Virus record (IMG/VR): IMGVR_UViG_3300009011_000001
Span: 184,575 to 248,574 of that record
Length of the DNA: 64,000 nucleotides
Direction: 5' to 3' (one strand)
Shown here: piece after piece, positions 1 through 64,000 of the stretch
Position numbering within the stretch: position 1 is the stretch's first letter
Layout: every line of letters starts with the position of its first letter
Made by a program: the position numbers and the translations under genes
Notes under the pieces: model-generated
What the model was told of the DNA's origin: nothing
Seen by the model: the letters and a program-made list of their open reading frames with translations, nothing else
Databases searched by the model: none

Positions 1-364
1 ATTTGTCATCTTCGGGGATATCGACCATCGACATCGTCTGTCCTTTAAGGTGGTGGGTGCAGTCACCAAGGAAGATGAGGTTTCCATCCCGGATGAAGAA
101 ATGGCAGGTATAAGGCCGGGGTTCGATCTTCCCTCCTGTCATCAGAATGTCGCGTTCTTCATCGGTGATTCTTGCAGTTCCGTTGATTAACAGACTAGGC
201 GAAAACGTAGGTTCTTTGACGCACATGTTCCAGCCCCAAGAGGCCTGCTTGTTATCCGGATGTTCCAGATACACGTTGTGCATCAGTTTGCAGCCAGGGC
301 AATAGAACGACAATGTGTAGCTGTTTATTTGAAGCAAGATAGGCGACAGTTCTTTTATACTCAT
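1..364 (-). CDS. Cys/His metal-binding protein, DUF6527-like (truncated at window edge; not in ORF track)
   Basis: Manual translation from ATG 364: MSIKELSPILLQINSYTLSFYCPGCKLMH...PTFSPSLL...CHFFIRDG..IFLGDCTH. The CPGCxxxH / PTFSPS / CHxFIxDG / DCxH pattern fits this family as recalled. Confidence 0.7.
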   Translation of the reverse strand, partial: MSIKELSPILLQINSYTLSFYCPGCKLMHNVYLEHPDNKQASWGWNMCVKEPTFSPSLLINGTARITDEERDILMTGGKIEPRPYTCHFFIRDGNLIFLGDCTHHLKGQTMSMVDIPEDDK

Positions 365-393
365 GATTGCTATGTCCCAGAGAGGAGATCGTA

Positions 394-822
394 ATGGATA
401 ACAAGGCTGAAGCAAAAAGGCTGATTGAACTTGCACTAAAAGACCCACGGCTTGGACGACCAGCTCTGACGGCAGATATCAACCAACTGGAATGGATCTA
501 CCTCGAAGGCAAACCAGTCGGCTTCTTCACCCCTAAGCTTGAACCAGATGGACGATACAGAACCGGCACCATCTTTATTGAACCATCTCACCGTGGTAAA
601 GGATTAGCTACAGATGTAGTAAAGAAGTATTTTGACGACGGTGATAAACCGGGCCGTGCTTGGATTGAACCCAGTAATCTGGCTAGCCAAACTATCTTCA
701 AACGAGCAGGCTTTTATAAGTCTGGTCGCGTCACTAACTCGAAAGCAACATCACGAATGTTTGAAGAATGGGTGAACAAACCTATCCCTCCTCTTGTGAG
801 TCGACCAGTGTTAGGTTGGTGA
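394..822 (+). CDS. GNAT-family acetyltransferase
   Basis: Motif A IFIEPSHRGKGLA and later SNLASQTIFKRAGF; SD GAGGAG before ATG 394. Confidence 0.85.
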   Translation: MDNKAEAKRLIELALKDPRLGRPALTADINQLEWIYLEGKPVGFFTPKLEPDGRYRTGTIFIEPSHRGKGLATDVVKKYFDDGDKPGRAWIEPSNLASQTIFKRAGFYKSGRVTNSKATSRMFEEWVNKPIPPLVSRPVLGW

Positions 823-844
823 TAAGTTACATTATATGTGTAGA

Positions 845-1070
845 CAGATCACGCCCATCCATCCTGCTCCTGGATGGGCTACTTGTGGTCAGGACATTCC
901 CCCTGACCGATGGTCATTGCCATTCCTGGTCGTGTGGCAGTGACTGCTAAGTATCACTTAGCCTACAGGGCAATCGTCGTGGGAGTGGATTGCTCTGTAG
1001 GGTGTGTGGTGTGTGGCGATGGTGGTGAGCGGAAAGCATAGGGCGGAGCGCAAGCTCCGCCTTTATGCCG
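845..1070 (+). ncRNA. Candidate structured ncRNA 1 (five hairpins, kissing loop, GU tail, terminator)
   Basis: Stems 853-861/871-879, 887-893/902-908, 912-922/935-945, 946-952/956-962, 963-975/988-1000; G-U wobbles favour the + strand; no credible ORF. Confidence 0.65.
1036..1070 (+). terminator. Hairpin-TATGC terminator-like element
   Basis: gcatagggcggagc-gcaa-gctccgcctttatgc. Confidence 0.7.
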
Positions 1071-1091
1071 TTATAGTTCGATTTAAAAAAC

Positions 1092-1108
1092 TCTCAGTAA
1101 TACATACT
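1092..1108 (+). promoter_or_regulatory. Putative early (virion RNAP) promoter
   Basis: CAGTAATACAT variant of the CAGTCACACAT motif at 19031 and 62605. Confidence 0.5.
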
Positions 1109-1130
1109 GGAACTGACTACACACCACCCT

Positions 1131-1144
1131 GTCCTTTGGAGGAC
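1131..1144 (+). promoter_or_regulatory. SD-sequestering hairpin GTCCT-TTGG-AGGAC
   Basis: One of 7 copies; ATG at 1151. Confidence 0.75.
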
Positions 1145-1150
1145 TTAGTA

Positions 1151-1489
1151 ATGCAAAAAGCAGATCTCTTGCTCGTCGTGGTTTATGTTGGCTTTATTCT
1201 CTATCGCCAGCATCGTCAGTTCAGCACCCTGCTGTCGCAATCGGTGGGCGGTTGGGCAGGACTCAAGTTCGCCGCTTCAATGCTTTCGGCGTTGTTCTAC
1301 ACGAGCATGGCTAACAACTCGCACTACAGGAACGGGTTCTTAGCATCGTTTATCACCACGCCGATTGTGCTCTACTCCATCGGGTTCCATTACACCCTTG
1401 GGGCTAACCTCTTTTTCGCTGCTGAGTCGACGGCGTTTTTCGTAGCCGGCTGGCATCTTGTCCGCAAACACCAGATGAACACTTTCTGA
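1151..1489 (+). CDS. Small multi-pass membrane protein
   Basis: GGAGG SD, start MQKADL, about 4 hydrophobic segments. Confidence 0.75.
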   Translation: MQKADLLLVVVYVGFILYRQHRQFSTLLSQSVGGWAGLKFAASMLSALFYTSMANNSHYRNGFLASFITTPIVLYSIGFHYTLGANLFFAAESTAFFVAGWHLVRKHQMNTF

Positions 1490-1499
1490 GGATTTCACT

Positions 1500-1862
1500 A
1501 TGTTAGTTTTCGTTCGTAATCCGTGGGTCCAAGGCATTGCCACCGCATCGGGCATTGCCGCAACGTTGGCTGTGGCTAGCTACTTCATTCTGAAGAGCGA
1601 GAAGAAAATTGCATCTGAGCCATCGCCGGTTTCTGAAGCAGACCGCAAGCAACGCGCTGAACTCGAGGGGAACATCAAACATCTCCTCCACCTCATGTCT
1701 AAGCAACGTGAGAAGCGTCCGATGTTCCTCACCAGTGAGCAGGCTCTCAGGGTCCGCTACCTGACCAACAAGATTTCGTATAGCTACGTCAACATACCGA
1801 TGCTGGAAGAAATCCAGATCGAAATCAAAAACATTTACGACAGTGCTGAAAAACGCACTTAA
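1500..1862 (+). CDS. Hypothetical protein, N-terminal membrane anchor plus helical domain
   Basis: GAGG SD, hydrophobic N-terminus, operon spacing. Confidence 0.75.
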   Translation: MLVFVRNPWVQGIATASGIAATLAVASYFILKSEKKIASEPSPVSEADRKQRAELEGNIKHLLHLMSKQREKRPMFLTSEQALRVRYLTNKISYSYVNIPMLEEIQIEIKNIYDSAEKRT

Positions 1863-1872
1863 AGGAATTGCC

Positions 1873-2205
1873 ATGTCAGTAGAAGCTGCTATCCGCATTG
1901 CGTGTGGTACTGTCTGCGTTGCCGCAGGTCTGTACGGTACTTACAAGTTCTGCAAGTTCTTCAACAGCGTTTCACGCAAACTCCAGATTGTTCAACGGAT
2001 CCAGACCAACGTTGAACAGCTGCACGTCGGCGACGCTGCTCTTGAAGGAGACCAGCTTCGTCAATTCATGATGGAGTTGGAATCGGTAAAGGATGTCCTG
2101 GAGCAGATCCAATTGGACTTCAGTTCCATTACCGAGAACGATCTTCTCAATGCCCTGAACACGTCCACCAAAATGTTCGTAACCTACGGTATCGCTAAGG
2201 AGTGA
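1873..2205 (+). CDS. Hypothetical protein, N-terminal membrane anchor plus helical domain
   Basis: AAGGA SD before MSVEAA; architecture like the upstream gene. Confidence 0.75.
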   Translation: MSVEAAIRIACGTVCVAAGLYGTYKFCKFFNSVSRKLQIVQRIQTNVEQLHVGDAALEGDQLRQFMMELESVKDVLEQIQLDFSSITENDLLNALNTSTKMFVTYGIAKE

Positions 2206-2609
2206 GCATGAGCAGTGTTAATGCAAGCGATCTTGAACAGCTGGCTATCATCGAAGCATTGATTGATAGCCAGGCTTCCCGTAACCAACCCAGCGGTGGA
2301 AACATCACCGCTGCTCGCTTTACTTGGGCCGGCGTCTTCGTAAATCCCTCGAAGAAAGAGTACGCGTTCAAGATCTACACGAAACCTGAAGACGATCCAC
2401 GTCCTGGGTGGTTGTACACGATCAACGAACACCGTCTCTCTGACGGCAAGGTCTTATCGACCGAAGTATCTGTAGGTGGTCTGTTGCCCTTGGTTAAGGA
2501 CAACGAGGTCATCGACATGATAAAAGCATTCAACGTAGACAGAAAAGGGTCGGTGTTGGTATCCGACCTTTGGGATCTGGAAACCGGTAAACACTACCCG
2601 ATGGTTTAG
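2202..2609 (+). CDS. Hypothetical protein
   Basis: Overlaps upstream stop, AAGGAG SD, followed by a hairpin. Confidence 0.75.
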   Translation: MSMSSVNASDLEQLAIIEALIDSQASRNQPSGGNITAARFTWAGVFVNPSKKEYAFKIYTKPEDDPRPGWLYTINEHRLSDGKVLSTEVSVGGLLPLVKDNEVIDMIKAFNVDRKGSVLVSDLWDLETGKHYPMV

Positions 2610-2622
2610 CAGCCATTGGTAA

Positions 2623-2662
2623 CTGCTGTGGGGAAACCCACAGCGGCACTCCTTTTTATTTT
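2623..2662 (+). terminator. Intrinsic terminator
   Basis: ctgctgtggg-gaaa-cccacagcgg followed by a T-rich tract. Confidence 0.65.
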
Positions 2663-2705
2663 CTACAAATACACCCTTTCTTATAAGTTCCTGGAGCGCA
2701 CTTAA

Positions 2706-3470
2706 ATGAAGTACCTTCACCCGGAAGATGCGGAAAGAATCGAGATCCTGAAAAACAAAAGCGATCGGGAGCTGGTTCCTGCAGAGTTGTTGATTAAACG
2801 TGTGATCAATTTCGACCACACTTACGAATACAGTGATGACATCAATGTCTATCACACCTGGTCTGCCAAAGAAAAAGAACTGCGCCAAGACCTGCTGGAA
2901 AGTGACTTGATCAATGCGGAGGTGAAAGCCCTCGCACTCAAGGCACTCAAGAATACAGTCAGTCACGAACCACTGCAGCAGTTGGTCGACCGGTATCCGA
3001 ACATCAAGTACGAGCACTACGGTCCAACTGGCTTCACCAAACTTCTCGAAGAAAAAGGTGATGAATACACCGAGCGCGCAATTGAGACGCTACGAGAACT
3101 TGGAAGTCTGATTGATGAATTACCTCCGGCATTATATCCGGGTTGGTTCATCATGACTCCGGCGACGCCGCACCAGAAGATCATGCGCGACTACGCAAGA
3201 AGTGACACCGGCCGCGATTCGTGGTACGGGTACGCATTACCGAAACCGCTCCACGATCGCATCTGGAACTTCTTCGACAAATGCATGTTCCAGAAAGAAG
3301 GTTGGAAAACCATTGTTGAAACCTACGAGTTGGCGAGAGCCAAATCTGCAGGCGTAAACTATGGTCTCCAGTACAACGTATCTGATGACGCACCGGCTAA
3401 ATACACCGGTACTCCAGCAGCTTGGTTGTACGTCCATGGGCCTGGTAAAGTCTACAGGTTCTACGTCTAA
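2706..3470 (+). CDS. Hypothetical protein
   Basis: 254-aa ORF, GGAG SD, terminator after stop. Confidence 0.8.
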   Translation: MKYLHPEDAERIEILKNKSDRELVPAELLIKRVINFDHTYEYSDDINVYHTWSAKEKELRQDLLESDLINAEVKALALKALKNTVSHEPLQQLVDRYPNIKYEHYGPTGFTKLLEEKGDEYTERAIETLRELGSLIDELPPALYPGWFIMTPATPHQKIMRDYARSDTGRDSWYGYALPKPLHDRIWNFFDKCMFQKEGWKTIVETYELARAKSAGVNYGLQYNVSDDAPAKYTGTPAAWLYVHGPGKVYRFYV

Positions 3471-3474
3471 GCAC

Positions 3475-3517
3475 AGGCCCACGGTTCGCCGTGGGTTTGC
3501 TTACCTTCTTTTTTTTT
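3475..3517 (+). terminator. Intrinsic terminator
   Basis: ggcccacgg-ttcg-ccgtgggtt followed by poly-T. Confidence 0.75.
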
Positions 3518-3544
3518 GTTTGTAGTGGCAAAATAATACTACTA

Positions 3545-3819
3545 TGTAACACGAGCTCTTTCACAAAACTTAAAGCGAGTCATTATAGTAAGTCGTTTAC
3601 GGACGACAGCTCCCTGCTGACAAGCAAACTTACAGACGGAAGTCTGACCTGGGGTTTTGTTCATCGAACATTGCCTGCCTTGTAGATGGCGCGATAGGCG
3701 AAGTAAAGCGCTCAAAGGACTCTTTGTTTTTTATCGGCTTTGAAAACGATGAGCGACATCTATTCGGCTTAACAAAAGAAATGACATAGAGGCAGGGCGC
3801 ACGCCCTGCCTCTATGCTG
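3545..3819 (+). ncRNA. Candidate structured ncRNA 2 (nested multibranch fold)
   Basis: Nested long-range helices 3579-3584/3780-3785, 3655-3661/3771-3777, 3683-3688/3757-3762, 3709-3714/3750-3755; GNRA hairpin cagac-ggaa-gtctg; TATG at 3543; hairpin-TATGC end. Confidence 0.6.
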
Positions 3820-3859
3820 TGTGTATGCATGCACTCCAAATCAAAACAGGTAATAAGAA

Positions 3860-4489
3860 ATGAAACTTTGGGACTGGCTAACAGGCAGAAACACAGCGGC
3901 AGTAATTCCGGCAAGTTCTAAGGTGGAAGAAGTTCCAACCGAGAACTATGTACCTAACCCCATCCGTCTGGTCGTGGTGAGTCTTCCTCCAGACATGTCG
4001 CCTGATCTTGCCAATGCTTTTACGGCAATGGCGGAACAGAGCGTCAGTAAAATCGGCGGCTTCGGCGGCGTATCGTGGGCTGATCCAAAAGGCGTTAAGA
4101 AGGGCGACGTACCGCTCAAGTACAAACGCACTCACCAGCCTTACATCGTCATCCGTGAGATCAAAGGGAAGGTCTACGAGACCACCTTGAACGTCGTGAT
4201 CGATCAGTTCCTGAACAACCGTACTCTGAACGACATTGGCCAATCTGGTATCAATGTGTTTGCCTATGAGTACGATGAAAGCAGTAACGACATCATCGAC
4301 GCGTGGTGGCTGCCATCTGTCTTCTACGGTCGTTCCGAAGTGGACGGTCGTCAGGATGCTCGGTTGATCTACCTCGATATCTTCGGTGAGGTTCGTGAAG
4401 GCGAGGAGTACAAACGCATTGCCCAAGAGGTCCATGCACACCGGCTTATCAAGTCGGATCTTGCCTTGGCCCTTACCGCTACTTTGTAA
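3860..4489 (+). CDS. Hypothetical protein, paralog of 5437..6123; possible diverged tail-tube-like fold
   Basis: YVPNPIRLVVV...AYEYDESSNDIIDAWW shared with the 5437 product. Confidence 0.8.
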   Translation: MKLWDWLTGRNTAAVIPASSKVEEVPTENYVPNPIRLVVVSLPPDMSPDLANAFTAMAEQSVSKIGGFGGVSWADPKGVKKGDVPLKYKRTHQPYIVIREIKGKVYETTLNVVIDQFLNNRTLNDIGQSGINVFAYEYDESSNDIIDAWWLPSVFYGRSEVDGRQDARLIYLDIFGEVREGEEYKRIAQEVHAHRLIKSDLALALTATL

Positions 4490-4513
4490 CATCTTACTTC
4501 TCGTACCTATAAT
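4484..4513 (+). promoter_or_regulatory. Possible sigma70-like promoter for ncRNA 3
   Basis: TTGTAA (4484-4489), 18-nt spacer, TATAAT (4508-4513). Confidence 0.35.
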
Positions 4514-4519
4514 TTGAAA

Positions 4520-4745
4520 AGAAACTTCTCTCCAGGGCAAATGAAGAGAGTCTTCGACCACCTGATCCTGGAAGGTCGAATCGGGCGATGGGTGTGGTCA
4601 ATGCTCGGCGGTGCATTGACTTCACAAAGGACAGTTAGGCGTGTAGAGCTTAGCCGTCAGCCACCTACGGGCATAGGTGGTTGGTGGATGGGCGTTGCAC
4701 TCCTGGGGCGGTACTGGCGCCCGACGGGGCGCCTTTTATGCCGCA
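4520..4745 (+). ncRNA. Candidate structured ncRNA 3
   Basis: Closing helix 4530-4540/4695-4708; hairpins 4553-4559/4574-4580, 4597-4604/4613-4620, 4658-4667/4674-4683; hairpin-TATGC end. Confidence 0.55.
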
Positions 4746-4802
4746 ATAGTATGAAGATCCCATGTTGAGATCTTTGTTCTACCAATCGCCGAGGATATAT
4801 CC

Positions 4803-5327
4803 ATGAAGGTCAATATCACGCTGACGCCACTGGCTAACGTATTGGCGGCTATCAACGCTGCTAACACCGCAACCAGCACCAACATCACCGAGTCGCAAGT
4901 TACTGCGGCTGCTCCAACCACCGCTGCCGGTACCGGCGGTCGTAACACCAGCGTTGTTCTGACCGGTATCGATGGTCAGGGCATCGAAGGTTCCCGTACC
5001 TTCTCGTACACCCGTCAATCTCTGGCTTCTGGTGCCGTGGCCTCCACCGCTCCTGCCAGCGTTCTGGTCGCTGAAGGCGACAATCAGGCTGCTTCGGTAA
5101 CCAAGGTTGCCACCGCTCTGGGCCTGTTGGCTTCGGAATTTGACGCCAGTGCCTACACCGCACCGGTCGACCAAACCACTCCTGGTACCGTGACCATCAC
5201 CGCAAAAACCAGCAGCTTGCTGTACGTCGGCAGCCGCGTTGTTCCTCTGAACTTCGCTGACGAAGACGTAGCCTTCGCTACCGTGGCTCCGGTGACTGAC
5301 GCCGACGGCTTCGACCCTGAAGCCTAA
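4803..5327 (+). CDS. Virion fibre-family structural protein (single-domain type)
   Basis: NT...G...Y-x-R-x-x-L domain, SLLYVG, C-terminal FATVAPVTDADGFDP. Confidence 0.8.
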   Translation: MKVNITLTPLANVLAAINAANTATSTNITESQVTAAAPTTAAGTGGRNTSVVLTGIDGQGIEGSRTFSYTRQSLASGAVASTAPASVLVAEGDNQAASVTKVATALGLLASEFDASAYTAPVDQTTPGTVTITAKTSSLLYVGSRVVPLNFADEDVAFATVAPVTDADGFDPEA

Positions 5328-5436
5328 GTAACAAACATAGGGCGGGGCTTCGGCCTCGCTTTATGCCGCAAGGTAACTAACTACAGAAAGCGGGTATCAG
5401 ATAGTAACCACAAACCCAAAAGCCCCTGGAGTAGTT

Positions 5437-6123
5437 ATGTCTATCAATCAAGAAAAAGCTCGCCCTTACGTTCCTGGTGTTATCGTTGTAAAGATCGTCA
5501 AGGTGCCGGAAATCCTGACAAAAAACGAAGTGCTACACAAAGCTTTCGTCAACCTTTTCGAAAACCAGTCCAGAAACATCGGTAGTTTCAATACTGCTAG
5601 TTATCTGCAACCAGTCGAATTGATGGCGGCGCTGCCAAAGCTCGTTACTGAAGATGGTCAGGAGACCGGGCTGGATATCGAAATCCCCGAATTGAAAAAC
5701 AAAGCGACCAGTCGCTTGCTCAGGGCAATCACCAAACTTTGCTTCGTTGGCCGCACGCCAACCGAAGTGAAACAGGATGGTTTCGATCTCCTCGCATACG
5801 AACTGTCAGAAGATCAAACCACCGTTATCGACGCCTGGAAGTTCACAGGGTTTACCTTCCCGAACGCGCTGCCCCACAGCAGCGATTACGACTCCAACAT
5901 GGCTTTCAACCCTGATGCTCCGGCAAGCATCAAGGTGCCGGTGATTGACAAGGATCTCGATTACAGCACCCTCAACCTGATCGGCAACATGCACAACAAC
6001 GACAATGTCCTGTTCGAAGCCATGAAGCAATTCGTGTTCGAACTCAAAAAGTACGGTAAAGACACCTCTGTCGTCGAAAACGACTTGGCGAACCTTCAGG
6101 GCGCTGGCAAGAAAGATGCGTGA
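5437..6123 (+). CDS. Hypothetical protein, paralog of 3860..4489
   Basis: YVPGVIVVKIV...AYELSEDQTTVIDAWKF; GGAG SD. Confidence 0.8.
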   Translation: MSINQEKARPYVPGVIVVKIVKVPEILTKNEVLHKAFVNLFENQSRNIGSFNTASYLQPVELMAALPKLVTEDGQETGLDIEIPELKNKATSRLLRAITKLCFVGRTPTEVKQDGFDLLAYELSEDQTTVIDAWKFTGFTFPNALPHSSDYDSNMAFNPDAPASIKVPVIDKDLDYSTLNLIGNMHNNDNVLFEAMKQFVFELKKYGKDTSVVENDLANLQGAGKKDA

Positions 6124-6607
6124 GTATCGCGTCAATCTCGTCGGCCTGAACGTCAGCAAGCTTGGCACGCCAATGCAGCCAGACGAACGCTGGGCCTCAG
6201 CAGCAAAAGCAGCGATCGAGTTAGGTAGCGCGATCATCGATCCTGCTGACTACAGCTACATGACGGTTGAAGAAATCGTTGAGTGTTTGATTGACTTCGA
6301 TTGGCAAAGAAAAGTCGGTATTGCGTATAAAGACAATATCGAAACCGCTCAGAAGTTGTTCGAACTCCTGAAGAAAGTAGATGGTGACGTAGAGCTCACC
6401 GTCCTCTTTACACCGACCGAAGGCATTTCCGAAGCCCACATCGCTGGCGTACTTAACGTCTGCCGTATTGATAGCTTCTCGGTTGAAAAACTGCTGGGTG
6501 AAGAAACAGGTATTCTGTACCTCAGTTTTGATTACGCCTCAGCAGGTGCGGCTGCGCAGTTGTTTGCAGCAGAAGTTGAAGAAGTTCTCAACACAGTCGT
6601 GCAATAA
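6116..6607 (+). CDS. Hypothetical protein
   Basis: Overlaps upstream stop; ends at a bidirectional hairpin. Confidence 0.75.
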   Translation: MREYRVNLVGLNVSKLGTPMQPDERWASAAKAAIELGSAIIDPADYSYMTVEEIVECLIDFDWQRKVGIAYKDNIETAQKLFELLKKVDGDVELTVLFTPTEGISEAHIAGVLNVCRIDSFSVEKLLGEETGILYLSFDYASAGAAAQLFAAEVEEVLNTVVQ

Positions 6608-6608
6608 G

Positions 6609-6647
6609 CAGCATACACCCCGGCCATTGCGGCCGGGGTGTATGCTG
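6609..6647. terminator. Bidirectional hairpin-TATGC element between convergent genes
   Basis: cagcatacaccccggcc-attgc-ggccggggtgtatgctg. Confidence 0.8.
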
Positions 6648-7193
6648 TCATGCTGGATCGAAACCAAGAGCATCGGTAACCGGAGCCACCGTTGCAAATG
6701 GAATTGGGGCATTGATGATGACCTGAGTCCCGTTCACGTAATAGAACGAGGTAGGTTTGATCTTCAATGTAATCTGCCCACCCGGCGCAGCTATGGTACT
6801 GTTGATGACATCTCGTTGCTCAAGAGCCAAACCGAACTTCGTGTTGATCGCCGACAAGGCTGAGAACACATCCGCATAATTCCCCGAAAGAGTCATGTCC
6901 TTCCCTTGGAACGGAACGGCAATATCTACTCGGTTATAGCGGAAGGTATACGTTCCCTTATAGCCCTTGCCGGCAACCGCGGTCATGAGCACAGTAGTGT
7001 TGAACAGCGTATCGCCAGAACTAACGGTGAGACCGCTGAACGTCACTTGGTTGGCCTGAATCGAAGTCCCTTGCTCTTTGTTAACTGCAGCAAGAATACC
7101 GACTGACCCAGCAACCGAGAACGGCGGCAGGTTGCTCAGGCCGTACATGGCCCACACATCCGCAGAACGGATTACAAACTTTGGGTTCGCCAT
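6648..7193 (-). CDS. Virion fibre-family structural protein (single-domain type)
   Basis: GYKGTYTFRYNRVDI; C-terminal FATVAPVTDALGFDPA. Confidence 0.8.
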   Translation of the reverse strand: MANPKFVIRSADVWAMYGLSNLPPFSVAGSVGILAAVNKEQGTSIQANQVTFSGLTVSSGDTLFNTTVLMTAVAGKGYKGTYTFRYNRVDIAVPFQGKDMTLSGNYADVFSALSAINTKFGLALEQRDVINSTIAAPGGQITLKIKPTSFYYVNGTQVIINAPIPFATVAPVTDALGFDPA

Positions 7194-7196
7194 GAC

Positions 7197-8291
7197 TTAC
7201 ACCTTAGGTTTGAGTTTGACGGTCAGACCAGCCAAGTTCGGCTGATACCACGGATTTCCAGCTGGCGTTTTAGGCGCAGAGAAGATCCGATCGTAGAACG
7301 TCTGAGCCGCCACCATAGGCGTAGTGGCGTCTGGCGTTTCTACACCACCTACAGTCAACGAGACGCCAAGGTTCCCTGTCGTTGCAGCAGTAACAGCCGA
7401 TCGACCTTTAACGTGCACACCGTTGATGACAGCGTTCTGAGGAATGGCAGATGCGTTATAGGTAATCGACGCAGGAGTCATTGCATCATCAGTAGTCAGC
7501 GTGGGTGTTGCGATACCTGTCGATGGGTTGCTGTAACCCGTCTTCAGTACGGACGTAGCATCACCAGCACTTGCAGTCCAGGTAGGAGCAGACACAGCAG
7601 ACACAGGCACCTTTTCAACAATCTGCGGTCCAAGGAACTGAGCCAGTTCACCACTCTCCCATTCGACGCAAAAGAAGTCACGCCAGAAGAATGTGTGGGT
7701 TTGGCCTTGCGTAATGTTGTACTGAGCATTGTGCCCAATGCCAACGCATACGCTCGTACCGCCAGGGCTTGCCGATACCGCAGTCGCCATCCAAGCCGGC
7801 ATAATGAGGTCGCTGAGTGGCTTACCGTCCACACGACGCTTAACCGTGTTGGTTGCAAAGTTGAGGTTGAACTCAACGTAGTACGGTTTATCGAACACAA
7901 AGCCCGGAATGTCTGCCTTGGTTACGATGTCGAACATGTTGGTGATTTCAATGACCGACGTCAAATGCACAAGACCGTTACCGGTGTAGGTCGAGCTCGG
8001 TTTTACCCTCACGCCAAACCAAAGGTTCGATGTAGGACCAACCGATGGCACCATCTCCTTAATGTCTGCAGACATCCGAAAACGGTAGTTACCGTAGTTG
8101 TATTGACCAGCACTAACGTCCATCCTCACCCACTTATCCGTGAAGATACTGACGGCCAAGTTGATTTCAGTGTTGACAATATACGTTTGCCACGGGCCGT
8201 TTGGGAACCGGGTTTGAAGAGGTGCAAGCGCACCAGCACCAGATGCGTTCGTGGTCGGGAGGTCCAAACCGTACATCGCATGAACTTTCAT
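7197..8291 (-). CDS. Putative fibre-tip/adhesin, beta-rich lectin-like protein
   Basis: Paralog of 8991 and 9971: YVEF...VDG, WRDF, LGPQ, P-x-G-x-x-W. Confidence 0.7.
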   Translation of the reverse strand: MKVHAMYGLDLPTTNASGAGALAPLQTRFPNGPWQTYIVNTEINLAVSIFTDKWVRMDVSAGQYNYGNYRFRMSADIKEMVPSVGPTSNLWFGVRVKPSSTYTGNGLVHLTSVIEITNMFDIVTKADIPGFVFDKPYYVEFNLNFATNTVKRRVDGKPLSDLIMPAWMATAVSASPGGTSVCVGIGHNAQYNITQGQTHTFFWRDFFCVEWESGELAQFLGPQIVEKVPVSAVSAPTWTASAGDATSVLKTGYSNPSTGIATPTLTTDDAMTPASITYNASAIPQNAVINGVHVKGRSAVTAATTGNLGVSLTVGGVETPDATTPMVAAQTFYDRIFSAPKTPAGNPWYQPNLAGLTVKLKPKV

Positions 8292-8302
8292 GGTTTGGCT
8301 CC

Positions 8303-8980
8303 TTACGACCAGAGGATCGTATCAGTTTTGAACTGCGATGCAAGCGTAGGTGTGAAGCCTACTTGACAAGTATCGCCTGGCGTGAAGAAGTAGCTAGTAC
8401 TAGCAGCCGTGATCGTCACCTCAGGTGATCCCGCCGCGATGGGTTCGTCGATAATATCTGCTGTGGTGAGGGTCATCCCGGTAGCTGCGTTGATCGCCGG
8501 AATCAGCGCTTGGGTCGTCGCAGCATTTCCGATCACCACACCTGCCAGACTACCCATGCGGGCAAGACCCGTACGGTTGTAGTAGAAGTACATCGACCCC
8601 GACAACTGAGCAGCGGGCAATGCAGTCAGCAGCGCCCGTGAGTTGTAAATCTGATTAGGGTCGTTATACGCCTCTACTGCACCTAACGAGAAATGGGTGG
8701 CAGGCCGAACGGTCTTACTAACGGCCAGGATCATGTTCATCAGACCGGTCTTGCCATCCACGCCTTTTGGCAGCGCGACGTTATACGCCATCGCATAGCC
8801 GTTGAACGTTTTCATTGCCAAACTGTTAGGCGGCACGCCCATCACGTAGCCTTGAAACCTTCTCAAAGCAAGTTGTGCCGGCGGGGTAGTCAGTGCGTAG
8901 CCGTGAATCTCGGCTACGTTGACCGGTGTTGCCAAGCGGGTCAGGGCATATCCCTGAATACTTGCGGCATTAATTGGCAT
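8303..8980 (-). CDS. Virion fibre-family structural protein with N-terminal GY repeats
   Basis: Four IQGYAL/IHGYAL/FQGYVM/FNGYAM repeats, then the YYNRTGL domain. Confidence 0.75.
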   Translation of the reverse strand: MPINAASIQGYALTRLATPVNVAEIHGYALTTPPAQLALRRFQGYVMGVPPNSLAMKTFNGYAMAYNVALPKGVDGKTGLMNMILAVSKTVRPATHFSLGAVEAYNDPNQIYNSRALLTALPAAQLSGSMYFYYNRTGLARMGSLAGVVIGNAATTQALIPAINAATGMTLTTADIIDEPIAAGSPEVTITAASTSYFFTPGDTCQVGFTPTLASQFKTDTILWS

Positions 8981-8990
8981 GGACTACTCC

Positions 8991-9953
8991 TCAAACATCA
9001 GGCGTCAGGATCAGATCCGTGCCGTCGATGTTAGAACTATTCCAATAAGCCCCACCAGGTGCTCTATGGAACACACCCAGGCCCAGGTTATAGCTGTAGT
9101 TGGTGATTGGACAAACCGGCGTCAGACCTGCAAGTTCAGTGCCGGCCAGAGAAAGCTTAGCCGCAGCCTTTGCCGTAGCCGCACCTGTTGAACGAGCACC
9201 CATTACAAGTTCGATCGCATTCACGATAACGCCACCCGGCAAGTTAGCCTTGAGGCTAGCAGCAACTGGAGCGTTTGTGGCCGATGTAGCAATGTTGGCT
9301 GTTGGGATAGCGCCCGGCTCGCTCAGTGCGTTGAGCAGTGTGGAACTTCCCGGAGTGGTGGTCCAATCCAAAGCCGATGCGGAATCCAGAGTGATCGGGT
9401 AAGCGACCTGAGGACCCAATGGGCCGATTGGCAAACCTTGCGCAGCACCCTGGTCGTCGCAGATGTAAATGTCGCGCCAGTCGTAGCGGCCATTGAGACT
9501 ACCCTTGACTTCAAGCCCCAACAGCATGCTGCGGGTGGATGGTGCGCTGGTATTGGCCTGCTTAACCCCATTCACCCAGCGTTCAACCACACCAGACGCG
9601 ATGTCGTAAGAGAACTCCAGATACGACGTCGTGCCGGTAACGCCTATCAGCGAATCGAGCATGACGTACGTGCCGCCGAAGTAGATGATGCCCGCACCAC
9701 CGCGGGCGTTCAGAGTGGATCGGCAGCGGATACCGATCCAGATCTTACTTACCGGAGATACCAAGTACGGATCAAGCGGAATGCTTGTCCGCTCAGCCCC
9801 CGATGCGGTTGCGTTACTGACCAGCCATCCATTGACGATCGTGTTTTGTGCCGACAAGTCAGCGCCGCGAGTCATACCGTGGCTGGCGTAATTGATCCAG
9901 CTCGTGTCGTTCTGCGGCAGGTGGTCGAAACCAATGATTGCTCTAACTGCCAT
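8991..9953 (-). CDS. Putative fibre-tip/adhesin, lectin-like protein
   Basis: Start MAVRAIIGFD after GAGGAG; YLEFSYD...WVNG, WRDIYICDD, PLGPQ. Confidence 0.7.
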   Translation of the reverse strand: MAVRAIIGFDHLPQNDTSWINYASHGMTRGADLSAQNTIVNGWLVSNATASGAERTSIPLDPYLVSPVSKIWIGIRCRSTLNARGGAGIIYFGGTYVMLDSLIGVTGTTSYLEFSYDIASGVVERWVNGVKQANTSAPSTRSMLLGLEVKGSLNGRYDWRDIYICDDQGAAQGLPIGPLGPQVAYPITLDSASALDWTTTPGSSTLLNALSEPGAIPTANIATSATNAPVAASLKANLPGGVIVNAIELVMGARSTGAATAKAAAKLSLAGTELAGLTPVCPITNYSYNLGLGVFHRAPGGAYWNSSNIDGTDLILTPDV

Positions 9954-9970
9954 GATGATAACTCCTCGTA

Positions 9971-11014
9971 TCAGGAAATAGTGTCTGGAGTCAATTTGAC
10001 CGCAGCGGTGTCTACCTTCACCGTATCCCACGCCGTACCGTCTGGGGCTTTGGGGTAGAGTCCAACCAGAGCCGATGTCAGAGTCGTAGGCAGGACCGGA
10101 TACTTGATCGGAGACGAGGAGCCGTTCAGCCCAACTTCGATCTTACTGGTAGTCGGGCCAACACCAACGCTATTGCCAACCATGTTGATTTGCACGCCAT
10201 TGATCTTGGTGCCGGATGGTGCGGTGGTGCGCAGACTCATGTCCAGTGGCAATTTGCTACCTGGAGAGTTGGCTGTCGTTGTTGCTGGAGGAAGTGCGAG
10301 CAGAGCGTCCAGCAAAGTGCCGGTTCCCGTACTCGTCGTCCATTCGACCCCGACAGCGGAATCGAGATACACAGGGTACATCTTCTGATCGCCCAGTGGA
10401 GCGACCATCCCGTCACCTGCTACGTCATCCAAGACGTAGATGTCGCGCACCGCGTAGCGACCACCTGGAGAGCTGGCCAGACGAATACCAATACAGCCAT
10501 TGCCAGCCGCCCATTGCGCCTTGATGGCCGCCGACATCGCTGGCGGGGTGTACGAAGAGAGCGAAGTGCCGTTAACCTTGGTGGCCACGGTGCCTGCAAC
10601 AAAGTCGTAGGTCATTTCGACGTAATACTCAGTACCAACGCCGCTAAGCCATGGCGCACCACCACTGCCTGCCAAGAACAGATAGCAGCTAAGGTCGTTC
10701 GGCGTGACGTTGGAGTTGAGGTGTACGATCGAGTGGGCGTTGGCATACACTGCCAGCGTCTTGATCCGCATGCCGATAGTCAGCTTGTTCGGATTGACAG
10801 GCACGTAACCGTTCATGCTGAAAGGTACGATCTGGTCCGACAAGTTGGTCATCGCGCTGATCCAACCATCTTGGTCGACGCAGACACGGCTGATGTTGGT
10901 GCCTACAGACAGACCTGGGTGGCCAAACGTAGTCCACCAGTCCGAGAACGTCGCGCCGACGGCTGGGTTGGTAGTCTTCAGCGCATTGTCAGTTCCGATA
11001 ATTGCACGAAGCAT
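9971..11014 (-). CDS. Putative fibre-tip/adhesin, lectin-like protein
   Basis: Start MLRAIIGTD after GAGGAG; YYVEMTYD...VNG, VRDIYVLDD, PLGDQ. Confidence 0.7.
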   Translation of the reverse strand: MLRAIIGTDNALKTTNPAVGATFSDWWTTFGHPGLSVGTNISRVCVDQDGWISAMTNLSDQIVPFSMNGYVPVNPNKLTIGMRIKTLAVYANAHSIVHLNSNVTPNDLSCYLFLAGSGGAPWLSGVGTEYYVEMTYDFVAGTVATKVNGTSLSSYTPPAMSAAIKAQWAAGNGCIGIRLASSPGGRYAVRDIYVLDDVAGDGMVAPLGDQKMYPVYLDSAVGVEWTTSTGTGTLLDALLALPPATTTANSPGSKLPLDMSLRTTAPSGTKINGVQINMVGNSVGVGPTTSKIEVGLNGSSSPIKYPVLPTTLTSALVGLYPKAPDGTAWDTVKVDTAAVKLTPDTIS

Positions 11015-11018
11015 GAGA

Positions 11019-11399
11019 TCACTCCTCAGCCGCAGGTGGTGTTTCTTCAACCGGATCTTCTTCTACTGCTGGATCATTCCAGCAGAGATAGATAGTTCCC
11101 ACTGGAGCCACAGAACGCTCCGGGAAGCGCAACCCGAGGGCGTACTTGTAATGACTGAACGTAGGCAGGTTCGGATGGTTAAGTTCGTTGTAGACGACCT
11201 CAGCGCCATTCAGGCTATATTCCACGTCCTGTTCGTTCAGGTTCCACTTGGCTTTGTCATCTTGCGGACCACACTCAGCCAAGATCTGTGCAATCAAACG
11301 CTGATCGGGTTCGTTCAACACACCAACCGGAACGTCGTGCATCAACTCGCCCAGTTCGGTAAAGTCGGCACGGATCAAATAGTTCGGCCAATCTTGCAT
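11019..11399 (-). CDS. Stand-alone C-terminal domain of the fibre family
   Basis: Aligns to the C-half of the 12884 product (DFT...GVLN...LPT.S.YKY.L.LR...G..YL..NDP); GAGG SD. Confidence 0.75.
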   Translation of the reverse strand: MQDWPNYLIRADFTELGELMHDVPVGVLNEPDQRLIAQILAECGPQDDKAKWNLNEQDVEYSLNGAEVVYNELNHPNLPTFSHYKYALGLRFPERSVAPVGTIYLCWNDPAVEEDPVEETPPAAEE

Positions 11400-11414
11400 A
11401 TTCAAATCCTCGAC

Positions 11415-11909
11415 TTAGAAGCCCAACAACTTGTCAGTGTTAAAGGCCGTTGTGATGTCTGGGTAACCGCCAAACTTCAAGGTTGCCGTTCCTGTCCAGC
11501 CAAGGCTGTTGGAAGTGGCTTCCAGAATGACGTTTACTTTGCCAGATACGGTGGCCGACGCATGCTCAACCAAATGAGCACTCGTGAACGGTACGTTGAT
11601 GTACCCAACCACGACAGGCAACCACGTAGCCAACGGAACACCGTCTGCGCAGATACAGCCAATCAGGTTGAAGTTCTCGAGCGGCTTAAGGTCAAGTCGG
11701 TCGTAAAAGAACGTCGTGAAACCAGAGACCAACGTCGTGGTATCGGAAGCCCGAACAGGAATAGCGGTGTTCTTCCCGTACTTGGTGATCTCGGCTGAAG
11801 TAGCAGGTCGTGGTGTACCGAAGACCAGATCGGAAGCGGTGAATGTAACGCCGCTTGCAGCATTGATCATCGCCACCAGGTCCGCCACGCTTGTTACGAA
11901 AATGCTCAT
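11415..11909 (-). CDS. Virion fibre-family structural protein (single-domain type)
   Basis: FYDRLDL, SLGWTG, C-terminal TAFNTDKLLGF. Confidence 0.8.
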   Translation of the reverse strand: MSIFVTSVADLVAMINAASGVTFTASDLVFGTPRPATSAEITKYGKNTAIPVRASDTTTLVSGFTTFFYDRLDLKPLENFNLIGCICADGVPLATWLPVVVGYINVPFTSAHLVEHASATVSGKVNVILEATSNSLGWTGTATLKFGGYPDITTAFNTDKLLGF

Positions 11910-11917
11910 GGCGACAC

Positions 11918-12826
11918 CTACACTTTGTATTGGAGGATAACCTTACCTGCGAACCAGCTGTTTGCCGCTGCCTGAATAACGACGGCAGTGTTGTACTTGG
12001 CAACGTTGGCTTCGGGTAAGGCAGCGGCCGGCAATGAGTAGCGGTACCAGGTGATGTTTACACAACCACCGGGCGTTGCAGCATCAGCGATCTGCCAGTT
12101 GTTATACGCGGTATTGACGTTCAGCCAATCAAGAATTTGCTGAAGTCCACTGTTCGCTCCGACGGTTGGGTTCCACACCGGCGGGATCGTCTGCAAGATT
12201 GCCGAAATAGCAGAGGCATCTTGAGCGTAGACGATGAACTCACCTTGAGGTTTGCGGCCCGGGGTTGTGAAATCATTACCACCCGGATAAAGACGCCCAG
12301 CCAGCGCACGGTTCGAGTCGGTGATCAACATGTTGAAAGGTCGAGGTCCGACAGTCCACGTCAACTGAACCGATCCCTTGTAGCACTGGCTAGTGGTCAC
12401 GACACTAACGGTCGTAGCCACACCCGACGAGAGCGCTGCCGTGTTTGCAATGTCGGAGGCAGGAATCTTGATACCGAATTTCTGAGCGAACGATGCCTTC
12501 CAAGTCGCCACTGGCAACTGGGTGGTGGCAAAGTAATCGTTCAGCGTTAACTTCATGTTGCGGTAGATCGTGCCGAGATCGATACGACGATACTTGACGG
12601 TCTGTTGACCGAGAACGGAACTACCGGGGGCAGCAGAGATCAGGATCGATGTGTCGTTCTTGTACGGATCGCCCGGCTGAACAGAGATCACCGCAGGGGC
12701 ACCGAATTGAACAGTCCCTTTTGGATAAACCGTTTTGAATCCAGGGTTGCTTGCTTCGATCAGATCGTAAAGAATGTCAATCTGATCGGCTTTGTAATCA
12801 GTTGCTGGCGTACCAGGATCAGCCAT
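11918..12826 (-). CDS. Virion fibre-family structural protein (two-domain type)
   Basis: YRRIDL, YPGGNDF, ends VILQYKV. Confidence 0.8.
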   Translation of the reverse strand: MADPGTPATDYKADQIDILYDLIEASNPGFKTVYPKGTVQFGAPAVISVQPGDPYKNDTSILISAAPGSSVLGQQTVKYRRIDLGTIYRNMKLTLNDYFATTQLPVATWKASFAQKFGIKIPASDIANTAALSSGVATTVSVVTTSQCYKGSVQLTWTVGPRPFNMLITDSNRALAGRLYPGGNDFTTPGRKPQGEFIVYAQDASAISAILQTIPPVWNPTVGANSGLQQILDWLNVNTAYNNWQIADAATPGGCVNITWYRYSLPAAALPEANVAKYNTAVVIQAAANSWFAGKVILQYKV

Positions 12827-12883
12827 GATTAATCTCCGAATGGATAAGTAGACGAGCACCTCGCGGTGCTCGTCTATGCCCAC

Positions 12884-13759
12884 TTACGCGTTCGCGTCGA
12901 ACGGATCGTTGTAGTGGAGGTACGACAGACCAGCAGGAGTCAGAACCGTTGGATCCAGGCGCAGAGCCAACACGTACTTGTACGCGGAGTTCGTTGGCAA
13001 GGATGCCGAGTTCAGGCCGTTGCTTACGACGGTGGCGCCAGCCACGTTCCAGGCGGTAGTGCCTGGAGTGTTTACCCACAGCGCTTTGCCGTTGCCGGTA
13101 TCGACTGCCAGCAACATGTCGCGGATCGCATTCGCTTGGGTGGTGTTGAGAACACCCGGAGCAAGTGCGGACAGCGTGTTGAAGTAGCTGGTGAAGTCGT
13201 ACGGGTACAGATACATCAGAGCAAACGTATCGGTATCGTTGGCGGTTGGGTAGTTCAGACCATTCAGGTTGGTCACGGTCACCAACTGATCCAGCGGAGC
13301 AGCGCCCTTAGTGATCGTCAGAGTTGCTTGGCCGATCCAACCCAGGCTGCCAGTTTTGGCCTGCAGAATAGCAGTCTGAGTATTGTCACCGTTATCGGTG
13401 AGAGCATTGTCTTCCAGATCGTCGGTAGTGAACTGAATGCCAGTCCAGTAGGCCAACATCGGCAACAGGCTGTGCACGGACGTGATGTTGTACGCCGCGC
13501 ACTTGAAGCCCGGAAGGTTGGCCGCAGTCAAAGAAGCCAGGTTCAGACGGTCGTACGCGATCGGTCGACTACCCTGATACGCTCCGCCGGCTTTTGCAGT
13601 GATGCGCAAACCGGTGTTGAGAGTAGTCAGCTGACCTTGCCACGTTCCAGTGAGCACCTGAGGAGCACCGTAAGTGAAGTCGTTCGGCGTGAACGCCGTC
13701 GAGTTGGCCGCATTGAGAGCCAGCAACACATCGATGAGGGATTGATTCATGTACGACAT
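12884..13759 (-). CDS. Virion fibre-family structural protein (two-domain type)
   Basis: YDRLNL, SLGWIG, LNGLNYP, YLHYND. Confidence 0.8.
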   Translation of the reverse strand: MSYMNQSLIDVLLALNAANSTAFTPNDFTYGAPQVLTGTWQGQLTTLNTGLRITAKAGGAYQGSRPIAYDRLNLASLTAANLPGFKCAAYNITSVHSLLPMLAYWTGIQFTTDDLEDNALTDNGDNTQTAILQAKTGSLGWIGQATLTITKGAAPLDQLVTVTNLNGLNYPTANDTDTFALMYLYPYDFTSYFNTLSALAPGVLNTTQANAIRDMLLAVDTGNGKALWVNTPGTTAWNVAGATVVSNGLNSASLPTNSAYKYVLALRLDPTVLTPAGLSYLHYNDPFDANA

Positions 13760-13770
13760 CGATTCTATCC

Positions 13771-14721
13771 TCAGACGTTGTAGTGGATGTAGTGTTGACC
13801 AGCACCGCAACCTTTAGCGGTATCCGCATCAGGAATGGTCAGGATCAGCACGCGGTTGTAGTACTTGGAGTTAGCCAGCGGTGCAGAATCGATACCGGCT
13901 TGAGTACTCAAGTCTACTACGCGGCCAGCCCACGACTGGTAGGCGTACGCCGGTGCAGCGTTGGTTGGATAAACCAGGCCTTTACCGTATAGACGGTTGA
14001 GTTCGTCGATGAAGCGGTTGCCGAAGCCGACCACTGCGTCGCCGATACCTTCCCAGCCGTTCGGGTAGCTGTTCCACTTGACGCCGGAGTTGATGAATGC
14101 AGTCCAGTCGATACCGAACGCCATGTTGCTGACGACAACCGGGTGCGATGGGTTGCTGAAGTCGTTGCCACCAGGGAAACGACGAGCGGTCAGGTTGGTC
14201 ACGGTGATCATGGATTCCAGATCCTGAGGAGCCGACTTCCATTTCAATGCAAACGAACCGACGTAGCCGAGACTGGTAGCTTTTGCGTTCACGGTCACGG
14301 TGGTGGTGTAGAACCCACCTTCCTGAGTGTTGCCGCGCAGGATGTTGACATCCGCTACGTCGTCGGTGGTCAGGTTCAGACCGTGCTTGGCGTTGATCAG
14401 CGGCAGCAGGTTGTAAACGGTAAACACAATCGAGTTGCTTGCGCTTTGGTTTGCCGAGTACTTGTTCATCTGTACCAGCACACCGCGGAGCAACTTACTC
14501 AGATCGATACGGCGATAGTTCATCGGCTTACGGCCGATATAGTCGCCACCGACAGAGATAACCGCGATGGTGGTGTTGAGATCGGATCGGCCAGGGATCG
14601 TAGCCGTTACCGGATTGTCCAGCTTTGCATTCGCTGGTGTCAGCGCAACTGGAAGATCCGGGTTAGCGGCATTAATGAGGTCGTAGACCAGTTCTGGCGA
14701 TGGCTTGTTGTATAAAGGCAT
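13771..14721 (-). CDS. Virion fibre-family structural protein (two-domain type)
   Basis: YRRIDL, SLGYVG, FPGGNDF, YIHYNV. Confidence 0.8.
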   Translation of the reverse strand: MPLYNKPSPELVYDLINAANPDLPVALTPANAKLDNPVTATIPGRSDLNTTIAVISVGGDYIGRKPMNYRRIDLSKLLRGVLVQMNKYSANQSASNSIVFTVYNLLPLINAKHGLNLTTDDVADVNILRGNTQEGGFYTTTVTVNAKATSLGYVGSFALKWKSAPQDLESMITVTNLTARRFPGGNDFSNPSHPVVVSNMAFGIDWTAFINSGVKWNSYPNGWEGIGDAVVGFGNRFIDELNRLYGKGLVYPTNAAPAYAYQSWAGRVVDLSTQAGIDSAPLANSKYYNRVLILTIPDADTAKGCGAGQHYIHYNV

Positions 14722-14726
14722 CTTGG

Positions 14727-15521
14727 TTAAACCTCGTCAAGCAAGTTGTAATGGAAATACAAAGGGCCGAGGATCGATGAACTGACAACAGCCTGCTGAA
14801 CCACGACACGGTCGAAGTCCTTGTTGCAGTCGTCAATTGCAGAAGTCGGGTAGTCCACAATCGAACCTTGGAACCACGAAGGGATTCCCATGTACAGGCA
14901 GGCAGATTGCAAAGTGGTCCAGTCGGTATACGTCGCCGTGGCCGGATCAACCTTCAGTGCATCGCGCAGGCTCGTGAAGTCGATTCCCCACGTCAGCATC
15001 CTGCCAGATTTCTTGGCCAGAGCTGGATCGTCCGGATGCTTGAACAAATCAAGAAGGCGGATGTGGATGATCGATTCCAAAAGAGTCCGGCCGTACATCA
15101 ACTCGATTTCAACCGAGCCAATGAAGCCAAAACTTTCAGGCCGAGAAACGAGAGTCAGTGTCTTCGTCTCGTTCAGTTCCAGAGTGGGCGGCGTGAACGG
15201 TTCCAGATCTTCAGGAGTGATGAACAGACCCAACTGGCGGTTCACCATCTCGATCACCATTTCTGATGTAAACGGGACGGTGTTTCGCAGTTGAAGATCT
15301 TCCAGCGCTTCCGTCAGACTGATCCGTTTGTAGAGCAGGGTTTGCTGCCCAACATAAACGCGGCCAGGAACAGCCTCGATCGTGATAGCCGAGTTGAACT
15401 TCTCGTTCCCTTCGAGGACCACCGGTGCTTGAGGAGTGATGTTGATCAGCGAGAGCGGACGCTTGGGAACGTTCTTCTCGTTGGCTTCATTAAGAAGCCT
15501 TGTGATGCTGTTATCCATCAT
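14727..15521 (-). CDS. Virion fibre-family structural protein (two-domain type)
   Basis: YKRISL, TWGIDFT, YFHYN. Confidence 0.8.
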   Translation of the reverse strand: MMDNSITRLLNEANEKNVPKRPLSLINITPQAPVVLEGNEKFNSAITIEAVPGRVYVGQQTLLYKRISLTEALEDLQLRNTVPFTSEMVIEMVNRQLGLFITPEDLEPFTPPTLELNETKTLTLVSRPESFGFIGSVEIELMYGRTLLESIIHIRLLDLFKHPDDPALAKKSGRMLTWGIDFTSLRDALKVDPATATYTDWTTLQSACLYMGIPSWFQGSIVDYPTSAIDDCNKDFDRVVVQQAVVSSSILGPLYFHYNLLDEV

Positions 15522-15529
15522 GTCTCTCC

Positions 15530-16360
15530 TTAATCAACCGGAGGCAGGTTGTAATGGAGGACCAACGAACCGCTGAGACCAACTGAGTTCGTTTCGTCCA
15601 GAGCGACGATCACGACAAACGCGTATTCTGGATTGACGTCATCACGCCCTTCGGTAGTGCCGGAGTATGTGATGTTAGCGCCCAGCAGACTGTAACGCTG
15701 AGCAGCAGTCGTTGACCACGAATCGCCAGTAATCGTTGCCAATACTTGACGAACGATTTCCAGATGCGCCGTGCCGGCAGCAACGCCAGACAGATCAGAC
15801 GACACTGGGCTGAAGTCACGCCAGTACGAATACGCTGCGGCGTACGGTTTGTCGATACGACCTGTCGGATAGTTCAACCCATTGAGGTTGGTTACCGTCA
15901 GGAAGTCCCCCAGAGGCCGCGCACCTTGCGTTACCGTGAAATCGATAGTGCCGATCCAGTTACGGCTCGTCGCCTTCGCAGTGAGGGTCACAGTGCCGTT
16001 GCCGTCCACTGTACCTGCTGGACCATCGACGAAATCGTCAGTGGTGAAGTTCAGGCCGTGTAACTGGTTCAGACGGTTGGCCACATCCATGATCGTTTCA
16101 AGGTTGTAGCCCTTGATGGAAGTGGAAATCAGAGTAGCGAGATCCGCAAGATCCAAACGTTTGTACTTGATCGGCACAGTGCCGTCGTAAGTACTTTGAA
16201 TGTCCTTTGCGGTGATGGTCATGCTGGTGTTTTCACCAGACGGTCCCGTGGGGATGACCACCGGATTACCGAACACGTATTCGGCTTCAACCAAATCTAC
16301 GTTATTCTGAGTCTTAATTGCCTCGAGAATTGCCTCGAGTGGCAGCTGATACAAAGCCAT
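15530..16360 (-). CDS. Virion fibre-family structural protein (two-domain type)
   Basis: YKRLDL, SRNWIG, LNGLNYP, LHYN. Confidence 0.8.
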   Translation of the reverse strand: MALYQLPLEAILEAIKTQNNVDLVEAEYVFGNPVVIPTGPSGENTSMTITAKDIQSTYDGTVPIKYKRLDLADLATLISTSIKGYNLETIMDVANRLNQLHGLNFTTDDFVDGPAGTVDGNGTVTLTAKATSRNWIGTIDFTVTQGARPLGDFLTVTNLNGLNYPTGRIDKPYAAAYSYWRDFSPVSSDLSGVAAGTAHLEIVRQVLATITGDSWSTTAAQRYSLLGANITYSGTTEGRDDVNPEYAFVVIVALDETNSVGLSGSLVLHYNLPPVD

Positions 16361-16371
16361 AAACGAAGCCT

Positions 16372-17178
16372 CTACGACCGGTTGAAGTGGAAGTACGCAT
16401 CGCCGTTATACGTCGCGGCATTTACGTCCTTTTGAATGATGACGTGCGAATACGCTTTGTTGGCCCGAGGCACGTCTTTTGTAGCCTGAAGGAATACCTT
16501 CATGTCCGCGCCGCTTGTACCGACGGGGAAGTCAGGAAAACCGTTACGGGTCATGATGTCTTTGACCTTGGTTGGGTTGAGCCAGCCTTGGCCGTAAACC
16601 TGCAGATCTTTTTGATCGTCAGTGAAGTCGATGCCCCACGTATCCATGGACAGCGAGTGCTTCCCGGCAACAACAGGATCTGGGAACTTCAGCACATTCA
16701 GGGTGGTATTCGGAATCATGCTCACCAGCGTCGGACGAACCCGAACAAACTGAATGATGATGCGGCCTTCATACGCCAGAGAATTCGGCGAGATAACGAA
16801 CTGAAGGTTAGCCTGCTCATTACCGCCCAGCCAAACAATCGACTGATCGATAATGTCTTCTGGCTGCAGATTCAAGCCAGTCTTCTGGTTAACGATTGGG
16901 AGCAACCGCACCAGACTGTTTTGCCCAACCTCACGCATCAATGGGCGAATGTCCCGGAAGATGACAGACAGGTTGAGACGACGATATTCGAATTTAGCGT
17001 AGCCTTCGTACTCTTCGTTGTCGTACATCGTGACAACTGGGAGATGCGTCAGACCACCTGCAACAGGCTTGGGCTTGCCGTAATACAGATCACCTACATC
17101 GAGGGGTACGGGTAAATCGTTGTTGGCATTGATAAGATCTACCAATGCTTTTTCGGATGTTCCTTTTAGAAGGAGCAT
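16372..17178 (-). CDS. Virion fibre-family structural protein (two-domain type)
   Basis: YRRLNL, SLAYEG, TWGIDFT, YFHFN; AGGAG SD before MLLLKG. Confidence 0.8.
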   Translation of the reverse strand: MLLLKGTSEKALVDLINANNDLPVPLDVGDLYYGKPKPVAGGLTHLPVVTMYDNEEYEGYAKFEYRRLNLSVIFRDIRPLMREVGQNSLVRLLPIVNQKTGLNLQPEDIIDQSIVWLGGNEQANLQFVISPNSLAYEGRIIIQFVRVRPTLVSMIPNTTLNVLKFPDPVVAGKHSLSMDTWGIDFTDDQKDLQVYGQGWLNPTKVKDIMTRNGFPDFPVGTSGADMKVFLQATKDVPRANKAYSHVIIQKDVNAATYNGDAYFHFNRS

Positions 17179-17215
17179 GAAGTATCTCCTGGGTGAGCCA
17201 CTTACCGACATAGGT

Positions 17216-17257
17216 GTGCAGATGAGGATGAGGCAAAAACCCCATCCTCATCTGCAC
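17216..17257. terminator. 15-bp stem hairpin (terminator or processing site)
   Basis: gtgcagatgaggatg...catcctcatctgcac. Confidence 0.55.
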
Positions 17258-17274
17258 GGGGTATCGCTGCAGCC

Positions 17275-17820
17275 TTAAACGAGAGGAGGAGCGGCGTAAG
17301 TCAGGCCGTCCATTTCGACGTCAGGGATCGCGACAGCCAGATCGATGTCTTCGGCTTTCACGGTGATCGTGATGGAGCCAGTGAAGATCAGCGAGTCAGC
17401 TTTGACGACGATTTGAACGTCATGCTCTTCGTTCAGGGTGCCGGTGAACTCAGGCAGGTCGGCGTCGACGAAGTCGTCGGTAGTCAGGTTGACTTTCAGA
17501 CGGCTGTTGAATTCAGGGATCAGGTCGGCGATCTTGGTGGAGTCGCCAATGCTGAAGACCAGGTCGCGATCGCCGCCGGAGGCAATGAATGCCGCACCGA
17601 CGTCGGTGCCCAGGTGTGGACGAACGTAGCGAATAACGCGATCGTTCTTATAGCCCGAACCAGGAGCAGCGGTCAGAGTGAGGCTGGTGTTTTTGCCAGT
17701 TGCTTCAACAACAGGAAGACCCGCCCAGGTGAAAGAAGCCTCGGTGAAGCCTTTGCCAGTCTTGGCATTGACCATATCGAGAATAATCTGCTTGGGCGCT
17801 TTGGTTAAATCGTTGGCCAT
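17275..17820 (-). CDS. Virion fibre-family structural protein (single-domain type; probably abundant)
   Basis: YVRPHL, SLIFTG, C-terminal AIPDVEMDGLTY; strongly biased codons; flanked by hairpins. Confidence 0.8.
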   Translation of the reverse strand: MANDLTKAPKQIILDMVNAKTGKGFTEASFTWAGLPVVEATGKNTSLTLTAAPGSGYKNDRVIRYVRPHLGTDVGAAFIASGGDRDLVFSIGDSTKIADLIPEFNSRLKVNLTTDDFVDADLPEFTGTLNEEHDVQIVVKADSLIFTGSITITVKAEDIDLAVAIPDVEMDGLTYAAPPLV

Positions 17821-17921
17821 GGAAGTAGCTCCGAGGGTGGCGTAAGGAAACAGTTAAACGTGACACATAGAATTGAAGGTTAAAACATACAGGGAGTGGC
17901 AATGCCACTCCCTGTATGCTA

Positions 17922-18461
17922 TCAGTCGTCTAATGGCGGTGCTTCATAGACCAGGCCGTCCAGCACAGGGTCTGGAATTGCAACTACCAAATCGTTGTCT
18001 GCCCGCTTGAGCTTGACAAGCAAGTTGCCGAGATAGACCATCGAAATCGGCAATACCTGGATCTGCACATCAACGCTGACATCGTCCTCGCCCAACACGG
18101 GAAGTCCGGAATCGATGATGCGATCAGGTTTGAGGTTGATGCTCAGCCGTTCGTTAAGCTCAGGAAGTAAATCACTGATCTTTAACTTGCCGTCAGGATC
18201 AAAGTTCAGATCCGTGACGCCGACCTCTACAAACTCGGTCAGAGGAATACGGTTGTAATAAAAGCTTTGACTGCCTCGATACATGAAGCCAGGTCGGGCA
18301 GTACCTACCAGCAACGTGTTACGATCGATTTCCTCGGTGGGTACGAAGACGTTAGGATTACCGAAGGTAATCATCACGTTGCTTAGAGGTTTGTTGTTGT
18401 TCCAGCGACGGATCAGATCGATCACTACATCAATTTCGTCGCGAGTATAATCCGTGGCCAT
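17922..18461 (-). CDS. Virion fibre-family structural protein (single-domain type)
   Basis: YNRIPL, SMVYLG, C-terminal AIPDPVLDGLVY. Confidence 0.8.
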   Translation of the reverse strand: MATDYTRDEIDVVIDLIRRWNNNKPLSNVMITFGNPNVFVPTEEIDRNTLLVGTARPGFMYRGSQSFYYNRIPLTEFVEVGVTDLNFDPDGKLKISDLLPELNERLSINLKPDRIIDSGLPVLGEDDVSVDVQIQVLPISMVYLGNLLVKLKRADNDLVVAIPDPVLDGLVYEAPPLDD

Positions 18462-18479
18462 ACTGAAGATCTCGTGAGG

Positions 18480-18974
18480 TTAGGATCGATCCAATCCGTT
18501 GAGGATATTGTTCGGGAACGCGACTGACAATTCCTCGAGTTCTTGTTCGACCAGATAGACAGTCAATGTGCCTATCCAGACTAAACAATTACCCACTACA
18601 GTAATCGTACAGACGTTCTCGTCAATGATGAATGTCTCGACTTCACTGGCGTAAAGAATGAAGTTGTATTTTCGTCTCAGGGCATTGAGCACACCGGCGC
18701 CGATGATCTCCTTGACATCGACCGATACCTGCCCCACGCCAAGGTCTGTAAATGCTTGTTGCATATCCAGACGTTTGTAATGATAGTCGTAAGAACCTTC
18801 GACGTCCTTGGCGTGAGCAGTCACGCGGATCATCGTGTTGTTGCCGTTCTCAAACTCCCCAGCAGTTGGGCCAGAGAAGGTCAGGTCCTTTCTTGCAAGC
18901 GTTACATTGTGCTGCTCCAGGTAGCTCTGGTTTGCCGACACGATAAGGTCTGTCAGCATTTCTTCATTAGTCAT
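18480..18974 (-). CDS. Virion fibre-family structural protein (single-domain type)
   Basis: YKRLDM, CLVWIG, C-terminal AFPNNILNGL. Confidence 0.8.
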   Translation of the reverse strand: MTNEEMLTDLIVSANQSYLEQHNVTLARKDLTFSGPTAGEFENGNNTMIRVTAHAKDVEGSYDYHYKRLDMQQAFTDLGVGQVSVDVKEIIGAGVLNALRRKYNFILYASEVETFIIDENVCTITVVGNCLVWIGTLTVYLVEQELEELSVAFPNNILNGLDRS

Positions 18975-19000
18975 GGGACATACCTGGGGAAGGTTAGAGG

Positions 19001-19012
19001 TACATAAAGATC
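19001..19012 (-). promoter_or_regulatory. Putative late promoter (TATG) for the fibre operon
   Basis: Reverse complement GATCTTTATGTA upstream of 18974; TATG is the phiKZ late-promoter core. Confidence 0.45.
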
Positions 19013-19020
19013 ATGGATTT

Positions 19021-19041
19021 AACTTTCTTTCAGTCACACAT
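19021..19041 (+). promoter_or_regulatory. Putative early promoter, 21-bp exact repeat of 62595-62615
   Basis: AACTTTCTTTCAGTCACACAT heads a + strand operon of small genes. Confidence 0.65.
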
Positions 19042-19063
19042 AACTCACATGAATCAAACCAAA

Positions 19064-19077
19064 GTCCTTAGGAGGAC
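19064..19077 (+). promoter_or_regulatory. SD-sequestering hairpin GTCCT-TAGG-AGGAC
   Basis: Directly before ATG 19081. Confidence 0.75.
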
Positions 19078-19080
19078 ATA

Positions 19081-19317
19081 ATGGTTAAGAAGCCAAACCA
19101 ACGCGTACTGAAGATTGTTCTTGCTGAAATCGATAAGCTGGGTACTGCGGTCAAGAAATTGATCGACATTGCTCAACCGACTTTCAACCAAGAGCTGGAT
19201 TACATTGCCAGCAATCTGTACCGTTACGACGAAGCCGAGCAATCGAGCTTTATCCGCCGCCGAATTATCGGTCGGTATCACCAGAACTATCTGCGCCAAT
19301 CTCCGGAGGTCGCATGA
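19081..19317 (+). CDS. Hypothetical protein
   Basis: Strong SD; ATGA overlap with next gene. Confidence 0.8.
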   Translation: MVKKPNQRVLKIVLAEIDKLGTAVKKLIDIAQPTFNQELDYIASNLYRYDEAEQSSFIRRRIIGRYHQNYLRQSPEVA

Positions 19318-19820
19318 CAAATCGACCAACGCACCATGACGCAGGCAAGCAACTTATTCGCGTCGGCAAAGACTTGTCTAACATGTCTAGCCACGAGCTT
19401 GTAACCAACCCGGATACAAAGCTCAAGGTTGCTTACATCCGCAACCTAGCGGATCAAGTGGAAGGGTTTCGGTTAAACCCGAATCACATTCCCGCTCGGA
19501 GCGAAGCATTAGGCGATGGATATCACATCCACCGTCGAAAAGCGTTCGATGCAAAAGTTACATACGAAGCCGTCACCAACATACCGGAAATGATCCACTG
19601 GCTGGATTACGTGTTGCGGGAGATGGAATACGAAGTAGCCGAACGGGCAGTTTTTCGCAACGCCTGGATTGAACAGGGCGGTGCTACTAACTGGGCGAAG
19701 ATTAAAAACTTTGCTGATTTCGATCGTCGGCAAACGATGGGCGTTGCCTTAACAACTATTCTTCGAATAGATCTGTGGGCAGCCCACACAGCACAAACGG
19801 TCTATAAAGACCCGCAGTAA
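19314..19820 (+). CDS. Hypothetical protein
   Basis: GGAGG SD, translational coupling. Confidence 0.8.
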   Translation: MTNRPTHHDAGKQLIRVGKDLSNMSSHELVTNPDTKLKVAYIRNLADQVEGFRLNPNHIPARSEALGDGYHIHRRKAFDAKVTYEAVTNIPEMIHWLDYVLREMEYEVAERAVFRNAWIEQGGATNWAKIKNFADFDRRQTMGVALTTILRIDLWAAHTAQTVYKDPQ

Positions 19821-19829
19821 ACAAACCCT

Positions 19830-19843
19830 GTCCTTAGGAGGAC
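19830..19843 (+). promoter_or_regulatory. SD-sequestering hairpin GTCCT-TAGG-AGGAC
   Basis: Before ATG 19850. Confidence 0.75.
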
Positions 19844-19849
19844 TTAGCA

Positions 19850-20236
19850 ATGACTGCATCTTTTCTCGAAACACTGCGTTTTGTTCCTGAGCTTCCTGAC
19901 CTGCTTCCGCCTCAGTACCATCAACACGGTGCAGAGCAAAGCGAGTTCTCGGAAGAGTTCGGCCTGAACTTTACCCGCATGCCAATGAAAGGCATGTACC
20001 TCTTGGTCTCGAAGAAACGTGATCTCGTGATTACGTTCTCGACACTGATGTTTGAGGAGACGGGCCGTAACTCGGTCGCTTTCTATCGGGCGTCTTTTGC
20101 CGACTTTAAGAAAGCGTTTGTGCGTAAGGAGCACACTGACCTGTTCATCCATGTCGAAGACATGGATGCAAGTCTGATGTTCCCTGGCCTTCGCATCGCT
20201 GAGATCATGAAAGAACATCTCAACTTTGCCGTTTAA
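19850..20236 (+). CDS. Hypothetical protein
   Basis: SD and operon context. Confidence 0.8.
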   Translation: MTASFLETLRFVPELPDLLPPQYHQHGAEQSEFSEEFGLNFTRMPMKGMYLLVSKKRDLVITFSTLMFEETGRNSVAFYRASFADFKKAFVRKEHTDLFIHVEDMDASLMFPGLRIAEIMKEHLNFAV

Positions 20237-20244
20237 ACATCCTT

Positions 20245-20258
20245 GTCCTTTGGAGGAC
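20245..20258 (+). promoter_or_regulatory. SD-sequestering hairpin GTCCT-TTGG-AGGAC
   Basis: Before ATG 20261. Confidence 0.75.
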
Positions 20259-20260
20259 TT

Positions 20261-20746
20261 ATGGATCATTTAACTTACAACAAGTCCGAAGAGAAATTCA
20301 TAGAACGTTTTGATTACGTTTCTGGGATTCGCTCTTACGGCAGCATTCCCGAACTCACGGCTATTCGTTTGGCCCGTGAATCAGAAATGCCGGAACAAGC
20401 TCGTTCTGTCTTCGACCCTCGCTTCGAGACGGCCTACATCAACGAGTATGGTGAGCCACGCATCATCGTAGCCGGAAGCAGAGGTCATGTGATCTTTGGC
20501 CGTGATGGTTCTGTGTACGTGTCGATGGAGTATTCTCAAACGTCGGTCTTCTTAAACAGGCCGGCTTTGATCATCGAACTCATAGAGCATGCATTCTACG
20601 GTGGCCATTCTCTGAATGGCATCACGGAAATGCTCGACTCGCAGTTAATGACCCCGAATCAAGCCTTCTCGGATATTCGGTGGTTCGTCAACCGGCATGA
20701 GCAATTGTGCCTGATGCAGAACTGGTCAACAACTGTTGGCAGATAG
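20261..20746 (+). CDS. Hypothetical protein, tandem paralog of 20755
   Basis: AGSRGHVIF...LIEHAFYGG. Confidence 0.8.
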   Translation: MDHLTYNKSEEKFIERFDYVSGIRSYGSIPELTAIRLARESEMPEQARSVFDPRFETAYINEYGEPRIIVAGSRGHVIFGRDGSVYVSMEYSQTSVFLNRPALIIELIEHAFYGGHSLNGITEMLDSQLMTPNQAFSDIRWFVNRHEQLCLMQNWSTTVGR

Positions 20747-20754
20747 GGGCAGTC

Positions 20755-21207
20755 ATGAAGAAACAACTAGGTTTCAGTAAAACGAAGAATGCCTTCGATC
20801 AGGTTGTTTGGAACACACGCGTGTTCAGCGACTTGGGTCGAATCTCCAATCAGGAAGCTATTGGTCGAGCCTATCAATCTACTCAGGTTGAGATCGGCCG
20901 TAAGTTTGCCTGGTTTGGCGAGAACGGCGCTTGCGTTATCGCTGCCGGTCATGCCGGCGATGTCATGTTCGACAAAACGTTGGACGTGCAGTTGTCTGAA
21001 ACGTACAAAGATTCGGAGGTCTTCAAGCAGGAACCCGAGTTAGTAATCAACCTGCTTGAATATGCTTTCTATTCAGGGAATCCTTTATTCGGTCTTATCG
21101 AGGCACTGGATAAACAAATCCTGAATAGAGAGTCGGCTGAAGAAGGAGTCAAGTATTTCCGCTCCATCTTCAAAACCCTTGCAAACATCACCGATACCTC
21201 TCACTAA
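20755..21207 (+). CDS. Hypothetical protein, tandem paralog of 20261
   Basis: AGHAGDVMF...LLEYAFYSG. Confidence 0.8.
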   Translation: MKKQLGFSKTKNAFDQVVWNTRVFSDLGRISNQEAIGRAYQSTQVEIGRKFAWFGENGACVIAAGHAGDVMFDKTLDVQLSETYKDSEVFKQEPELVINLLEYAFYSGNPLFGLIEALDKQILNRESAEEGVKYFRSIFKTLANITDTSH

Positions 21208-21223
21208 GGTTCTGGAGAAAAAC

Positions 21224-21583
21224 ATGAGCCAAGTAAAAATCAAGGTTGACGATAACGACCTGGTGCTGTACATCAACCCTGACGAACGTCCGGCCGGTCT
21301 GCCTAAAGTAGGCACTGTTCCTGTCGTTATCAAACCTGGCTCCATGCGCGAGCTGGTGCAAGTCAGCGGTAACATTCGCGTTTACGACAATAAGCGCGAT
21401 CGCGCAGCTTTCGAACAAGAGCTGCGTCAACAAGTCGAACGTCCGTACATCCTGTATCGACTGTTCGGCGAACTGGGCGAAAACCCAACCACCAACAAAC
21501 TGAACCCATCCATCCACAGCCGCAAACAACGTGGCTGGTTGCGACCGGGCGAAGTTCCAGCAAACACTCCGGCTAGCGCCTAA
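21224..21583 (+). CDS. Hypothetical protein
   Basis: GGAG SD before MSQVKI. Confidence 0.8.
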   Translation: MSQVKIKVDDNDLVLYINPDERPAGLPKVGTVPVVIKPGSMRELVQVSGNIRVYDNKRDRAAFEQELRQQVERPYILYRLFGELGENPTTNKLNPSIHSRKQRGWLRPGEVPANTPASA

Positions 21584-21592
21584 GGAAGCTTC

Positions 21593-21790
21593 ATGCTCAT
21601 TGGACTGATTGTTTTGTTCGCACTCAACTCCGCACTCGCCTACTTCTTGCTATACGGGCGGGTGTGGTGGAAAAGTGGCAACCGTCTGTTCTCTGTGGGA
21701 TGGACGGTTGTTGTTTCTTTAATCCTGGTCTTCTGTGAGATCAAGATGTTTGCCGTACCCTTAGCTGCACTGAAGTACCTGTTCCGCTAA
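21593..21790 (+). CDS. Small two-TM membrane protein
   Basis: AAGGA SD, two hydrophobic segments. Confidence 0.7.
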   Translation: MLIGLIVLFALNSALAYFLLYGRVWWKSGNRLFSVGWTVVVSLILVFCEIKMFAVPLAALKYLFR

Positions 21791-21812
21791 TCGTTTGTTC
21801 TTTTATTTTACT

Positions 21813-21826
21813 GTCCTTTGGAGGAC
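21813..21826 (+). promoter_or_regulatory. SD-sequestering hairpin GTCCT-TTGG-AGGAC
   Basis: Before ATG 21832. Confidence 0.75.
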
Positions 21827-21831
21827 TTGCA

Positions 21832-22374
21832 ATGCGCGTTTACAAACTCAAAGCCCGCAAAATTGTTGTTAGCGAAAATGGTGTCAGTAAAGTACTCAAC
21901 CTGCCATGTGGTGTGAGCTACAGTGAAGAAGGCGAGCGTTTCTACGCTGGCGTCATCAACGAGGAAACCAACGGTTGGGCAACCCGCAGTTGGTCAATCA
22001 AGAAACATGGTGCGATCAGCGCGTTCGAACAGGCCGTAGCGACTCGGGAAGAGTCGCTGTCGTTCCTGCTCACCAAGCGGATGCTTCCACGTATTCGCAA
22101 CACTTACAACATCCGTGTTGTAAACGGTCTGCATGTAGTGCGCGATCCACTGAACAAGTGCTATCGCATGTTCGCTACGGCAGAGTCGGCTCAGGCGTTC
22201 AACAAAGCTATCACCGCTGAATGGATCAATGCTAATAGGTTCAGCAAGATCACAATGATCCAACCCTACATCAACATCAACGATACCTGGAGCGAGCGTC
22301 GCCCCAGTGTACTGCTGTCGTTGAAAGGGTCTGAAATCCTCAGTGGTGCCACATCTAACTACGGACCTCATTAA
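21832..22374 (+). CDS. AP2-like DNA-binding domain protein
   Basis: GVSY...FYA...RSWSIKKHG..SAFEQAVATRE matches the AP2 three-strand plus helix pattern; no HNH motif seen. Confidence 0.6.
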   Translation: MRVYKLKARKIVVSENGVSKVLNLPCGVSYSEEGERFYAGVINEETNGWATRSWSIKKHGAISAFEQAVATREESLSFLLTKRMLPRIRNTYNIRVVNGLHVVRDPLNKCYRMFATAESAQAFNKAITAEWINANRFSKITMIQPYININDTWSERRPSVLLSLKGSEILSGATSNYGPH

Positions 22375-22376
22375 TC

Positions 22377-22526
22377 ATGATCCCTACAGACGATGAGCTT
22401 GACCGCCGCGCCCATGAACGCCACATGCAGGCTATCCGTAATAAGCTGATTAATGGCTTTAAGTTGATAGTCGTCATCGGCCTTGTTGTCCTCGCGATTC
22501 AAGCTGTGCGAGGGTTTAGCCAATGA
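22377..22526 (+). CDS. Small membrane protein, 49 aa (not in ORF track)
   Basis: MIPTDDELDRRAHERHMQAIRNKLINGFKLIVVIGLVVLAIQAVRGFSQ*; fills the gap and overlaps the next ATG. Confidence 0.6.
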   Translation: MIPTDDELDRRAHERHMQAIRNKLINGFKLIVVIGLVVLAIQAVRGFSQ

Positions 22527-22723
22527 TCAAAAAGAACGAATGGTCCGACGTCTACATCTGGGCGCTTGCCGCATTCTTCGTTCTTGCGTTAAATCTGACG
22601 GTGGCTTTCAATAAGCCATCGAAGGAAGAAGAAGCGTGCTCCAATAACTCTCTTCGTACTGAAGCAATGGTCTTGGCTAACACCAACATCATCTCGCATC
22701 ACTACGGCTGCTTTAACGGCTAA
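22523..22723 (+). CDS. Small membrane protein
   Basis: One TM segment, ATGA coupling. Confidence 0.65.
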   Translation: MIKKNEWSDVYIWALAAFFVLALNLTVAFNKPSKEEEACSNNSLRTEAMVLANTNIISHHYGCFNG

Positions 22724-22775
22724 CGCTCTGAGCCGGGGGTTCGCCCCCGGTGTTATGCCGCAAACTTATTTTTAG

Positions 22776-22789
22776 GTCCTTAGGAGGAC
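22776..22789 (+). promoter_or_regulatory. SD-sequestering hairpin GTCCT-TAGG-AGGAC
   Basis: Before ATG 22793. Confidence 0.75.
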
Positions 22790-22792
22790 GGA

Positions 22793-23158
22793 ATGAAAAC
22801 TCCAAGTTTCTTTGATCAGCTCGATGCACACCTGGAAGAAATCTTCGGCAAGTCTGGGGCTGCAGCCAGAACGCGAGCGGCTGCTGCGGCAATCAAAGAC
22901 CCAACTGTCTTTGACGATACTCGCCTGAACAACCTCCAGACTACCATCAAAGTTCTGATTGAAGACCACCAGGACGAGCTGGAGGTGCTTAAGGCACCGA
23001 TCAGCTACATCGGTGAGGATGGAACATGGCGGGTCACCAATCTGCCTGTGGCGGTCTTGAATGAAGTGTTTGCTCAAGAACTGAGCGCAACAGATTCGCT
23101 GGCGATGGTCATCGGGCTGTACACCGAAGATCTCGAAAAGAAATTCAAAGCCAAATAA
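22793..23158 (+). CDS. Hypothetical protein
   Basis: Strong SD, 121 aa. Confidence 0.8.
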   Translation: MKTPSFFDQLDAHLEEIFGKSGAAARTRAAAAAIKDPTVFDDTRLNNLQTTIKVLIEDHQDELEVLKAPISYIGEDGTWRVTNLPVAVLNEVFAQELSATDSLAMVIGLYTEDLEKKFKAK

Positions 23159-23182
23159 CTATTCCAAGGGGAATGTAGAAAT

Positions 23183-25060
23183 ATGAAAGCTTTTAAAGAC
23201 GCACTGAAATCGTTCAAGCGCAAAGCTCTGATCCCAACCATCAAGCTGCGCAATCAAGTACGCGAGACAGTCTTCGCGAAAGAACTCGAAGAACTTCGAT
23301 CTCTCGACCTGGAATCGAAACAAGGGTTGGTGCGCAGGGCGGTCCGTGTCGTTCGCACTCCTGGTCTCGAAACACCAGACGGTATCGATGTGGTCAATGA
23401 GCCAGGTGTCGCCATCTCGGTTAAAGGGGACGGGGAAATAAAAGAAGCTCTTAAACCGCAAACAGCTCTTCGGGATTTGTTACATCTTGGCCGACCGTCC
23501 AACATCGACCACCTGCTCCGTCATCCGGGCTCGTTTACCGGCGGAGTTCCACGCGGTTTTGACCGCGGTTTTGAAATTCGCGATGGCGTGCTCAAGACTG
23601 AAAGCTTCGGATGCAATTGCAAAGAACGCAGCGCGGAGTTAGGTCTCCCTGGCCTGCAATGCGTTCTTTGCACGCCGTCAGCAGCTCGCCAGGAAATGCA
23701 CAATGGGACGATACATGTGAAAGGCATATTCGCGCAGGGTGAAACTGCAAGGCGCATCCTCACTGGTGTCGAACTCGACGGCAAAGAGGGAGTGGTTGAG
23801 GAACCTGTCGACATTGAAGTCGCCGGTCTGGCCATCGCTCTGCGTAACGGTCGTTACATTGCGGACAGTACCGAGGTGCCTCTTACCCCGCGTTACGATA
23901 ACCGTAACACGATGGCGGCCATCCATGCCATTGCTAACGCTGTAAGCTGCAAAGAAACTTTGTCCTTTGCGTTAAAGTTTCCTGACGGTTACGATGGCAG
24001 CGATGAGTTCCTCATCAAGGTTACGGCGCCATACTTGCCTATGGGCGGGGCACTCGGCGCCGATCTGAACATGATCTCCAACGACATCCGCCATGTCGGC
24101 TACGTGCCAAATTCGATTATCGGCAAGAACTCTTTCAGTCCGGGCTTCATTGCGTTCGCCACAGCGATGGCGCACACGCTGAACGAGGAGGGTACTCACT
24201 ACAAGTACTCTCTGGTTAAGGTTCTGCATGAGAAAGTTCGCCTGGAACACGAGGCTGACGTCCTTGAGAAATTCAAGGAAAGTCTCAGAAACATCGCAAC
24301 CATGCTGGAATACGGTGACGATCTGAACTTCGAAGTCATCGGTAAGCCGATGCTTGGACTCACCGGTTATCGCGCAAAGGTCGAGTTCATTTCTGACCAA
24401 CCGTGCCTGCGCATGTTCGAAGCACTCCAGCCTGCCATCTTCCAGGGCGAATGGATCGACTTCAACGAAGTCGGCCGCATCGAGCAAAAACTCATCAATA
24501 AGAAGGAGGACGAGAAACTCGCCCAGCAGAAAACGATTCCAAACACGACTCGATTGAGCAATGCGTTCGACGATCCTAACCAGGTTGTACCGGATGATTT
24601 TGTAAAACCAGATGCGTTTGTAAGGGATGTGCCTTTGACCATTTCGCCAAAGGTTTTGGTCGAGGCGCGCTGGAAACACATTCATGGTGTCAAAGAGAAA
24701 GCTCTGAAAGCGATGCTTGACGGAGCCTTCCCAGAATCCGCCATTATTGGCGAGATTGAGTTCGCCATCCATGAATCGACTCTGGCGATGAAACATCGTG
24801 AGAAAGATGCAAAGGTTGTTCAGTTCCCGCTGGCTTATGAAGCAGCGTACATGATGTTTGCCGAAGAGCTACTGGAAGAGATTCTGAATCGCCCACACTT
24901 CCCGTTCCCCGTGAAAGCTTTCATCCAACACAGCCACCCGCTATCCCACAACCTCGGTGTCGTTTCTGCGGTGCTTCCAATCCTTAGCGAGATCGCCAAG
25001 AAGAAAGGGCGCATTCACCTCGTCAGCCGAGAGCTTTTCGAACATCCTGTTCTGAAGTGA
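23183..25060 (+). CDS. Large hypothetical protein with possible Zn site (CNC...CVLC)
   Basis: 625-aa ORF ending at a bidirectional hairpin. Confidence 0.8.
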   Translation: MKAFKDALKSFKRKALIPTIKLRNQVRETVFAKELEELRSLDLESKQGLVRRAVRVVRTPGLETPDGIDVVNEPGVAISVKGDGEIKEALKPQTALRDLLHLGRPSNIDHLLRHPGSFTGGVPRGFDRGFEIRDGVLKTESFGCNCKERSAELGLPGLQCVLCTPSAARQEMHNGTIHVKGIFAQGETARRILTGVELDGKEGVVEEPVDIEVAGLAIALRNGRYIADSTEVPLTPRYDNRNTMAAIHAIANAVSCKETLSFALKFPDGYDGSDEFLIKVTAPYLPMGGALGADLNMISNDIRHVGYVPNSIIGKNSFSPGFIAFATAMAHTLNEEGTHYKYSLVKVLHEKVRLEHEADVLEKFKESLRNIATMLEYGDDLNFEVIGKPMLGLTGYRAKVEFISDQPCLRMFEALQPAIFQGEWIDFNEVGRIEQKLINKKEDEKLAQQKTIPNTTRLSNAFDDPNQVVPDDFVKPDAFVRDVPLTISPKVLVEARWKHIHGVKEKALKAMLDGAFPESAIIGEIEFAIHESTLAMKHREKDAKVVQFPLAYEAAYMMFAEELLEEILNRPHFPFPVKAFIQHSHPLSHNLGVVSAVLPILSEIAKKKGRIHLVSRELFEHPVLK

Positions 25061-25067
25061 CCGTAAC

Positions 25068-25118
25068 GACATACAGCCAGCCCTTGCGGGCTGGCTGTAT
25101 GCTTGTTCTTTTTTTTTG
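25068..25118. terminator. Bidirectional hairpin-TATGC terminator
   Basis: catacagccagccc-ttgc-gggctggctgtatg followed by poly-T. Confidence 0.8.
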
Positions 25119-25120
25119 TC

Positions 25121-26668
25121 TTACTCGCCAAAATCATCGAAGTCACGACCGGCCTCACCGCCAGCAAGACGACCACCTACTTTCTTGTAGGAGTAATCAT
25201 GCTCAGTGCCCATGTCGTATTTGAAACCAATCATCGGCAGCTCAAGGAACCGCAAAGCAAATTGTTTATGGTCTTCGTTCGTTGCACCCAGTTTACGGTG
25301 TTTTCCCCACTGGTATTGTTGCCAGGTGATGCCGGCATGTACGCGTTTATCAATGAAGTACTCAAAGTCGAATTCGGTGTCAAGCTTCTTACAGCCCTCG
25401 TAGAAGCCTTTACCTACCAGACGTGGGAGATACTCGTCAGGATACATCCGCGCCTCTTCCTTGGCCTGTGTAGACAGCTGGTGGGCCGTATAATGGAAGA
25501 TGTTGTTCGGGGATGTGTAATGACGGACGTAACGGTGCACGCCTTGGACTTCGTCACCTGCGGTCTGAACAGGAATGCCTTGCTTACCCAAAAGGTTAGC
25601 GTAGTCCAAACCAGCCGAGATGATTTCGTAGCCTTCCTCGATGTAACCGCGAAGAGAATCGATGTAGTCGGTGTACGGTTCGCCACCAGTGAACTCCTGG
25701 AACTTGACTTTGAACCCACGCTCCTGCAAACGATCACGAACATACGTGGCCAGTTCAAGTGGAGGAATGCCACGAATATCGATCGGACGTTCCCAATTGA
25801 ACTCTTGCTGCTTGAGCATGATGTACACTTTCTGATACACAAGTTCAAGCTTATCTTCGATCGTCGTATAGACGTGAAGAGGAATCTTGGTCTCGTCGAA
25901 CAGAACGGGTTCGTTATAGATGCACATCGAGATCAGGAAGTCAAGAAGGTTACCCGACTTGTTACGGCCTGGAAGCGCACTGACGTTCAACCACTCACCG
26001 CGTCTGAAACCTTCTTGGTCGCCAGTCATGCGGTTTACAGCTTTGATGGCATGCTTGAGGATGGATCTAGGGTCGATCGCTGTCTGAGCAAGGTTGAAGA
26101 CCGCAGCCATCGATTCAAGGTCATCGACGTCAATCGATCGTGCGATAGCAGCTGCCCGCTTCTTATCGCCCAACGAAAGATTCTGAAGCTTCATTACCAG
26201 GTCGTTACGGAAGTCTTGAAGGTTCTTGATGTTCTCCTTCTCGAATGCCAAACGACGACTAGCTTTACGAACAAGTTCCTCGAACTCTTTGACCGCCGCA
26301 AACGACATCAATTCGTGAGTAAATTCTTCGTACTTATCTTTTGCTGCTTGTGCATCATCAATCAGCAGCAAAGTCTTGCAAAATAGATCATATAGACGAT
26401 CGTTATCTCCCGTGGCGATGCGCACACGGGTCATTAGGTCATCCAGCTCAATCGGTTTTTCTGACCCACGCTGCTTAAGCCAGATCAACAATGCCCGTAG
26501 CTTGAGGAGAGACGACTTCTCCGTATTGACCAGCTGACGCTCATCGGAAATCTGAACGTGAGATACCGCGTTTTCTAATACGTTATGAAGCGCATCTTCG
26601 TTGATACTGCAGTGGCTAGCGTAATACGCCGCGCCAATAGCTTTAGCTAAGAGTAGCTTGATTTCCAT
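25121..26668 (-). CDS. dnaB: DnaB-like replicative helicase (phiKZ gp118-like)
   Basis: GFRRGE, Walker A variant ALPGRNKS, LDY Walker B, TAHQLS, GKHR; divergent from the capsid gene as in phiKZ. Confidence 0.85.
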   Translation of the reverse strand: MEIKLLLAKAIGAAYYASHCSINEDALHNVLENAVSHVQISDERQLVNTEKSSLLKLRALLIWLKQRGSEKPIELDDLMTRVRIATGDNDRLYDLFCKTLLLIDDAQAAKDKYEEFTHELMSFAAVKEFEELVRKASRRLAFEKENIKNLQDFRNDLVMKLQNLSLGDKKRAAAIARSIDVDDLESMAAVFNLAQTAIDPRSILKHAIKAVNRMTGDQEGFRRGEWLNVSALPGRNKSGNLLDFLISMCIYNEPVLFDETKIPLHVYTTIEDKLELVYQKVYIMLKQQEFNWERPIDIRGIPPLELATYVRDRLQERGFKVKFQEFTGGEPYTDYIDSLRGYIEEGYEIISAGLDYANLLGKQGIPVQTAGDEVQGVHRYVRHYTSPNNIFHYTAHQLSTQAKEEARMYPDEYLPRLVGKGFYEGCKKLDTEFDFEYFIDKRVHAGITWQQYQWGKHRKLGATNEDHKQFALRFLELPMIGFKYDMGTEHDYSYKKVGGRLAGGEAGRDFDDFGE

Positions 26669-26704
26669 ACCGCCTCACAGAAGGCTTTTAACAGGGTTCA
26701 CGAA

Positions 26705-27262
26705 ATGGACAAACCCATTGAACTGCGGTTCATTCCACTGTGGTTAAGTAAGGTGGTGTCGTACTACAACACCGACCCAAAAGAATTCGAGAGCATAGTA
26801 TCGAGCCACGATCAAAAGCTCTTTAAAGTGGCAAATCACCTGCTCCGTTCAAAGCTTAAGCTGATGGGTATCAATGATTATGTTTTCCCGGCCGCTGACC
26901 TGGAAGACCCCTTCGATACCGATGATGCGCTCTTTGCATTGTTCGGCAATAACGAAGATCGCCACAAGCTGGCTGATTTTGTGCTCAGTCATTTCGTCAT
27001 TGTTCCAGATAAGTATGATGGCATCCTGCTGATTCAAAAGCCTGCAGGTGAGCCTGAAAAAGATTTGGTCTATGAGTTGCTGTCCGCCCTGGCTACTTAC
27101 CGGGGTAAGGATATCGCTTATGCCTCTGACCTGTTCAGAGAATATCTGGTTGCCGTGAATAAAAACAACGGCCGACCAGCGACCGCCAAAGAATTTCATG
27201 AGCGTCTTAAGGAACGGCTGAAGAAACAAGCCAGCGGTGACGAGAACGACGCCAAGGACTAA
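26705..27262 (+). CDS. Hypothetical protein
   Basis: 185-aa ORF between helicase and capsid genes. Confidence 0.75.
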   Translation: MDKPIELRFIPLWLSKVVSYYNTDPKEFESIVSSHDQKLFKVANHLLRSKLKLMGINDYVFPAADLEDPFDTDDALFALFGNNEDRHKLADFVLSHFVIVPDKYDGILLIQKPAGEPEKDLVYELLSALATYRGKDIAYASDLFREYLVAVNKNNGRPATAKEFHERLKERLKKQASGDENDAKD

Positions 27263-27275
27263 GTTGTAAATGTGT

Positions 27276-27400
27276 TATGTGTAAAACGCCCCGCGGGTCG
27301 TAGGGTTGCCTTTGGTAGTCGACTACTTTAGGGACGGGCGCAATCCTAAAACAAAGCTTTGTAAAAATACGGCTATCTGGTAGCTATTTGGAGCATCAAG
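27276..27400 (+). promoter_or_regulatory. Late promoter (TATG) and structured leader of the capsid mRNA
   Basis: TATG 27276-27279; stem 27301-27309/27340-27348. Confidence 0.5.
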
Positions 27401-27401
27401 C

Positions 27402-29684
27402 ATGAGTCTTATCCGCATCAATAAGGAACAGTACAAAACTCGTTCCGGCCTGGACGTATCCGCGATCCAGTCTCACGTCAATGCCGGCGGCGCGTACAGC
27501 GTTGAAGGTAAAGACCTGGTCCTGTCGCTGAAAGACGGCAGCTTCGAAAGCAAAGCGAACCTGGGCACCATCGCTGACCGCCTGAAGGGCGTTCTGAGCC
27601 TGGAATCGGCCAAGCCTGCTGGCGACGCTCCTGACTACGGCGCGGCTAGCCGTCAAGCTGGTCTGGCCATGGCTTCGATGATCATGGCGTTCGGTGCTTC
27701 GCCTGCCGAATACATGCGTCAACAAGTTTCGTTCGAACAGAAGGCCATGCCTGAAGGTTCGACCATCGCCAACGCCACCGGCCTGGAACACGACTCGATC
27801 ACCGAGTTCTACTCCAAGGAATCGTTCGACAACCAAAACCTGGTTGACGCCCTGTTCCTGTCCGTCGGCGTGAACTACAAGATCGCTCGCCAGGGCCCTG
27901 CAATGGACATGATGTATCGTCCGCTGCCGATGACCCCGGACCAAGGCGCTTTCGACATCGAAATCCCTTGCCTGTACGTTCAGAACAACGTCAAGCACAG
28001 CGCTGACGGCACCCCTTCGGATTTCGGTCTGCGCCGCGTTCTCGACGCCGCGATCGACCACGAAATCCTGAACGACAACGCCACTGCCATCATCCCTGGT
28101 TACAACGATACCACCAAGGATAACTTCGTCGACACCGCGATCGTCGCACCGTTTGACAAAGAAGAAGGCCGCCGCGTCGTCAAGACCTCCGCTCTGAAGG
28201 TCAACCGCACCATCCAGCTCTTCGGCCTGGGTAACGTCGACAACGTTCAACGCGTTGGTCAAGCCGACTACTCCGAAGCACTGGACCGCAACATCGGTGT
28301 TGCTACCGTGTTCCTGCGCCTGGGTTCCGACACCCTGGCCGTCGACACCCGCATGGCTCCGTACAGCCGCTTCTACAAAGGTCCAGAACAGGGCGGCCGT
28401 TCGGTCAAACTGTCCTTCCCAGTGACCCTGATGGAGCTGAACAAAGACAGCCTGAACTACCTCGGCGAAGATCTGACCACTGCGGTGTTCCAGACCATCA
28501 AAGACGGCAAGTACAACGTTCGTCTGAAGTTCACCCTGAACGGCGAAGGCGACGTAGAGCGTGGTACCGTCAACGTTTCTCCGACCAACGTCGAAGTAAT
28601 GTCGATCTACGACGAACTGGGCGCTCTGGTTTCGCTGACCGGCACCATCGGCGCTGGCATCGTCAGCGGCCTGCAGGCTCTGGTTGTTTCCGGCTGGTAC
28701 CCTGATGCCCGCCTGACCAACAGCAACCACCGTTACCTGGGTCTGCAACTGAACACCCGTCCGGTGCGTGAGCGTCTGCTCAGCCGTACTCGTGCTCCGT
28801 TCTTCGTTCCTTACCCACTGGGTGAAGAGCGCGACCAGACCATCCTGGACCAACTGACCTACGTTGTCGGCCAATACACCAACAACGAAGCCATCGGTAC
28901 CATGATCGGTTACCACGAGCGCACCATGCGTCTGTCGAACGGCGGCCTGCGTGGCAACCTGACCATGGGTGACTTCGAGCTGAACTCGAAGCCTATCGAA
29001 GGTATCAGCCGCTGGTTGATCAACCCGTACGTCGTCGAGCTGAACGTCGACTTCCGCAACGCGCAATCGACCGAAACCGCGAACAACGTCGAGAACGCCT
29101 GCGAAACTCTGTACAACGTTCTGCGTTCCGCTGCGTTCGACGGTCTGCAAGCTTCCAACTACGAAACCGTGTGCCGGTTCGTGGATGGCGGCGAGATCGC
29201 CAACAAGTGGCGCCTGGCTATCGTTACCAGCCCGAAAATCAAGCGTTTCCTCACCCTGCAAGGCGACAGCCGGACCCTGGGCGCGGATCTGCCATTCCAG
29301 CTGGAAAGCGATATCGACAACCGTATGGTTGGCAAGCTGTACATGGGTCTGGTGCGCGACGGCGACGGTTTCGACCCGATGTCGAACGGCATCATGCTGC
29401 TCACCCCGACGATGGTTACCACCATCACGGCGACCCGCGACAACTCGCCGCGTAAAGAAGCTGTGGTTCAACCGCGCTTCCAACACTACCAGATCCTCCC
29501 GTGGCTGATCAAAGTCAACGTGGCTGGTGTGGACGAACTGCTGGAAGAAACCCTACCTTTTCGTGTCGAAAACAAGCCGGTTACAACTTTCGGTGGTAGC
29601 GCCATCGGCGGCACTGGGACCGGTGGTTCCGGGACTCCGCCAGTAGGTGGTGACGACGACACCGGTGGTGGTACTCAGCCGTAA
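27402..29684 (+). CDS. Major capsid protein (phiKZ gp120-like)
   Basis: 760 aa, extreme codon bias, propeptide with S/G-x-E sites ending SKE/SFDNQNL, ARLTNSNHR, VQPRFQH; gene order. Confidence 0.9.
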   Translation: MSLIRINKEQYKTRSGLDVSAIQSHVNAGGAYSVEGKDLVLSLKDGSFESKANLGTIADRLKGVLSLESAKPAGDAPDYGAASRQAGLAMASMIMAFGASPAEYMRQQVSFEQKAMPEGSTIANATGLEHDSITEFYSKESFDNQNLVDALFLSVGVNYKIARQGPAMDMMYRPLPMTPDQGAFDIEIPCLYVQNNVKHSADGTPSDFGLRRVLDAAIDHEILNDNATAIIPGYNDTTKDNFVDTAIVAPFDKEEGRRVVKTSALKVNRTIQLFGLGNVDNVQRVGQADYSEALDRNIGVATVFLRLGSDTLAVDTRMAPYSRFYKGPEQGGRSVKLSFPVTLMELNKDSLNYLGEDLTTAVFQTIKDGKYNVRLKFTLNGEGDVERGTVNVSPTNVEVMSIYDELGALVSLTGTIGAGIVSGLQALVVSGWYPDARLTNSNHRYLGLQLNTRPVRERLLSRTRAPFFVPYPLGEERDQTILDQLTYVVGQYTNNEAIGTMIGYHERTMRLSNGGLRGNLTMGDFELNSKPIEGISRWLINPYVVELNVDFRNAQSTETANNVENACETLYNVLRSAAFDGLQASNYETVCRFVDGGEIANKWRLAIVTSPKIKRFLTLQGDSRTLGADLPFQLESDIDNRMVGKLYMGLVRDGDGFDPMSNGIMLLTPTMVTTITATRDNSPRKEAVVQPRFQHYQILPWLIKVNVAGVDELLEETLPFRVENKPVTTFGGSAIGGTGTGGSGTPPVGGDDDTGGGTQP

Positions 29685-29707
29685 GGTTGGGTTGTAACAC
29701 TGCTTAA

Positions 29708-29750
29708 CATAGAGCCGGGCCTTGTGCCCGGCTCTATGCTGTTTATGTCC
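29708..29750 (+). terminator. Hairpin-TATGC terminator
   Basis: catagagccgggc-cttgt-gcccggctctatgctg. Confidence 0.75.
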
Positions 29751-29879
29751 ATTTTCTAGTCTAAGCTTTTTTACTGATACATTATCTAATAGTACAGACT
29801 TTCTCTTTGTAGAGCGGAAAGCATTGTCGGAGGGGTGAAGATATTCCCCAGAGTAAAATTAAACTAGAGAGCATTACCT

Positions 29880-30995
29880 ATGACACTCACCGATCATCGG
29901 TTATCAGTGTTGGATTCATGTTCCTATAGTGCCCGCCATGGGAGTTTCATCCTCACGGATGATACTAACAGTAGCTATTCGAAACATGTGAGGTACATCA
30001 ACAATACCTCGCTGGAAATCGACTTCAAGGAGCGGTCTGGTGTAGTCGTATCCACCAAGCCGTCGCCGTATCAACAAACTCGGGTTCAGTCAATTGAAGT
30101 TGAAGTCGAGTGGCGCATGACGAACAGGTTGTTTAAAGAAACAGCCGATCGGTTAGCTATGGGTCATCCTGGTGATCCGCTTCTCAAAGTTGTGGTTCAT
30201 GCTTTCGACGATCGCGTACGTCGTAATGGCGATGAGACACAAACTTTCTCGATGACGCTTAACGTTAGCCTTCCACTGGATTCGCTCCGGGAAGCTGGCG
30301 GTAATCTGTATCTGGAAGAGCTGGATGTAACACTGGCGATGCCAATCATGCCAGGAGCGACGGCAATCAACCATCCGTTTGAGCCTCGCGAGCGAGTAAA
30401 GAAAGCCTTTGCAGGTGTCGTCCCGTTCGTCACCCCTGAGACTTTTCTGATCTCACTCAAAGCTGTGAACAACGATAATGTTGCAAAAAATCATGATCGT
30501 TTTATGCTGTTTGGTGGTCATGTGTATAAAGTCCCGGTTGAGCGCGATCTGCACAATCGGGATGGAATCCACGTTGTCCGAAGGCGGAATGCCGAGAGTG
30601 ACCCACCGGACGCTGGCGATGTCATTAAGGAGCATCTTACCTTCGAAGAAGCAGATAAGAGATTCCGGTTGTACGATAGTGTTGAAATGGCCCGCAAGAT
30701 GGGCGACCCGGAAGTGCACTTCAAGCTTGAATTAGCAGAAATGCAAAAGCAGCTGAAGATCGATGAGATTGCGCAGAAACGAGCAGACGCAGATGAGGCA
30801 GCAAGGCTTGCAGAAAGTCGGCAACGACTGGAACGCGAGCGATTACTTGCAGCTCAGCAGAAAGCTCAGGAAGACCTGGCAAAGGATAAGGTTAGAAACT
30901 TCTCCGATTGGATGGGTCTGTGCGGCAAGTTCTTGTTGGTAGCTCTAGGGGCGATAACTACGCTTGCGAAGTTAAGTACCTTAAAACCAGCATAA
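29880..30995 (+). CDS. Conserved jumbo-phage protein with C-terminal coiled coil and TM segment
   Basis: 371 aa between the capsid and RNAP subunit genes; upstream CTGATACATTAT promoter-like motif. Confidence 0.8.
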   Translation: MTLTDHRLSVLDSCSYSARHGSFILTDDTNSSYSKHVRYINNTSLEIDFKERSGVVVSTKPSPYQQTRVQSIEVEVEWRMTNRLFKETADRLAMGHPGDPLLKVVVHAFDDRVRRNGDETQTFSMTLNVSLPLDSLREAGGNLYLEELDVTLAMPIMPGATAINHPFEPRERVKKAFAGVVPFVTPETFLISLKAVNNDNVAKNHDRFMLFGGHVYKVPVERDLHNRDGIHVVRRRNAESDPPDAGDVIKEHLTFEEADKRFRLYDSVEMARKMGDPEVHFKLELAEMQKQLKIDEIAQKRADADEAARLAESRQRLERERLLAAQQKAQEDLAKDKVRNFSDWMGLCGKFLLVALGAITTLAKLSTLKPA

Positions 30996-31004
30996 AGGCC
31001 GAGT

Positions 31005-32648
31005 ATGGATATTGAGTGGTTCAATGAATTACAGGCTGACAGGCCAAAGTTCAATCAAAACGTCATTGACGGTTTGGCTTACAAGGAATTGCAACATGCT
31101 GAAAAGCGCGTGGACAACATCATCCATTGCGCAGAGCCGAGCTTTCCTGACAAGTTTGAGTTTTGGGAGTCAAAAGTCTGTGGACCACGGGAGACGTTCA
31201 ACGTCATTGCGGGCGGTCTGACAAAGTCCAACCGCATGCCGCCGACTATCGATCTGGCCGTCACCGATGTCAAGTTGGTGAAGTTCCAATTCGGTTTCGA
31301 TGGACGCGCTCTCTATCCGCGATACTTCTACATTCCGTACTCCCGCTTAGGCGGGTTCATGGGGATTGCAGGTAACCAGTTCCTGATCAGTGCCGTGCTG
31401 GCAGATCCATGCTTCAGCGTGGGTGTGGATCACGTCTTCCTCCGCGTGAACCGTGCACCGATGACTTTCAAACTCGTCGACACAACCATGCGGATCGATG
31501 GCGCTCTGACCAGCCGGGACATCCCCTACAGTTGGCTGCACCACAAAGGCGCCACTAACAAGACGTCGGAAAGTGATGTATTGCAGTTGGGGCATGTTGT
31601 TACGACACTACCGCATTATTTGTTCTGCAAATACGGTCTGAAGGAAGCTTTCAAGAAGTTCTGTAAGGTCGACGTCATCATTCAACATGAAGACGATCCG
31701 GTAGATTCGAAAAACTACGTGGTCTTCTCCAGTCAGAAAGTCAACAAGCCTCGCACTCTGAAAATGAAGGCGGAGCTGTACAAGTTGATTGCTTCTCCAT
31801 TGGTGCTACTCGTGCCACGGAAGCAGCACACTGAACTGGTCACGCAGTTTGCAAGCGCTTTCTTTTACATCGTGGACCATTTCCCTCAGGCGTTGGATAT
31901 CGATGACCTGATGGGTGATGAACTCTGGAAGGTGTGGTTGGGGTACGTGTTGTTCGGGGACCAGCTGGGCCGCCACAAGCTTGTAGAGAACGTGGAGAAC
32001 CATTTGGTCAGGGGTATCGACGAGTATGTCGATCATGACTGCCGACAGATGCTGTACGACGAAGAAGATTTGGTCATCAACGATATTTACGAGTTGTTCA
32101 TTTACTTGATCAATAACATCAAGCGAATGATTCAGAACAACGAGAAAGATATCGCGAGCATGTTCGGCAAACGACTGATGGTAGCGCCGTATGTATTGCG
32201 CGACATCACCAGTCAGGTAATGCGCTGTCTGTTCGAGATCACCAATAACCGGAAGAAAGTTCTCAAATACGACGACTATAACAAGATCCTTGGTAAATTC
32301 TTCAGGCACACAGAAGTGTTCAACCTGCGGAAGACCAACGAGAAACGGTTCATGTCCTCGGTTTCAACCCCCGGCGATAACCTCCTCTTCAAGCTGACGA
32401 CCAAAATCGTTAAGCAAGCGCACACGTCTGGTAGCAAGAAAGCTCCATCCGTAAACGTAAACGACCCTTCAAGCTGGTTGCACTACTCGGCTCTTGAAGC
32501 GGGTAACTTTGGTCTGCTGCCGAAACACGGCCCGCTGGCTAGCAACACGCTTAATCCGACTGTACAGTTGGATGAGAACAACACCATCGTAGAGAAGGAA
32601 CATTTGAAAGCCACGAACGCTTATGTAAATTCCGTAATTCATCGTTAA
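31005..32648 (+). CDS. Non-virion RNA polymerase beta-type subunit (phiKZ gp123-like)
   Basis: PKFNQNVIDGLA, YIPY...G..F.ISAVLAD; size and gene order. Confidence 0.8.
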   Translation: MDIEWFNELQADRPKFNQNVIDGLAYKELQHAEKRVDNIIHCAEPSFPDKFEFWESKVCGPRETFNVIAGGLTKSNRMPPTIDLAVTDVKLVKFQFGFDGRALYPRYFYIPYSRLGGFMGIAGNQFLISAVLADPCFSVGVDHVFLRVNRAPMTFKLVDTTMRIDGALTSRDIPYSWLHHKGATNKTSESDVLQLGHVVTTLPHYLFCKYGLKEAFKKFCKVDVIIQHEDDPVDSKNYVVFSSQKVNKPRTLKMKAELYKLIASPLVLLVPRKQHTELVTQFASAFFYIVDHFPQALDIDDLMGDELWKVWLGYVLFGDQLGRHKLVENVENHLVRGIDEYVDHDCRQMLYDEEDLVINDIYELFIYLINNIKRMIQNNEKDIASMFGKRLMVAPYVLRDITSQVMRCLFEITNNRKKVLKYDDYNKILGKFFRHTEVFNLRKTNEKRFMSSVSTPGDNLLFKLTTKIVKQAHTSGSKKAPSVNVNDPSSWLHYSALEAGNFGLLPKHGPLASNTLNPTVQLDENNTIVEKEHLKATNAYVNSVIHR

Positions 32649-32672
32649 AACCGCCCAACACCTGGAGTGCCT

Positions 32673-34547
32673 ATGTTTAATAGTGAGGGAGACCGTCGGC
32701 TAACCGACTACGTCTTCAAGGGTTGCGCTGAAGTCATCGACAAGTTGGCGAGGCAGAATGACCTCCGCTACAAGTACGCCGACATCATGGCCGCAAACCG
32801 TTGGGTAAACCGCGACATGGATGGTTTGGTTAACGCCATCGTAGGTGCCCTGCCTGTTCTCGAGAAGCAGCTTGCCCGAGCCAATGATCGATTGCAGGAT
32901 TGGATTGACAATGCCATTGCGATGATGGTTGATGGTCACTTTGCAGGTGTCGTCCTGAAAAGCTCTGCTGCCGACAGTCTCGACAATCAGACCTTTCAGG
33001 AAATGAAGCGTGAAGCAAACGCATTCATCGACATCTGCAATGATCGGGGAGGCGGCGGCCGAGGCTACGATCGTGGTGGGGATTACGGCGGCAGTAGCTA
33101 TGGTCGCGGTACTTCCGACATCGGTCAGATCGCTACCGGCTATGGTCATCAGCGGAATGGTGGTGGCGGAGCAGCTGGTCTTGATGACGGTTGGTCTGCG
33201 ATTGCCAAAGCTGCAACCACCGGTCTCGACGAACCCCGTGAAGAACCACGTCGTGAGGAGCCAGCTCGTCGCGCAGATCCACTGCCGAACGAAACTCCTC
33301 TGGCATACCGCGAGCCTGAAGTTCCACTGACCGCCATCGAAGGCCCTGATTACACCAAGGCCGATCCGTGGAAAGAGTTTTGGCAACAAGGCGAGCACTG
33401 GCAAGTCGCGCACCACAGCAAGTGGAAGCTGACCGAAGCCCTGGACGGCGAAATCCGTAAAGGCATCGAGCTGGTCCCGCGGTATTACGACATCAACACT
33501 CATCTCAAATATTACGTCATGAATCAAAGCGGCGAAGTCCGCGAGGAGTTAATCGAAGTGAACGACGACAACAAGTATCAGGCTCACCAATTGCGTTCCA
33601 CTCAAGAAAGCGACTTCAAGCCACCTGTTCGCAGCGCCGGCATGTCCCTGAACCCTCGCGCCAACAAGCCGCTGGAAGATGACATAGCTGCTGACGTCCT
33701 CGACGATGCTCCGGTTCCTGACCTGGTAGCGATGCTCAGCGCCGTAAACGAAGAGCAAATGATCTCCGACACCGAGCCAGCGCTGATCACCGACAGCATG
33801 GCAGCAGCCGTATTCAGCAGCCGAGCCAAAATGCTCAGCGCCGGTGCGGTCAACCGTGTTGAACTGTCGGTCATGCGTACCCCGGTGGTGATCCGTGACC
33901 TGGAACAAGTCGAGCTGATCAACCGTGTCTTCGAAAGCCCGACTCTGCTGGCTGCTGCGAACGCAATGAACGACCTGAAAGGGCAGTTCGAACCGAATCT
34001 GTGGTTCGTGCTGAACCGCCGGATCACCGAGAAGCTGCAACACGCTACTCGTTACGCGTTCCAGTACAACGGCCTGACCGACGCGGTGAACTTCGCCGAT
34101 CACTTCGAGAAGATCATCAACCACGTCGCTGGCAAGCGCGGCCAAGAATGGGCAGCTGCTTACGCCGGTCGGGCGAAATACGTTCTGGCAACGGCATGTG
34201 GCCACCTGAACCCCGATGATTTGTCTGACGGCCTGTCCGGTCTGGGCAGTCCTGAAAACATCAACGCAGTCGTCTTCGCCGACTATCAGGTAATCGTCTC
34301 TCTCGATTACACCCTCGATCAGATTGGCCTGGGCAAAGCTCTGGTCCAAAACGAAATGGGGCTCGCAGTAACTCAGACGGACCATCCGAAACTTCATGCT
34401 GCGCTCCTGCGCGTCTACAAGAAGCTGGATGAGTTCTACTCCGCCGTACAAGTCCGCGTCGTGATTTCGACTTCGGATAATCGGTTGGTTGAAATCGTGC
34501 CGTATAGCGCCAAGACTTCGTCCTTCGTGCTGGCATTGCTCTCCTAA
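32673..34547 (+). CDS. Large hypothetical protein with RGG/YGG low-complexity linker
   Basis: GGAG SD; DRGGGGRGYDRGGDYGGSSYGRG. Confidence 0.85.
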   Translation: MFNSEGDRRLTDYVFKGCAEVIDKLARQNDLRYKYADIMAANRWVNRDMDGLVNAIVGALPVLEKQLARANDRLQDWIDNAIAMMVDGHFAGVVLKSSAADSLDNQTFQEMKREANAFIDICNDRGGGGRGYDRGGDYGGSSYGRGTSDIGQIATGYGHQRNGGGGAAGLDDGWSAIAKAATTGLDEPREEPRREEPARRADPLPNETPLAYREPEVPLTAIEGPDYTKADPWKEFWQQGEHWQVAHHSKWKLTEALDGEIRKGIELVPRYYDINTHLKYYVMNQSGEVREELIEVNDDNKYQAHQLRSTQESDFKPPVRSAGMSLNPRANKPLEDDIAADVLDDAPVPDLVAMLSAVNEEQMISDTEPALITDSMAAAVFSSRAKMLSAGAVNRVELSVMRTPVVIRDLEQVELINRVFESPTLLAAANAMNDLKGQFEPNLWFVLNRRITEKLQHATRYAFQYNGLTDAVNFADHFEKIINHVAGKRGQEWAAAYAGRAKYVLATACGHLNPDDLSDGLSGLGSPENINAVVFADYQVIVSLDYTLDQIGLGKALVQNEMGLAVTQTDHPKLHAALLRVYKKLDEFYSAVQVRVVISTSDNRLVEIVPYSAKTSSFVLALLS

Positions 34548-34548
34548 C

Positions 34549-34679
34549 CGACTTCCGCTCTACAAAGCCCGAAGTCGAAAGTAACATCAACACCGCATGG
34601 CGCGGTGCAGGTCGAGTCCGTAGTCACTAATGTGATTACGGCCGCCTGCGGGGTAAAACCTGCAGGCGTGTTTTTTTTT
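34549..34679 (+). promoter_or_regulatory. Four-hairpin structured leader ending in an intrinsic terminator
   Basis: Stems 34549-55/34571-77, 34591-96/34602-07, 34618-27/34632-41; terminator 34643-34668 followed by T9. Confidence 0.55.
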
Positions 34680-34694
34680 GTCGAGGAGGCAGTA

Positions 34695-35330
34695 ATGAGC
34701 ATCATCGAACAATTGGCTTTCCATGGTGGTTCTTCCGATTCGTTTGAGGCTGCAAAGGTCGAGTACGAAATCGAGATCTACCTTGAAGGTTTCGACATCG
34801 AAGAGATCAAGGCTAGCGCCGCGTCTTACGAGGTTCAGGAACAATGGGGTATCTACGTTCCCAAGACTGATCAAAACGCCTCAGGCGGCTCTATGCGCGT
34901 TCGTAGAACCGATACTGAAGGTGGCGAGAGCAAGTTTGAGAACACCACCAAGCTTGAGCGTCCAGGTCAAGGCAAACCGGAGCATGAAACCGATGCCCAT
35001 CCTGACCTGTTCGAGATGTACAAGCTGCTGGCCGACCAAGGTCTGATCAAGACCCGCTACAACGTCCCAGCCACTTTGCAGGACGGTACTGAATACACCC
35101 TTGAAGTGGACGTGTTCTACAACAAGAAAGGTGAGTTGGTTCCGTGGTGTAAGATTGATGCTGAGTTCCCTGAAGGTTCCGAGGTTAAGTTGACCAAGGA
35201 AGACATCCCCTTCAGCTACAGCGATATCATCATCTGCACCCCTGAGCAGAAAGGCGAAGACAAAGGTTTGGCCAAGCGTATTGGTGAACTGTACGTCAAG
35301 TATTTCCGTTCACCGAACGTCCACGTTTAA
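34695..35330 (+). CDS. CYTH-domain (triphosphate tunnel metalloenzyme) protein
   Basis: EYEIE, MRVRR, TTK, EHE, KTRY, LEVDVF, DAEF motifs; GAGGAGG SD. Confidence 0.75.
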   Translation: MSIIEQLAFHGGSSDSFEAAKVEYEIEIYLEGFDIEEIKASAASYEVQEQWGIYVPKTDQNASGGSMRVRRTDTEGGESKFENTTKLERPGQGKPEHETDAHPDLFEMYKLLADQGLIKTRYNVPATLQDGTEYTLEVDVFYNKKGELVPWCKIDAEFPEGSEVKLTKEDIPFSYSDIIICTPEQKGEDKGLAKRIGELYVKYFRSPNVHV

Positions 35331-35336
35331 TGCAGA

Positions 35337-35375
35337 CAGCATAGACCCCGGCCACTGCGGCCGGGGTCTATGTCG
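35337..35375. terminator. Bidirectional hairpin-TATG element
   Basis: cagcatagaccccggcc-actgc-ggccggggtctatgtcg. Confidence 0.75.
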
Positions 35376-35399
35376 TTTATAGCGTCATACCCAACGGTA

Positions 35400-35795
35400 T
35401 CAGGTACCGGTCACCAGCGACGCCAACAGCTTCAACATCTCAATGATGTCTGCTGAAGCACTACCCTTCAATGCCATGATGACAACAACGGCCGTAAACA
35501 CTGCACCTACACCACCAAGCATAATCTGGTGGTAAGTAACAGGGTTCATTGGACCTGTGGCAGGGAGAGGCGTTACAACATTGACATTACCAAGATTGGA
35601 ACCGTAGATCATTTCCTTGACACTAGGCTCCAACGTTTCAATGGCGTCCAGAATTTCCTTTGCCTCTGCGGTGAGTGGGTCCAACTGGTTTGCCTGAGGA
35701 AGGAACCCGTTGATAAGACTCACCAACGCACCTTCCCACGGGAAACCCACCGCCGGGTTCTTCGCCATCAACGCTACGGCGTCTCTAACGTTCAT
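35400..35795 (-). CDS. Membrane protein with C-terminal TM (holin-like candidate)
   Basis: IMLGGVGAVFTAVVVIMAL. Confidence 0.6.
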   Translation of the reverse strand: MNVRDAVALMAKNPAVGFPWEGALVSLINGFLPQANQLDPLTAEAKEILDAIETLEPSVKEMIYGSNLGNVNVVTPLPATGPMNPVTYHQIMLGGVGAVFTAVVVIMALKGSASADIIEMLKLLASLVTGT

Positions 35796-35819
35796 GAGAA
35801 CCCCCGGATATTGATTTTA

Positions 35820-36461
35820 CTATCTGCCTTGAAGTACAGAAAACTTTTCCATCTTTCCATCTTTATACCAGAACGCATTTAAGCTCGCGTGAGTTCCCTC
35901 GGCATGAGCTACAGCAATGGCATCAACCGCGTGCTCGTCAAGGTCGTCAAGAACCAACCCATTATCGAGAACAATATCCCTATTTATTTTTATCATCTCA
36001 CGGATGTGTTCTTTGCTATTCCCGTATTGGCCAACTGGGCAAACTGCCTTCTTAGCACTACCGGGAGAAATCCTGCTGAACTCAAGCGTGGTGCAATAGT
36101 CAAATGAAACCGAAGACAAATTGTCAATAGCGGTTGTTAACGCAGCAAATGAGTGCGCATGTAAATGTTGGAACGGGGCCTCACAGCCGATTACATCAGG
36201 GTCAAATTCGTTGAGCACCTCCCAAAACCAGGTTGCGATGACATCCAGTCGTGCTTGCATCTTCCCTCGTGCGTCAAGCTTCCCTTCATGACGCGTATAC
36301 GCAGTACGACTGGCGGTTAGTGTTTCAGCATGAACCACGGTAGACAGCCCCGTGACGAGGTGATGATCGACCACGGCAATACCGACAGTATCGGTACCGT
36401 TGTCGACACCCAATACGCGGTAAATGAGTTTTTCTTCCGTAAGATCGATCATGACACTCAT
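35820..36461 (-). CDS. ruvC: RuvC-like Holliday junction resolvase
   Basis: VLGVDNG, IGCE, PGSAKKAV, DEHAVDAIAVA catalytic acidic residues. Confidence 0.85.
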   Translation of the reverse strand: MSVMIDLTEEKLIYRVLGVDNGTDTVGIAVVDHHLVTGLSTVVHAETLTASRTAYTRHEGKLDARGKMQARLDVIATWFWEVLNEFDPDVIGCEAPFQHLHAHSFAALTTAIDNLSSVSFDYCTTLEFSRISPGSAKKAVCPVGQYGNSKEHIREMIKINRDIVLDNGLVLDDLDEHAVDAIAVAHAEGTHASLNAFWYKDGKMEKFSVLQGR

Positions 36462-36489
36462 GCGCCCCCTTTCAGAGGCGCAACTCCAT

Positions 36490-37374
36490 TTAAGGTGTAG
36501 GCGGAATGGTTTTCAGAGTCGGGATCGAAGCAGTACCCAACAGAGGAACCTGGTTACCCACGTCGAAGCGGATGGTCAGGTTCTGGTCGTTCATGTACAC
36601 AGCTTTGTAGTCGGCTGCGAACGCGTAGACCTGGGTGCAGATGGATTCGTTGAAGTTCACAGTGCCCTGAGTGGAGGTCACTTGAATTACGCGGTCGGTA
36701 CCGGTGCAGAGACCGAACTCGGAGATGATCGCATAACGCTCGTCACCGCCATTCATGATCTTGGAGACGTTGACGTATTCGGCCACGTCGTTTTCGCTCA
36801 TGACCACTTCGAGAATGGCTTTAACAGCAATCTTCACATCGCTGGTGGTGACAGCGCCGGCTACCGGCAGAGTGATCGGATCAGGATAGAGGTTGGTCGT
36901 ATCCGGAACGAACGGCTCCTCTTTCACCTGGCCATTTTCAGTGGTGATCTTCACCATGGTCACGTTCACATCATCCGGATCGATGTCGACACGCAGACCG
37001 TAGTAGGCGAAGTAATTCACGTTCGCGACGGTGATCTGTTTGCGCAGAGCGTAACGCTGACGCTGTTCCAAAGGAATGTCGTCGTCGATGGTACGCATGC
37101 AGAATGGCACTGGGCCAAACAGCGAGGCGTCGGTCGCCATGTGGTTCTGCGGACTGGTCAGAGCAATGCCCTTGTTGCCAGTAACACCGATGTGGCCTTC
37201 GTTACCAGCGATGAGGATGCCCATGCGGAACTTGTCGGTCGCAGTCGGCGCCGCCGAAGGTTCAATGTCCAGACGCTCGTTCATCGTCGAGTGGTTGTCG
37301 ATGACCGGAAGTTTGCCCAGCAGCATGTGAATCAGAATCTTGGCGCCATACGCCGTAGCTTGTACCGTATTCAT
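36490..37374 (-). CDS. Conserved virion structural protein (baseplate candidate)
   Basis: PVPFCMR...YALRK...YFAYY pattern as recalled for phiKZ-like structural proteins. Confidence 0.65.
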   Translation of the reverse strand: MNTVQATAYGAKILIHMLLGKLPVIDNHSTMNERLDIEPSAAPTATDKFRMGILIAGNEGHIGVTGNKGIALTSPQNHMATDASLFGPVPFCMRTIDDDIPLEQRQRYALRKQITVANVNYFAYYGLRVDIDPDDVNVTMVKITTENGQVKEEPFVPDTTNLYPDPITLPVAGAVTTSDVKIAVKAILEVVMSENDVAEYVNVSKIMNGGDERYAIISEFGLCTGTDRVIQVTSTQGTVNFNESICTQVYAFAADYKAVYMNDQNLTIRFDVGNQVPLLGTASIPTLKTIPPTP

Positions 37375-37383
37375 GGAGAACCC

Positions 37384-38424
37384 TTAATGACTGAAGAGTG
37401 GGAGGACCGAGGACTGGTTGAAAGGATTGTTGCCGGGCACTTTACTGCTGGCGTACTTATAACCAATCTTGATAATGCCTGTCAGGTTGTTGCACGCATC
37501 GCCCAGCTCAAGTGCTAAAACCCAGTTGTAACCGGCGTTCTCCAGCGATTGATCTTTCGATACAAAACCGTTGTAGAGAACCTTCGCACCAAAGAGGTTG
37601 AAGGGGGCGACTTCAAGAACGGCCACCCATTTATCGCCGGTCAAAATCGACAGAATCTCTGGCAGATAAGGGGCGATGCTGATCTGCCCACCGACTGGCA
37701 CGCTATTCAGCAGACCTTGCACGGCATGCCGCTGCGCGAGATCCGGAAACTGCTCACGGCTTACATAGAGTTCGCCTTTAGGGATCAGCAGATCCACAGG
37801 CGGAAGGTCCATGTTACCGTCGGTGTAGAACTCACGCAGATCCAACAGCGAATCAATCGGATTACCAAAGCTCTGGATTGCTCGGCGCGTCTGCACTTGG
37901 ACTTCGCCAAAGAAGATCAGGTGCGTCTGCTTAAACGTAAGCTTGTAGTTGCGGTTATCCAGATAGCCAGGCGGTGGCATCTCGATCGGTGGTTGTGGTT
38001 CTTCATCCTCGCCCTCAAAAGCAGGGATGTCGGTAACCGGTGTGATGTCGGGGAACGATTGGCTGATCAGTTCGAGCGTGATGAACTCAGGCTCAATGAA
38101 GAGGCCGTATTGCTCAAAGATCGCGTTACAGATATCGACGTCGGTGTAACCAGCAACGTAGATACTGATCGGCTGACCCCGCAAGAAGAGCGAAGGCTCA
38201 ACCCGCATGTAGGCCATGATCTCCTTCTCATCCGACCAGCCCATTTCTGGCGCAAAGCTGACCTCGATTTCAGTGAGACCAGTTTCGTCCATCGTGCTAG
38301 GATTACCGAAGACCAATTGGTCTGGTCTCAGAGCACGGTTGTTGTGCTCGTTGATGTAATCCACCAACAAGTCTTTACTCTTCTTTCCAAACCGGCCCAA
38401 TCGTGAATCTCGCCGATGTTGCAT
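37384..38424 (-). CDS. Virion fibre-family structural protein (two-domain type with insertion)
   Basis: LVFGNP, YMRV, FNLFGAKVLYNG...YNWVLALEL. Confidence 0.75.
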   Translation of the reverse strand: MQHRRDSRLGRFGKKSKDLLVDYINEHNNRALRPDQLVFGNPSTMDETGLTEIEVSFAPEMGWSDEKEIMAYMRVEPSLFLRGQPISIYVAGYTDVDICNAIFEQYGLFIEPEFITLELISQSFPDITPVTDIPAFEGEDEEPQPPIEMPPPGYLDNRNYKLTFKQTHLIFFGEVQVQTRRAIQSFGNPIDSLLDLREFYTDGNMDLPPVDLLIPKGELYVSREQFPDLAQRHAVQGLLNSVPVGGQISIAPYLPEILSILTGDKWVAVLEVAPFNLFGAKVLYNGFVSKDQSLENAGYNWVLALELGDACNNLTGIIKIGYKYASSKVPGNNPFNQSSVLPLFSH

Positions 38425-38443
38425 TACTTATCCCTCGACGTGG

Positions 38444-39022
38444 TTACTCAGCGGAATACGTCAAACCGTCCATGGACGGATTCGGAATGACGACACTGAG
38501 AGGCACGTCTTGACCGAAGTCAGGCGCCCACAGGCCGTTGAGAATGTTGTTTGAAAATGCCTCGGCCAGCTCCAATGTTTCAGCCGGTTCTTCCAGCATT
38601 ACTGTCGTTTCGCCTACCCACCTCAACGAACTAGCTTTGGCCTTGAGCTGAAAGCTCGGGCCTTCCACTAAAGCGTTTTCGAAATCATCGTCGGTGATCA
38701 CTAACCCTGAGGCAAGCGCGAGATTGTTCATCACGCCCCGAACAGTGACAGGGGGTGAGACTTCTAACGACATGCCTGCAAAGTAGTCCGCCACATGAAT
38801 CCGGTGGTAACGGTACTTCATCGACCCGGTGTAACGAGTCTCGATGTATTCGTCAATCGAATCATGCGCAGTGAAAGTGACTTCTGTAACTGTCTCGTCA
38901 ATGGCAACGGGAGCACTTACCGAGACGCCCTGAGGCATCATTCGCAGATTGAGGTGGTTGTTGGCCAGAATCAGCAATGCCACGGCTGGATCGTATTTCA
39001 ATAACCGTAGCGTGTCAGACAT
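38444..39022 (-). CDS. Virion fibre-family structural protein with duplicated C-terminal motif
   Basis: YHRIHV, SLRWVG, AFSNNILNGL then VIPNPSMDGLTY. Confidence 0.75.
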   Translation of the reverse strand: MSDTLRLLKYDPAVALLILANNHLNLRMMPQGVSVSAPVAIDETVTEVTFTAHDSIDEYIETRYTGSMKYRYHRIHVADYFAGMSLEVSPPVTVRGVMNNLALASGLVITDDDFENALVEGPSFQLKAKASSLRWVGETTVMLEEPAETLELAEAFSNNILNGLWAPDFGQDVPLSVVIPNPSMDGLTYSAE

Positions 39023-39042
39023 GGTGTTATCCAATTAAAGGC

Positions 39043-39996
39043 TTAGACCGTTCGGTTGTACTCAACCAGAATCGAACCGACATAAGCTAATGAGTTACTG
39101 TGAAAGTTCACAGCTACCTTTTGCTTGCTGTTCAAAGCTTGATTTGGCATCAGCTCAGGCATGATGTCGGCTGCAGTGATCGTACATCCCATTAAGCCGG
39201 ATAGAGGCCCTGCAAGCTGAGCGGTGTTCGAAAGTGCAGGTCCTGCGATCTTCAGAGCGTTACGGAAGGTCTTCGGAAAGCTACGGCGCTGGTACGTTGC
39301 GTAGAACGAACCCACGTAAGGGAAACCATTGAAGGTCAGCAGCACTCGCGTGTTGTCGCCGTCATGGTCCGGCCCCATCTGTTCAGGCAAACCAATCGTC
39401 ACCATGTTCGCCAATACAGCTTTAGGCAGACCAGGGTTAGACAGGTTCAAGTGCATGATCAGATCGCCCAACACAGTCGAGGATTTGAAGTTCGACGTGA
39501 AGGACAGCGTGTACGTCTTGTTTCGAACCAGCGTTGTGATTTCCAGAGCCTGACCACTGATCGTCATCGTCATCGAACCGATCCAACGATACGATTCTTC
39601 AGCAGCCAAAATCTCTGCAGCGCCCAGCTGCGTATAAACAGCTGGGACTACATCGTCATCGTCCAGCACGATTTCTCGTGGGCTGAACAAGGCTCTCAAC
39701 AGATCGGAAGAACCAGTTGGCAGTTGGCTGGGCAGCGAGGTGTTCATTCCCTGAACAAAGCTACCCAGATCCAGTCTGTCGTATTCGAACATGAAACCGC
39801 CAGTGCGGTCCCACAGTTCCACCGGCGCTCGCTTCTTGTCGATGGTGGCAAAGATCTGAGTACGAAGACCCCCGAGCGACACAGGCTTGTCGATCTTCAG
39901 ATGGATGGCCTTCAATGGCGCTCGTACTTGTTCTTGGATCTGTGCCCTGACTGCATCGAGCGGGTGCATTTTCAATAACGTTTCCGGTGCGATCAT
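39043..39996 (-). CDS. Virion fibre-family structural protein with two tandem N-type domains
   Basis: YDRLDL...SYRWIG then YQRRSF...SLAYVG. Confidence 0.75.
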   Translation of the reverse strand: MIAPETLLKMHPLDAVRAQIQEQVRAPLKAIHLKIDKPVSLGGLRTQIFATIDKKRAPVELWDRTGGFMFEYDRLDLGSFVQGMNTSLPSQLPTGSSDLLRALFSPREIVLDDDDVVPAVYTQLGAAEILAAEESYRWIGSMTMTISGQALEITTLVRNKTYTLSFTSNFKSSTVLGDLIMHLNLSNPGLPKAVLANMVTIGLPEQMGPDHDGDNTRVLLTFNGFPYVGSFYATYQRRSFPKTFRNALKIAGPALSNTAQLAGPLSGLMGCTITAADIMPELMPNQALNSKQKVAVNFHSNSLAYVGSILVEYNRTV

Positions 39997-40012
39997 CTCG
40001 CCTCCCTTTTAC

Positions 40013-42316
40013 TTACAGGCCAAGAAAAGCAAGCCTGCGATTATTCGTCAAGGCGTCATAACCACTGAGCTGCGATCCAATAACCAGATCAGACAAGTCT
40101 TTCGGCACCATCGGACTGTAACCACCAATGCCATCCTGAGTCAGCGTCGACAAGTCGACAATGTCATCAGGAATAACACGGAACACCGGCATCGGGTTTT
40201 CAATCGGCTGGAAGGTTTCGACCATGCCGAGATACCTGACATTGACAAAGGCCGGAATTTCAACCATGTGTTCCGACGTCGAGGACGATAGACGGAAGTA
40301 AGGCGTAGAAACCGGGATCTCCATCGTCGTTACGTGATCTTCCTCAATGTTGAGGATGGTCGGCAACGGGTTTTCGATGTCGATGGTTTGCTCTGTCTTG
40401 ATATCTGGTAGAGACAGCTTAGGGAACTTGCCGTCGATGATCTTGATCGGACTGTCGTTAATCTGAGCAATAAACTGCACAGAGTAAGAGGACAATGCTT
40501 CCATGATCCGAATCATCGCCGCGTGAATGTCCCGCATGCGGAGCGTGACACCCAAGTCAGCACCTGTGGCTATCTTGAGGATCTCGTTCGCCATCGCGGT
40601 GAACTCAACCTGCCCCATCGAGCTGATGTCGATGCCAACTTCTTCAAACCACTCGTCGTACGTCTTCGGAGCACCCAGGTCAATGCGAACGTCCTGGTAG
40701 CAGCGATCGATCATTGCGTGCAGCGTACCTTCGGTTTTGTAGTCGCCTTGGTAGTGGCGCATGTCACGCAGAGCCAGCATGTTTTTGTGGATCTCGATGC
40801 AGGTCTCACGGAACGATTCGATACTGACGTAAGAGGTGATCGGAACCTGCTTATCCAAGATGTAATCAATGAAGTAATCAGGAACACGACGCTCCGTGCC
40901 CATGCCGCGCAGTTCTTCAAACGTAGGCAGCGTCAAGCCGGTGTAAGGACGACTGCCCGCAAGTTTCGCAGGAGTCATTCGAACTACACGGTTAGCGCCC
41001 AAGACTGGTAGGTACGGCAGCTTTTGGTTATTGGCTGCGTTGTAGGCATAAAGGAAGAAGATGAAAGCATTTTCCATGGAGAGCTTGTAGACGTCTCCAT
41101 TGGAAGGGTTTGTCACAGCAACAATCGATTTGTACAGACCAAAGTGCGAGAAATAAATCCAGTGGTTCAGCAACACATCGGACAGCGTGAACGGCTCTGC
41201 GTCGGTACGGTCAACGACGTTGGATTCAAGCACTTTGGTTTTGAGGCCAATGAACTTGCTATTGATCGCCCGCTTGGTGTAATCGATAACCACGTCATCG
41301 CGAACGATTGGGTTGTCGCGAGCCTCACCCAATTCCATGTCCAGCATCTGACCTACGTCTTTGGTCGCATCGCCCGCTGCGGCGTCAATGCCGTTGAGCG
41401 TGTAGCGATTGAGTTTGACGTAAGGCGTGAGGTTCTGAACTAGATCCTCGTAATCGTGATCGACACGATAGCCAGACAGGTTGTAGCCACGGTCAGTCAG
41501 GATATGATCCGTGACCAACTCGAGAATCTCCTGACGGCCCAGGTTGCGGTTCAGATACTTGATGTTGCGATACAGCCACAACTTCTGCTTCTGAGTCATG
41601 TAGTCGAATTCTTTACCGACTGCACTAAACGAAAGCAGGTATTGACGAATGTGGTAGCTGTGCGCCTGATCGGTGCGGCAGGCTGCTTTACGGATGTTGA
41701 TGATCCACGGCACGATGCGGGTTTGCAGTACCATGAACAGACCGGGGTAGAAGTACGGTTCAAACAACGTGTAGTCGATGTTGTAGAAGCGAACAAAATA
41801 ACGGAAGATCCGGTCTTGCAATTCGGAGATCAGGCGCTGCTCACCGGCCTCGACCAACGTCTTATCGTAAAATAAGATAGTATGGTCATCAGCCGTAAGG
41901 GCTGACTCTATGTCGATTGGGTTTACAATCCCTTTAATCAGAGCAATCTGATCGGGGTACGCCTTAAGAAGGTCGTTGTAAAACTTTGTGCCATAGACGT
42001 ACTGGCGTTTTGTACCGCGGTGGACCTTGAGGTTCTCCACGGTGAAATCGATCACTTCCTCAGTGTCGAGCGAGATTACCTGCATCCGGGACTGAGTACC
42101 ACCAGACAATGCTTTAATCTGATCGATGTCACGTTGGTGGTACTGACCCGAAAGGTTCAGGTAATACTTCCACGAGTAAGGATCGTCCGGATCGACTTTG
42201 TAACCGAGTGTCTGCAGCAGCGTATTAACGGCTGAAACCTCGTACTCGCTTTTGATAATCAGCGTTGCCGCCAAACTCAAAATGCTTTTGATATAGAGCC
42301 GATAATAGGCGTTCAT
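40013..42316 (-). CDS. Large virion structural protein (phiKZ gp128-like; baseplate candidate)
   Basis: WKYYLNLSGQYH, LWLYRNIKY, KTKVLES; divergent from the portal gene. Confidence 0.7.
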   Translation of the reverse strand: MNAYYRLYIKSILSLAATLIIKSEYEVSAVNTLLQTLGYKVDPDDPYSWKYYLNLSGQYHQRDIDQIKALSGGTQSRMQVISLDTEEVIDFTVENLKVHRGTKRQYVYGTKFYNDLLKAYPDQIALIKGIVNPIDIESALTADDHTILFYDKTLVEAGEQRLISELQDRIFRYFVRFYNIDYTLFEPYFYPGLFMVLQTRIVPWIINIRKAACRTDQAHSYHIRQYLLSFSAVGKEFDYMTQKQKLWLYRNIKYLNRNLGRQEILELVTDHILTDRGYNLSGYRVDHDYEDLVQNLTPYVKLNRYTLNGIDAAAGDATKDVGQMLDMELGEARDNPIVRDDVVIDYTKRAINSKFIGLKTKVLESNVVDRTDAEPFTLSDVLLNHWIYFSHFGLYKSIVAVTNPSNGDVYKLSMENAFIFFLYAYNAANNQKLPYLPVLGANRVVRMTPAKLAGSRPYTGLTLPTFEELRGMGTERRVPDYFIDYILDKQVPITSYVSIESFRETCIEIHKNMLALRDMRHYQGDYKTEGTLHAMIDRCYQDVRIDLGAPKTYDEWFEEVGIDISSMGQVEFTAMANEILKIATGADLGVTLRMRDIHAAMIRIMEALSSYSVQFIAQINDSPIKIIDGKFPKLSLPDIKTEQTIDIENPLPTILNIEEDHVTTMEIPVSTPYFRLSSSTSEHMVEIPAFVNVRYLGMVETFQPIENPMPVFRVIPDDIVDLSTLTQDGIGGYSPMVPKDLSDLVIGSQLSGYDALTNNRRLAFLGL

Positions 42317-42349
42317 GGTTTAATACCTGATCTTTTAGGAGAGCAGTTG

Positions 42350-45172
42350 ATGGAAAACGAAAATGGACGTGGATCCTCTCGCGTCGAACGATTCAAAGAC
42401 ATCTCGGAGGCTGACCAACGGGTTGTCGACCGGCTGACTGCTGACCGAATGAATCCTCGCCGGACTGGCGGTCGGGATGTTGATACTGCCGCACTGAACG
42501 CTGTCTTCAGACGGACGCTACGCGAAACCACGGACATTGCAAACATCTTCAAAATCATGCCTGACCTTAACCTCCCTCGGGAGATTTTGATCAGTGCGGT
42601 TGTGGCACCAGGGGATCTTGCAACCACCAGCCTGCTCTTTAAGAACAACTGCGGTAACGACACACCTCTGACCGGGGCCATGGTCGACCTGCTTTACGAT
42701 CACTTCGTAAACGAACAAAAGATTGAGCGTAAAGTCGCCAGCTGGATCGACGACGCTTTGATCATGTCGGGCTCTCACCCAATCATGATTCTGCCTGAAG
42801 CTTCTATCGACCGTCTTGTTCGAGGCGAAGATTCTCAGGCATCGATGGAATCCGTCAACCATTTCGGTGGCGAATGGGAGAACAAGTGGTTCAAACCTAA
42901 GGGCATTTTCGGCCTGCAGGTAACCGGCCAAACCGATAACCACTACATGAGCCTTGAGTCTGCTCGCACCCGGGTAAATACCCAAGAGATGCTGGACTAC
43001 CATACCATCAAGGTTGCGACTCCGCAGAAGACGCAACTCAAGCTACCTATCCGGGTAACTGACAACTTGGTGGCGTTGCGGACTCCAGCCGTCCAGAAGG
43101 TCCGTGCAGCTCGCGCACTGGAAAGTGTGTACGGAACACCGGAACTCGAATCGCGTCGCCGTGCTCGCCGTCAGAAGGAGCACAACGAAGACGTTGCGAA
43201 TGGCCTTAACCCTAAGGACCGTAAACGCAAGAAGACAGATCAGCAGATCGGCGATCAGGCCGTCTTCAATCGTTTCTTCCGTGCTCCACAAAAGGCATCG
43301 AAGAACCGTCTGGAAGTTATCCCGACGTTGAAGCAAGTAGGTGGCAAGACTGTCGGTCACCCGCTGGTCTATCACCTTGCTGCTGAATCGGTAATGCCGG
43401 TCTTCGTTCCAGGTGACCCAACTAACCACTTGGCGTACATCGTTGCGCTGGGCGGTAATGGCTATCCGGTCTCGTTTACTTCGGCACTGGACTTCTACGA
43501 CGACATCCGTAAAGGCACTGTGTCTGGTGCGGATCAGGTAGGTTCGGCTTCTCAAGTAGCTGGCGAACTCCTGAACATGTCGAAGGAGACTGTCGAAGGC
43601 GGTATCGCTAACGCAAGCGATGCAGTGATCGATCGTCTGGCCAGCATGCACGGTGACATGATTGAAAGCGACATCATCTCCCGTTTGAAATCGGGTATGT
43701 TGGGTGGCGACTTCGAGCTGTCCCGTACTGACCACATCGACCGCATGCTGATGGCGCGCACCTGCCGTAACCAGCTGACCACCCTGCTCTACGTTCCTGC
43801 AGAGCTGATGGTTTACTGGGCCTACGACTACAACGAGTACGGCATCGGCCGTTCGATTCTGGAAGACGCCAAGACTCTGGCTGCACAACGTGCTGCCGTG
43901 ATCATGGCTTCCGTTATCGGCATGACCCGTAACGCGATCCCTGGCAAGAACATCAAGCTGACCCTGGATGAAAGCGACCGCGATCCTGTTGCGGCTGCGA
44001 CCTTCATGGCCAGCGAAGCCATGGCGTTGGCGTTCAACCAGTTCCCTCTGGGCATCAGTTCCCCTCAGAGTCTGGCTGAGCAACTGCAGATGTCTGCGTT
44101 CTCTCTGTCGGTAACGGGCAACCCTCGTTATCCAACTGTGGAGACCGAGATCACTGCAGCTGAAAGCTCCTACAAGCCCGTTGACACCGACTTCCTGCAG
44201 CAGCTGCGTGCTGACCTGGTTCGTGTGTTCAGCCTGACACCAGAGATGGTAGACGGCGTTAACCAGGCTGACTTCGCCACCAGCATTGTTCGTCAGTCGG
44301 TGATGTTGCTCAAACGTGTGATGGTACTGCAGGGTGACACCAACCCTCAGATCTCTGACTACGTGCGTATCTTTACTCTGAACTCCGGTCTGCTCATCGA
44401 TTCGCTGATGGACCTGATTGAAGAGAACCACGAGCACATCCCTGAAGAGTTCTCTGACGATCCTGAAGGCTTCCTGGAACGTTTCATGAACCAACTGACG
44501 GTGAGTCTGCCGGAAGTGGTGACTGACTCGATGAGCAAGCAGATCGAGATCTTCAAGGAATACGAAGAGAACCTCGACGAGCTGCTCGCTGCCTACATCA
44601 AGGAAGAGTACTTCGACGGCTACATGGACGAAATTACTCAGGCTGGTCTGGAAAGTGCCAAAGCTGCGTGGAAAGGTCGCGAGCTTCGCCGCTGGATGCG
44701 TGAACGCGGCCTGTTCCGTGAACTGGATATCTTCGGCAGCGATGAAGAAGGTAGTCCACTGTTCAAACTCGGTGAGGAAATGGCCGGCTACTCCAAGTCG
44801 GTTATGGCAGCTCTCAGCGAGTACGCCAAGAAGGCAGCTATCGGCGCAGCCAAACGTAAAGGCGATGTCAAGAAATTGGCAGAGCTTGATGCTAAGGCTA
44901 AAGAAGCTCTGGCAGCTGGCGGTATGGAAACTGAGCAAGAGGAAGGTGAGCTTGGTGCTCCAACCGATCTCAATGATGGGCTCGACAATGATGCAGCGAA
45001 TGACCAAACCGATCCGCTGAACGATGGCGGTGACGATCTGAATCCACCGGAGCTTGATGCGCCGACGGACGATGACGCTGCACCAAAGGATGAGAACTCG
45101 GATAACAAAGACAACGCTGATAAGGACCTCAGTCCCGACACCAGCGATGACCTGAGTCCTCCGACAGTCTAA
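42350..45172 (+). CDS. Portal protein (phiKZ gp129-like)
   Basis: IMPDL...ILISAVVAP, G.GRSILED; S/A-x-E sites; acidic C-terminal tail; gene order. Confidence 0.65.
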   Translation: MENENGRGSSRVERFKDISEADQRVVDRLTADRMNPRRTGGRDVDTAALNAVFRRTLRETTDIANIFKIMPDLNLPREILISAVVAPGDLATTSLLFKNNCGNDTPLTGAMVDLLYDHFVNEQKIERKVASWIDDALIMSGSHPIMILPEASIDRLVRGEDSQASMESVNHFGGEWENKWFKPKGIFGLQVTGQTDNHYMSLESARTRVNTQEMLDYHTIKVATPQKTQLKLPIRVTDNLVALRTPAVQKVRAARALESVYGTPELESRRRARRQKEHNEDVANGLNPKDRKRKKTDQQIGDQAVFNRFFRAPQKASKNRLEVIPTLKQVGGKTVGHPLVYHLAAESVMPVFVPGDPTNHLAYIVALGGNGYPVSFTSALDFYDDIRKGTVSGADQVGSASQVAGELLNMSKETVEGGIANASDAVIDRLASMHGDMIESDIISRLKSGMLGGDFELSRTDHIDRMLMARTCRNQLTTLLYVPAELMVYWAYDYNEYGIGRSILEDAKTLAAQRAAVIMASVIGMTRNAIPGKNIKLTLDESDRDPVAAATFMASEAMALAFNQFPLGISSPQSLAEQLQMSAFSLSVTGNPRYPTVETEITAAESSYKPVDTDFLQQLRADLVRVFSLTPEMVDGVNQADFATSIVRQSVMLLKRVMVLQGDTNPQISDYVRIFTLNSGLLIDSLMDLIEENHEHIPEEFSDDPEGFLERFMNQLTVSLPEVVTDSMSKQIEIFKEYEENLDELLAAYIKEEYFDGYMDEITQAGLESAKAAWKGRELRRWMRERGLFRELDIFGSDEEGSPLFKLGEEMAGYSKSVMAALSEYAKKAAIGAAKRKGDVKKLAELDAKAKEALAAGGMETEQEEGELGAPTDLNDGLDNDAANDQTDPLNDGGDDLNPPELDAPTDDDAAPKDENSDNKDNADKDLSPDTSDDLSPPTV

Positions 45173-45422
45173 GTGTTTACGGATGGGTTTCGGCCCATCC
45201 GTTTATGCTGTTGTATTTACTTACTTTTTGGTTATGTATATCTATGTGCAATCGACTCGTTCGGCTCTGGGTAGGGCTTCTATATTTAAATATAAAGGGC
45301 AGGGGGTAACCCTGCCTCTATGCTGTAAAGTAACAAACGACAAAGGTTAGTGATGTAATGTCTAGGAGTAAGTCCTGAAGGCATCTTAGGCGAATTCCAT
45401 CTATCTAATCGGAATAACAACC

Positions 45423-46226
45423 ATGAGCAAAGTAGAACTGAGTCCAGCAGTACGCAGCATGATCAACGCACCATCGGGAACGCTGATCTTCGATAATCCA
45501 TTCGAGAACAGTCATTTTGTAATCAAGTCTGTCGATCAGCACAATCCAATCGAAAGCATTCCAAACTTTGGGCTTATCGTAATTGATAAGAATACCCATC
45601 GATCCTATCACTGCGTGTTTCGTGTATTTGAACGTCGTGTGGATTGGAGAGACATCCATCTCTCAAAAGCAATCATGGCGACCGTAGAAGAATTCAAAGA
45701 GTATCTCCTCAAGCACGGTTATACTTACGAGGAGTACTGCTTCGATCCAAAGCACCACATCTCAACTCTCCAGCGCAGTCATCAACTGGCCGGACTCCTG
45801 CGTTCTTTGACAGGTACTTTGGATTTCAATGTCCGCAGCAAATTCGCCTCACCGAAGAACAACAAGCTTTTTGATCTTTATCTGAGCTATGACAAACTGG
45901 TCCGTGCCTATAAAGCCAGCACCATCGGCACGTTTAGCCACACGCTTGACCCAACCCGTGCTGGCGTCTGCTGCCCTAAAGGCATCGTCACGTATCGTGG
46001 CGAAGACTACGTGTTCTACTTCGATTCTGATTCCCGGGTCGATCTCAGTCAGTATGCCAACGACACCCACATGCGCATGGACATCATGAACAAGTTCGAA
46101 GAGAACTGGGCGTTCAGTCGCGATGTAATCAAGTGGGAGTTCTTCTCGAAAGAGTTCCTCGAGATGAGTCTTGTGGATGCCTACAAGAATCGCTACAAGT
46201 TTCTTCCGAAGGTAGCAGAAGAATAA
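45423..46226 (+). CDS. Hypothetical protein
   Basis: 267-aa ORF flanked by hairpin-TATGC elements. Confidence 0.8.
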   Translation: MSKVELSPAVRSMINAPSGTLIFDNPFENSHFVIKSVDQHNPIESIPNFGLIVIDKNTHRSYHCVFRVFERRVDWRDIHLSKAIMATVEEFKEYLLKHGYTYEEYCFDPKHHISTLQRSHQLAGLLRSLTGTLDFNVRSKFASPKNNKLFDLYLSYDKLVRAYKASTIGTFSHTLDPTRAGVCCPKGIVTYRGEDYVFYFDSDSRVDLSQYANDTHMRMDIMNKFEENWAFSRDVIKWEFFSKEFLEMSLVDAYKNRYKFLPKVAEE

Positions 46227-46277
46227 GCGATACGCACACCGGCTACGGCCGGTGTGTTATGCTGTATTGAACAAAAA

Positions 46278-46292
46278 GATAGTCACACATTG
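46278..46292 (+). promoter_or_regulatory. Putative early promoter
   Basis: AGTCACACATTG core shared with 62606. Confidence 0.5.
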
Positions 46293-46387
46293 TAGTCTCG
46301 ATGTACACCTGACGAAGGTTATCATCAAACCCTAAAACTACGATCTGACGAGAACACACACTCTAGGATCAGCACAAGGAAAGAACA

Positions 46388-48307
46388 ATGTCTATTGACA
46401 ACAAGTACGCTACAACTGTTATCGATGGTCTGGAAGTTACCATCCATTCCCTCTACAACCTCGTTGGCGGTAAGAAAGATCTCTTCACCTGCATGTTGCC
46501 GATGGAATTCGATTGCCGGACTGCGGAAGGCAAACCTTACGCCGGCGGGTCCATCAAGACCACTGAAATCACCGAGGGGATGGAGAAGTACGCCATCCAA
46601 AGCCGAGTCGAAAGTCCGTATTTCCGCAGGGCTTTGCTTATGTGGATTTCCGGACTGACTCCAGCTTCTGAAAGAAAGCGTCTGATGCCTAACATCCAAG
46701 ACATGGACGCAATCATTTATCAGTTGGCTCACGCTATCCGCACGAACGACGAAGACGATCTTCGCCATGGCCGGCTCTACGGCCAGAACCAGCATATGTT
46801 CGCCAAGCTGGAATTAAATAGCGCCTGGTCGCTGGCGATGTACAACGTTCGACCAGAAACATCCGAGATCCCCAACGACTTCAACATCAGAGAAGAAGAT
46901 GGGCCTTGGGGGACCTGGACGATTCGTACTGGTGGTCTGCGTGACAATATCGAAGGTACGTTCCAGTTGGTTCACAAGCGCGTAGTGACCACGCAAGTGG
47001 CATCTGCCCGAATTCCGTTCGACTACACCGGTCGAATTGCCTATGCCGATCAGATCGAACTCAATCGTTGGTTACGCGACGAGTTCTTCAAACGCTGGGG
47101 TCGTCTGTTGTCGCCTACAGTCATGGAAACTCTGAAGTTCAAATTCGACGAGAATTGCATTGACGTCAGAAAAGCTCCGGTGGCTAAAGCAATAAATGCG
47201 CCTGGGTTCATTAACCCTCGTACCTGCTCGGTGATTGAAGAACTGGCGCCACTCATGTGGATGGTGACGGACGACCTGATTTGCCGCATTGATAAAATTA
47301 CAGACTGCCGAGGCGTTCGGCCAGGACTGTACCACATTGACGCAACAGACGAAGCTGGAAAGAAGGTTCATTTTGGGGTCGGCGGTCCTGACATTGTCGC
47401 CGATAAAGATCTGCAACGTCCGATTTACGAGTTCTCGCAAATCACCATCGATTCGCACCTGGCCAATGTGGGGTTAGAAGCGCACACGCGTCTCGACCGT
47501 CCAGTGCCTAAACATCCTCGGGCTATCCGTCATGTCGAAGAACTCACTCCGGGTACTTTGATCTGGCTGGATTCGCAATCGCACGAGGTTGAGAAGTACG
47601 AAGGTGTCGGTTGCCCAGATGACAATATCTGGCGTGTCCACGCTAGAACTGCCAAGAACATGGCACGTTCTTTCTACACCGGCAACTCCGAAAAGTTTAC
47701 TGCAGAGCAAGCGGCAGACGTTTACTACTACGGTGAAATTGTAGTCGATGGCGATGTAGCTGGAATATTCGTTCAGGACATGCGAGACATCGTGGCTGGT
47801 CGCGAACTACTTCTCGATGGTGAGTGGTGTGTCGTTGATCTTGTCGATCGCGAAAACCTGAATGAAGATGGGCCTGTATTGCGTCAAGTGTTTGTGGTTC
47901 GTCCCGATGGTACCACGCGCCCAATCGTCGTTGGCGATAACGCTCGTGTGCAACACGGTAAATCGAATGGCTACGATCTCAGTAGTCTGATGTACCGCCC
48001 GGCCAAACTTGCCGAAGAGGTTCGTCTCGTTGCTCTTGACAACATTGAACAACTGAAAATTGAGCAAAAGATCTGGATCGACACGGTGCCTTACAAAGTA
48101 GCGCGCTGGACTCGAACCAAGGATAATGCTCCAGGCGCTGGCGACGCCTGGGCGGTAACGCTCAAAGATGTCAGCGGCGACTTCATTGATATCGTTGTTG
48201 GCAATGGCGACCTTAGCGTGTACAAAAACTGCAAGACCTTCACGTTTGGTCAAATCGGGGTCGAATACACTCCGGTGAAGATCAACAAAGAGTTTGGCGA
48301 AGGCTAA
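46388..48307 (+). CDS. Large hypothetical protein with C-terminal KOW/SH3-like repeats
   Basis: EELTPGTLIWLD, RDIVAGRELLLDGEWCVV, EQLKIEQKIWIDTVPYKV. Confidence 0.8.
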   Translation: MSIDNKYATTVIDGLEVTIHSLYNLVGGKKDLFTCMLPMEFDCRTAEGKPYAGGSIKTTEITEGMEKYAIQSRVESPYFRRALLMWISGLTPASERKRLMPNIQDMDAIIYQLAHAIRTNDEDDLRHGRLYGQNQHMFAKLELNSAWSLAMYNVRPETSEIPNDFNIREEDGPWGTWTIRTGGLRDNIEGTFQLVHKRVVTTQVASARIPFDYTGRIAYADQIELNRWLRDEFFKRWGRLLSPTVMETLKFKFDENCIDVRKAPVAKAINAPGFINPRTCSVIEELAPLMWMVTDDLICRIDKITDCRGVRPGLYHIDATDEAGKKVHFGVGGPDIVADKDLQRPIYEFSQITIDSHLANVGLEAHTRLDRPVPKHPRAIRHVEELTPGTLIWLDSQSHEVEKYEGVGCPDDNIWRVHARTAKNMARSFYTGNSEKFTAEQAADVYYYGEIVVDGDVAGIFVQDMRDIVAGRELLLDGEWCVVDLVDRENLNEDGPVLRQVFVVRPDGTTRPIVVGDNARVQHGKSNGYDLSSLMYRPAKLAEEVRLVALDNIEQLKIEQKIWIDTVPYKVARWTRTKDNAPGAGDAWAVTLKDVSGDFIDIVVGNGDLSVYKNCKTFTFGQIGVEYTPVKINKEFGEG

Positions 48308-48313
48308 CTAAGA

Positions 48314-48363
48314 CAGCATACAGCCCGGCATTACGCCGGGCTGTATGTCTGCTTCTTTTTTTT
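48314..48363. terminator. Bidirectional hairpin-TATG terminator
   Basis: cagcatacagcccggc-attac-gccgggctgtatgtctg followed by poly-T. Confidence 0.8.
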
Positions 48364-48364
48364 G

Positions 48365-49102
48365 TCAGAAGTTCCTGACGTTGTTACCGATGAAGCCTTC
48401 GACCAGCAGGTTGGTTACGCGGTGGCAGCACTCAACACGCTGAATGGTGCCATCGGCGTTCATGTCCAGACCAGCATTCTGCGAGTAGGAAGTCGGCGAC
48501 TTGTCTTTGGACCACAGAACGAAGTCATCCGGCTTGCCAACGCCCGCAGGCCACAGGATCGACATGTACAGGTCACCCAGGTTGTTCACCTTACCGGCGT
48601 ACGGCGTGAAATACTTCTCGACGTATTCCAGTTGTTCCAGCACAGTCATCCGACCCAGACGTGCACACGCCTCGATACCAGCCTTCTTGCGCTGGTCGCT
48701 GGACATTGCCTGGATCTGTGCGGCCGTGTTGAAGTACACGATGGCGGTAGGCGGGATGAACTGAATCAGACCAGTAGCGCCGATGCTGTTCGTTTGAGCA
48801 GGACTGAAGGAACGACCCGTCTCGAAAGCCATGCAACCCATCACCCACTGAAGAGCCACTGCTGGCCAACGCAGGTTTGCAACCATCTGCTTGACGCGAG
48901 CGATCTCGGCGTCTTTGAACTTGTTGCCCCATGCCAGCTTGGTTACACCAAACGGTTTGGCAGCCTGCATGGACGAATTGAGCAAGCCTTCGAGAGCCAC
49001 TCGGGAACCATTGCCCCAAGCACCATCGATGCCCAGTGAGTAGAAACCCAAGGTCTTGAGCCAAGTCTGGGTTTGCATCACGGTACTTTTCTGATCAGCC
49101 AT
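48365..49102 (-). CDS. Modular endolysin: peptidoglycan-binding domain plus lytic transglycosylase-like domain
   Basis: Q..L..LGFY...IDG.WG N-terminus; catalytic FETG and GATGLIQF. Confidence 0.85.
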   Translation of the reverse strand: MADQKSTVMQTQTWLKTLGFYSLGIDGAWGNGSRVALEGLLNSSMQAAKPFGVTKLAWGNKFKDAEIARVKQMVANLRWPAVALQWVMGCMAFETGRSFSPAQTNSIGATGLIQFIPPTAIVYFNTAAQIQAMSSDQRKKAGIEACARLGRMTVLEQLEYVEKYFTPYAGKVNNLGDLYMSILWPAGVGKPDDFVLWSKDKSPTSYSQNAGLDMNADGTIQRVECCHRVTNLLVEGFIGNNVRNF

Positions 49103-49111
49103 TTTGCGCCT

Positions 49112-49735
49112 CTATTTCACTTTGAGAATGTTGAGTGCAATACGAACAGGGTCAAACTCGCCAACAGGCAAGGCGTCCTCGTCGATGTGCAGAAGCTCGC
49201 CATCCTTTTTGTAGTCGATGCCCAACAGTGCCGATGTGCGCGTCAAAGGCGCACCTGCAACAGCGTTGAACGTTGCGGTCAGCTCTACATCTTCCAGCCC
49301 GCACCACGACCCCATGGTTTTGACAAACACCTTCGCTTGATCGAACACGTTCTCGATCTCGGACCCTTCCAGCTTTGCGCCGTTCTCGCCGTGGTACCAC
49401 TTGAGGAAACTGTCGGTCGCCCAGTATTCCACCAAGATCGGTTCAAGGGCAGGGCCGCGCACCAGACGGTCAAACCACTCAGTGCCATCGGGAGCTTTCA
49501 AAAGCGTCCCTGAAGCGTATTCCTGAGCCGTTGTCGGCATTTGGCTGTACTGCATGACCTGATACTCCAAAACGCCCACAGCGGCGTTTGGGCCCCGTGA
49601 AACGTAACGAGCGGCGTGAATCCGCGCAGGTTTTGGAGCGTCTGGATAATGGATCAGAAACAAGCCACGATCCAGACCTTGATAAGGGTTGCTGGTTTGT
49701 ACGTTGACTGGCAACTCGGGTACAGGCTGAGACAT
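49112..49735 (-). CDS. Hypothetical protein
   Basis: GGAG SD, in the late operon. Confidence 0.75.
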   Translation of the reverse strand: MSQPVPELPVNVQTSNPYQGLDRGLFLIHYPDAPKPARIHAARYVSRGPNAAVGVLEYQVMQYSQMPTTAQEYASGTLLKAPDGTEWFDRLVRGPALEPILVEYWATDSFLKWYHGENGAKLEGSEIENVFDQAKVFVKTMGSWCGLEDVELTATFNAVAGAPLTRTSALLGIDYKKDGELLHIDEDALPVGEFDPVRIALNILKVK

Positions 49736-49750
49736 GAAAGACTCCAGAGA

Positions 49751-50488
49751 TTAAAGTGGACGCCACGCCGCAGACAGTCGGGTCGGGTTGTCGTAAGTGC
49801 CGCCCACGTAAGGGATAGCCGAACCAACAGCGTTCAGAGTCAGACGGAATGTTTCGATCCGCCAAACTGCGAAGAACTGTTTAGCGACGATGCCCGCTCC
49901 GTTTGTAGTGGCTTGACCAATGAACATGACCGATTCCGATTCAGGAGGCGAGTCAGCCCGCGCCTGATACGAAATATAACCAAACTGAATCCGCGCATAG
50001 ATGTTGAACGTCTTGTTTGCGGGAGCTGGGTCTGCAGCTGCGAGGTTAAGGGTCTGAGGCGGCATTCGGAAATAAGTACCACCAAGCGACACCTTAAAAT
50101 AGGAGCCACACGTTAAAACCCACCCATTCGCAGTCCACGCAGCATCCACTTGGGCATTCGTCAATTCATCGATGACGCCGTAGGTGGAGATGGGGAGTAC
50201 GGAGTTAGGGACCTTCTGAGCAAGACGCGCATTGATCGTTGCAACCGAATACGAGTCTTGCGTTTCGATGGTCTCTTGGTGTGGGTTGTCCTGACGGGCA
50301 ATGTGCGCCGCCAAGTCATCCCGAGCAGGTTTAAGCAAAGCAGTCCAATCGTAGGTCACGATCAGATCTGCGTCGTCCGCCTCGTTTGCGTTCTGCTTGT
50401 CCTTCGTCAAGAGGCGGATGATCTCTCGATGGTAGTCGCCGAAGAACTTCATGGCCAAGCGATACTTGGCCGTAATAGGACCTGACAT
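49751..50488 (-). CDS. Tail fibre-associated protein (phiKZ gp131-135-like family)
   Basis: HIARQDNPH, LPISTYG, C-terminal GSAIP..G...W. Confidence 0.7.
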   Translation of the reverse strand: MSGPITAKYRLAMKFFGDYHREIIRLLTKDKQNANEADDADLIVTYDWTALLKPARDDLAAHIARQDNPHQETIETQDSYSVATINARLAQKVPNSVLPISTYGVIDELTNAQVDAAWTANGWVLTCGSYFKVSLGGTYFRMPPQTLNLAAADPAPANKTFNIYARIQFGYISYQARADSPPESESVMFIGQATTNGAGIVAKQFFAVWRIETFRLTLNAVGSAIPYVGGTYDNPTRLSAAWRPL

Positions 50489-50499
50489 TTCCAATCCCC

Positions 50500-51192
50500 T
50501 TAGCTGAACCAGCCTGGCAAGATGTGACCCGGTGCAGCCTGAGTTCCCGTAGACACAGGAATAGACTGACCGTGAACATCGTAAGACAGACGGGCTGGGC
50601 CGAGTTTGACGCATGGGGTCAGGCTGACCGTGTAGGCACCAACCGATCCCGTGATGATCGCAGCCAAACAAACGGTCTCGCTTTCGGTATCGTTAGTTGC
50701 GATCACGAAAGTGGTTAGTCGGTTTGGCTGTTTGCCAGTTGTCGAGAACTTGATGTAAACCCGCGTTGCAACAGGAATGGTGAGGACCTGTGCTGCGTAG
50801 TTCACTTTACGGCCGTAGAAGATGATCGAGCCCGCAGCGATCGTGATCTGGTTACCCGCGATGCTGTAACTGATCGCCCGATAACGACTGAGAGGCACGG
50901 CATCTTTAGGGAAGTAGTTAGCCGCCAAGTTGCCGTACGTTTCAGTTGTCATCCCGCCCAATTGAGCAAGGGTGTTTTTGTGCGGGTTGTTCGGATCGTT
51001 CTCGTGCTTCTGAACCTCACCCCGGATGATGGCGATGAGGTCAGCCAAACTGTAGCCGTTGATCTTGGACGAGTTCAATGCGTGCCTGACGTCAACCGCA
51101 GACTGAACGAGCAGCCTTTTGATCTGCACCATGTACGCATCGAACTGGTTGACAAGCTCTTGAGAAATTTCTTCCTCTGTTGGATCTGCCAT
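50500..51192 (-). CDS. Tail fibre-associated protein (same family)
   Basis: HENDPNNPH..TLAQLG, VPLSRY, GQSIPVSTG...W. Confidence 0.7.
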   Translation of the reverse strand: MADPTEEEISQELVNQFDAYMVQIKRLLVQSAVDVRHALNSSKINGYSLADLIAIIRGEVQKHENDPNNPHKNTLAQLGGMTTETYGNLAANYFPKDAVPLSRYRAISYSIAGNQITIAAGSIIFYGRKVNYAAQVLTIPVATRVYIKFSTTGKQPNRLTTFVIATNDTESETVCLAAIITGSVGAYTVSLTPCVKLGPARLSYDVHGQSIPVSTGTQAAPGHILPGWFS

Positions 51193-51195
51193 GGG

Positions 51196-54105
51196 TTAGC
51201 TCCAGTTGAGGCGACCAGGACTGTTTGGAGTACCGGAGGTGAGAGGGATAGCCGAACCTTGCGACACACGACCCAGTTCCATTCCGCCGATGGCAACACG
51301 CTTCTCAACAGCAACGACGTTGATCCCCTCACCGTTGGTGGTGAAGTAGCCCAAGTAGAGCGCCGAATCTGCAGCAGGTGTTGCTGCTGACATTGGTACT
51401 ACCTGATAGGAAATCACACCGCTGCGTTTAACCAGCCAGACGTAGAAGGTTTTGTTACCATCCGTTGCCGGATTGAGTTCATACGTGGTCTGGTCGATCT
51501 GCGTGTAGCTGCCGTCAACCATGCACGGCGTTGGGTCGGAGAAATACACCGTCCACGCACTCACCGTCTTTTGAGAAATAATGACGATGGAGGTGTTGAC
51601 GTTGGTCAGTCGGTCATACAGCTGGTTGGTTGTAAACGCTGGGAAGTCTGACGTCGCCGCCAAAGTACCCAGCATTTTACTTCCGCAGTCAATTTGGCCA
51701 CGAGTGAACTCAGACGTCAGTACCATGAACAGGCCACGGTTGGGGAAGTTAACCCAACCCATTGGGGCAACGGTCCAATAGTCCCAGAACGACGACCCCT
51801 TAAATGCCCAGGTACCGTTGTAGGTCAGCATGTGCAACGACTTCTCGGTGTCGCCAGTGATTGTCATCACGATGCTTGGGCAAATACCCAGCACGAAACC
51901 GCCGTTTACTCGCCGGAACGCACTTTGGCCAGTTTCTTCATGCGGGCCAAGAGTAATGGCAGTGGTACCTGGACCATCCTGAATCTGCTGGACAAAACTA
52001 CCGGTCACAAGAGCCGCAGCATTCAGAGACTGCCGGTTGCCGGACGTGATGTTCACGCTATAGACAAAGCTGTAAACGCTGCGGTTAGCCGCGATGTACT
52101 GGCCAAAGACGAAGCACGGCAAATCGCCGTAGCGCTGAGGCAGATTGATTTCAAACATCATCGGCTGCGCTGCACCGCCCCAAAGTGCAATGCCTCGGGC
52201 CGCAAGGTTATTTCTGATCTGGTTGTACAGATCGTCCATGCACGCTTGCGTGGTGAAGATGCCACCACTGGTGTTCATGTCACGGTCGATATTGCCGCCC
52301 TTGATCCATTGACCGGTGCCGTAGGTGAAACGTCCAGCATGACACATGTAGCCACTAGGGTCGGATTCATTGACCATAGCGATCGTCGTAACTTCAGGTT
52401 TGCCCAACGAAGCCAACGTAACCCGGTTCAGCGTTGGTGCGAAACCACGGAAAGCAAAATTCCCAGTAACCGACGAGTACTGAAAGTTCGGTTCTCCGAC
52501 CAATTGCGATCGGACGCCGTAGCGACCATACGCACCATTCAGAGGCTTGATGTAGTTCCGGCAGACGATAACGTCCTCGCCGACGTTACCTGGGGCACTG
52601 AACGATACAGTCAGCGCACTACCGTGCCGGCCAGATACGTTGATGCCGCTATCAGTCGGTAGCGTGTCCGTACGCATATCGAGCCAGTCTTTCGGATCCA
52701 TGGTGGGTGGGCCAGGGAGTCGATAGAGTACGCGGTTCGAGAAATACGTCGTAGTGCCCCAATACCACGTCTGATTGAACTTTGTGGTGTAGAAGCTGTT
52801 ACAAGCCTGCCCACCAAAGAAGTTGATCCAAGACCGACCAGTGGTCGTTGGTCTCGCTGGAGCATCGCTCAGGACAAATGCCGAACCCGTGTAGTTACTC
52901 ACGAGTTTGGTGTTGTGGTACTTCGCAACGTCGATGACTTTGCTATCAGGAATCTCGAAAGTGAATGCACCGAGATAACCAATTTCCTGAATCACACCGT
53001 CGGTTGGTGCCAACTGCCAGTAAATCTGGTGAGTAAACAGCACTCGACCATCTTCACGGACCATCGTCATCCGACCAGGGGACGAAGCTGCAGGAATGTG
53101 GTTCGTGTGCGGCTGACCTACACGAATGAATGCGTCGTCGATGTTGTCGAAGATCTGAAGATCGTCACGAACAACTACACCCGCACCGCCGCGGTTGATC
53201 GTCCAACCGGTTACGCGCTCGACACCACTGAAGCTACCGGCGATGATGTTCGCCACAGGCATGCGCCAGACGCGATAACCCATTACGCCGATGGCGTCGA
53301 GGTTACAGAAGAAATAAGCCCAACCGTTTTTGATGTAGCCAGTCGGCACACCAAGCAACGACGAAGTCCACACCGGATGGAACACAACCTGGAAGATACT
53401 TCCCATCGGAACAAAGATACCGGTGTGCTTAGTCTGGTCCATGGTGTTGTTCGTGATCGACACGAAATAACCGGTTTGAACCAAGGTAGCCTTATCCACA
53501 ACGGTGCCGATGATCAAATCCTGAGTGCTGTTCAGGATGGCAAACGGTTTCATGCCCGCTGGGATGTAAGCTGGCGAGTACTGTACGTTTGACATGATCA
53601 GTTTGTTGAGATCTTCCGTCATGGCGTTGCGAAGATAGGCGTAGAACAAACCGGCAGTGTCACCGTCTGTACCGCTTCGCAGAATCATCAGCGTGCCGTT
53701 GTCTTCCAACATCATCGCAACATAACCCCAAGGAGTTGTGTTACTGCCCGATTCAAACGAACCAGTTACCGCTGGCGGAAGGAACTCACGGTCACCGTAG
53801 AACGAGAGAGGGATGTCGCTCTCTACGTCCAACAGCTGATCGAAGTTGTATTCAAACTGCGCCTTGGTGTAAGTGCCCAAGGTTTCAACGTTTACATCGT
53901 GAACGCCTTTACCCAACTGGCTGGTGTGTTTGGTCACCTCGTTACGAAGCGTTGCGATGACCTGAGGTGGGGTGAGGTTTTCGAGTTTGTCTGCAACGTC
54001 CGCGTGTGGCGATCGACCCGTTGCCTTGTTCAGTGCGATGACCAATTCATTTTTGAAATCGGTCATCCGCGCTTTAATCGTGGCGATGGTGGTATTAACC
54101 GACAT
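51196..54105 (-). CDS. Large tail fibre/receptor-binding protein (phiKZ gp131-like)
   Basis: PLSFYGD.EFLPP..GSFES, beta-rich body, GSAIPLTSG.P...W end. Confidence 0.75.
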   Translation of the reverse strand: MSVNTTIATIKARMTDFKNELVIALNKATGRSPHADVADKLENLTPPQVIATLRNEVTKHTSQLGKGVHDVNVETLGTYTKAQFEYNFDQLLDVESDIPLSFYGDREFLPPAVTGSFESGSNTTPWGYVAMMLEDNGTLMILRSGTDGDTAGLFYAYLRNAMTEDLNKLIMSNVQYSPAYIPAGMKPFAILNSTQDLIIGTVVDKATLVQTGYFVSITNNTMDQTKHTGIFVPMGSIFQVVFHPVWTSSLLGVPTGYIKNGWAYFFCNLDAIGVMGYRVWRMPVANIIAGSFSGVERVTGWTINRGGAGVVVRDDLQIFDNIDDAFIRVGQPHTNHIPAASSPGRMTMVREDGRVLFTHQIYWQLAPTDGVIQEIGYLGAFTFEIPDSKVIDVAKYHNTKLVSNYTGSAFVLSDAPARPTTTGRSWINFFGGQACNSFYTTKFNQTWYWGTTTYFSNRVLYRLPGPPTMDPKDWLDMRTDTLPTDSGINVSGRHGSALTVSFSAPGNVGEDVIVCRNYIKPLNGAYGRYGVRSQLVGEPNFQYSSVTGNFAFRGFAPTLNRVTLASLGKPEVTTIAMVNESDPSGYMCHAGRFTYGTGQWIKGGNIDRDMNTSGGIFTTQACMDDLYNQIRNNLAARGIALWGGAAQPMMFEINLPQRYGDLPCFVFGQYIAANRSVYSFVYSVNITSGNRQSLNAAALVTGSFVQQIQDGPGTTAITLGPHEETGQSAFRRVNGGFVLGICPSIVMTITGDTEKSLHMLTYNGTWAFKGSSFWDYWTVAPMGWVNFPNRGLFMVLTSEFTRGQIDCGSKMLGTLAATSDFPAFTTNQLYDRLTNVNTSIVIISQKTVSAWTVYFSDPTPCMVDGSYTQIDQTTYELNPATDGNKTFYVWLVKRSGVISYQVVPMSAATPAADSALYLGYFTTNGEGINVVAVEKRVAIGGMELGRVSQGSAIPLTSGTPNSPGRLNWS

Positions 54106-54127
54106 TACCTAAACTCCAGTTGATCGC

Positions 54128-54772
54128 TTATTGAATTGCAGCCAATTCTGCAGCGCCTGTCTGGAAGCACCCTGCGAGCTGCAGCGCGAAATTATCGAAC
54201 GCCTTGAACTTGTCGCGAATCTGCTGAATCAGCAATGCACGAGAAGCCATGTCGCCCTCACGGATCGCGGCTGCGATGTCGTAGTTCGACTCGATCAAAT
54301 ACTTCAGACCGTACAGATCGTAGATGTCGTGAAGGTGCGGTGCCGGTACAAACATCGACGGCACACCAACCAGATCGCCCCACGCCACTTGACGGTTGTC
54401 GTTCATCAGCGCTTCGAGCGCCTGCTTGATCGCGTAGTAGGAGTAGGAGAACTCGCCACCGACGTATTGGCAGGTGATCAGAATTTCAGTGCTGACATCA
54501 GGGTTGACGATTTGCACAGCTGTATAGACAGGCTGGCCAGCACGATCAACGGCTTCCTTGTATTTGTGGACAAGGCGATAGTCAGTGACCGGGACCAAGG
54601 TGCGGCCAGTAACTGCGTCAACGATAACAGCAGTGTTACCAAAGAACGGACCGTAGTCGGTGACAAAGATTCGGCCATTGCGAGTGCCGATCGTGTGCGC
54701 TTCACCATTGACCTTGTTGTCCGGGCTAGTGCCCAGCAAGTCCAACGGGTATTTGAAAATGGTATTCGCCAT
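54128..54772 (-). CDS. Virion structural (baseplate/fibre attachment) protein
   Basis: YPLDLLGTSPDNKV, YVGGE, P.PHLHDI; paralog of 55541. Confidence 0.7.
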   Translation of the reverse strand: MANTIFKYPLDLLGTSPDNKVNGEAHTIGTRNGRIFVTDYGPFFGNTAVIVDAVTGRTLVPVTDYRLVHKYKEAVDRAGQPVYTAVQIVNPDVSTEILITCQYVGGEFSYSYYAIKQALEALMNDNRQVAWGDLVGVPSMFVPAPHLHDIYDLYGLKYLIESNYDIAAAIREGDMASRALLIQQIRDKFKAFDNFALQLAGCFQTGAAELAAIQ

Positions 54773-54794
54773 GACGAGAACCTTTTAAAGAATG

Positions 54795-55544
54795 TTAGAC
54801 AGTAAGACCGAGAACGGCTCCGCGCTTGGTGAACTTGACTTTGGCAATCCCTACGATCGCACGACCAGACACCTGACCGGCTGCACCGTAGTTTGCAATC
54901 GGCCCAAGGTACGGACCACATGCTGGATAGTAAGTCGGCTTGCCATCCGGCCCTGTGACTGTACCGCCCTGCCACGAATGTCCGACGAAACCAGGAGTGC
55001 CGGGCGCGCCATCGAAACCGATATCGCCACCACGCCCGCCGGTGCCGCCCTTAGCACCAGAGTCGGCAGCCTGAGTACCAGCGATGCCATCTTGGGCATC
55101 GACAAAGACAGCACCTTGCATGCCAGCACCACGACCACCGGCACCGGCAGGCACGACTGTTCCGTAATTACAGGTCCAGTTGGCAAACCCACCGGTGGAG
55201 CCATTACCACCGTTACCGCCACGACCGCCGCCACCGGCGATGGTGCCTTGGTTATCGATGTCGGTGAGGAACCCTACGTTCAAGGCATCGCCCCCACCAG
55301 AGTTGCCAACGATCATTCCTTTATTGACAAGGAAGACGTGGCTATCGGTAGGAGCGCTGTCGAAGTTCAGGTTACCAACATGGACGCCTGGATAGACAGT
55401 CACAGTGACGATAGCTTTACGGGTCACGTTCAGTGCGGCCAAGGCAGTGGACATTTTCCAACCCGAGGCTGTGTCGACTTTGAAATCGACGTCTACCTTG
55501 ATGAACGTATCGGTTTGTGCCTGCTTCCTCAGCCCACTTCTCAT
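54795..55544 (-). CDS. Glycine-rich adhesin, T-even gp38-like polyglycine type
   Basis: NKGMIVG..GGGDAL..IDNQGTIAGGGGRGG and further Gly motifs; ATGA overlap with 55541. Confidence 0.6.
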   Translation of the reverse strand: MRSGLRKQAQTDTFIKVDVDFKVDTASGWKMSTALAALNVTRKAIVTVTVYPGVHVGNLNFDSAPTDSHVFLVNKGMIVGNSGGGDALNVGFLTDIDNQGTIAGGGGRGGNGGNGSTGGFANWTCNYGTVVPAGAGGRGAGMQGAVFVDAQDGIAGTQAADSGAKGGTGGRGGDIGFDGAPGTPGFVGHSWQGGTVTGPDGKPTYYPACGPYLGPIANYGAAGQVSGRAIVGIAKVKFTKRGAVLGLTV

Positions 55545-56506
55545 GTCATGCTCCGAATAGGCGTTACGTCGATGTGATCGCTGAACAGAGCCAGAACCAG
55601 TTTGTCGATACCGCCAGTGGTCAACGCCTTGTCGCCATACGGCCAACGAGTGCCAGCCGGGAACGTCATGGCAAAGTTACCGCCATTGGTCAGCATGATC
55701 TCGATGTAACGTGCAGCATCCGGCAGGCTTGGGCGGTTGGTGAAAACGAAGTTGATCGGACCAGTCGCTTGGAAACGGAAGACTTCCGCAGCCAAGCAGT
55801 CAATGGACACCGTACCGGTCACGCTGGTAACGGGTTTAACTTTCTCGAACGGTTGAGATTCGAGGATCTGATCGACCTGATCGCGGGTGTAGTACTCTTC
55901 CAGCAGGATCGGAGGATTATCCAGCCAGTCCTGAGTCCGTTCACGGATAGCAGCAGAGATGTCGTAGTTAGCAGCGATCAGCTCTTTTGCACCAGTGACG
56001 TCAGTGATGTCATGGTCATGCGGCAACGGCGGGAAGACGTTTGGCTTGTCGCTGACTTCTTCGTACGACAGAGTACGAGGGTCTGCCAAACGGTTCGAGA
56101 TGATCTCGAGGATCTTGTTCTCGTTGATGGTCCATTCGCCACCAAGAGTCTGGTATTCGACGAACTCAACCTGACCGGCCAAAGTCCGATCGTAGAACAT
56201 GATCGAACCCCAGATACCACCGCGAGTACCTTCGGTTTCGTACGTGGCGCCAATGAACTTATGACCGACAGTCCAGTCAGTCCCGCGGTTCAGAATCCGC
56301 CCAGTGGTGATGTGTTTAAGCACCACACTGTCACGGTAGAACGGCGCAGCGAAAGGCATGATGTAGTGAAAAGTGATTTCACCGTCCATCTCTTCTGGAG
56401 GTGGTGGTGGATTGAGCGTTTGTCTCTCGTTGACCACCTTGTTGGTGGCTGCCCGACCAGTGATATCAAGCGGGTACAGATAGTCGGTGACGTCTTCGCC
56501 AGCCAT
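55541..56506 (-). CDS. Virion structural protein with C-terminal fibre-tip-like domain
   Basis: YPLDITGRAATNKV, YQTLGG, FPPLPHDHD; C-terminal TFPAGTRW...LTTGGID. Confidence 0.7.
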   Translation of the reverse strand: MAGEDVTDYLYPLDITGRAATNKVVNERQTLNPPPPPEEMDGEITFHYIMPFAAPFYRDSVVLKHITTGRILNRGTDWTVGHKFIGATYETEGTRGGIWGSIMFYDRTLAGQVEFVEYQTLGGEWTINENKILEIISNRLADPRTLSYEEVSDKPNVFPPLPHDHDITDVTGAKELIAANYDISAAIRERTQDWLDNPPILLEEYYTRDQVDQILESQPFEKVKPVTSVTGTVSIDCLAAEVFRFQATGPINFVFTNRPSLPDAARYIEIMLTNGGNFAMTFPAGTRWPYGDKALTTGGIDKLVLALFSDHIDVTPIRSMT

Positions 56507-56585
56507 CGTTGAGTCTCCATTGAAAATATGGGTCTCTGCGCCGGTTAGACGCTGAGCATATTATTTTTTGACAAGGTAGGTACAT

Positions 56586-57854
56586 ATGTACAGCTGTGTA
56601 AAAGCGTACACCCGGTCCAACGTACCCGGCTCCAGATTTAAGGAACGCCTCATCGGTCCAGAAGACGGAACCGTGCGTTCTTTCCTGGAGGGTGCGCAGT
56701 GCCATTTGGTGCTGACTAACAGTGCCACCGAAGATACTTATTTGCTGAACCTTGAAGATGCAGCAGATTTGATCTACCGCACAGACCCGAGTTTCACCGT
56801 AGATCAGTGGCTGACCTCTCTGGGAGACCTCACTCTACCAACGACTACCATCGACCCCACGAAGTTCGGCATTAAGAAGAAGGTTGTCAAATACAACGAC
56901 CTCATCAATGCCGGCTACGATCCCCAATTGGCTCACCCGTGGATCGGTGATGGAAACGAGTTGCCTGAATCCGAGCTGACCGACATCAAGATCTACAAGG
57001 ATCTCGGCGACTACGAAAAGATCTACCGCAACTGTCTCTTCACAGCAAACGGTTTGATCCACATCGCTGACTATTCGACAGCCAGCATTCGTGTCACTGA
57101 CGCCGGTCGCTCCGTGCGCATCGCCAATGCAAACCAACTCGGCATCATCAGCTTCCAGCAGCTGGGTCAGCTGACCTTCATTCCTATCAAACGTGAGATG
57201 ATCAAACCACTCACCGCCGGTGGGAAGTTGAAGGACGGCTTCAGCATCTCATTCGGTCCAGACGTCGATCTATCGAAGAAAGTCACGATGATGTCTCTGG
57301 GTGGCGTGCTCCATCACTCGAACCAGTATTACCGTCTACAGGGCGATAATTCGCTGGTGGTTGAGTGGTGGAATTTCCCACTGATGCGCCGTTACTTCGA
57401 TACCAAGGATCTGATGGACTGGTCGAAGTTTGAAGCACAGTTGGATCGTAACCCTCGCCACTTCGATACGCTGGACATGGCCAAAGCGATGTCTGATGAA
57501 GCTATCTTGGCATTCATGGAGTTCTCGCAGACCTTTGCGATTCTGCTTGATGCCGACAGCATGTACGTCAGCCTGGATGAAGTAGAACAAACTGATCTTC
57601 CTGGTCGTTATTACACCTACGCTCGTCCTGGCTACCCTCTTCTGCTTGACAACGGCTTCCTTGCCGAGTACATCGCCAAGCCAGAAAATGGAACGTGGGT
57701 GCTCTGCATCGACACCGGCTATAACTACAACTACTACGCAGAGCTTAAGAATCCTGTCGCTGACGACTACGCGCCGTCCGTGCCAGTGAGCAGCAAAGAG
57801 TTCCAATACTGCCGAGCTTGGCTGATGGAGCTTGGTAATGAATCGCTAGGGTGA
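56586..57854 (+). CDS. Conserved jumbo-phage virion structural protein
   Basis: 422 aa, CLFTANGLIH, SLGGVLH, SQTF; gene order near the spike. Confidence 0.65.
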   Translation: MYSCVKAYTRSNVPGSRFKERLIGPEDGTVRSFLEGAQCHLVLTNSATEDTYLLNLEDAADLIYRTDPSFTVDQWLTSLGDLTLPTTTIDPTKFGIKKKVVKYNDLINAGYDPQLAHPWIGDGNELPESELTDIKIYKDLGDYEKIYRNCLFTANGLIHIADYSTASIRVTDAGRSVRIANANQLGIISFQQLGQLTFIPIKREMIKPLTAGGKLKDGFSISFGPDVDLSKKVTMMSLGGVLHHSNQYYRLQGDNSLVVEWWNFPLMRRYFDTKDLMDWSKFEAQLDRNPRHFDTLDMAKAMSDEAILAFMEFSQTFAILLDADSMYVSLDEVEQTDLPGRYYTYARPGYPLLLDNGFLAEYIAKPENGTWVLCIDTGYNYNYYAELKNPVADDYAPSVPVSSKEFQYCRAWLMELGNESLG

Positions 57855-57893
57855 CAGCATACAGCCGGAGGCCGTAGCCTCCGGCTGTATGCC
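57855..57893. terminator. Bidirectional hairpin-TATGC element
   Basis: cagcatacagccggaggc-cgta-gcctccggctgtatgcc. Confidence 0.75.
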
Positions 57894-57896
57894 ATT

Positions 57897-58163
57897 TCAG
57901 TTACTGCAGTTGAACCAACCCTGACCATCGGTCTGGTGGCTGCAACTTGCCAGGTTGCCTGCGATGCAAACGGGGATGCCGTTGATCTTGAAGAAGGTCG
58001 AGCCTTGAACCATCTTGGCGCTTTGGTGGCTGCCGCTACCGTGTGGTGCAACATCATCGCCCAGCACAGCCACGAGAGCACCGATAGCCTTGCAGAAGGT
58101 TTGGCCACCACCACGCTGAACACCACCTGCGTTGTTCAGCCCTACTAATGCAACTCCGGGCAT
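57897..58163 (-). CDS. PAAR-like spike tip protein
   Basis: VALVG, VAVLGD..APH...H, INGIPVCIAG..ASCSH metal site; follows the spike gene. Confidence 0.85.
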   Translation of the reverse strand: MPGVALVGLNNAGGVQRGGGQTFCKAIGALVAVLGDDVAPHGSGSHQSAKMVQGSTFFKINGIPVCIAGNLASCSHQTDGQGWFNCSN

Positions 58164-58172
58164 GAGACCTCC

Positions 58173-59039
58173 TTACCCTTGTTTGACGTCCACAGTAGGC
58201 GACGTAATGCTGACGTTACCAGAGTTCGATTTATAGGTGCTGCCGCCACCGTCGATGAGAACGTCTGTACCGGCTTTCAACTTAAAGCTTTTGCCGATGT
58301 TGACTTCTCCATTATTGCCCGCGGTGATTTTCAGATCGCGGGCAATGTCAGCGATCAGATCCTGAGGGGCAAACATTTTGATGTCTTTCTGATCCAGCTT
58401 AAAAAACGTACCTTTGTTGTTCTGTGCATGGATCAAAGAAAGCTTACTGACCAAGTTGATAAAGTTACCGATATCATCCGTCAGATTAAATTCACCGTTC
58501 TTCGTGTCGAAATACATTTCATAAGCAAACGGTTCGCCATCGGACTTTGATGTAGCAAAAGCCAAACGCTTACTGTGTGTTGAGAACTCGATCCAATACA
58601 TGTTCTCGGGTTTGAGTTCAGTATCTCCCTCGTCCTGGGTGTTCGAGATACCGATGATGAGTGTCTCGAGTTTGAAGAGGTTGTGGTCAAGTCCCATGTC
58701 TCGCCAGTAATACTTGTCCTCGTCCGCTGCTTGCAGAATTTCCACGCGTACGCCGCGACGCACATCTGGAGGAGTCAATCGGTTACTGGTTGCTCCGGGC
58801 AGCCACGTAGCCTTAATGGTGTTGGCGCCCATGATGCCGCCTTTAACCACATTGTTGTCCTGGTCCTTTGTCTCGTACTCCATGACGCTGGCATTCTGGG
58901 TCATCTCACCATCGCGCATTCCGATCCACTCGGTTGGGATGATTTCGATATCCTTACAGATGCTGCCATCTTCATTGACGATTGGTTTGTTGGAATCGAC
59001 ACGGCCCTGTCCGACCGTTCTGAATACAGAAGCCTGCAT
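58173..59039 (-). CDS. Baseplate central spike protein
   Basis: WLP...NRLTPPDVRRG, C-terminal beta-helix-like repeats; adjacent PAAR gene. Confidence 0.75.
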   Translation of the reverse strand: MQASVFRTVGQGRVDSNKPIVNEDGSICKDIEIIPTEWIGMRDGEMTQNASVMEYETKDQDNNVVKGGIMGANTIKATWLPGATSNRLTPPDVRRGVRVEILQAADEDKYYWRDMGLDHNLFKLETLIIGISNTQDEGDTELKPENMYWIEFSTHSKRLAFATSKSDGEPFAYEMYFDTKNGEFNLTDDIGNFINLVSKLSLIHAQNNKGTFFKLDQKDIKMFAPQDLIADIARDLKITAGNNGEVNIGKSFKLKAGTDVLIDGGGSTYKSNSGNVSITSPTVDVKQG

Positions 59040-59111
59040 GCCTGAATACCCGATTGATAAAAGTTCACGAAGGTCACCGATAATACAACGTAAACATACC
59101 GGGGACATTAA

Positions 59112-61547
59112 ATGTTCTTCGAAGAGATTGACTCTTTCAGATGTAACCGCACCTCTCTAAATGGAAAGGAGCGGATTGTTATTCGTCCTACCGCCAAGGC
59201 ACAAATGGTGCTTGGGACTAACGGTAGCGGTAAGACCAGTCTCATACAAATCGCGTTCTCGCCACTCCCTCCGGAAGCAAGCGACTTTGATGACGGCGGC
59301 TGGTTGATCCAGAAGGTTCACCACAAAGGTCATTTGTACCGTCTTGAAAACAGGCTCGATGGGAAATGGTCTTACGCCTTTCATATCGATGATGGCGAGA
59401 ACCTGAACAAGGGTCGTAACGTAACGGCTCAGCTGGAACTGATCAAGCAGCATCTGGGCTGGACTCGTGACCTGCACAACTTCCTGACTGGCAAGCTTCG
59501 TTTCACGAAGATGTCCACCGCACAGCGCCGTGACTGCATCGCGAACTTCTCCTCGGTTGATTTCGAGTACGCCTTCCGTAAGCACAAGGGTTTTCAGAAA
59601 GCCCACACTGCTGCGAAGAACGTTGAAGAATGGCTGCGTAACCAAGTTGGCTTTGCTCGCAAGGAAATGATTGAGCCGGCTGATCTTGCAGCCATGCGCG
59701 GAAAGGCTTTAGAGCTGCGTGAAACTCTGAAGCTGCTGATGAATGAACCTAAGCATTTTCTTGGCGATGAAGTTCAGTCAAAAGAGCAGATCCATCAGCT
59801 GATCGAAGATGTCAAGGCGGCCACGCGTGAGTTTGCCTACACCGATTATCCGGACAACCTTGATGCGAACAACCTTGAAGAACTGCACGAGATGTCAGCA
59901 GAACTCTTGGCGTCCGTTAACCAACTGACGGGTGAGCTGAAGGTACACGGTGAGAACCTCGACAAACTTCGTGGTCGTAAGGAGAAAGCCGATAGTCTGC
60001 TCTCCATGCCGGTCGATGACCTGAAAGCCGAATTGGCCGGATTGAAGGCAGAGCTTGATTCTGTGCCTAAGTCCATTACCGGTTTGCATGACAGCCTACT
60101 GATCCCAGCAAACGAGCCGATCGATGCGTTGCTTAACGTGGTCAATGATCTTCCGTCGGTTATGGCGTCTCGAGAAGAGGTTGAGCAGATCAATGAAAAG
60201 GTCTACGCCAAGAAACAACGCGTCGACAAGATCCACGGCCTACTCGAAGATATCGATCGGCAGATCATGCACATCCACCGTTGTGCCGAGGTCACCTGTC
60301 CGTCCTGTGCCACCATCTTTAAGCCAGGTATTGAAGCGGGTCGTTTGGAAGAACTGAACGCACGCTATCAGAATGGTCACAAGTTGTCGGGTACCGAACT
60401 TGCTGAACTGAACGATCTTAACGCAAAGCAGGGCGAGATCCGTGAGAACGTTCGCATCTACGGCCAGCTGGAGGCGATCAAGGAACGCAACCTGTCCAAG
60501 TACCCAGGTTTGTTTACCTATCTCGAACAAGCCGGCTGGACAAAGCTTGGCGCAGGTTTGGCAGTTTGCCTATCTGTCTATATTCGCGATGAGCAGGCAG
60601 CCCGTAAACGTGCAACGCTCACTCGCCGCATTGAGGAAATTGAGCATGTATTTGCTGATCTACGGGAAGAGGCACCTGAGCTGGCTGGAGTACGGAACGC
60701 TTATCTGGAAACTGAGTCAGAGTACAACCGAATCTTCCAAACTATCCAAGACCTTAAGCTACGCCGTCTACGTGTTGAAACGGTCATCCGCAACCACAGC
60801 GACTACGCAGAAAAGCTCTTGCGGTGCAACGAAGGTTACGAGAAAGTCAGACAGTCGTTAATCGATTACACCAACTATCAGGCTGACGTCATGGTAGAGG
60901 GTCTGATCAAGAAGACGCTTGAGACTCTGAGCATCCATGAGCAGGCCATTGCCGAGAACGAGTCTCACGAGACCACCCTCAAGGATCTGGAGAACAAGCA
61001 CGCCACTGCTTTGATTCGTCTGGAAGCTACTAAGAAGCTCGTAGACGCGCTTTGTCCGAAGAATGGTCTCATTGCCGAGCAGATCACTTTGCAGCTCTCA
61101 GGCATCGTCTCAGGCGTCAACAGCATGATACAGAGAGTGTGGGGCTATCCGCTTTACATGCGCCTCAATGTTGAAGTCGGAGATGAGTTGGGTTACAAGT
61201 TTCCGCTTGTGGTCGATAACAAGGAAAGGCCGGACGTTGCCAACGGCAGCGGTGCTAGCGTTGACATTATCGACATCGCTTGGGTGCTCACCGGTTACGT
61301 GTGCATGAACCTGACCGAGTACCCGCTCTGGATCGACGAGCTGGGTGCAACGTTCGACGAAGTTCACCGCCACAATCTGATTCCGCTCATGAAGGATCTG
61401 ATCGACAACGATCGGTATTCTCAGGTGCTGATCATCAGTCACAGTCTTGACGGTCAGACTGCATTCCCGAATTCAGAAACCATCATTCTGGATGACCGCA
61501 ACGTTAACTACCCCCACCATTACAATCGTCATGTGGAGTTCTCTTAA
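59112..61547 (+). CDS. sbcC: SbcC/Rad50-like ATPase
   Basis: Walker A GTNGSGKT, coiled coils, CPSC zinc hook, Walker B LWIDE, IISH. Confidence 0.9.
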   Translation: MFFEEIDSFRCNRTSLNGKERIVIRPTAKAQMVLGTNGSGKTSLIQIAFSPLPPEASDFDDGGWLIQKVHHKGHLYRLENRLDGKWSYAFHIDDGENLNKGRNVTAQLELIKQHLGWTRDLHNFLTGKLRFTKMSTAQRRDCIANFSSVDFEYAFRKHKGFQKAHTAAKNVEEWLRNQVGFARKEMIEPADLAAMRGKALELRETLKLLMNEPKHFLGDEVQSKEQIHQLIEDVKAATREFAYTDYPDNLDANNLEELHEMSAELLASVNQLTGELKVHGENLDKLRGRKEKADSLLSMPVDDLKAELAGLKAELDSVPKSITGLHDSLLIPANEPIDALLNVVNDLPSVMASREEVEQINEKVYAKKQRVDKIHGLLEDIDRQIMHIHRCAEVTCPSCATIFKPGIEAGRLEELNARYQNGHKLSGTELAELNDLNAKQGEIRENVRIYGQLEAIKERNLSKYPGLFTYLEQAGWTKLGAGLAVCLSVYIRDEQAARKRATLTRRIEEIEHVFADLREEAPELAGVRNAYLETESEYNRIFQTIQDLKLRRLRVETVIRNHSDYAEKLLRCNEGYEKVRQSLIDYTNYQADVMVEGLIKKTLETLSIHEQAIAENESHETTLKDLENKHATALIRLEATKKLVDALCPKNGLIAEQITLQLSGIVSGVNSMIQRVWGYPLYMRLNVEVGDELGYKFPLVVDNKERPDVANGSGASVDIIDIAWVLTGYVCMNLTEYPLWIDELGATFDEVHRHNLIPLMKDLIDNDRYSQVLIISHSLDGQTAFPNSETIILDDRNVNYPHHYNRHVEFS

Positions 61548-62023
61548 TGGACAACAGAAAGCTGGTTGTGATTCCTCGATGGCAGCCTCATTTCAACCGA
61601 ATGATAGAAATCATGAATGAGCACCTCGATTTGCCAGAAGGTGAGCGGCTGTACTTAGCGCAGGTTCAAGTGTTCGGCAATTCGATTGTCCCGTTTGTCT
61701 TTAAGATGGAAGACTGGCAACTCACAGCCGGTCCGGTCGAGGGCTACCGGTACACCAATCTGGCCAAAGGGATTGATGAGGGTTTCGACTGTCTCGATCC
61801 TGTATTGGCCAACGATTTCTTCGACGGTCCTGTAACGATCTTCGATTACACCCCCACTGACCTGGAGCGGGAAATCGTCGAGAACAATCTCGTCAAGAAT
61901 ACCGTGCCGAACAATGCCTACAAGCCGGGACCTGAGCTTCATCGCATTGGCTCGACTCCATTAGGCGGGACTGACTATTCCAGCTCTTTCAAGAATAAAG
62001 GACCATGGGGACTTTCGTCATGA
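61547..62023 (+). CDS. Hypothetical protein
   Basis: TAATG coupling, GGAG SD. Confidence 0.75.
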   Translation: MDNRKLVVIPRWQPHFNRMIEIMNEHLDLPEGERLYLAQVQVFGNSIVPFVFKMEDWQLTAGPVEGYRYTNLAKGIDEGFDCLDPVLANDFFDGPVTIFDYTPTDLEREIVENNLVKNTVPNNAYKPGPELHRIGSTPLGGTDYSSSFKNKGPWGLSS

Positions 62024-62193
62024 ATCCAGGCAACCTGTTGTGGTTTAGCATGCTGCTGGTCACATTGAGCATGGTTGCCGGATACGCTTATGCTCGTAAC
62101 TATCGACCTGAGCTTTTTACGGCTGCGGTTGTTCTGGCAAACATGGTGGTGGTCATCGGCCTTGGTATTTATTACTGGAAGAGTGCAGTGTAA
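62020..62193 (+). CDS. Small two-TM membrane protein
   Basis: MNPGNLLWF..., ATGA coupling. Confidence 0.65.
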   Translation: MNPGNLLWFSMLLVTLSMVAGYAYARNYRPELFTAAVVLANMVVVIGLGIYYWKSAV

Positions 62194-62366
62194 TGCACCT
62201 GGCCTATGTCTGGATCATCGCGCTCGGTCTGGCTTGCACATTCGTGGCAGGATGGCAGGCAGGCAAGTGGGGAATGAAACCTGGTGGTGTTCTAGCGTCT
62301 ATTGGAGTGATCCTTGCCATTGGTATAGCGGTCATTACGTGGAAGCTAGGAGTAGGTCATGTCTAA
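62193..62366 (+). CDS. Small two-TM membrane protein, 57 aa (not in ORF track)
   Basis: MHLAYVWIIALGLACTFVAGWQAGKWGMKPGGVLASIGVILAIGIAVITWKLGVGHV*; TAATG coupling. Confidence 0.65.
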   Translation: MHLAYVWIIALGLACTFVAGWQAGKWGMKPGGVLASIGVILAIGIAVITWKLGVGHV

Positions 62367-62595
62367 TGGAGAATATGAATTCCCCGAGGAGGACTTCTTC
62401 GGGGTAGTCGAAGTTTCGACATTTCGCCATGGGAAGATGTACGTCAAGACTGAAGGTCAAAGTGTTGGCGTAAACATCCCTGATGACGAGCTTTGGGATA
62501 AACGTTTTAAGCGTGGCGATACATTGGAAGTTTACGTCGCACCTGATAACTTTACGCATTACCGGAAGTACGTCCCGCAACAATCCGACGAATAA
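62359..62595 (+). CDS. Small beta-rich hypothetical protein
   Basis: AGGAG SD; OB-like KRGDTLEVYV. Confidence 0.7.
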   Translation: MSNGEYEFPEEDFFGVVEVSTFRHGKMYVKTEGQSVGVNIPDDELWDKRFKRGDTLEVYVAPDNFTHYRKYVPQQSDE

Positions 62596-62615
62596 ACTTT
62601 CTTTCAGTCACACAT
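62595..62615 (+). promoter_or_regulatory. Putative early promoter, 21-bp exact repeat of 19021-19041
   Basis: AACTTTCTTTCAGTCACACAT. Confidence 0.65.
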
Positions 62616-62640
62616 TGCTTAAGTGAGTACATCATTTAAA

Positions 62641-62654
62641 GTCCTCCGGAGGAC
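62641..62654 (+). promoter_or_regulatory. SD-sequestering hairpin GTCCT-CCGG-AGGAC
   Basis: Before ATG 62660. Confidence 0.75.
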
Positions 62655-62659
62655 ACGCA

Positions 62660-63073
62660 ATGCAATGCAACCGTAAAACTATCGAAGTCGAAATTGCTTT
62701 ATTGTTGAGCGCCACCAACATGCGTTACAAGGATGTAATCTTGGGCGTTGGTGCCAGCATGGTAATGGCAGGCGTTCGTGATTTGTCCCAGCACGTAGAC
62801 ATCAGCGTTCCAGCTGATGCTTACGAGCGGCTTGTAAAAGAAGGCTACCCCGTCAAGAAAACTGACGATGGTGAATGCATCGAGTATAACTCACTCGTGA
62901 CCATCTTCCGCGCCAAGCCTGCTCAGACCACTGAGATCAATGGCTTCTTGACACACACCCTGCGGTATCTTCATTCGTACAAGATTTTTCTGTCTGGTAA
63001 GCGCAACAGGAGCGTTGAAAACCGTGAGGACGACCTTGCGGATATTCGAAAGCTTGAAAGCATGATTTTCTAA
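62660..63073 (+). CDS. Minimal nucleotidyltransferase-like protein (variant catalytic motif)
   Basis: GVGASMVMAGVR...HVDI and C-terminal K...R...DDLADI. Confidence 0.6.
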   Translation: MQCNRKTIEVEIALLLSATNMRYKDVILGVGASMVMAGVRDLSQHVDISVPADAYERLVKEGYPVKKTDDGECIEYNSLVTIFRAKPAQTTEINGFLTHTLRYLHSYKIFLSGKRNRSVENREDDLADIRKLESMIF

Positions 63074-63078
63074 GCAAG

Positions 63079-63133
63079 CAGCATACACCCCCGGCATTGA
63101 GCCGGGGGTGTATGCCTTTACTTCTTTTTTTTT
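63079..63133. terminator. Bidirectional hairpin-TATGC terminator
   Basis: gcatacacccccggc-attga-gccgggggtgtatgc followed by poly-T. Confidence 0.8.
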
Positions 63134-63135
63134 GC

Positions 63136-63780
63136 TTAAGTACCGGGTGCAGTGCCTTGTAAATCGTCGATGATCTTTTGTTGTGCTTCAATCATCTCGA
63201 TCAGCTGGGCATTGCTTTGTTGCAGTGCAGCAATCTGATCACGAGCCTGCAGGAGCAACGCGTAGTCAGTCGTCCGGTTCTTGATTGCAGCGTAGCGTGC
63301 ATTCATGTTCTGGACGTACTGTTCTTGCGTGATGACATCTGCAGTCGGTGCAACGCAAAGCACGATCGTCGGAGCAACACCAGTGTCATCGGAGATGGCT
63401 TTGGCGTAAGCTTGTTGAGCACGCGTCAGATCGTAGGTATCAGGAAGCATACCCATGTCAGCAGCCATGACAACCCGAGAGTGCGGAACCACGCCCATAT
63501 TCGGGTAGGAGTCGATGTACGTGTCCGGCACGTATTTTGGCAACTCGGTATCCGAAAGGAGCGTGATGATCGCAGCGCCTTGAGCCTGATCATTCGCGTA
63601 ATCAACAGTCGACAGACCAACGGGTTCGTAAACAACCTTCATTGGATCAAGGCCACGCTTGAGCATGTCCTCGAAGGTTTGTTCAGCACCTACCCGATAG
63701 ATCACCGTGCCTGTAGCAACAAACGGAAGGCGGAGGGAGAAAAGACCCCGACTGCCCAGTGGTGGTGTCATGCGAGCCAT
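63136..63780 (-). CDS. Conserved jumbo-phage protein with C-terminal coiled coil
   Basis: TPP.G.RG.F.L..PF, YVPDTYIDSYP. Confidence 0.75.
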   Translation of the reverse strand: MARMTPPLGSRGLFSLRLPFVATGTVIYRVGAEQTFEDMLKRGLDPMKVVYEPVGLSTVDYANDQAQGAAIITLLSDTELPKYVPDTYIDSYPNMGVVPHSRVVMAADMGMLPDTYDLTRAQQAYAKAISDDTGVAPTIVLCVAPTADVITQEQYVQNMNARYAAIKNRTTDYALLLQARDQIAALQQSNAQLIEMIEAQQKIIDDLQGTAPGT

Positions 63781-63791
63781 CGGACCACCCC

Positions 63792-64000
63792 TTAGCCATC
63801 GGCCAGTTTGTTAACGCTGTACGCGGTCACGACCAGATAGAGGAACTTGTCGTAGCTCTTGGCCAGATAGACAATGCCGTTACGGATCACACGGTTAAAG
63901 CCGGCAGGAACGCCGGAGTTCACTGTCATCTCTTCAGCGTGCATCAACATCGGGTCGAGGATGGTGTTGATCCAGACACGAGTTTTTTGATTCATCATGC
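63792..64000 (-). CDS. C-terminus of a probable virion structural protein (starts outside window)
   Basis: Open frame to the window edge; RVIRNGIVYL...YLVV end. Confidence 0.6.
   Translation of the reverse strand, partial: MMNQKTRVWINTILDPMLMHAEEMTVNSGVPAGFNRVIRNGIVYLAKSYDKFLYLVVTAYSVNKLADG

What the first reader, a model, noticed from the sequence alone, without database searches (positions are those of the whole stretch)
845..1070. Candidate novel ncRNA 1: five back-to-back hairpins with a 7-bp loop-loop pseudoknot
Seen: almost every base from 853 to 1000 lies in one of five adjacent hairpins (9, 7, 11, 7 and 13 bp). Non-Watson-Crick pairs are G-U on the + strand, which gives the orientation. 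Loop 2 CAUUCCC (895-901) is complementary to loop 5 GGGAGUG (981-987). Loops 3 and 5 both contain GUCGUG. An alternative pairing 847-852/885-890 competes with hairpin 2. The unit is bounded by a promoter-like GTTACATTATATG (826-838) and a hairpin-TATGC end. Inference: this is an independently transcribed ~225-nt RNA with tertiary structure. I do not recognise it as a tRNA, tmRNA, ribozyme or known riboswitch.
Basis: partly seen in the sequence, partly recalled or inferred. Interest (0 to 1): 0.85.

Follow-up and report, generated by a model that had tools for sequence, protein, structure and literature searches.

The report
Conserved structured RNA in jumbo phage
A gap between two genes of an uncultured phiKZ-like giant phage encodes a real, evolutionarily maintained folded RNA (five hairpins locked by a loop-loop pseudoknot, ending in the phage's standard terminator) that matches no described RNA family and whose job is still unknown.

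Summary
Window 853-1000 folds into five adjacent hairpins, with z = -6.98 against shuffles. The same RNA sits directly after the same GNAT gene in six diverged lineages of uncultured phiKZ-like jumbo phages. Across them 98.7% of pair cells stay paired, and 19 pairs show changes on both sides (1-5 in slid controls). The 56 G-U pair cells exist only on the + strand. The loop 2 / loop 5 kiss is kept in all lineages, with one compensatory A-U to G-C change.

The unit (826-1070) is more conserved than the neighbouring coding sequence, for example 98.0% against 81.8% nucleotide identity. Its substitutions show no codon periodicity.

The "hairpin-TATGC end" is the canonical phiKZ-type intrinsic terminator (hairpin + YTTATKYYGT). 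This motif recurs across the window. An invariant TACATTATATG lies upstream and includes the phiKZ late-promoter core TATG. A second promoter-like motif follows the terminator.

No Rfam family, tRNA or tmRNA matches. I found no copy in cultured phages, E. coli or GTDB genomes.

Best reading: a stand-alone non-coding RNA of about 230 nt that acts through its fold. Independent transcription and function are inferred, not shown. Rivals are a leader or attenuator, and a 3'-UTR element of the GNAT mRNA.

The parts
394..822 (+). GNAT acetyltransferase gene (142 aa), the constant upstream neighbour of the RNA
   Evidence: Pfam Acetyltransf_1, E 4.6e-07. It lies directly upstream of the RNA in every homologous contig.
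826..838 (+). Conserved promoter-like motif GTTACATTATATG. Contains TATG, with G838 as the candidate +1.
   Evidence: TACATTATATG is invariant in 6 of 7 variants, with a 1-nt deletion in the L061 type. The phiKZ late promoter is TATG with G as +1 (PMC4666361). TATGTGT also precedes the genes at 17820(-) and 18974(-). No transcript data.
839..852 (+). Variable, unpaired 5' leader
   Evidence: Sequence and length differ between lineages.
853..879 (+). Hairpin 1 (9 bp; loop with conserved UGCUC)
   Evidence: 100% of cells paired; 5 of 9 pairs changed on both sides.
886..909 (+). Hairpin 2 (8 bp). Its loop ACAUUCCC supplies the 5' strand of the pseudoknot (895-901).
   Evidence: 96.4% of cells paired; 1 compensatory pair and 4 one-sided G-U changes.
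912..945 (+). Hairpin 3 (12 bp with three invariant G-U pairs; loop with invariant UGGUCG). The most conserved part.
   Evidence: 9 of 12 pairs never vary and 2 are compensatory; G-U at columns 64-98, 69-93 and 75-87 in all 7 sequences.
946..962 (+). Hairpin 4 (7 bp, triloop), flush against hairpins 3 and 5
   Evidence: 98% of cells paired; 2 compensatory pairs.
963..1000 (+). Hairpin 5 (13 bp). The 3' part of its loop, GGGAGUG (981-987), is the 3' strand of the pseudoknot.
   Evidence: 98.9% of cells paired; 8 of 13 pairs changed on both sides. The 5' part of the loop varies, while the 7 kissing bases are conserved or compensated.
895..987 (+). Loop 2 / loop 5 kissing pseudoknot: 895-901 pairs with 981-987 (7 bp)
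   Evidence: 100% paired in 7 sequences. A896-U986 becomes G-C and U897-G985 becomes U-A in the L005/L006 lineage. This is one independent event only.
1001..1035 (+). G/U-rich, C-poor spacer of variable length
   Evidence: Its length and sequence differ between lineages, and it stays G/U-rich and C-poor in all of them.
1036..1071 (+). phiKZ-type intrinsic terminator: GCAUAG-GGCGGAGC-GCAA-GCUCCGCC-UUUAUGCCGU
   Evidence: The tail matches the phiKZ consensus YTTATKYYGT (PMC10914365). The stem has 2-3 compensatory pairs. 8 of 9 YTATGYYGT sites in the window follow a strong GC hairpin.
1077..1105 (+). Promoter-like motif for the downstream operon (TTCGATTTAA...AGTAATACAT)
   Evidence: AGTNAYACAT matches exactly at 1096, 19032, 46281 and 62606. 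Each is preceded by a T-rich run and followed by SD+ATG. It is conserved in L010, L011, L005 and L006.
1133..1489 (+). Stereotyped RBS hairpin (UGUCCUUUGGAGGACUU) and a 112-aa membrane-protein gene. This neighbour varies between lineages.
   Evidence: The RBS motif recurs at 19830, 20244 and 21811. L005/L006 and L013 have other genes directly after the RNA.

Best explanation
The 328-nt gap after the GNAT gene encodes a discrete + strand non-coding RNA of roughly 230 nt (about 838 to about 1070). Its core (853-1000) is five adjacent hairpins tied together by a 7-bp kiss between loops 2 and 5. A variable G/U-rich spacer and the phage's standard intrinsic terminator follow. My reading is that the phage's own RNA polymerase makes it as its own small transcription unit, with a TATG-type start at G838. 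I also read it as acting in trans through its folded shape, as a binding partner or decoy for a protein or small ligand. Hairpin 3 and its loop would be the recognition surface, and hairpins 1 and 5 the scaffold.

Shown: the conserved structure, the strand, purifying selection, the absence of a conserved ORF, and a terminator-type 3' end.

Inferred: the promoter and 5' end, action in trans, and what the RNA binds.
For: Structure and selection:
- Fold z = -6.98.
- Homologs exist in six diverged lineages.
- 98.7% of pair cells are paired. 19 pairs change on both sides, against 1-5 when partners are slid. 0 of 500 shuffles reach the observed values (full gap).
- G-U pairs occur only on the + strand.
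- The pseudoknot is 100% paired, with one compensatory change.
- The unit is more conserved than the adjacent CDS in 5 of 6 comparisons, for example 98.0% against 81.8% and 92.1% against 72.7%.
- Substitutions show no codon periodicity and no ORF is conserved.

Transcription signals:
- The terminator tail UUUAUGCCGU fits the experimentally mapped phiKZ terminator motif (PMC10914365). That motif recurs in the window.
- The phage is phiKZ-like: it has an nvRNAP beta/beta' homolog.
- The conserved upstream motif contains TATG, the phiKZ late-promoter core (PMC4666361).
- A second promoter-like motif follows the terminator.

Context:
- The downstream gene differs between lineages, while the RNA and its terminator stay the same.
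- Stems 1 and 5 vary freely, whereas hairpin 3 and loops 2, 3 and 5 are nearly invariant.
- No conserved single-stranded seed and no conserved alternative or antiterminator pairing were found.
- phiKZ and 201phi2-1 do make short intergenic RNAs bounded by a start site and a terminator (PMC10914365, PMC11512511).
Against: - There are no RNA data, so 5' end, abundance and timing are unknown.
- The upstream 11-mer occurs essentially once in 64 kb and is not a demonstrated promoter class of this phage.
- It also fits an RNase E-like AU-rich site. It can also pair with 1004-1011 as a weak A-U/G-U closing helix (94.6% paired, no covariation).
- No terminator lies between the GNAT gene and the RNA, so it is also a 3' UTR.
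- The pseudoknot rests on one independent compensatory event, and a 7-bp loop match has a 7.7% chance background.
- The family is small. It has 7 sequence variants, one phage clade and no cultured member, so no partner can be named.
Confidence: 0.5

Rival explanations
1. Cis-acting leader. Transcription starts at about 838, and the folded domain controls how often the polymerase stops at the 1036-1071 terminator instead of reading into the downstream operon. This would be a riboswitch or protein-dependent attenuator, and the short RNA would be a by-product of premature termination.
For: The order promoter-like motif, structured domain, terminator, genes is the layout of a transcriptional attenuator. 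In phiKZ, 17 short RNAs arise from 5'UTRs. For terminators inside 5'UTRs across the six phages of that study, 81% gave either read-through or a short aborted transcript (PMC10914365).
Against: No conserved antiterminator or mutually exclusive pairing was found. The spacer between the fold and the terminator varies greatly in length and sequence between lineages. The gene after the terminator differs in 3 of 6 lineages. A separate promoter-like motif, shared with other genes, follows the terminator. No Rfam riboswitch matches, even at E up to 10.
Confidence: 0.2
2. A 3'-UTR element of the GNAT mRNA. It is transcribed from the GNAT promoter. Either it stays attached, as a stabiliser or regulator of GNAT expression, or it is cut out at the conserved AU-rich ACAUUAUAUG to give a 3'UTR-derived RNA.
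For: The RNA follows the GNAT gene in every lineage and no terminator lies between them. A TATG lies 20 nt upstream of the GNAT start. AC/AUU within the invariant 11-mer resembles the RNase E preference RN/WUU. That preference is recalled from my own knowledge and was not checked here.
Against: L012 pairs a 72%-identical GNAT with a 92%-identical RNA unit, and the break falls at the GNAT stop. So the RNA moves as its own module. The distant GNAT homolog in Burkholderia phage FLC9 has no such gap after it. Five hairpins plus a pseudoknot with conserved loops is far more than 3'-end protection needs.
Confidence: 0.2
3. A DNA-level signal, such as a replication or packaging site, or recombination hairpins, rather than an RNA.
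For: Both strands fold far better than shuffles.
Against: 56 pair cells are G-U on the + strand and would be A-C mismatches on the other strand. Evolution runs through G-C, G-U and A-U intermediates. The element ends in a strand-specific terminator motif.
Confidence: 0.03
4. The region encodes small proteins (ORF 768-950, 836-943 or 910-1041).
For: Open frames of 35-60 codons exist. A 74-aa gene was auto-called in this region in L011.
Against: Indels of 1-2 nt shift the frames between lineages, and L013 has stops. Substitutions are spread evenly over the three codon positions (12/14/11 and 19/18/14). Variable positions are compensated pairwise. There is no SD sequence of the stereotyped type this phage uses.
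Confidence: 0.02

Closest known systems
Short intergenic or 5'UTR-derived RNAs of phiKZ and 201phi2-1 (e.g. the phiKZ 141-nt transcript upstream of PHIKZ302; eleven 201phi2-1 sRNAs)
   Same: They occur in the same type of phage, with its own multisubunit RNA polymerases. They are under 250 nt and bounded by a phage start site and the conserved hairpin + TTAT-type terminator. Their function is unknown (PMC10914365, PMC11512511).
   Different: There is no sequence similarity: no match to cultured phages. This RNA has a much more elaborate, covariation-supported fold with a pseudoknot. Its transcript has not been observed.
GOLLD / ROOL (large ornate phage-associated RNAs)
   Same: They are orphan, highly structured RNAs carried by phages. 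Their architecture depends on kissing loops (bioRxiv 10.1101/2024.12.08.627333).
   Different: Those are 400-800 nt, lie near tRNA genes and assemble into multimers. Here the core is about 150 nt and no Rfam match was found. Whether the kiss is intra- or intermolecular is untested.
phi29 pRNA
   Same: It is a phage-encoded RNA of about 120-170 nt whose two complementary loops pair, between molecules, to build a functional assembly. This is from my own knowledge.
   Different: There is no Rfam pRNA match. This is a different phage type with a terminase-driven jumbo capsid. There is no link to packaging genes, and it is a five-hairpin chain rather than a three-way junction.
Lysine riboswitch (five-helix junction with an L2-L3 kissing interaction)
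   Same: It has a multi-helix domain stabilised by a loop-loop kiss and sits upstream of an intrinsic terminator. This is from my own knowledge.
   Different: There is no Rfam match. No covariation-supported closing P1 was found and no antiterminator. The downstream gene is not conserved.

Membership tests
Any Rfam 15 family (riboswitches, ribozymes, sRNAs, 6S, Y RNA, pRNA, GOLLD/ROOL, etc.) | Covariance-model score at or above the family's gathering threshold | tested here: not met
   There were 0 matches in the whole window and 0 in homologous loci. At E up to 10 on 700-1250, the only hits were three noise matches on the minus strand over the terminator.
tRNA / tmRNA | Cloverleaf or tmRNA architecture detectable by ARAGORN | tested here: not met
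   0 genes in the 64 kb window.
phiKZ-type intrinsic terminator (for 1036-1071 only) | GC-rich stem-loop immediately followed by YTTATKYYGT | tested here: met
   GGCGGAGC-GCAA-GCUCCGCC + TTTATGCCGT fits the published consensus (PMC10914365). 8 of 9 YTATGYYGT sites in the window follow a hairpin of -16 to -28 kcal/mol. The stem covaries in homologs.
phiKZ-type intrinsic terminator (for 1036-1071 only) | Mapped 3' ends of transcripts at the site | not testable with these tools
   No transcriptome is available for this uncultured phage.
Transcriptional riboswitch / attenuator | Structured sensor directly upstream of an intrinsic terminator in a 5' leader | tested here: met
   The layout is 838-1000 fold, spacer, terminator.
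Transcriptional riboswitch / attenuator | Conserved alternative (antiterminator) pairing that competes with the terminator or with the sensor | tested here: not met
   The candidates 847-852/885-890, 837-850/1110-1123 and 1006-1014/1119-1127 are not conserved. The spacer length varies widely between lineages.
Transcriptional riboswitch / attenuator | Consistent association with the regulated downstream gene(s) | tested here: not met
   Three different genes follow the RNA in six lineages. A promoter-like motif lies after the terminator.
Base-pairing (Hfq-type) sRNA | Conserved single-stranded seed and a terminator with a U-run | tested here: not met
   The unpaired 5' leader and the 3' spacer are the least conserved parts. 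The tail is UUUAUGCCGU, not poly-U.
Csr/Rsm-type protein sponge | Several hairpin loops presenting GGA | tested here: not met
   Only loop 5 carries GGGA, and it is used by the pseudoknot. Loops 1-3 are C/U-rich.
Phage short intergenic ncRNA transcription unit (phiKZ / 201phi2-1 type) | Start site and terminator less than 250 nt apart, in an intergenic region of a phiKZ-like phage | tested here: inconclusive
   The phage type is met. The terminator is met. The start site is inferred only from the conserved TATG-containing motif.

The most novel reading that the evidence does not exclude
The loop 2 / loop 5 complementarity acts between molecules, so the RNA assembles into dimers or closed rings, as phi29 pRNA and ROOL/GOLLD do. 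Alternatively, the RNA is the dedicated partner of the invariably adjacent GNAT acetyltransferase, as an RNA inhibitor, guide or substrate mimic. One lead for the second idea is that the invariant UGGU of loop 3 could pair with a tRNA 3' ACCA end. Either would be a new RNA-based mechanism in nucleus-forming jumbo phages. Nothing here excludes these readings, and nothing here specifically supports them beyond the geometry and the gene linkage.
Probability: 0.1. Interest if true: 0.85.

Novelty: new member of a known kind. Interest (0 to 1): 0.55.

Why it matters
Jumbo phages of the phiKZ type transcribe their genomes with their own polymerases. They are now known to make many short RNAs of unknown role.

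This element is a clean case of such an RNA. It has a complex fold that selection demonstrably maintains, including a tertiary contact. It is more conserved than the protein gene beside it. It carries the phage's own start-like and stop signals.

It gives a defined family to look for in transcriptomes and to probe biochemically: an alignment, a covariance model and clear boundaries. It also extends the phiKZ terminator motif to a distant, uncultured branch.

Its limits are a narrow distribution, no cultured host and no functional clue.

Tried and rejected
Searches that found nothing:
- Rfam at gathering and at permissive thresholds gave nothing meaningful.
- ARAGORN found nothing.
- blastn of the region found nothing in cultured phages or in E. 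coli genomes.
- Pattern scans of IMG/VR found only the three known contigs plus one chance hit, L014.
- The GTDB genome scan gave one chance hit, L136, in a high-GC actinobacterial MAG.
- A helicase-alignment search for more distant relatives found no new contigs.
- Protein searches with the 120-aa and 112-aa downstream genes added only L061-type copies or nothing.

Hypotheses tested and dropped:
- Loop 3 pairing with CGACCAG in the GNAT 3' end is not conserved.
- Loop 1 pairing with GAGCGG in the spacer was checked by eye and is not kept in L011, L012, L061 or L013.
- The long-range pairings around the whole gap are specific to the window.

Other steps that led nowhere:
- The sigma-70 promoter scan found nothing, as expected for a phage with its own polymerases.
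- The GNAT has only generic acetyltransferase matches. Its AlphaFold model was too poor to use (pLDDT 59), so I ran no fold search.
- A window-wide z-score scan with 12 shuffles per window was too noisy to rank regions. An earlier version timed out.

Full report
**Where the window comes from**

The window is the last 64 kb of IMGVR_UViG_3300009011_000001, a 248,574-bp contig. It encodes a phiKZ-type major head protein (27402-29684). It also encodes a homolog of the non-virion RNA polymerase beta/beta' subunit of phiKZ, PhiPA3 and Goslar (31005-32648). Similarity to cultured phages is distant, at 25-40% amino-acid identity. So this is an uncultured phiKZ-like jumbo phage that should transcribe its genes with its own polymerases.

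**The observation**

The finding lies in a 328-nt gap. Upstream is a GNAT acetyltransferase gene (394-822). Downstream is a 112-aa membrane-protein gene (1151-1489) with a stereotyped ribosome-binding hairpin that recurs before three other genes.

- All five hairpins and the loop 2 / loop 5 complementarity are present at the stated coordinates.
- The region 845-1070 folds at -115.1 kcal/mol, z = -6.98.
- The opposite strand also folds well (z = -6.26), so a single-sequence fold does not fix the strand.
- A 7-bp match between any two of the five loops appears in 7.7% of loop shuffles.

**Homologs**

- The region has no match in cultured phages.
- A search with the neighbouring SNF2 helicase found two related IMG/VR contigs, L005 and L006. 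They carry the region at about 75% identity.
- A search of 5.8 billion proteins with the GNAT gave four clusters. Their contigs (L010, L011, L012, L013) all carry the element directly after the GNAT stop.
- A loop-based DNA pattern scan of metagenomes added L061 and re-found the known contigs. The other hits in the truncated list were chance matches.
- Three further L061-type copies came from a downstream protein.
- In all there are seven sequence variants in six lineages, 66-98% identical in the core. They come from many samples.
- There is one copy per genome region searched.
- No copy was found in 185,579 species genomes or in E. coli.

**Structure is under selection**

On the 7-sequence core alignment (A4), measured for the five hairpins plus the pseudoknot:

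- 98.7% of 390 pair cells are standard pairs.
- 19 of 56 pairs show changes on both sides, against 1-5 when partners are slid by 1-3 columns.
- None of 500 column shuffles reaches the observed pairing, double-change counts or covariation score. The full-gap alignment agrees.
- RNAalifold recovers the same five hairpins and the terminal hairpin on its own.
- Stem columns vary as often as unpaired ones (51 of 98 against 22 of 46), yet pairing is kept.
- Read on the minus strand, only 329 of 390 cells pair, because 56 cells are G-U on the + strand. This fixes the strand and argues for RNA.
- Hairpins 1 and 5 covary freely (5 of 9 and 8 of 13 pairs).
- Hairpin 3 is nearly invariant, with three fixed G-U pairs and a UGGUCG loop.

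**The pseudoknot**

- The pseudoknot is paired in every sequence.
- In the L005/L006 lineage, A896-U986 has become G-C and U897-G985 has become U-A.
- The rival loop 1 / loop 5 match seen in the window (6 bp) is lost in that lineage.
- Within loop 5, the five 5' bases vary while the seven kissing bases do not.
- This is good support, but it rests on one independent event.

**Not coding, and more conserved than coding**

- Indels of 1-2 nt break all frames between lineages, and L013 has stops.
- Substitutions fall evenly on the three codon positions.
- The unit 826-1070 is more conserved than the adjacent GNAT coding sequence in five of six comparisons:

| Lineage | RNA unit, nt identity to window | GNAT gene, nt identity to window |
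|---|---|---|
| L010 | 98.0% | 81.8% |
| L012 | 92.1% | 72.7% |
| L011 | 86.9% | 81.6% |
| L061 | 84.9% | 79.5% |
| L005 | 77.4% | 67.7% |
| L013 | 69.4% | 71.5% |

- By eye on alignment A2, L010 differs from the window at about 12 of 80 positions in the 80 nt after the terminator, against about 2% in the unit. The conserved block therefore has edges at about 826 and about 1070.
- In L012 a divergent GNAT abuts a near-identical RNA unit, with the switch at the GNAT stop. This suggests the unit is exchanged as a module.

**The 3' end**

- The terminal hairpin is GGCGGAGC-GCAA-GCUCCGCC followed by UUUAUGCCGU.
- It fits the motif of 61 experimentally mapped phiKZ terminators, a stem-loop followed by YTTATKYYGT (PMC10914365). 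A similar motif is reported in 201phi2-1 (PMC11512511).
- In the window, 8 of 9 YTATGYYGT sites directly follow a GC-rich hairpin. They lie at 1063, 3812, 29734, 35368, 35344(-), 45203, 45318 and 46257, mostly just after gene ends. Further variants precede the genes at 4803, 5437 and 17820(-).
- The stem covaries in homologs.

**The 5' end**

- TACATTATATG, directly after the GNAT stop, is invariant except for a 1-nt deletion in the L061 type.
- It contains TATG, the necessary core of phiKZ late promoters, with the G as +1 (PMC4666361).
- TATGTGT also precedes two other genes.
- An A-rich run followed by TTAC resembles the phiKZ middle motif AAanTTACc, which lies about 24 nt upstream of start sites (PMC4666361, PMC8244752).
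- However, the 11-mer is essentially unique in the window and rare in related loci.
- It could instead be a processing site.
- It could also be the 5' strand of a weak closing helix with 1004-1011. That helix is 94.6% paired, uses only A-U and G-U pairs, shows no covariation and is partly broken in L013.
- Independent initiation is therefore inferred, not shown.

**Context**

- After the terminator comes a T-rich run plus AGTAATACAT. The pattern AGTNAYACAT matches exactly at 1096, 19032, 46281 and 62606. At these sites it is preceded by a T-rich or A-rich run and followed by an SD and ATG. About one match would be expected by chance, by my arithmetic from the pattern's information content. At 46257/46281 it also follows a terminator. 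The downstream operon therefore seems to have its own promoter.
- The gene after the RNA differs between lineages. It is the membrane protein in the window, an extra gene of about 125 aa in L005/L006, and an inserted 224-aa gene cassette in L013.
- The GNAT upstream is constant in this clade.
- The distant GNAT homolog in Burkholderia phage FLC9 has no gap after it.

**Alternatives tested**

- The long-range pairings 837-850/1110-1123 and 1006-1014/1119-1127 are specific to the window.
- No antiterminator was found.
- The spacer between the fold and the terminator varies greatly in length and sequence between lineages, while staying G/U-rich and C-poor.
- Together with the variable downstream gene, these points weaken a riboswitch or attenuator reading without excluding it.
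- The 3'-UTR reading stays open because nothing stops GNAT transcripts before 1062.

**What it is and how novel**

It is a new family of phage-encoded structured RNA. It matches nothing in Rfam 15. A large IMG/VR screen for structured RNAs exists (PMC10690425). I could not check whether a fragment of this RNA is among its 8,495 unnamed IMG/VR candidates.

I commit to a stand-alone RNA that acts through its fold. Confidence is about 0.9 that it is a real, selected + strand structured RNA. Confidence is about 0.5 that it is an independent, trans-acting unit. Its target is unknown.

The family is narrow and has no cultured member, which lowers how directly it can be tested. A possible culturable analog is the unannotated 513-nt gap of Pseudomonas phage pPa_SNUABM_DT01. 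That gap folds with z = -6.93 and ends in the same terminator type. The covariance model does not match it significantly (9.7 bits, E 0.11).

Noticed in passing
window 1133-1150, 19830-19850, 20244-20261, 21811-21828: A stereotyped translation-start hairpin, UGUCCUU(U/A)GGAGGACUU, places the Shine-Dalgarno sequence in a 4-bp stem-loop 5-8 nt before the ATG of at least four genes.
   Followed up: partly
window 1063, 3812, 29734, 35344(-), 35368, 45203, 45318, 46257; also about 4780, about 5412, about 17840(-): This phage uses the phiKZ-type terminator: a GC hairpin, often flanked by CAUAG...CUAUG, followed by YTATGYYGT. The tail contains TATG, the phiKZ late-promoter core, so these sites could serve as both terminator and restart point.
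   Followed up: partly
window 1077-1105, 19015-19041, 46268-46290, 62590-62615 (related: 29755-29788): A promoter-like motif, a T-rich or A-rich run followed by AGTNAYACAT, lies 46-107 nt upstream of SD+ATG, twice directly after a terminator. It may be the early-promoter class of this phage lineage.
   Followed up: partly
L140:2709-3221 (-) = MW735835.1 262300-262812: The cultured Pseudomonas phage pPa_SNUABM_DT01 has an unannotated 513-nt gap near its SNF2 helicase. It folds into a chain of hairpins (z = -6.93) and ends in hairpin + GGTTATGC. It has no Rfam match and no homolog in other cultured phages. Its match to model R1 is not significant.
   Followed up: partly
L006:10001-13355: The SNF2 helicase match spans 3355 nt in this relative, against 2553 nt in the window's contig. 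That implies an insertion of about 800 nt in the gene, possibly an intron, intein or homing endonuclease.
   Followed up: no
L013:4728-5518: A 224-aa gene is inserted between the RNA's terminator and the downstream operon. It is followed by a second copy of the terminator-plus-leader segment (5420-5518 matches window about 1053-1147). This looks like a moron-type cassette insertion.
   Followed up: partly
window 1-363 (-): The gene divergent from the GNAT is a homolog of a PF20137 (BubE) protein, as annotated for its counterparts in L010, L012 and L013. Only about 30 nt separate the two start codons.
   Followed up: no
L012:1822-2494 vs window 394-1066: This contig looks mosaic. Its GNAT is 72% identical to the window's, but its RNA unit is 92% identical, with the switch at the GNAT stop codon.
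   Followed up: partly
window 28851-29000 (-), 57851-58000 (-), 6501-6750 (both strands): These windows scored very low z in a coarse, noisy folding scan with 12 shuffles per window. The first lies inside the major head gene. They were not verified with proper shuffling.
   Followed up: no

What the first reader, a model, noticed from the sequence alone, without database searches (positions are those of the whole stretch)
845..4745. Possible RNA-based translation-control system: ncRNA cluster with anti-SD-like loops plus SD-locked phage mRNAs
Seen: three similar-sized structured elements within 4 kb expose pyrimidine loops (UCCUGCUCC, CAUUCCC, UUCCUGG, UCCCU, AUCCUGG) that are complementary to GGA/GGAG/AGGA. 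In the same genome the SDs of many non-structural genes are hidden in a conserved hairpin. Established: C-rich loops of S. aureus RNAIII and RsaE pair with SD sequences, and GGA loops are the CsrA/RsmA ligands in RsmY/RsmZ. Inference: the phage RNAs could silence exposed host SDs or neutralise Rsm sRNAs while phage hairpin-SDs are protected, or they could unlock those hairpins. This is speculative but is my best candidate for an undescribed system in the window.
Basis: inference. Interest (0 to 1): 0.75.

Follow-up and report, generated by a model that had tools for sequence, protein, structure and literature searches.

The report
New structured RNA genes in jumbo phage
Three gaps in an uncultivated phiKZ-like giant phage hold real, conserved non-coding RNA genes, one founding a new five-hairpin family, but a named "anti-ribosome-binding-site" loop is used to fold the RNA itself, and the proposed translation-control role is unproven.

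Summary
The window is the last 64 kb of a 248.6-kb IMG/VR contig from an uncultivated phiKZ-like jumbo phage. The three gaps (823-1150, 3471-3859, 4490-4802) are its largest and most structured intergenic regions.

Each gap holds a + strand unit made of a promoter-like start, a structured RNA of about 230-280 nt, and a phiKZ-type terminator (GC hairpin followed by TTATGCCGT). These RNAs are more conserved than the neighbouring genes. They match no Rfam family and no named phage.

RNA A has orthologues in nine related contigs, representing five lineages. Five hairpins are supported by covariation.

It forms a 7-bp loop-loop helix with the purine loop of hairpin 5; all cells are paired and 5 of 7 pairs show compensatory changes. 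Only CUCC in loop 1 is invariant and has no partner.

The SD hairpin GUCCU-NNNN-AGGAC is real, occurring at 7 genes, but it is weak (-5.8 kcal/mol).

The pyrimidine loops pair with phage start regions no better than shuffled loops do. A purine-rich linker in RNA C is an 11-nt complement of the 5' half of the SD hairpin (p about 0.01-0.07).

Verdict: these are real, new ncRNA genes. Translation control remains possible but is not shown.

The parts
830..838 (+). Promoter-like start of RNA A: CATTATATG, with TATG at 835-838 and the putative start at G838
   Evidence: TATG with the start at G is the phiKZ late (nvRNAP) promoter core (PMC4666361). ATTATATG precedes the orthologues in L010, L002, L012, L009 and L003.
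838..1072 (+). ncRNA A, founder of the five-hairpin family. H1 is 853-879 (loop 862-870), H2 887-908 (loop 894-901), H3 912-945, H4 946-962, H5 963-1000 (loop 976-987). A G/U-rich tail spans 1001-1035.
   Evidence: Fold z is -6.3. Model R1 scores 93-177 bits in the 9 source loci (the model was built from these same sequences) and 176 bits in L076, which was not used to build it. 88% of cells are paired against 71% in shuffles, and 30 of 46 pairs change on both sides.
895..901 (+). H2 loop CAUUCCC, the 5' strand of the loop-loop helix
   Evidence: It pairs with 981-987. On alignment A7, columns 51-57 pair with 144-150: 100% of 54 cells are paired, 5 of 7 pairs are compensatory, and slid controls give 38-73%. 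It was the only conserved antiparallel run found among the unpaired columns.
981..987 (+). H5 loop GGGAGUG, the 3' strand of the loop-loop helix
862..870 (+). H1 loop UCCUGCUCC, carrying the family-invariant CUCC
   Evidence: CTCC is invariant in alignment A5. Pairing it with the H5 loop shows no covariation (80% paired, 500/500 shuffles as good).
1036..1072 (+). Terminator of RNA A: GC hairpin followed by TTTATGCCGTT
   Evidence: It matches the phiKZ terminator motif that ends YTTATKYYGT (PMC10914365). TTTATGCYG occurs 6 times in the window against 0.59 expected.
3543..3820 (+). ncRNA B. TATG lies at 3543-3546, the body follows, and the 14-bp terminator hairpin is 3785-3816. GCUCCCUG at 3609-3616 lies in a linker. 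CAAAGGAC is at 3713-3720.
   Evidence: Fold z is -4.9 to -5.3. It is 80-90% identical to L010 and carries indels of 1 and 3 nt, which argues against coding. R1 gave no match to B at E up to 10.
4508..4745 (+). ncRNA C. TATAAT is at 4508-4513, the body runs from about 4520 to 4715, and the terminator is 4716-4744.
   Evidence: The body is 95% identical to L010, against 78% for both flanking genes. Six of the 11 substitutions keep pairs in the long hairpin (GC to AU, CG to UG, GU to GC), and only 1 of the 11 falls on a third codon position of the 84-aa ORF. R1 gives a weak hit of 17.5 bits; the motif CUUAGCC followed by a hairpin is shared with A.
4625..4635 (+). Linker CAAAGGACAGU of RNA C, complementary to the 5' arm and loop of the hairpin-SD
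   Evidence: Mean unpaired probability is 0.65. There is an 11-nt perfect match to the start region of gene 21832 and a 10-nt match to that of gene 1151; duplex energies are -19.0 and -18.6 kcal/mol. CAAAGGAC occurs on the + strand only twice in 64 kb, once in B and once in C.
1131..1144 (+). SD hairpin GUCCU-UUGG-AGGAC before gene 1151-1489
19064..19077 (+). SD hairpin before gene 19081
19830..19843 (+). SD hairpin before gene 19850
20245..20258 (+). SD hairpin before gene 20261
21813..21826 (+). SD hairpin before gene 21832
22776..22789 (+). SD hairpin before gene 22793
62641..62654 (+). SD hairpin variant GUCCUCCGGAGGAC before gene 62660

Best explanation
The three gaps are three separate + strand genes for non-coding RNAs of a phiKZ-like jumbo phage. 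Each is bounded by a phage promoter-like start (TATG for A and B, TATAAT for C) and by the phiKZ-type intrinsic terminator.

RNA A belongs to a previously undescribed family of about 230 nt with five consecutive hairpins. The pyrimidine loop of hairpin 2 and the purine loop of hairpin 5 form a 7-bp loop-loop helix that closes the molecule into a compact fold. These steps are shown by comparative sequence analysis.

The following is inferred. The RNAs act in trans after transcription. The compact fold displays a few single-stranded segments that pair with translation start regions of phage mRNAs. These segments are the invariant CUCC of loop 1, which would pair with GGAG, and in RNA C the linker CAAAGGACAGU, which would pair with the 5' half of the SD hairpin. 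Such pairing would shift the translation of the hairpin-SD gene class. Whether the effect is opening or masking cannot be told, because the predicted duplex also touches GGA.
For: Real genes on the + strand:
- Fold z-scores are -5 to -6.
- The + strand MFE is 12-22 kcal/mol lower than the - strand MFE for A, B and C, and the consensus helices hold many G-U pairs.
- The terminator matches the published phiKZ motif, and TATG starts match the phiKZ late promoter core.
- Nucleotide identity to L010 is 89% for the A core and 95% for C, against 53-79% for coding neighbours.
- Indels and codon-position patterns argue against coding.

Fold:
- 88% of cells are paired against 71% in shuffles, 30 of 46 pairs change on both sides, and slid controls give 32-48%.
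- The loop-loop helix is 100% paired with 5 of 7 pairs compensatory. It was the only such run found in an unbiased scan of unpaired columns.

Acting in trans rather than as a gene-specific leader:
- Near-identical A RNAs precede four unrelated gene families.

Link to start regions:
- CUCC is invariant in loop 1 and has no covarying partner.
- The C linker is complementary to the hairpin-SD start regions (4/300 shuffles as good), has an unpaired probability of 0.65, and gives duplexes of -16.0 to -19.0 kcal/mol with three of the seven hairpin-SD start regions (-13.6 with a fourth), against -5.8 for the hairpin itself.
- The hairpin-SD class is conserved in relatives L048 and L081.
Against: - No expression data exist, because the phage is uncultivated.
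- The pyrimidine loops are no better matched to the start regions than shuffled loops.
- The C-linker match is borderline when all start regions are counted (21/300). It was found after looking for it, and it cannot be checked by covariation, because C is known only from two near-identical copies.
- L010's single known hairpin-SD has one mismatch to the linker.
- Conservation and covariation run along the whole molecule. That pattern is more typical of protein-bound or architectural RNAs than of seed-driven sRNAs.
- A 5-bp hairpin of -5.8 kcal/mol hardly needs an unlocking factor.
- A-type RNAs occur in relatives without the motif in the DNA held.
Confidence: 0.33

Rival explanations
1. The fold itself is the function. 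The RNAs would be scaffolds or decoys bound by a protein or a machine, such as the ribosome, a phage or host RNA-binding protein, a host defence sensor or a nuclease. Loop 1 CUCC and the closed five-hairpin shape would be the recognition surface, and no mRNA pairing would be involved.
For: - Covariation runs along all five helices and the tertiary loop-loop helix.
- The whole body is conserved more than the neighbouring genes; C is 95% identical.
- Several paralogous or unrelated structured RNAs occur per genome, for example three units in L003 9212-10000.
- C/U-rich loops recur in other units. L003 has UCCCUCCCCACUCCU, the L009 terminator loop has CUCGCUCC, and the RNA upstream of the virion gene in the L002 group (L002 9709-9945, here called L2c) has UUCCU.
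Against: - No RNA-binding protein gene is recognisable nearby; Pfam, PHROGs and Atlas searches gave nothing.
- No partner can be named.
- GGA motifs for CsrA/RsmA are not conserved.
Confidence: 0.3
2. The RNAs are cis-acting leaders. Each structured RNA would be the 5' part of the downstream operon's transcript and would control read-through of its own terminator. This could work as attenuation or as put-like modification of the phage RNA polymerase.
For: - Each unit has the order promoter, structure, terminator, then a same-strand gene 43-88 nt further on.
- In phage 201phi2-1, 8 of 11 sRNAs arise by premature termination in 5' UTRs, and the authors proposed antitermination (PMC11512511).
Against: - Near-identical A RNAs precede four unrelated genes, and in L003 another ncRNA.
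- Separate promoter-like motifs lie between terminator and gene.
- No alternative anti-terminator pairing was found, and tail-to-UTR complementarity is not consistent across lineages.
Confidence: 0.15
3. The RNAs form RNA-only assemblies. The complementary H2 and H5 loops would pair between molecules, as in the phi29 pRNA ring or the ROOL/GOLLD cages, giving dimers or rings with a structural or assembly role late in infection.
For: - The two loops covary as a pair.
- The start is of the late-promoter type.
- The units lie next to a virion protein gene.
Against: - Sequence alone cannot tell cis from trans pairing.
- The hairpins are joined by linkers of 0-3 nt, which is compatible with an intramolecular closure.
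- There is no Rfam match to pRNA, ROOL or GOLLD.
- phiKZ-like phages have no known packaging RNA (own knowledge).
Confidence: 0.1
4. The original form of the idea: free anti-SD loops silence host SDs or titrate the GGA loops of RsmY/RsmZ, while phage SDs are protected in hairpins.
For: - UCC is enriched in the loops of RNA A.
- CUCC in loop 1 is invariant.
- The hairpin-SD class exists.
Against: - The H2 loop is occupied.
- B and C add no UCC hairpin loops.
- Only 7 of about 75 phage genes have the hairpin; most use an open UGGAG, so they would be hit as well.
- The host is unknown, so neither host SDs nor Rsm RNAs could be examined.
Confidence: 0.07

Closest known systems
sRNAs of jumbo phages 201phi2-1 and phiKZ mapped by ONT-cappable-seq (PMC11512511, PMC10914365)
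   Same: They are short transcription units in phiKZ-like phages in which a terminator closely follows a promoter. The terminator motif is the same (hairpin followed by TTAT), and the TATG late promoter core is the same.
   Different: - Those RNAs are under 250 nt, and most are 5'-UTR fragments.
- The one conserved example lies upstream of the gp182 tail gene. In phiKZ gp182 is a 664-aa protein with a 55-nt upstream gap, which is a different position.
- R1 finds nothing in 30 kb of phiKZ, and there is no DNA similarity to any named phage.
- The text read describes no tertiary loop-loop pairing there.
S. aureus RNAIII and RsaE (C-rich loops that pair with SD sequences)
   Same: They are multi-hairpin RNAs with pyrimidine-rich loops, and a CUCC/UCCC motif is complementary to GGAG.
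   Different: - There is no homology (no Rfam hit).
- Here at least one C-rich loop is consumed by an internal loop-loop helix.
- The host and phage are presumably Gram-negative-type.
- Complementarity to start regions is not above chance.
phi29 pRNA
   Same: It is a phage-encoded structured RNA in which two loops are complementary and covary among relatives while the rest of the sequence drifts.
   Different: - There is no sequence or Rfam match.
- The architecture differs: five tandem hairpins rather than a three-way junction.
- The phage type is unrelated.
- Intermolecular pairing is not shown here.
Anti-antisense activators (DsrA/RprA on rpoS) and hairpin operators at start sites (MS2 replicase operator)
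   Same: A start region is folded into a hairpin. A trans factor that binds one arm would change ribosome access. The C linker is complementary to the 5' arm, as DsrA is to the rpoS leader.
   Different: - The hairpin here has only 5 bp and places GG of the SD in the loop.
- The predicted duplex also reaches GGA, so the sign of the effect is unknown.
- No Hfq-type features were examined.
- Nothing has been tested experimentally.

Membership tests
phiKZ-type transcription unit | Intrinsic terminator motif: GC hairpin followed by YTTATKYYGT | tested here: met
   A has hairpin 1041-1061 followed by TTTATGCCGTT. C has hairpin 4716-4733 followed by TTTTATGCCGC. B has the variant CTCTATGCTGT.
phiKZ-type transcription unit | Late promoter core TATG, with the start at G | tested here: inconclusive
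   TATG lies at 835-838 (A) and 3543-3546 (B) and is conserved in the orthologues. C has TATAAT instead. This rests on the motif only; there are no transcript data.
Base-pairing sRNA with C-rich anti-SD loops (RsaE/RNAIII type) | C-rich motifs are unpaired and conserved | tested here: inconclusive
   CUCC in loop 1 is invariant and unpartnered. The H2 loop is paired with the H5 loop. B and C have no UCC in MFE hairpin loops.
Base-pairing sRNA with C-rich anti-SD loops (RsaE/RNAIII type) | Complementarity to target start regions beyond chance | tested here: not met
   For five of the six segments tested, mean duplex energies against the 74 phage start regions lie within about 1.4 sd of shuffled versions. 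The sixth is C 4694-4707, a paired stretch rather than a loop, which is about 2.5 sd better. Host start regions are not available.
Base-pairing sRNA with C-rich anti-SD loops (RsaE/RNAIII type) | Homology to the known families | tested here: not met
   There is no Rfam match at gathering score, and none up to E = 5 apart from two chance miRNA hits.
CsrB/RsmY/RsmZ-type protein sponge | Several GGA motifs in hairpin loops of the transcribed strand | tested here: not met
   The RNA strand is +. Its loops carry UCC. GGA is present in the H5 loop of only 3 of 5 lineages.
Riboswitch or gene-specific leader | The conserved RNA is tied to one downstream gene family | tested here: not met
   The downstream proteins fall into four unrelated families, and in L003 the next unit is another ncRNA.
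phi29 pRNA-like oligomerising RNA | Covarying complementary loops that pair between molecules | not testable with these tools
   Covariation of the two loops is shown. Sequence cannot decide between cis and trans pairing.
Conserved gp182-upstream sRNA of phiKZ and 201phi2-1 | Lies in the 5' UTR of the gp182 tail-protein homologue | tested here: not met
   C lies upstream of a 174-aa DUF7941 virion protein. phiKZ gp182 is 664 aa with a 55-nt upstream gap.

The most novel reading that the evidence does not exclude
Nucleus-forming jumbo phages of this clade may run an RNA-on-RNA translational switch. In this reading, late, compactly folded ncRNAs made by the phage RNA polymerase leave the phage nucleus. 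They then pair with the 5' half of a conserved SD hairpin (RNA C linker) or with GGAG (loop 1 CUCC of the A family). This would time or re-rank the translation of a whole class of small phage genes in the cytoplasm. It would be a layer of control that compensates for transcription being walled off from the ribosomes.
Probability: 0.12. Interest if true: 0.8.

Novelty: new member of a known kind. Interest (0 to 1): 0.5.

Why it matters
Small RNAs of phiKZ-like phages have only recently been mapped, and none has a known function or a tested structure.

This case offers three things:
- A phage RNA family whose fold, including a tertiary loop-loop helix, is supported by compensatory changes across five lineages.
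- RNAs that are better conserved than the proteins around them.
- A conserved SD hairpin that marks a gene class in the same phages.

Together these give two concrete objects for bench work: the five-hairpin RNA, and the pair formed by the RNA C linker and the hairpin-SD. They could be used to study post-transcriptional control or RNA-based host manipulation in nucleus-forming phages. If the RNAs turn out to be protein decoys or RNA-only assemblies, that would also be new for this phage group.

Tried and rejected
- Known RNA families and tRNAs: no Rfam hit and no tRNA or tmRNA.
- DNA similarity to named phages: none for the window region or for the L002-type RNA. The nearest named phage shares only 33% of the major capsid protein.
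- Minus-strand reading, which would give GGA loops and an RsmY/Z-like RNA: rejected by G-U pair content, the MFE asymmetry between strands and the terminator orientation.
- Coding small ORFs (768-950, 3491-3685, 4514-4768): rejected by indels of 1 and 3 nt in B, and by only 1 of 11 substitutions falling on third codon positions in C.
- H1 loop pairing with the H5 loop: no covariation. H1 with H3 is weak and inconsistent.
- Pairing of the A tail with the downstream 5' UTR: better than shuffles only in the window, and only for the longest perfect match (16/500); the duplex energy is not better there, and the other lineages show nothing.
- B's 8-mer CAAAGGAC against the hairpin-SD: not significant on its own (161/300).
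- R1 hits in L062 and L065: false positives inside unstructured sequence that reads as coding.
- Scans of IMG/VR with the hairpin-SD 15-mer and the C-linker 15-mer: almost only chance single hits outside the phage's own contig. The exception was L048, a close relative.
- A scan of genome contigs for the virion protein found nothing.
- Protein clues for an RNA partner: none from Pfam, PHROGs or Atlas.

Full report
**Where the window comes from.** The window is the last 64 kb of IMGVR_UViG_3300009011_000001, a 248,574-bp contig; window base 1 corresponds to contig base 184,575. It encodes a phiKZ-type major head protein, an RNA polymerase subunit and virion proteins. The nearest named phage, pPa_SNUABM_DT01, shares only 33% of the capsid protein. 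No DNA in the phage collection resembles bases 800-4800. This is therefore an uncultivated, deep-branching phiKZ-like jumbo phage. The names of its relatives' records look like soil or rhizosphere metagenomes, which is my own reading. The tools genome search and the fetch from genomes were shut, so the rest of the genome could only be reached piecemeal.

**Checking the observation.** A codon-usage-based gene call gives 75 genes, tightly packed. The gaps 823-1150, 3471-3859 and 4490-4802 are the largest. They are also the most structured of the larger gaps, with z = -6.4, -5.3 and -5.3 on the + strand. Two gaps of about 100 nt (17179-17274 and 17821-17921) reach z of -4.8 to -6.1 but hold only terminator-like hairpins, and the remaining gaps are weaker on the + strand or unstructured.

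Objectively, UCC is over-represented in the MFE hairpin loops of the three RNAs: 3 observed against 0.40 expected, matched by 1 of 250 shuffles. All three occurrences are in RNA A, and the pyrimidine content of the loops is not raised overall. UCCCU in B lies in a linker. AUCCUGG in C lies in a loop only in some folds, and the adjacent loop carries its complement, CCAGGG.

**The gaps are genes for RNAs on the + strand.**
- Each stretch ends in a GC hairpin followed by TTTATGCCGT or a close variant. This is the conserved intrinsic terminator motif reported for 61 phiKZ terminators, which ends YTTATKYYGT (PMC10914365). TTTATGCYG occurs 6 times in the window against 0.59 expected.
- A and B begin with TATG, at 835-838 and 3543-3546. 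TATG is the phiKZ late promoter core, with the start at G (PMC4666361). C begins after a TATAAT at 4508-4513, behind a T-rich stretch.
- The + strand folds 12-22 kcal/mol better than the - strand, and the consensus helices contain many G-U pairs.
- Against the closest relative, L010, the A core is 89% identical and the C body 95%. B is 80% by one alignment and 90% by another. The flanking coding genes are 53-79% identical.
- B differs from its orthologue by indels of 1 and 3 nt. In C only 1 of 11 substitutions falls on a third codon position of the 84-aa ORF, while six of the 11 preserve base pairs in the long hairpin.
- There is no Rfam family and no tRNA.

**RNA A founds a family.** Searches with neighbouring proteins brought in related contigs. 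Orthologues of A lie after a GNAT acetyltransferase gene in L010, L002, L011 and L012. In L003 the orthologue heads a 790-nt array of three RNA units. They fall into five sequence lineages that share little beyond their architecture.

A covariance model, R1, was built from them. It scores them at 93-177 bits, which is expected because the model was built from these sequences. It also finds L076, a contig not used to build it, at 176 bits. It finds nothing credible in 0.5 Mb of unrelated viral loci or in 30 kb of phiKZ.

On the model-based alignment, 88% of cells are paired against 71% in shuffles (0 of 500 shuffles as high). Thirty of 46 pairs change on both sides, and slid controls give 32-48%. 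In hairpin 5, all 10 pairs show compensatory changes.

**The key structural result.** The other lineages carry different but equally matched pairs: CGCUCUC with GAGAGCG, UGCUCUC with GAGGGCA, UGUCCUC with GAGGACA, and UGUCCUC with GGGGAUG.

On alignment columns that the model did not fit to this pairing, all 54 cells form standard pairs. Five of 7 pairs change on both sides, and slid controls give 38-73%. An unbiased scan of all unpaired columns returns this helix and nothing else. Loop-shuffle tests give 0.4-12% per lineage.

So this pyrimidine loop builds the fold, or an RNA-RNA contact between copies. It is not a free anti-SD.

By contrast, CUCC in loop 1 is invariant (GCUCC in four lineages, ACUCC in the fifth). 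Pairing it with the hairpin-5 loop shows no covariation.

**C and B.** R1 hits C weakly: 17.5 bits, rough E of 0.015, and 13.4 bits in L010. The aligned parts include the shared CUUAGCC followed by a long hairpin. C may therefore be a distant paralogue of A. B shows no relation.

The RNA that occupies C's position in the L002 group differs in architecture. It shares UUGCACUCC before the terminator and has a conserved G-U-rich hairpin with a UUCCU loop.

**The SD hairpin.** GUCCU-NNNN-AGGAC lies 2-6 nt before the ATG of seven genes: 1151, 19081, 19850, 20261, 21832, 22793 and 62660. Six of the sites match a 14-mer for which 0.04 matches are expected. It puts GG of the SD in a tetraloop and AGGAC in a 5-bp stem, at -5.8 kcal/mol.

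It recurs, with variable loops, in relatives L048/L080 (six genes) and L081 (two genes), and in L010. It is absent from the 15-20 kb held for the L002, L003, L009 and L012 lineages, which do carry A-type RNAs. Most other genes use an open UGGAG.

**Is there a link between the RNAs and the start regions?** The loops of A and C and two other pyrimidine-rich segments (the B linker and C 4694-4707) pair with the 74 start regions about as well as shuffled versions do. Five of the six lie within about 1.4 sd of the shuffles; C 4694-4707 is about 2.5 sd better.

One element stands out. The linker CAAAGGACAGU of C, at 4625-4635, has an unpaired probability of 0.65. It is an 11-nt perfect complement of ACUGUCCUUUG in the start region of gene 21832, and a 10-nt complement in that of gene 1151. 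It therefore covers the 5' arm and loop of the hairpin.
- Only 4 of 300 shuffles do as well against the seven hairpin-SD regions, and 21 of 300 against all regions.
- Predicted duplexes are -19.0 (21832), -18.6 (1151), -16.0 (20261) and -13.6 (19850) kcal/mol.
- CAAAGGAC occurs on the + strand only twice in 64 kb, once in B and once in C.

This is a lead, not a demonstration. It was found after looking for it, it cannot be tested by covariation, and the duplex also touches GGA, so the direction of any effect is open.

**What the RNAs are not.**
- They are not gene-specific leaders. Near-identical A RNAs precede four unrelated protein families.
- They are not the conserved gp182-upstream sRNA of phiKZ and 201phi2-1.
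- They are not CsrA sponges, given the strand and the lack of conserved GGA.
- No neighbouring protein gives a hint of RNA binding.

**Verdict.** What is solid is a set of new, conserved, structured ncRNA genes, one of which defines a five-hairpin family closed by a covarying loop-loop helix, together with a conserved SD hairpin on a gene class.

My working explanation is that these are trans-acting RNAs which present CUCC and, in C, the purine linker to start regions; I give it 0.33. The rivals and their weights are:
- A protein- or machine-bound scaffold or decoy: 0.30.
- A cis-acting read-through leader: 0.15.
- An oligomerising RNA: 0.10.

The find is a new member of the known kind "phage-encoded small structured RNAs". 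It is of moderate interest, limited by the lack of a cultured phage and of any expression data.

Noticed in passing
window 19028-19041, 62602-62615, and variant at 1092-1105: A promoter-like motif, TTTCAGTCACACAT (preceded by CTTTC), lies 26-36 nt upstream of the SD hairpins of genes 1151, 19081 and 62660. The same motif follows the A-type RNA in L009 and L012. It may define the promoter class of the hairpin-SD genes.
   Followed up: partly
L003 9212-10000: A 790-nt non-coding array of three promoter-to-terminator units lies upstream of the virion protein gene. The first unit is an A-family member. The third has a 15-nt terminator loop, UCCCUCCCCACUCCU.
   Followed up: partly
window 3860-4489 and 5437-6123: The two proteins that flank RNA C and the virion protein gene are distant paralogues (28% identity over 103 aa, E 6e-9). 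Pfam, PHROGs and Atlas give no function.
   Followed up: partly
window 394-822; L002 3599-4030: A small GNAT acetyltransferase gene (Pfam PF00583, 30.6 bits) lies directly upstream of RNA A. Its 3' end is co-conserved with the RNA in L010, L002, L011 and L012, and L003 lacks it there. Whether the two are functionally linked is unknown.
   Followed up: no
L002 9709-9945 (also L011, L015, L016, L012): The RNA at C's position in the L002 lineage has a different fold, with a conserved G-U-rich hairpin and a UUCCU loop. It shares UUGCACUCC before the terminator with C. It also contains AAAGUCCUAAG, which is the sense copy of the 5' half of the SD hairpin.
   Followed up: partly
window 17179-17274 and 17821-17921; 29685-29879 (- strand): These short intergenic regions have very strong structure (z -4.8 to -6.1). 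They are probably bidirectional or minus-strand terminators between structural genes.
   Followed up: no
L048 (= L080) and L081: Two further relatives were found: IMGVR_UViG_3300023118_000038, and 3300034691_000040 (capsid protein 87% identical). They carry the hairpin-SD on clusters of small genes upstream of the capsid gene. The arms are invariant and the loops vary (UUAG, UAAG, UAG, UUCG, UUUG).
   Followed up: partly
window 1001-1035 and 1115-1125: The G/U-rich tail of RNA A contains a 9-nt complement of ACACACCAC, which lies just 5' of the SD hairpin of gene 1151. L010 shows a similar match with a bulge. The other lineages do not, so it was not pursued.
   Followed up: yes

What the first reader, a model, noticed from the sequence alone, without database searches (positions are those of the whole stretch)
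1131..62654. Seven copies of GTCCT-NNGG-AGGAC lock the Shine-Dalgarno of non-structural genes
Seen at 1131, 19064, 19830, 20245, 21813, 22776 and 62641, always ending 2-6 nt before an ATG. Loops are TTGG, TAGG or CCGG and the stem is invariant. A sequence-changed analogue ATTCC-AAGG-GGAAT (23161-23174) precedes 23183. I saw none before structural genes. Three copies sit 22-25 nt after the CAGT(C/A)A(C/T)ACAT promoter motif. Inference: a regulon mark, such as a binding site for a translational regulator (GGA-in-loop if read as GTCC/GGAC, RsmA-like), a RegB-like GGAG cleavage site, an mRNA export tag, or a palindromic DNA operator.
Basis: partly seen in the sequence, partly recalled or inferred. 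Interest (0 to 1): 0.75.

Follow-up and report, generated by a model that had tools for sequence, protein, structure and literature searches.

The report
Hairpin-wrapped ribosome-binding site of phage cassettes
A 13-14-base RNA hairpin that wraps the ribosome-binding site is the repeated, evolutionarily maintained leader of small early genes in an uncultured phiKZ-like giant phage, and it also marks the points where these genes are swapped between related phages.

Summary
GTCCT-NN-GGAGGAC occurs 7 times in the window (0 expected by chance), always on the + strand and 2-6 nt before an ATG. The whole 248.6-kb phage genome holds 13 such sites.

Each site is a 5-bp hairpin with an NNGG loop. The Shine-Dalgarno GGAGG spans the loop and the 3' arm.

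Relatives keep the hairpin in orthologous leaders and change it by compensatory substitutions: ATCCT/AGGAT, GTTCT/AGAAC, GCTCT/AGAGC, ATTCC/GGAAT, GACC/GGTC, plus strand-specific U.G pairs. Pairing on the sense strand is therefore under selection.

All 13 sites lie in operons driven by the AGTCACACAT promoter-like motif, upstream of small non-paralogous ORFans.

"Lock" overstates it. The stem is worth only about -4.6 kcal/mol at 37 C, and the SD region is predicted to be no more paired than in other genes.

Homology blocks between relatives begin or end exactly at the element, so it also acts as a cassette junction, as T4 PeSLs do.

The same architecture occurs in phages that lack a phiKZ-type capsid, which argues against a phage-nucleus-specific export tag.

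No CsrA or RegB homologue is encoded in the genome. Whether the hairpin acts purely in cis or is read by a trans-acting factor remains unresolved.

The parts
1131..1144 (+). SD hairpin GTCCT-TTGG-AGGAC, 6 nt before the ATG at 1151. First gene after a promoter motif.
19064..19077 (+). SD hairpin GTCCT-TAGG-AGGAC, 3 nt before the ATG at 19081. First gene after a promoter motif. Homology blocks to relatives start or end here.
19830..19843 (+). SD hairpin GTCCT-TAGG-AGGAC, 6 nt before the ATG at 19850. Internal to the operon.
20245..20258 (+). SD hairpin GTCCT-TTGG-AGGAC, 2 nt before the ATG at 20261. Homology blocks to L009 and L022 begin at its first base.
21813..21826 (+). SD hairpin GTCCT-TTGG-AGGAC, 5 nt before the ATG at 21832 (family C, AP2-like protein). 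The homology block to L023 begins at its first base.
22776..22789 (+). SD hairpin GTCCT-TAGG-AGGAC, 3 nt before the ATG at 22793. It follows a terminator-like hairpin.
23161..23174 (+). Co-varied family member ATTCC-AAGG-GGAAT, 8 nt before the ATG at 23183. Orthologous leaders read ATTCC-TTGG-GGAAT in L023 and GTTCT-AAGG-AGAAC in L010.
62641..62654 (+). SD hairpin GTCCT-CCGG-AGGAC, 5 nt before the ATG at 62660. First gene after a promoter motif.
1095..1105 (+). Promoter-like motif CAGTAATACAT with a T/A-rich upstream part. It ends 25 nt before the hairpin.
19031..19041 (+). Promoter-like motif CAGTCACACAT. It ends 22 nt before the hairpin.
62605..62615 (+). Promoter-like motif CAGTCACACAT. It ends 25 nt before the hairpin.
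22733..22750 (+). GC-rich terminator-like hairpin followed by TTATGCC. It lies upstream of the hairpin at 22776 and forms part of a composite cassette boundary.
   Evidence: the phiKZ terminator-plus-TTAT motif is described in PMC10914365
19081..23158 (+). Array of small early-operon genes: 78, 168, 128, 161, 150, 119, 65, 180, 49, 66 and 121 aa. Five of them carry the hairpin. The order of the hairpin-led cassettes differs between close relatives.

Best explanation
The element is an RNA hairpin built into the ribosome-binding site. It has a 5-bp stem (4 bp plus a pentaloop in distant relatives) and a loop ending in GG, and the SD GGAGG runs from the loop into the 3' arm.

It is the standard leader module of small ORFan gene cassettes in the operons of one promoter class (probably early, virion-RNA-polymerase-type) of an uncultured phiKZ-like jumbo phage clade.

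Most likely it acts in cis on the mRNA. In an otherwise G-poor, unstructured leader it is the only local fold. It half-masks a very strong SD while leaving the first G residues exposed, and the 30S subunit must melt about 4.6 kcal/mol (about 6.7 at 20 C) to bind. This would set and standardise initiation for whatever gene sits behind it, independent of context.

As DNA, the repeated 14-mer is the crossover point at which cassettes are exchanged and reordered.

Shown: the motif, its position, its selection for pairing, its link to the promoter class, and the breakpoints. Inferred: the effect on translation, and that no trans-acting factor is required.
For: Non-random motif: 7 copies against 0 expected in the window; 13 in the genome, and 13 of 15 GGAGGAC SDs carry the 5' arm.

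Downstream genes: not paralogous and without family hits, so the leader is maintained independently of the genes.

Folding: the hairpin is in the minimum-free-energy fold of 12 of 13 leaders.

Conservation: present in orthologous leaders of relatives with 94% down to 39% helicase identity.

Geometry test made without selecting for pairing:
- 127-kb relative G001: 14 of 128 genes, against 0-3 for shifted-arm controls, with 7 different stems, all complementary.
- 4-bp class in eight more distant relatives: 18 hits, against 1 in 40 control tests. The stems were GTCC/GGAC 10, GACC/GGTC 6, ATCC/GGAT 2 and TCCC/GGGA 1.

Pair counts: 99.4% of cells are paired, and 4 of 5 pairs show changes on both sides.

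Strand specificity: U.G pairs occur only on the sense strand. The 13- and 14-nt forms differ in loop length.

Leader composition: G fraction 0.11 against 0.26 genome-wide, and GGA is depleted nearby.

Cassette junction: the order of hairpin-led genes is M,-,N in the window, N,K,M in L009, K,N,M in L022 and Q,K in L023. BLAST blocks start at the first base of the element. Of 92 block endpoints, 11 fall in element windows, against 0.12 expected.

Generality: the same architecture occurs in phages lacking a phiKZ capsid gene, which points to a mechanism that uses the host translation apparatus.
Against: - The stem is weak. By the published MS2 coat-gene rule (my own knowledge: de Smit and van Duin), hairpins weaker than about -6 kcal/mol barely reduce translation, so a purely thermodynamic effect may be small at 37 C.
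- Predicted SD pairing is no higher than in other genes, 0.56 against 0.53.
- The stem sequence GUCC/GGAC is far commoner than pairing alone requires, and this holds across deep divergence. That hints at sequence-specific reading or at homogenisation by recombination.
- Restriction to one promoter class is what a trans-acting temporal regulator would also produce.
- No expression data exist for this uncultured phage.
- In this genome alone, non-canonical stems are no more frequent than chance. The covariation evidence comes from relatives.
Confidence: 0.45

Rival explanations
1. The hairpin is a binding site for a trans-acting RNA-binding protein that times or limits translation of this gene class. 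The protein could be the host's CsrA/RsmA (GGA presented by a short hairpin over the SD). It could also be a phage protein, such as the AP2/PUR-like family C protein or a ChmC-type factor. A many-hairpin early transcript might also act as a sponge for such a protein.
For: - GGA sits at the loop/stem junction over the SD in every copy, and fully inside the pentaloop G[AT]GGA in distant relatives.
- The stem sequence is biased to GUCC/GGAC beyond what pairing requires.
- Restriction to one promoter class.
- Occurrence in unrelated phages fits a shared host factor.
- ChmC of PhiPA3 binds near start codons with no motif found (PMC11077065).
- A conserved, hairpin-led early gene has an AP2-like nucleic-acid-binding fold.
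Against: - No CsrA homologue in the phage.
- CsrA targets normally carry two or more GGA sites 10-63 nt apart (my own knowledge). Here extra GGA motifs are depleted, 8 against 17.7 expected.
- The first loop positions vary freely, even between orthologues.
- The stems co-vary, so base identity is not strictly read.
- Family C is absent from the sequenced pieces of three relatives that do have the hairpin.
- The host is unknown.
Confidence: 0.3
2. It is a cleavage signal for a RegB-like endoribonuclease that shuts off early mRNAs by cutting within GGAG of the SD.
For: GGAG lies at the loop/stem junction of leaders belonging to one, probably early, gene class. T4 RegB cuts GGAG in early SDs (my own knowledge).
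Against: - No RegB family (PF10715) match in the genome, even at E<=1.
- GGAG occurs in 113 of 298 leaders, most without the hairpin.
- Some co-varied members have GGGG or GGAGA cores.
Confidence: 0.07
3. It is a palindromic DNA operator for a dimeric DNA-binding protein that controls these operons.
For: GTCC-N5-6-GGAC is a DNA palindrome. Compensatory changes also preserve palindromy. Five copies lie 22-25 bp downstream of the promoter motif. An AP2-like DNA-binding protein is encoded in the cluster.
Against: - Half-site spacing varies by 1 bp, even within one genome (13- and 14-nt forms).
- U.G pairs keep pairing on the sense strand only.
- Eight of 13 copies are 429-3744 bp from any promoter motif but always 2-6 nt from a start codon.
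- The centre is always xxGG, as an SD requires.
Confidence: 0.05
4. It is an export or address tag for mRNAs leaving the early infection vesicle or the phage nucleus.
For: The phage has a phiKZ-type capsid and a phage RNA polymerase subunit. In such phages transcription and translation are separated and no export signal is known (PMC12908238).
Against: - The same hairpin-SD architecture is abundant in a complete 97-kb phage genome and in other contigs with no phiKZ capsid gene.
- Within this genome most genes, including all identified virion genes, lack it although their mRNAs must also be exported.
- Chimallin itself was not looked for in this genome.
Confidence: 0.03
5. The repeat is maintained only as a recombination or gene-conversion sequence at cassette borders, and the RNA fold has no function.
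For: Breakpoints coincide with the element. The sequence is homogeneous within each genome.
Against: Microhomology does not require self-complementarity. Yet seven or more different stems all remain complementary, with sense-strand U.G pairs. Position relative to the start codon is fixed.
Confidence: 0.05

Closest known systems
PeSLs (promoter-early stem-loop cassettes) of T4-type phages (PMC2839356, PMC4122927)
   Same: - Short repeated intergenic regulatory cassettes that lie upstream of ORFans in plastic early regions and end in an SD and a start codon.
- They serve as crossover points for modular shuffling. Here, homology breakpoints fall on the element.
- Five copies here are fused to a promoter-plus-leader unit that is itself repeated.
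   Different: - The PeSL stem-loop is a GC-rich terminator placed around a sigma-70 promoter. Here the stem-loop is the ribosome-binding site itself, has no U tract, and is only 5 bp long.
- The promoter motif here is not sigma-70-like.
- Eight of 13 copies have no promoter motif nearby.
- Mini-circle formation was not examined.
SD-sequestering leader hairpins that control translation in cis (T4 lysozyme e and soc early transcripts; the MS2 coat-gene hairpin series; my own knowledge)
   Same: The SD is part of a stem, so the ribosome must open the stem. The element sits 2-8 nt from the start codon.
   Different: - Those are single-gene devices with stronger stems. In T4 they are bypassed by a second promoter inside the hairpin.
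- This one is a weak, repeated, regulon-wide module (13 copies in the genome) that is kept through compensatory change across a whole phage clade.
CsrA/RsmA binding sites (GGA in the loop of a short hairpin overlapping the SD; my own knowledge)
   Same: GGA is presented by a short hairpin over the SD. Stem sequence is variable, and C-G closes a six-base loop if the U-A pair is open.
   Different: - GGA is shifted one base to the 3' side, and its A is paired in the 5-bp form.
- There is a single site per leader, with GGA depleted nearby.
- No binding data exist and the host is unknown.
T4 RegB target sites (GGAG in early-gene SDs; my own knowledge)
   Same: An SD variant that marks one temporal class of phage genes.
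   Different: No RegB homologue is present. The hairpin arm has no counterpart in RegB sites. GGAG is not restricted to this gene class.
RNA thermometers of the fourU/ROSE type (my own knowledge)
   Same: A short hairpin pairs the SD, and its stability changes strongly between 20 and 37 C (-6.7 against -4.6 kcal/mol).
   Different: - No U-rich anti-SD and no internal mismatches.
- The copies sit in a lytic phage and mostly within operons.
- No link to temperature-regulated functions.

Membership tests
cis-acting SD-sequestering leader hairpin | The SD lies within a stem immediately upstream of the start codon. | tested here: met
   AGG of GGAGG is in the 3' arm and GG is in the loop. The element lies 2-8 nt from the start. 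The hairpin is in the minimum-free-energy fold of 12 of 13 leaders.
cis-acting SD-sequestering leader hairpin | Pairing is maintained by selection (compensatory changes). | tested here: met
   Unbiased geometry tests gave 14 hits against 0-3 in controls, 18 against 1 in 40 and 16 against 1-4.
cis-acting SD-sequestering leader hairpin | The stem is stable enough to limit initiation (about -6 kcal/mol or stronger in the MS2 series). | tested here: inconclusive
   -4.6 kcal/mol at 37 C and -6.7 at 20 C; variants range from -2.5 to -4.9. SD pairing probability is 0.56 against 0.53 in other genes.
cis-acting SD-sequestering leader hairpin | Stem mutations change translation. | not testable with these tools
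   Requires reporter assays.
PeSL-type mobile regulatory cassette | A repeated intergenic motif upstream of ORFans in variable regions. | tested here: met
   13 copies lie before non-paralogous ORFans of 42-180 aa. Gene content is variable between relatives.
PeSL-type mobile regulatory cassette | Recombination breakpoints fall at the motif. | tested here: met
   Homology blocks start at the first base of the element. 11 of 92 endpoints fall in element windows, against 0.12 expected.
PeSL-type mobile regulatory cassette | Contains a sigma-70-type early promoter. | tested here: not met
   No excess of sigma-70-like sites (2 found, 3.8 expected). Only 5 of 13 copies follow the phage-specific AGTCACACAT motif closely.
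PeSL-type mobile regulatory cassette | The stem-loop acts as a transcription terminator or attenuator. | tested here: not met
   5-bp stem, no U tract, located inside the RBS. Separate GC-rich terminator-like hairpins lie upstream of some copies.
CsrA/RsmA binding site | A GGA core exposed in a hairpin loop and overlapping the SD. | tested here: inconclusive
   In the 5-bp form, GG is in the loop and A is paired. In the pentaloop form of distant relatives, GGA is fully in the loop.
CsrA/RsmA binding site | Two or more GGA sites within bridging distance on one target. | tested here: not met
   8 extra GGA motifs within -60 to +40 of the 13 sites, against 17.7 expected.
CsrA/RsmA binding site | Bound by CsrA/RsmA. 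| not testable with these tools
   No phage CsrA (best match 12.6 bits, below the cut-off). The host is unknown.
RegB-type cleavage site | A RegB-family nuclease is encoded by the phage. | tested here: not met
   PF10715 gave no match at E<=1.
RegB-type cleavage site | Cleavage within GGAG during infection. | not testable with these tools
   Requires 5'-end mapping.
palindromic DNA operator | Fixed half-site spacing and a fixed position relative to a promoter. | tested here: not met
   13- and 14-nt forms coexist. Eight of 13 copies are 429-3744 bp from the nearest promoter motif. U.G pairs are asymmetric in duplex DNA.
Rfam families | A match to any curated RNA family. | tested here: not met
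   No match at gathering thresholds in the window.

The most novel reading that the evidence does not exclude
The hairpin-SD is a shared address label that is read by a trans-acting factor. This could be host CsrA/RsmA-type or a still unknown phage protein. Whole early transcripts carrying 5-14 such hairpins would then be switched on or off together, or would titrate the host regulator as CsrB/RsmZ sponge RNAs do. Unrelated phage lineages would have converged on the same label.
Probability: 0.25. Interest if true: 0.8.

Novelty: new variant of a known kind. Interest (0 to 1): 0.6.

Why it matters
Translational control in phiKZ-like jumbo phages is almost unexplored. Their mRNAs are made apart from ribosomes and fold before they are translated.

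This element is a compact, sequence-defined RBS module with clear evolutionary support for its fold. It marks one promoter class, is portable between unrelated genes, and sits at the borders of shuffled ORFan cassettes. That gives three things:
- a ready handle for finding early-gene cassettes in uncultured jumbo phages;
- a directly testable case of regulon-wide control at the SD;
- a second example, after T4 PeSLs, of a regulatory repeat that also organises gene exchange.

Its occurrence in unrelated phages suggests a general, so far undescribed design of phage ribosome-binding sites.

Tried and rejected
- Megablast and tblastn of the region and of the 625-aa protein against GenBank phages found nothing. 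The nearest cultured capsid protein is only 33.5% identical.
- The search for related loci with the 625-aa protein found nothing. The single metagenome scan returned only contigs already held, plus one 6.8-kb piece.
- The MAFFT alignment of all instances (A2) put the length gap outside the loop and was discarded for pair counting. The 14-nt and 13-nt classes were counted separately instead.
- Those pair counts are partly circular, because the instances had been chosen with a pairing filter. The shifted-arm tests were therefore run.
- In this genome alone, non-canonical stems are at chance level.
- A translational-coupling explanation was rejected as a general account. Five copies follow promoters with no upstream gene, and two internal copies lie 22 and 52 nt beyond the previous stop codon.
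- Rfam gave no match. CsrA and RegB families gave no match. The sigma-70 promoter and intrinsic-terminator scan was uninformative.
- GTCC/GGAC tetranucleotides are not unusual in the genome.
- Family C was examined as the trans factor. Fold searches were weak (E>=0.004) and there was no co-occurrence with the element in three relatives.
- Paper searches for the motif strings and for SD hairpins in jumbo phages found no prior description.


Full report
**What the window is.** The 64-kb window is bases 184575-248574 of a 248,574-bp IMG/VR virus record with 123-bp direct terminal repeats and 52% G+C.
- Gene 27402-29684 is a phiKZ-type major capsid protein (Pfam PhiKZ_MCP, E 2.6e-125).
- 31005-32648 matches a phage 'polymerase' PHROG and 42350-45172 a virion structural protein.
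- The nearest cultured capsid protein is only 33.5% identical (Pseudomonas phage pPa_SNUABM_DT01).
- It is therefore an uncultured, deep-branching phiKZ-like jumbo phage. I did not look for chimallin, so 'nucleus-forming' is an assumption.

**The observation.**
- Each copy ends 2-6 nt before an ATG. The analogue ATTCC-AAGG-GGAAT sits 8 nt before the ATG at 23183.
- CAGTMAYACAT occurs three times, and each copy ends 22-25 nt before a hairpin.
- With my own gene calls (298 genes) the whole genome has 13 sites GTCCT-N1-2-GGAGGAC directly before starts. All are on the + strand, but 228 of the 298 genes are too, so the strand bias itself is weak evidence.
- There is also one antisense copy inside a gene with no ORF behind it.
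- Of 15 leaders with a GGAGGAC-type SD, 13 carry the GTCCT arm.
- The 13 downstream proteins are 42-180 aa, not paralogous to each other, and have no Pfam or PHROG assignment apart from one PHROG of unknown function.
- A covariance model built from the family finds no further member in the window at E<0.01.

**Link to a promoter class.** The core AGT[CA]A[CT]ACAT occurs 15 times in the genome, always on the + strand and in intergenic DNA.
- It is preceded by a T/A-rich stretch and often by TTATGCCGT...TTCGATTTAA.
- phiKZ early promoters are likewise a conserved box preceded by a T-rich segment, with 31-40-nt 5' UTRs (PMC8244752). Here the distance from the motif to the ATG is 34-47 nt.
- Every one of the 13 hairpins lies 32-3744 nt downstream of such a motif, with no opposite-strand gene in between. 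Five are the first gene after it.
- That these are early genes is inferred. No expression data exist.

**Is it a structure?** The 14-mer folds as a 5-bp stem with a 4-nt loop: -4.6 kcal/mol at 37 C and -6.7 at 20 C. It is part of the minimum-free-energy fold of 12 of 13 leaders.

Relatives were reached through the neighbouring divDNAB-type helicase (25121-26668, - strand). It has a gradient of homologues from 94% to 26% identity whose contigs I fetched.
- Close relatives (L009, L022, L023) keep GTCCT/AGGAC in the orthologous leaders.
- The 127-kb relative G001 diversifies the stem but always keeps it complementary: ATCCT/AGGAT, GTTCT/AGAAC, GCTCT/AGAGC, ATTCC/GGAAT, GACCT/GGGTC and GTCCT/GGGAC.
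- One case is a G-C to A-U double change in a leader that is otherwise alignable base for base with L009.

My first instance list had been chosen with a pairing filter, so I ran a test that does not select on pairing. I anchored on a GG at the right distance from each called start and asked whether the 5 nt after it are complementary to the 5 nt placed 1-2 nt before it. I then repeated this with the 5' arm shifted.

| Genome or set | Hits | Shifted-arm controls |
|---|---|---|
| G000 (this genome) | 17 genes | 3-8 |
| G001 (127-kb relative) | 14 of 128 genes | 0-3 |
| Eight relatives, 39-61% helicase identity (4-bp stem / pentaloop form) | 18 | 1 in 40 tests |

- In G000, 13 of the 17 are canonical and the other 4 are at chance level.
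- In the 4-bp class the form is GTCC-G[AT]GGA-GGAC. The stems were GTCC/GGAC x10, GACC/GGTC x6, ATCC/GGAT x2 and TCCC/GGGA x1.
- Two relatives at 34-35% identity had none.
- Formal pair counts give 99.4% paired cells and double changes at 4 of 5 pairs.
- U.G pairs occur on the sense strand only, and loop length differs between copies in one genome. Both fit an RNA hairpin better than a duplex-DNA operator.

**How strong a 'lock'?** Not strong.
- The predicted probability that the SD window is paired is 0.56 for hairpin genes and 0.53 for all the others.
- The stem is weaker than the roughly -6 kcal/mol at which hairpins began to limit MS2 coat translation (my own knowledge).
- The SD is very strong (up to UAAGGAGG) and its first G residues are in the loop.
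- The 30 nt upstream are G-poor (0.11 against 0.26), and extra GGA motifs are depleted, 8 against 17.7 expected. The hairpin is therefore the one defined fold in an otherwise open leader.
- I read this as a module that standardises, rather than blocks, initiation. This is inference.

**Cassette junctions.**
- After the promoter at 19031 the hairpin-led genes are ordered M,-,N,B in the window, N,K,M,B in L009, K,N,M,B in L022 and Q,K,B in L023. Genes without the hairpin (G, O, I, D) keep their order.
- BLAST blocks between L009 and L022, and between L009 and the window, begin at the first base (+/-1) of the element. The promoter-leader block ends at the element's last base.
- Across four relatives, 11 of 92 block endpoints fall in element windows, against 0.12 expected. 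Five of these are at offset 0.
- Promoter plus leader is itself repeated (genome 172625 and 203606). A GC-rich hairpin followed by TTATGCC precedes the copy at 22776.
- This resembles the phiKZ terminator-plus-TTAT motif (PMC10914365).
- The arrangement parallels T4-type PeSLs, which also end in an SD and mediate shuffling of ORFans (PMC2839356; PMC4122927). There, however, the stem-loop is a terminator and the promoter is sigma-70-like. Neither holds here.

**Wider distribution.** An IMG/VR scan for the exact 14-mer followed by an ATG hit more than 117 stretches.
- Multi-copy cases include another complete 231.7-kb phiKZ-capsid genome with 7 GTCCT/AGGAC and 3 GTTCT/AGAAC sites.
- They also include contigs without any phiKZ capsid gene.
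- One of these is a complete 97-kb genome. In it, 11 genes clustered on one strand carry NNCCT-GAGG-AGGNN with six different complementary stems (16 hits against 1-4 in controls).
- Another is a 9.8-kb contig in which 14 of 15 same-strand genes carry it.
- The architecture is therefore not tied to the phage nucleus. This weakens the export-tag idea and favours a mechanism that runs on host machinery.

**Trans factors.**
- No CsrA or RegB homologue is encoded, and Rfam has no match.
- One conserved hairpin-led gene (21832-22374) gives sub-threshold AP2-domain hits in 7 of 9 orthologues. It models as tandem beta-beta-beta-alpha units (pLDDT 74).
- Fold matches for that model are weak: AP2, PUR-alpha, and the AP2 domains of homing endonucleases. 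The gene is missing from the sequenced pieces of three hairpin-bearing relatives.
- It is a lead only. ChmC of PhiPA3 binds near start codons with no motif found (PMC11077065).
- The strong preference for GUCC/GGAC over other complementary stems across deep divergence remains unexplained. It keeps a sequence-reading factor, or homogenisation by recombination, in play.

**Verdict.**
- The fold is well supported (about 0.9) and the regulon link is supported.
- The mechanism is open between a cis-acting RBS module (0.45) and a factor-binding site (0.3). Cleavage site, DNA operator, export tag and recombination-only readings are minor.
- I found no prior description in the searched literature.
- I rate it a new variant of known kinds: SD hairpins and PeSL-like cassettes.

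Noticed in passing
whole genome (G000): TATG/CATA is the second most under-represented tetranucleotide (observed/expected 0.55). TATG is the late-promoter word of phiKZ (my own knowledge), so the avoidance may mark a promoter signal for the non-virion RNA polymerase.
   Followed up: no
window 27352-27401: The capsid-gene leader carries a conserved palindrome CAAAGCTTTG about 40 nt before the ATG. It also has a second hairpin (CCAAAT-AGCT-ATTTGG in more distant relatives, degenerate with G.U pairs here) whose 3' arm ends in the GG of the GGAG SD. A structural gene therefore also has an SD-touching hairpin, but of another sequence family.
   Followed up: partly
genome 175713-175760 (outside the window): The leader after another AGTCACACAT motif forms a 12-bp hairpin (-14 kcal/mol) that fully sequesters its GAGG SD. 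This is a real 'lock', unlike the 5-bp element.
   Followed up: no
genome 1736-1749, - strand (outside the window): An exact copy of GTCCTTAGGAGGAC lies antisense inside a + strand gene, with only a 34-codon TTG frame behind it. About 0.03 such copies are expected by chance. It may be a relic.
   Followed up: partly
window 21832-22374: This conserved, hairpin-led 180-aa protein (family C) has a sub-threshold AP2 domain in 7 of 9 orthologues and a tandem beta-beta-beta-alpha model. The weak fold matches are to AP2 and PUR-like nucleic-acid binders.
   Followed up: yes
window 6648-18974, - strand: An array of about 13 paralogous genes of family DUF7941 (PF25613) lies next to the early cluster. 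The array is conserved in relatives, with variable copy number.
   Followed up: no
window 2192-2205: TCGCT-AAGG-AGTGA, 2 nt before the ATG at 2208 and in the same operon as the hairpin at 1131, has the family geometry with one G.U pair. It is within chance expectation and below the covariance-model threshold.
   Followed up: partly
L118 1700-8230 (IMG/VR contig 3300043446_004424): Every intergenic region (about 95-115 nt) of this unrelated phage contig holds a long structured repeat and then GACCTGAGGAGGTC before the ATG. This is reminiscent of the RNase III processing sites between T7 early genes.
   Followed up: partly
genome 172625 and 203606 (window 19032): Promoter motif plus 19 nt of leader (AGTCACACAT followed by AACTCACATGAATCAAACC) is repeated identically at two loci. 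Promoter-leader units are therefore duplicated as blocks.
   Followed up: no
window 22733-22759 and 1063-1069: A GC-rich hairpin followed by TTATGCC resembles the conserved phiKZ terminator-plus-TTAT motif reported in PMC10914365. TTATGCCGT also sits just upstream of the promoter motif at 1095.
   Followed up: partly
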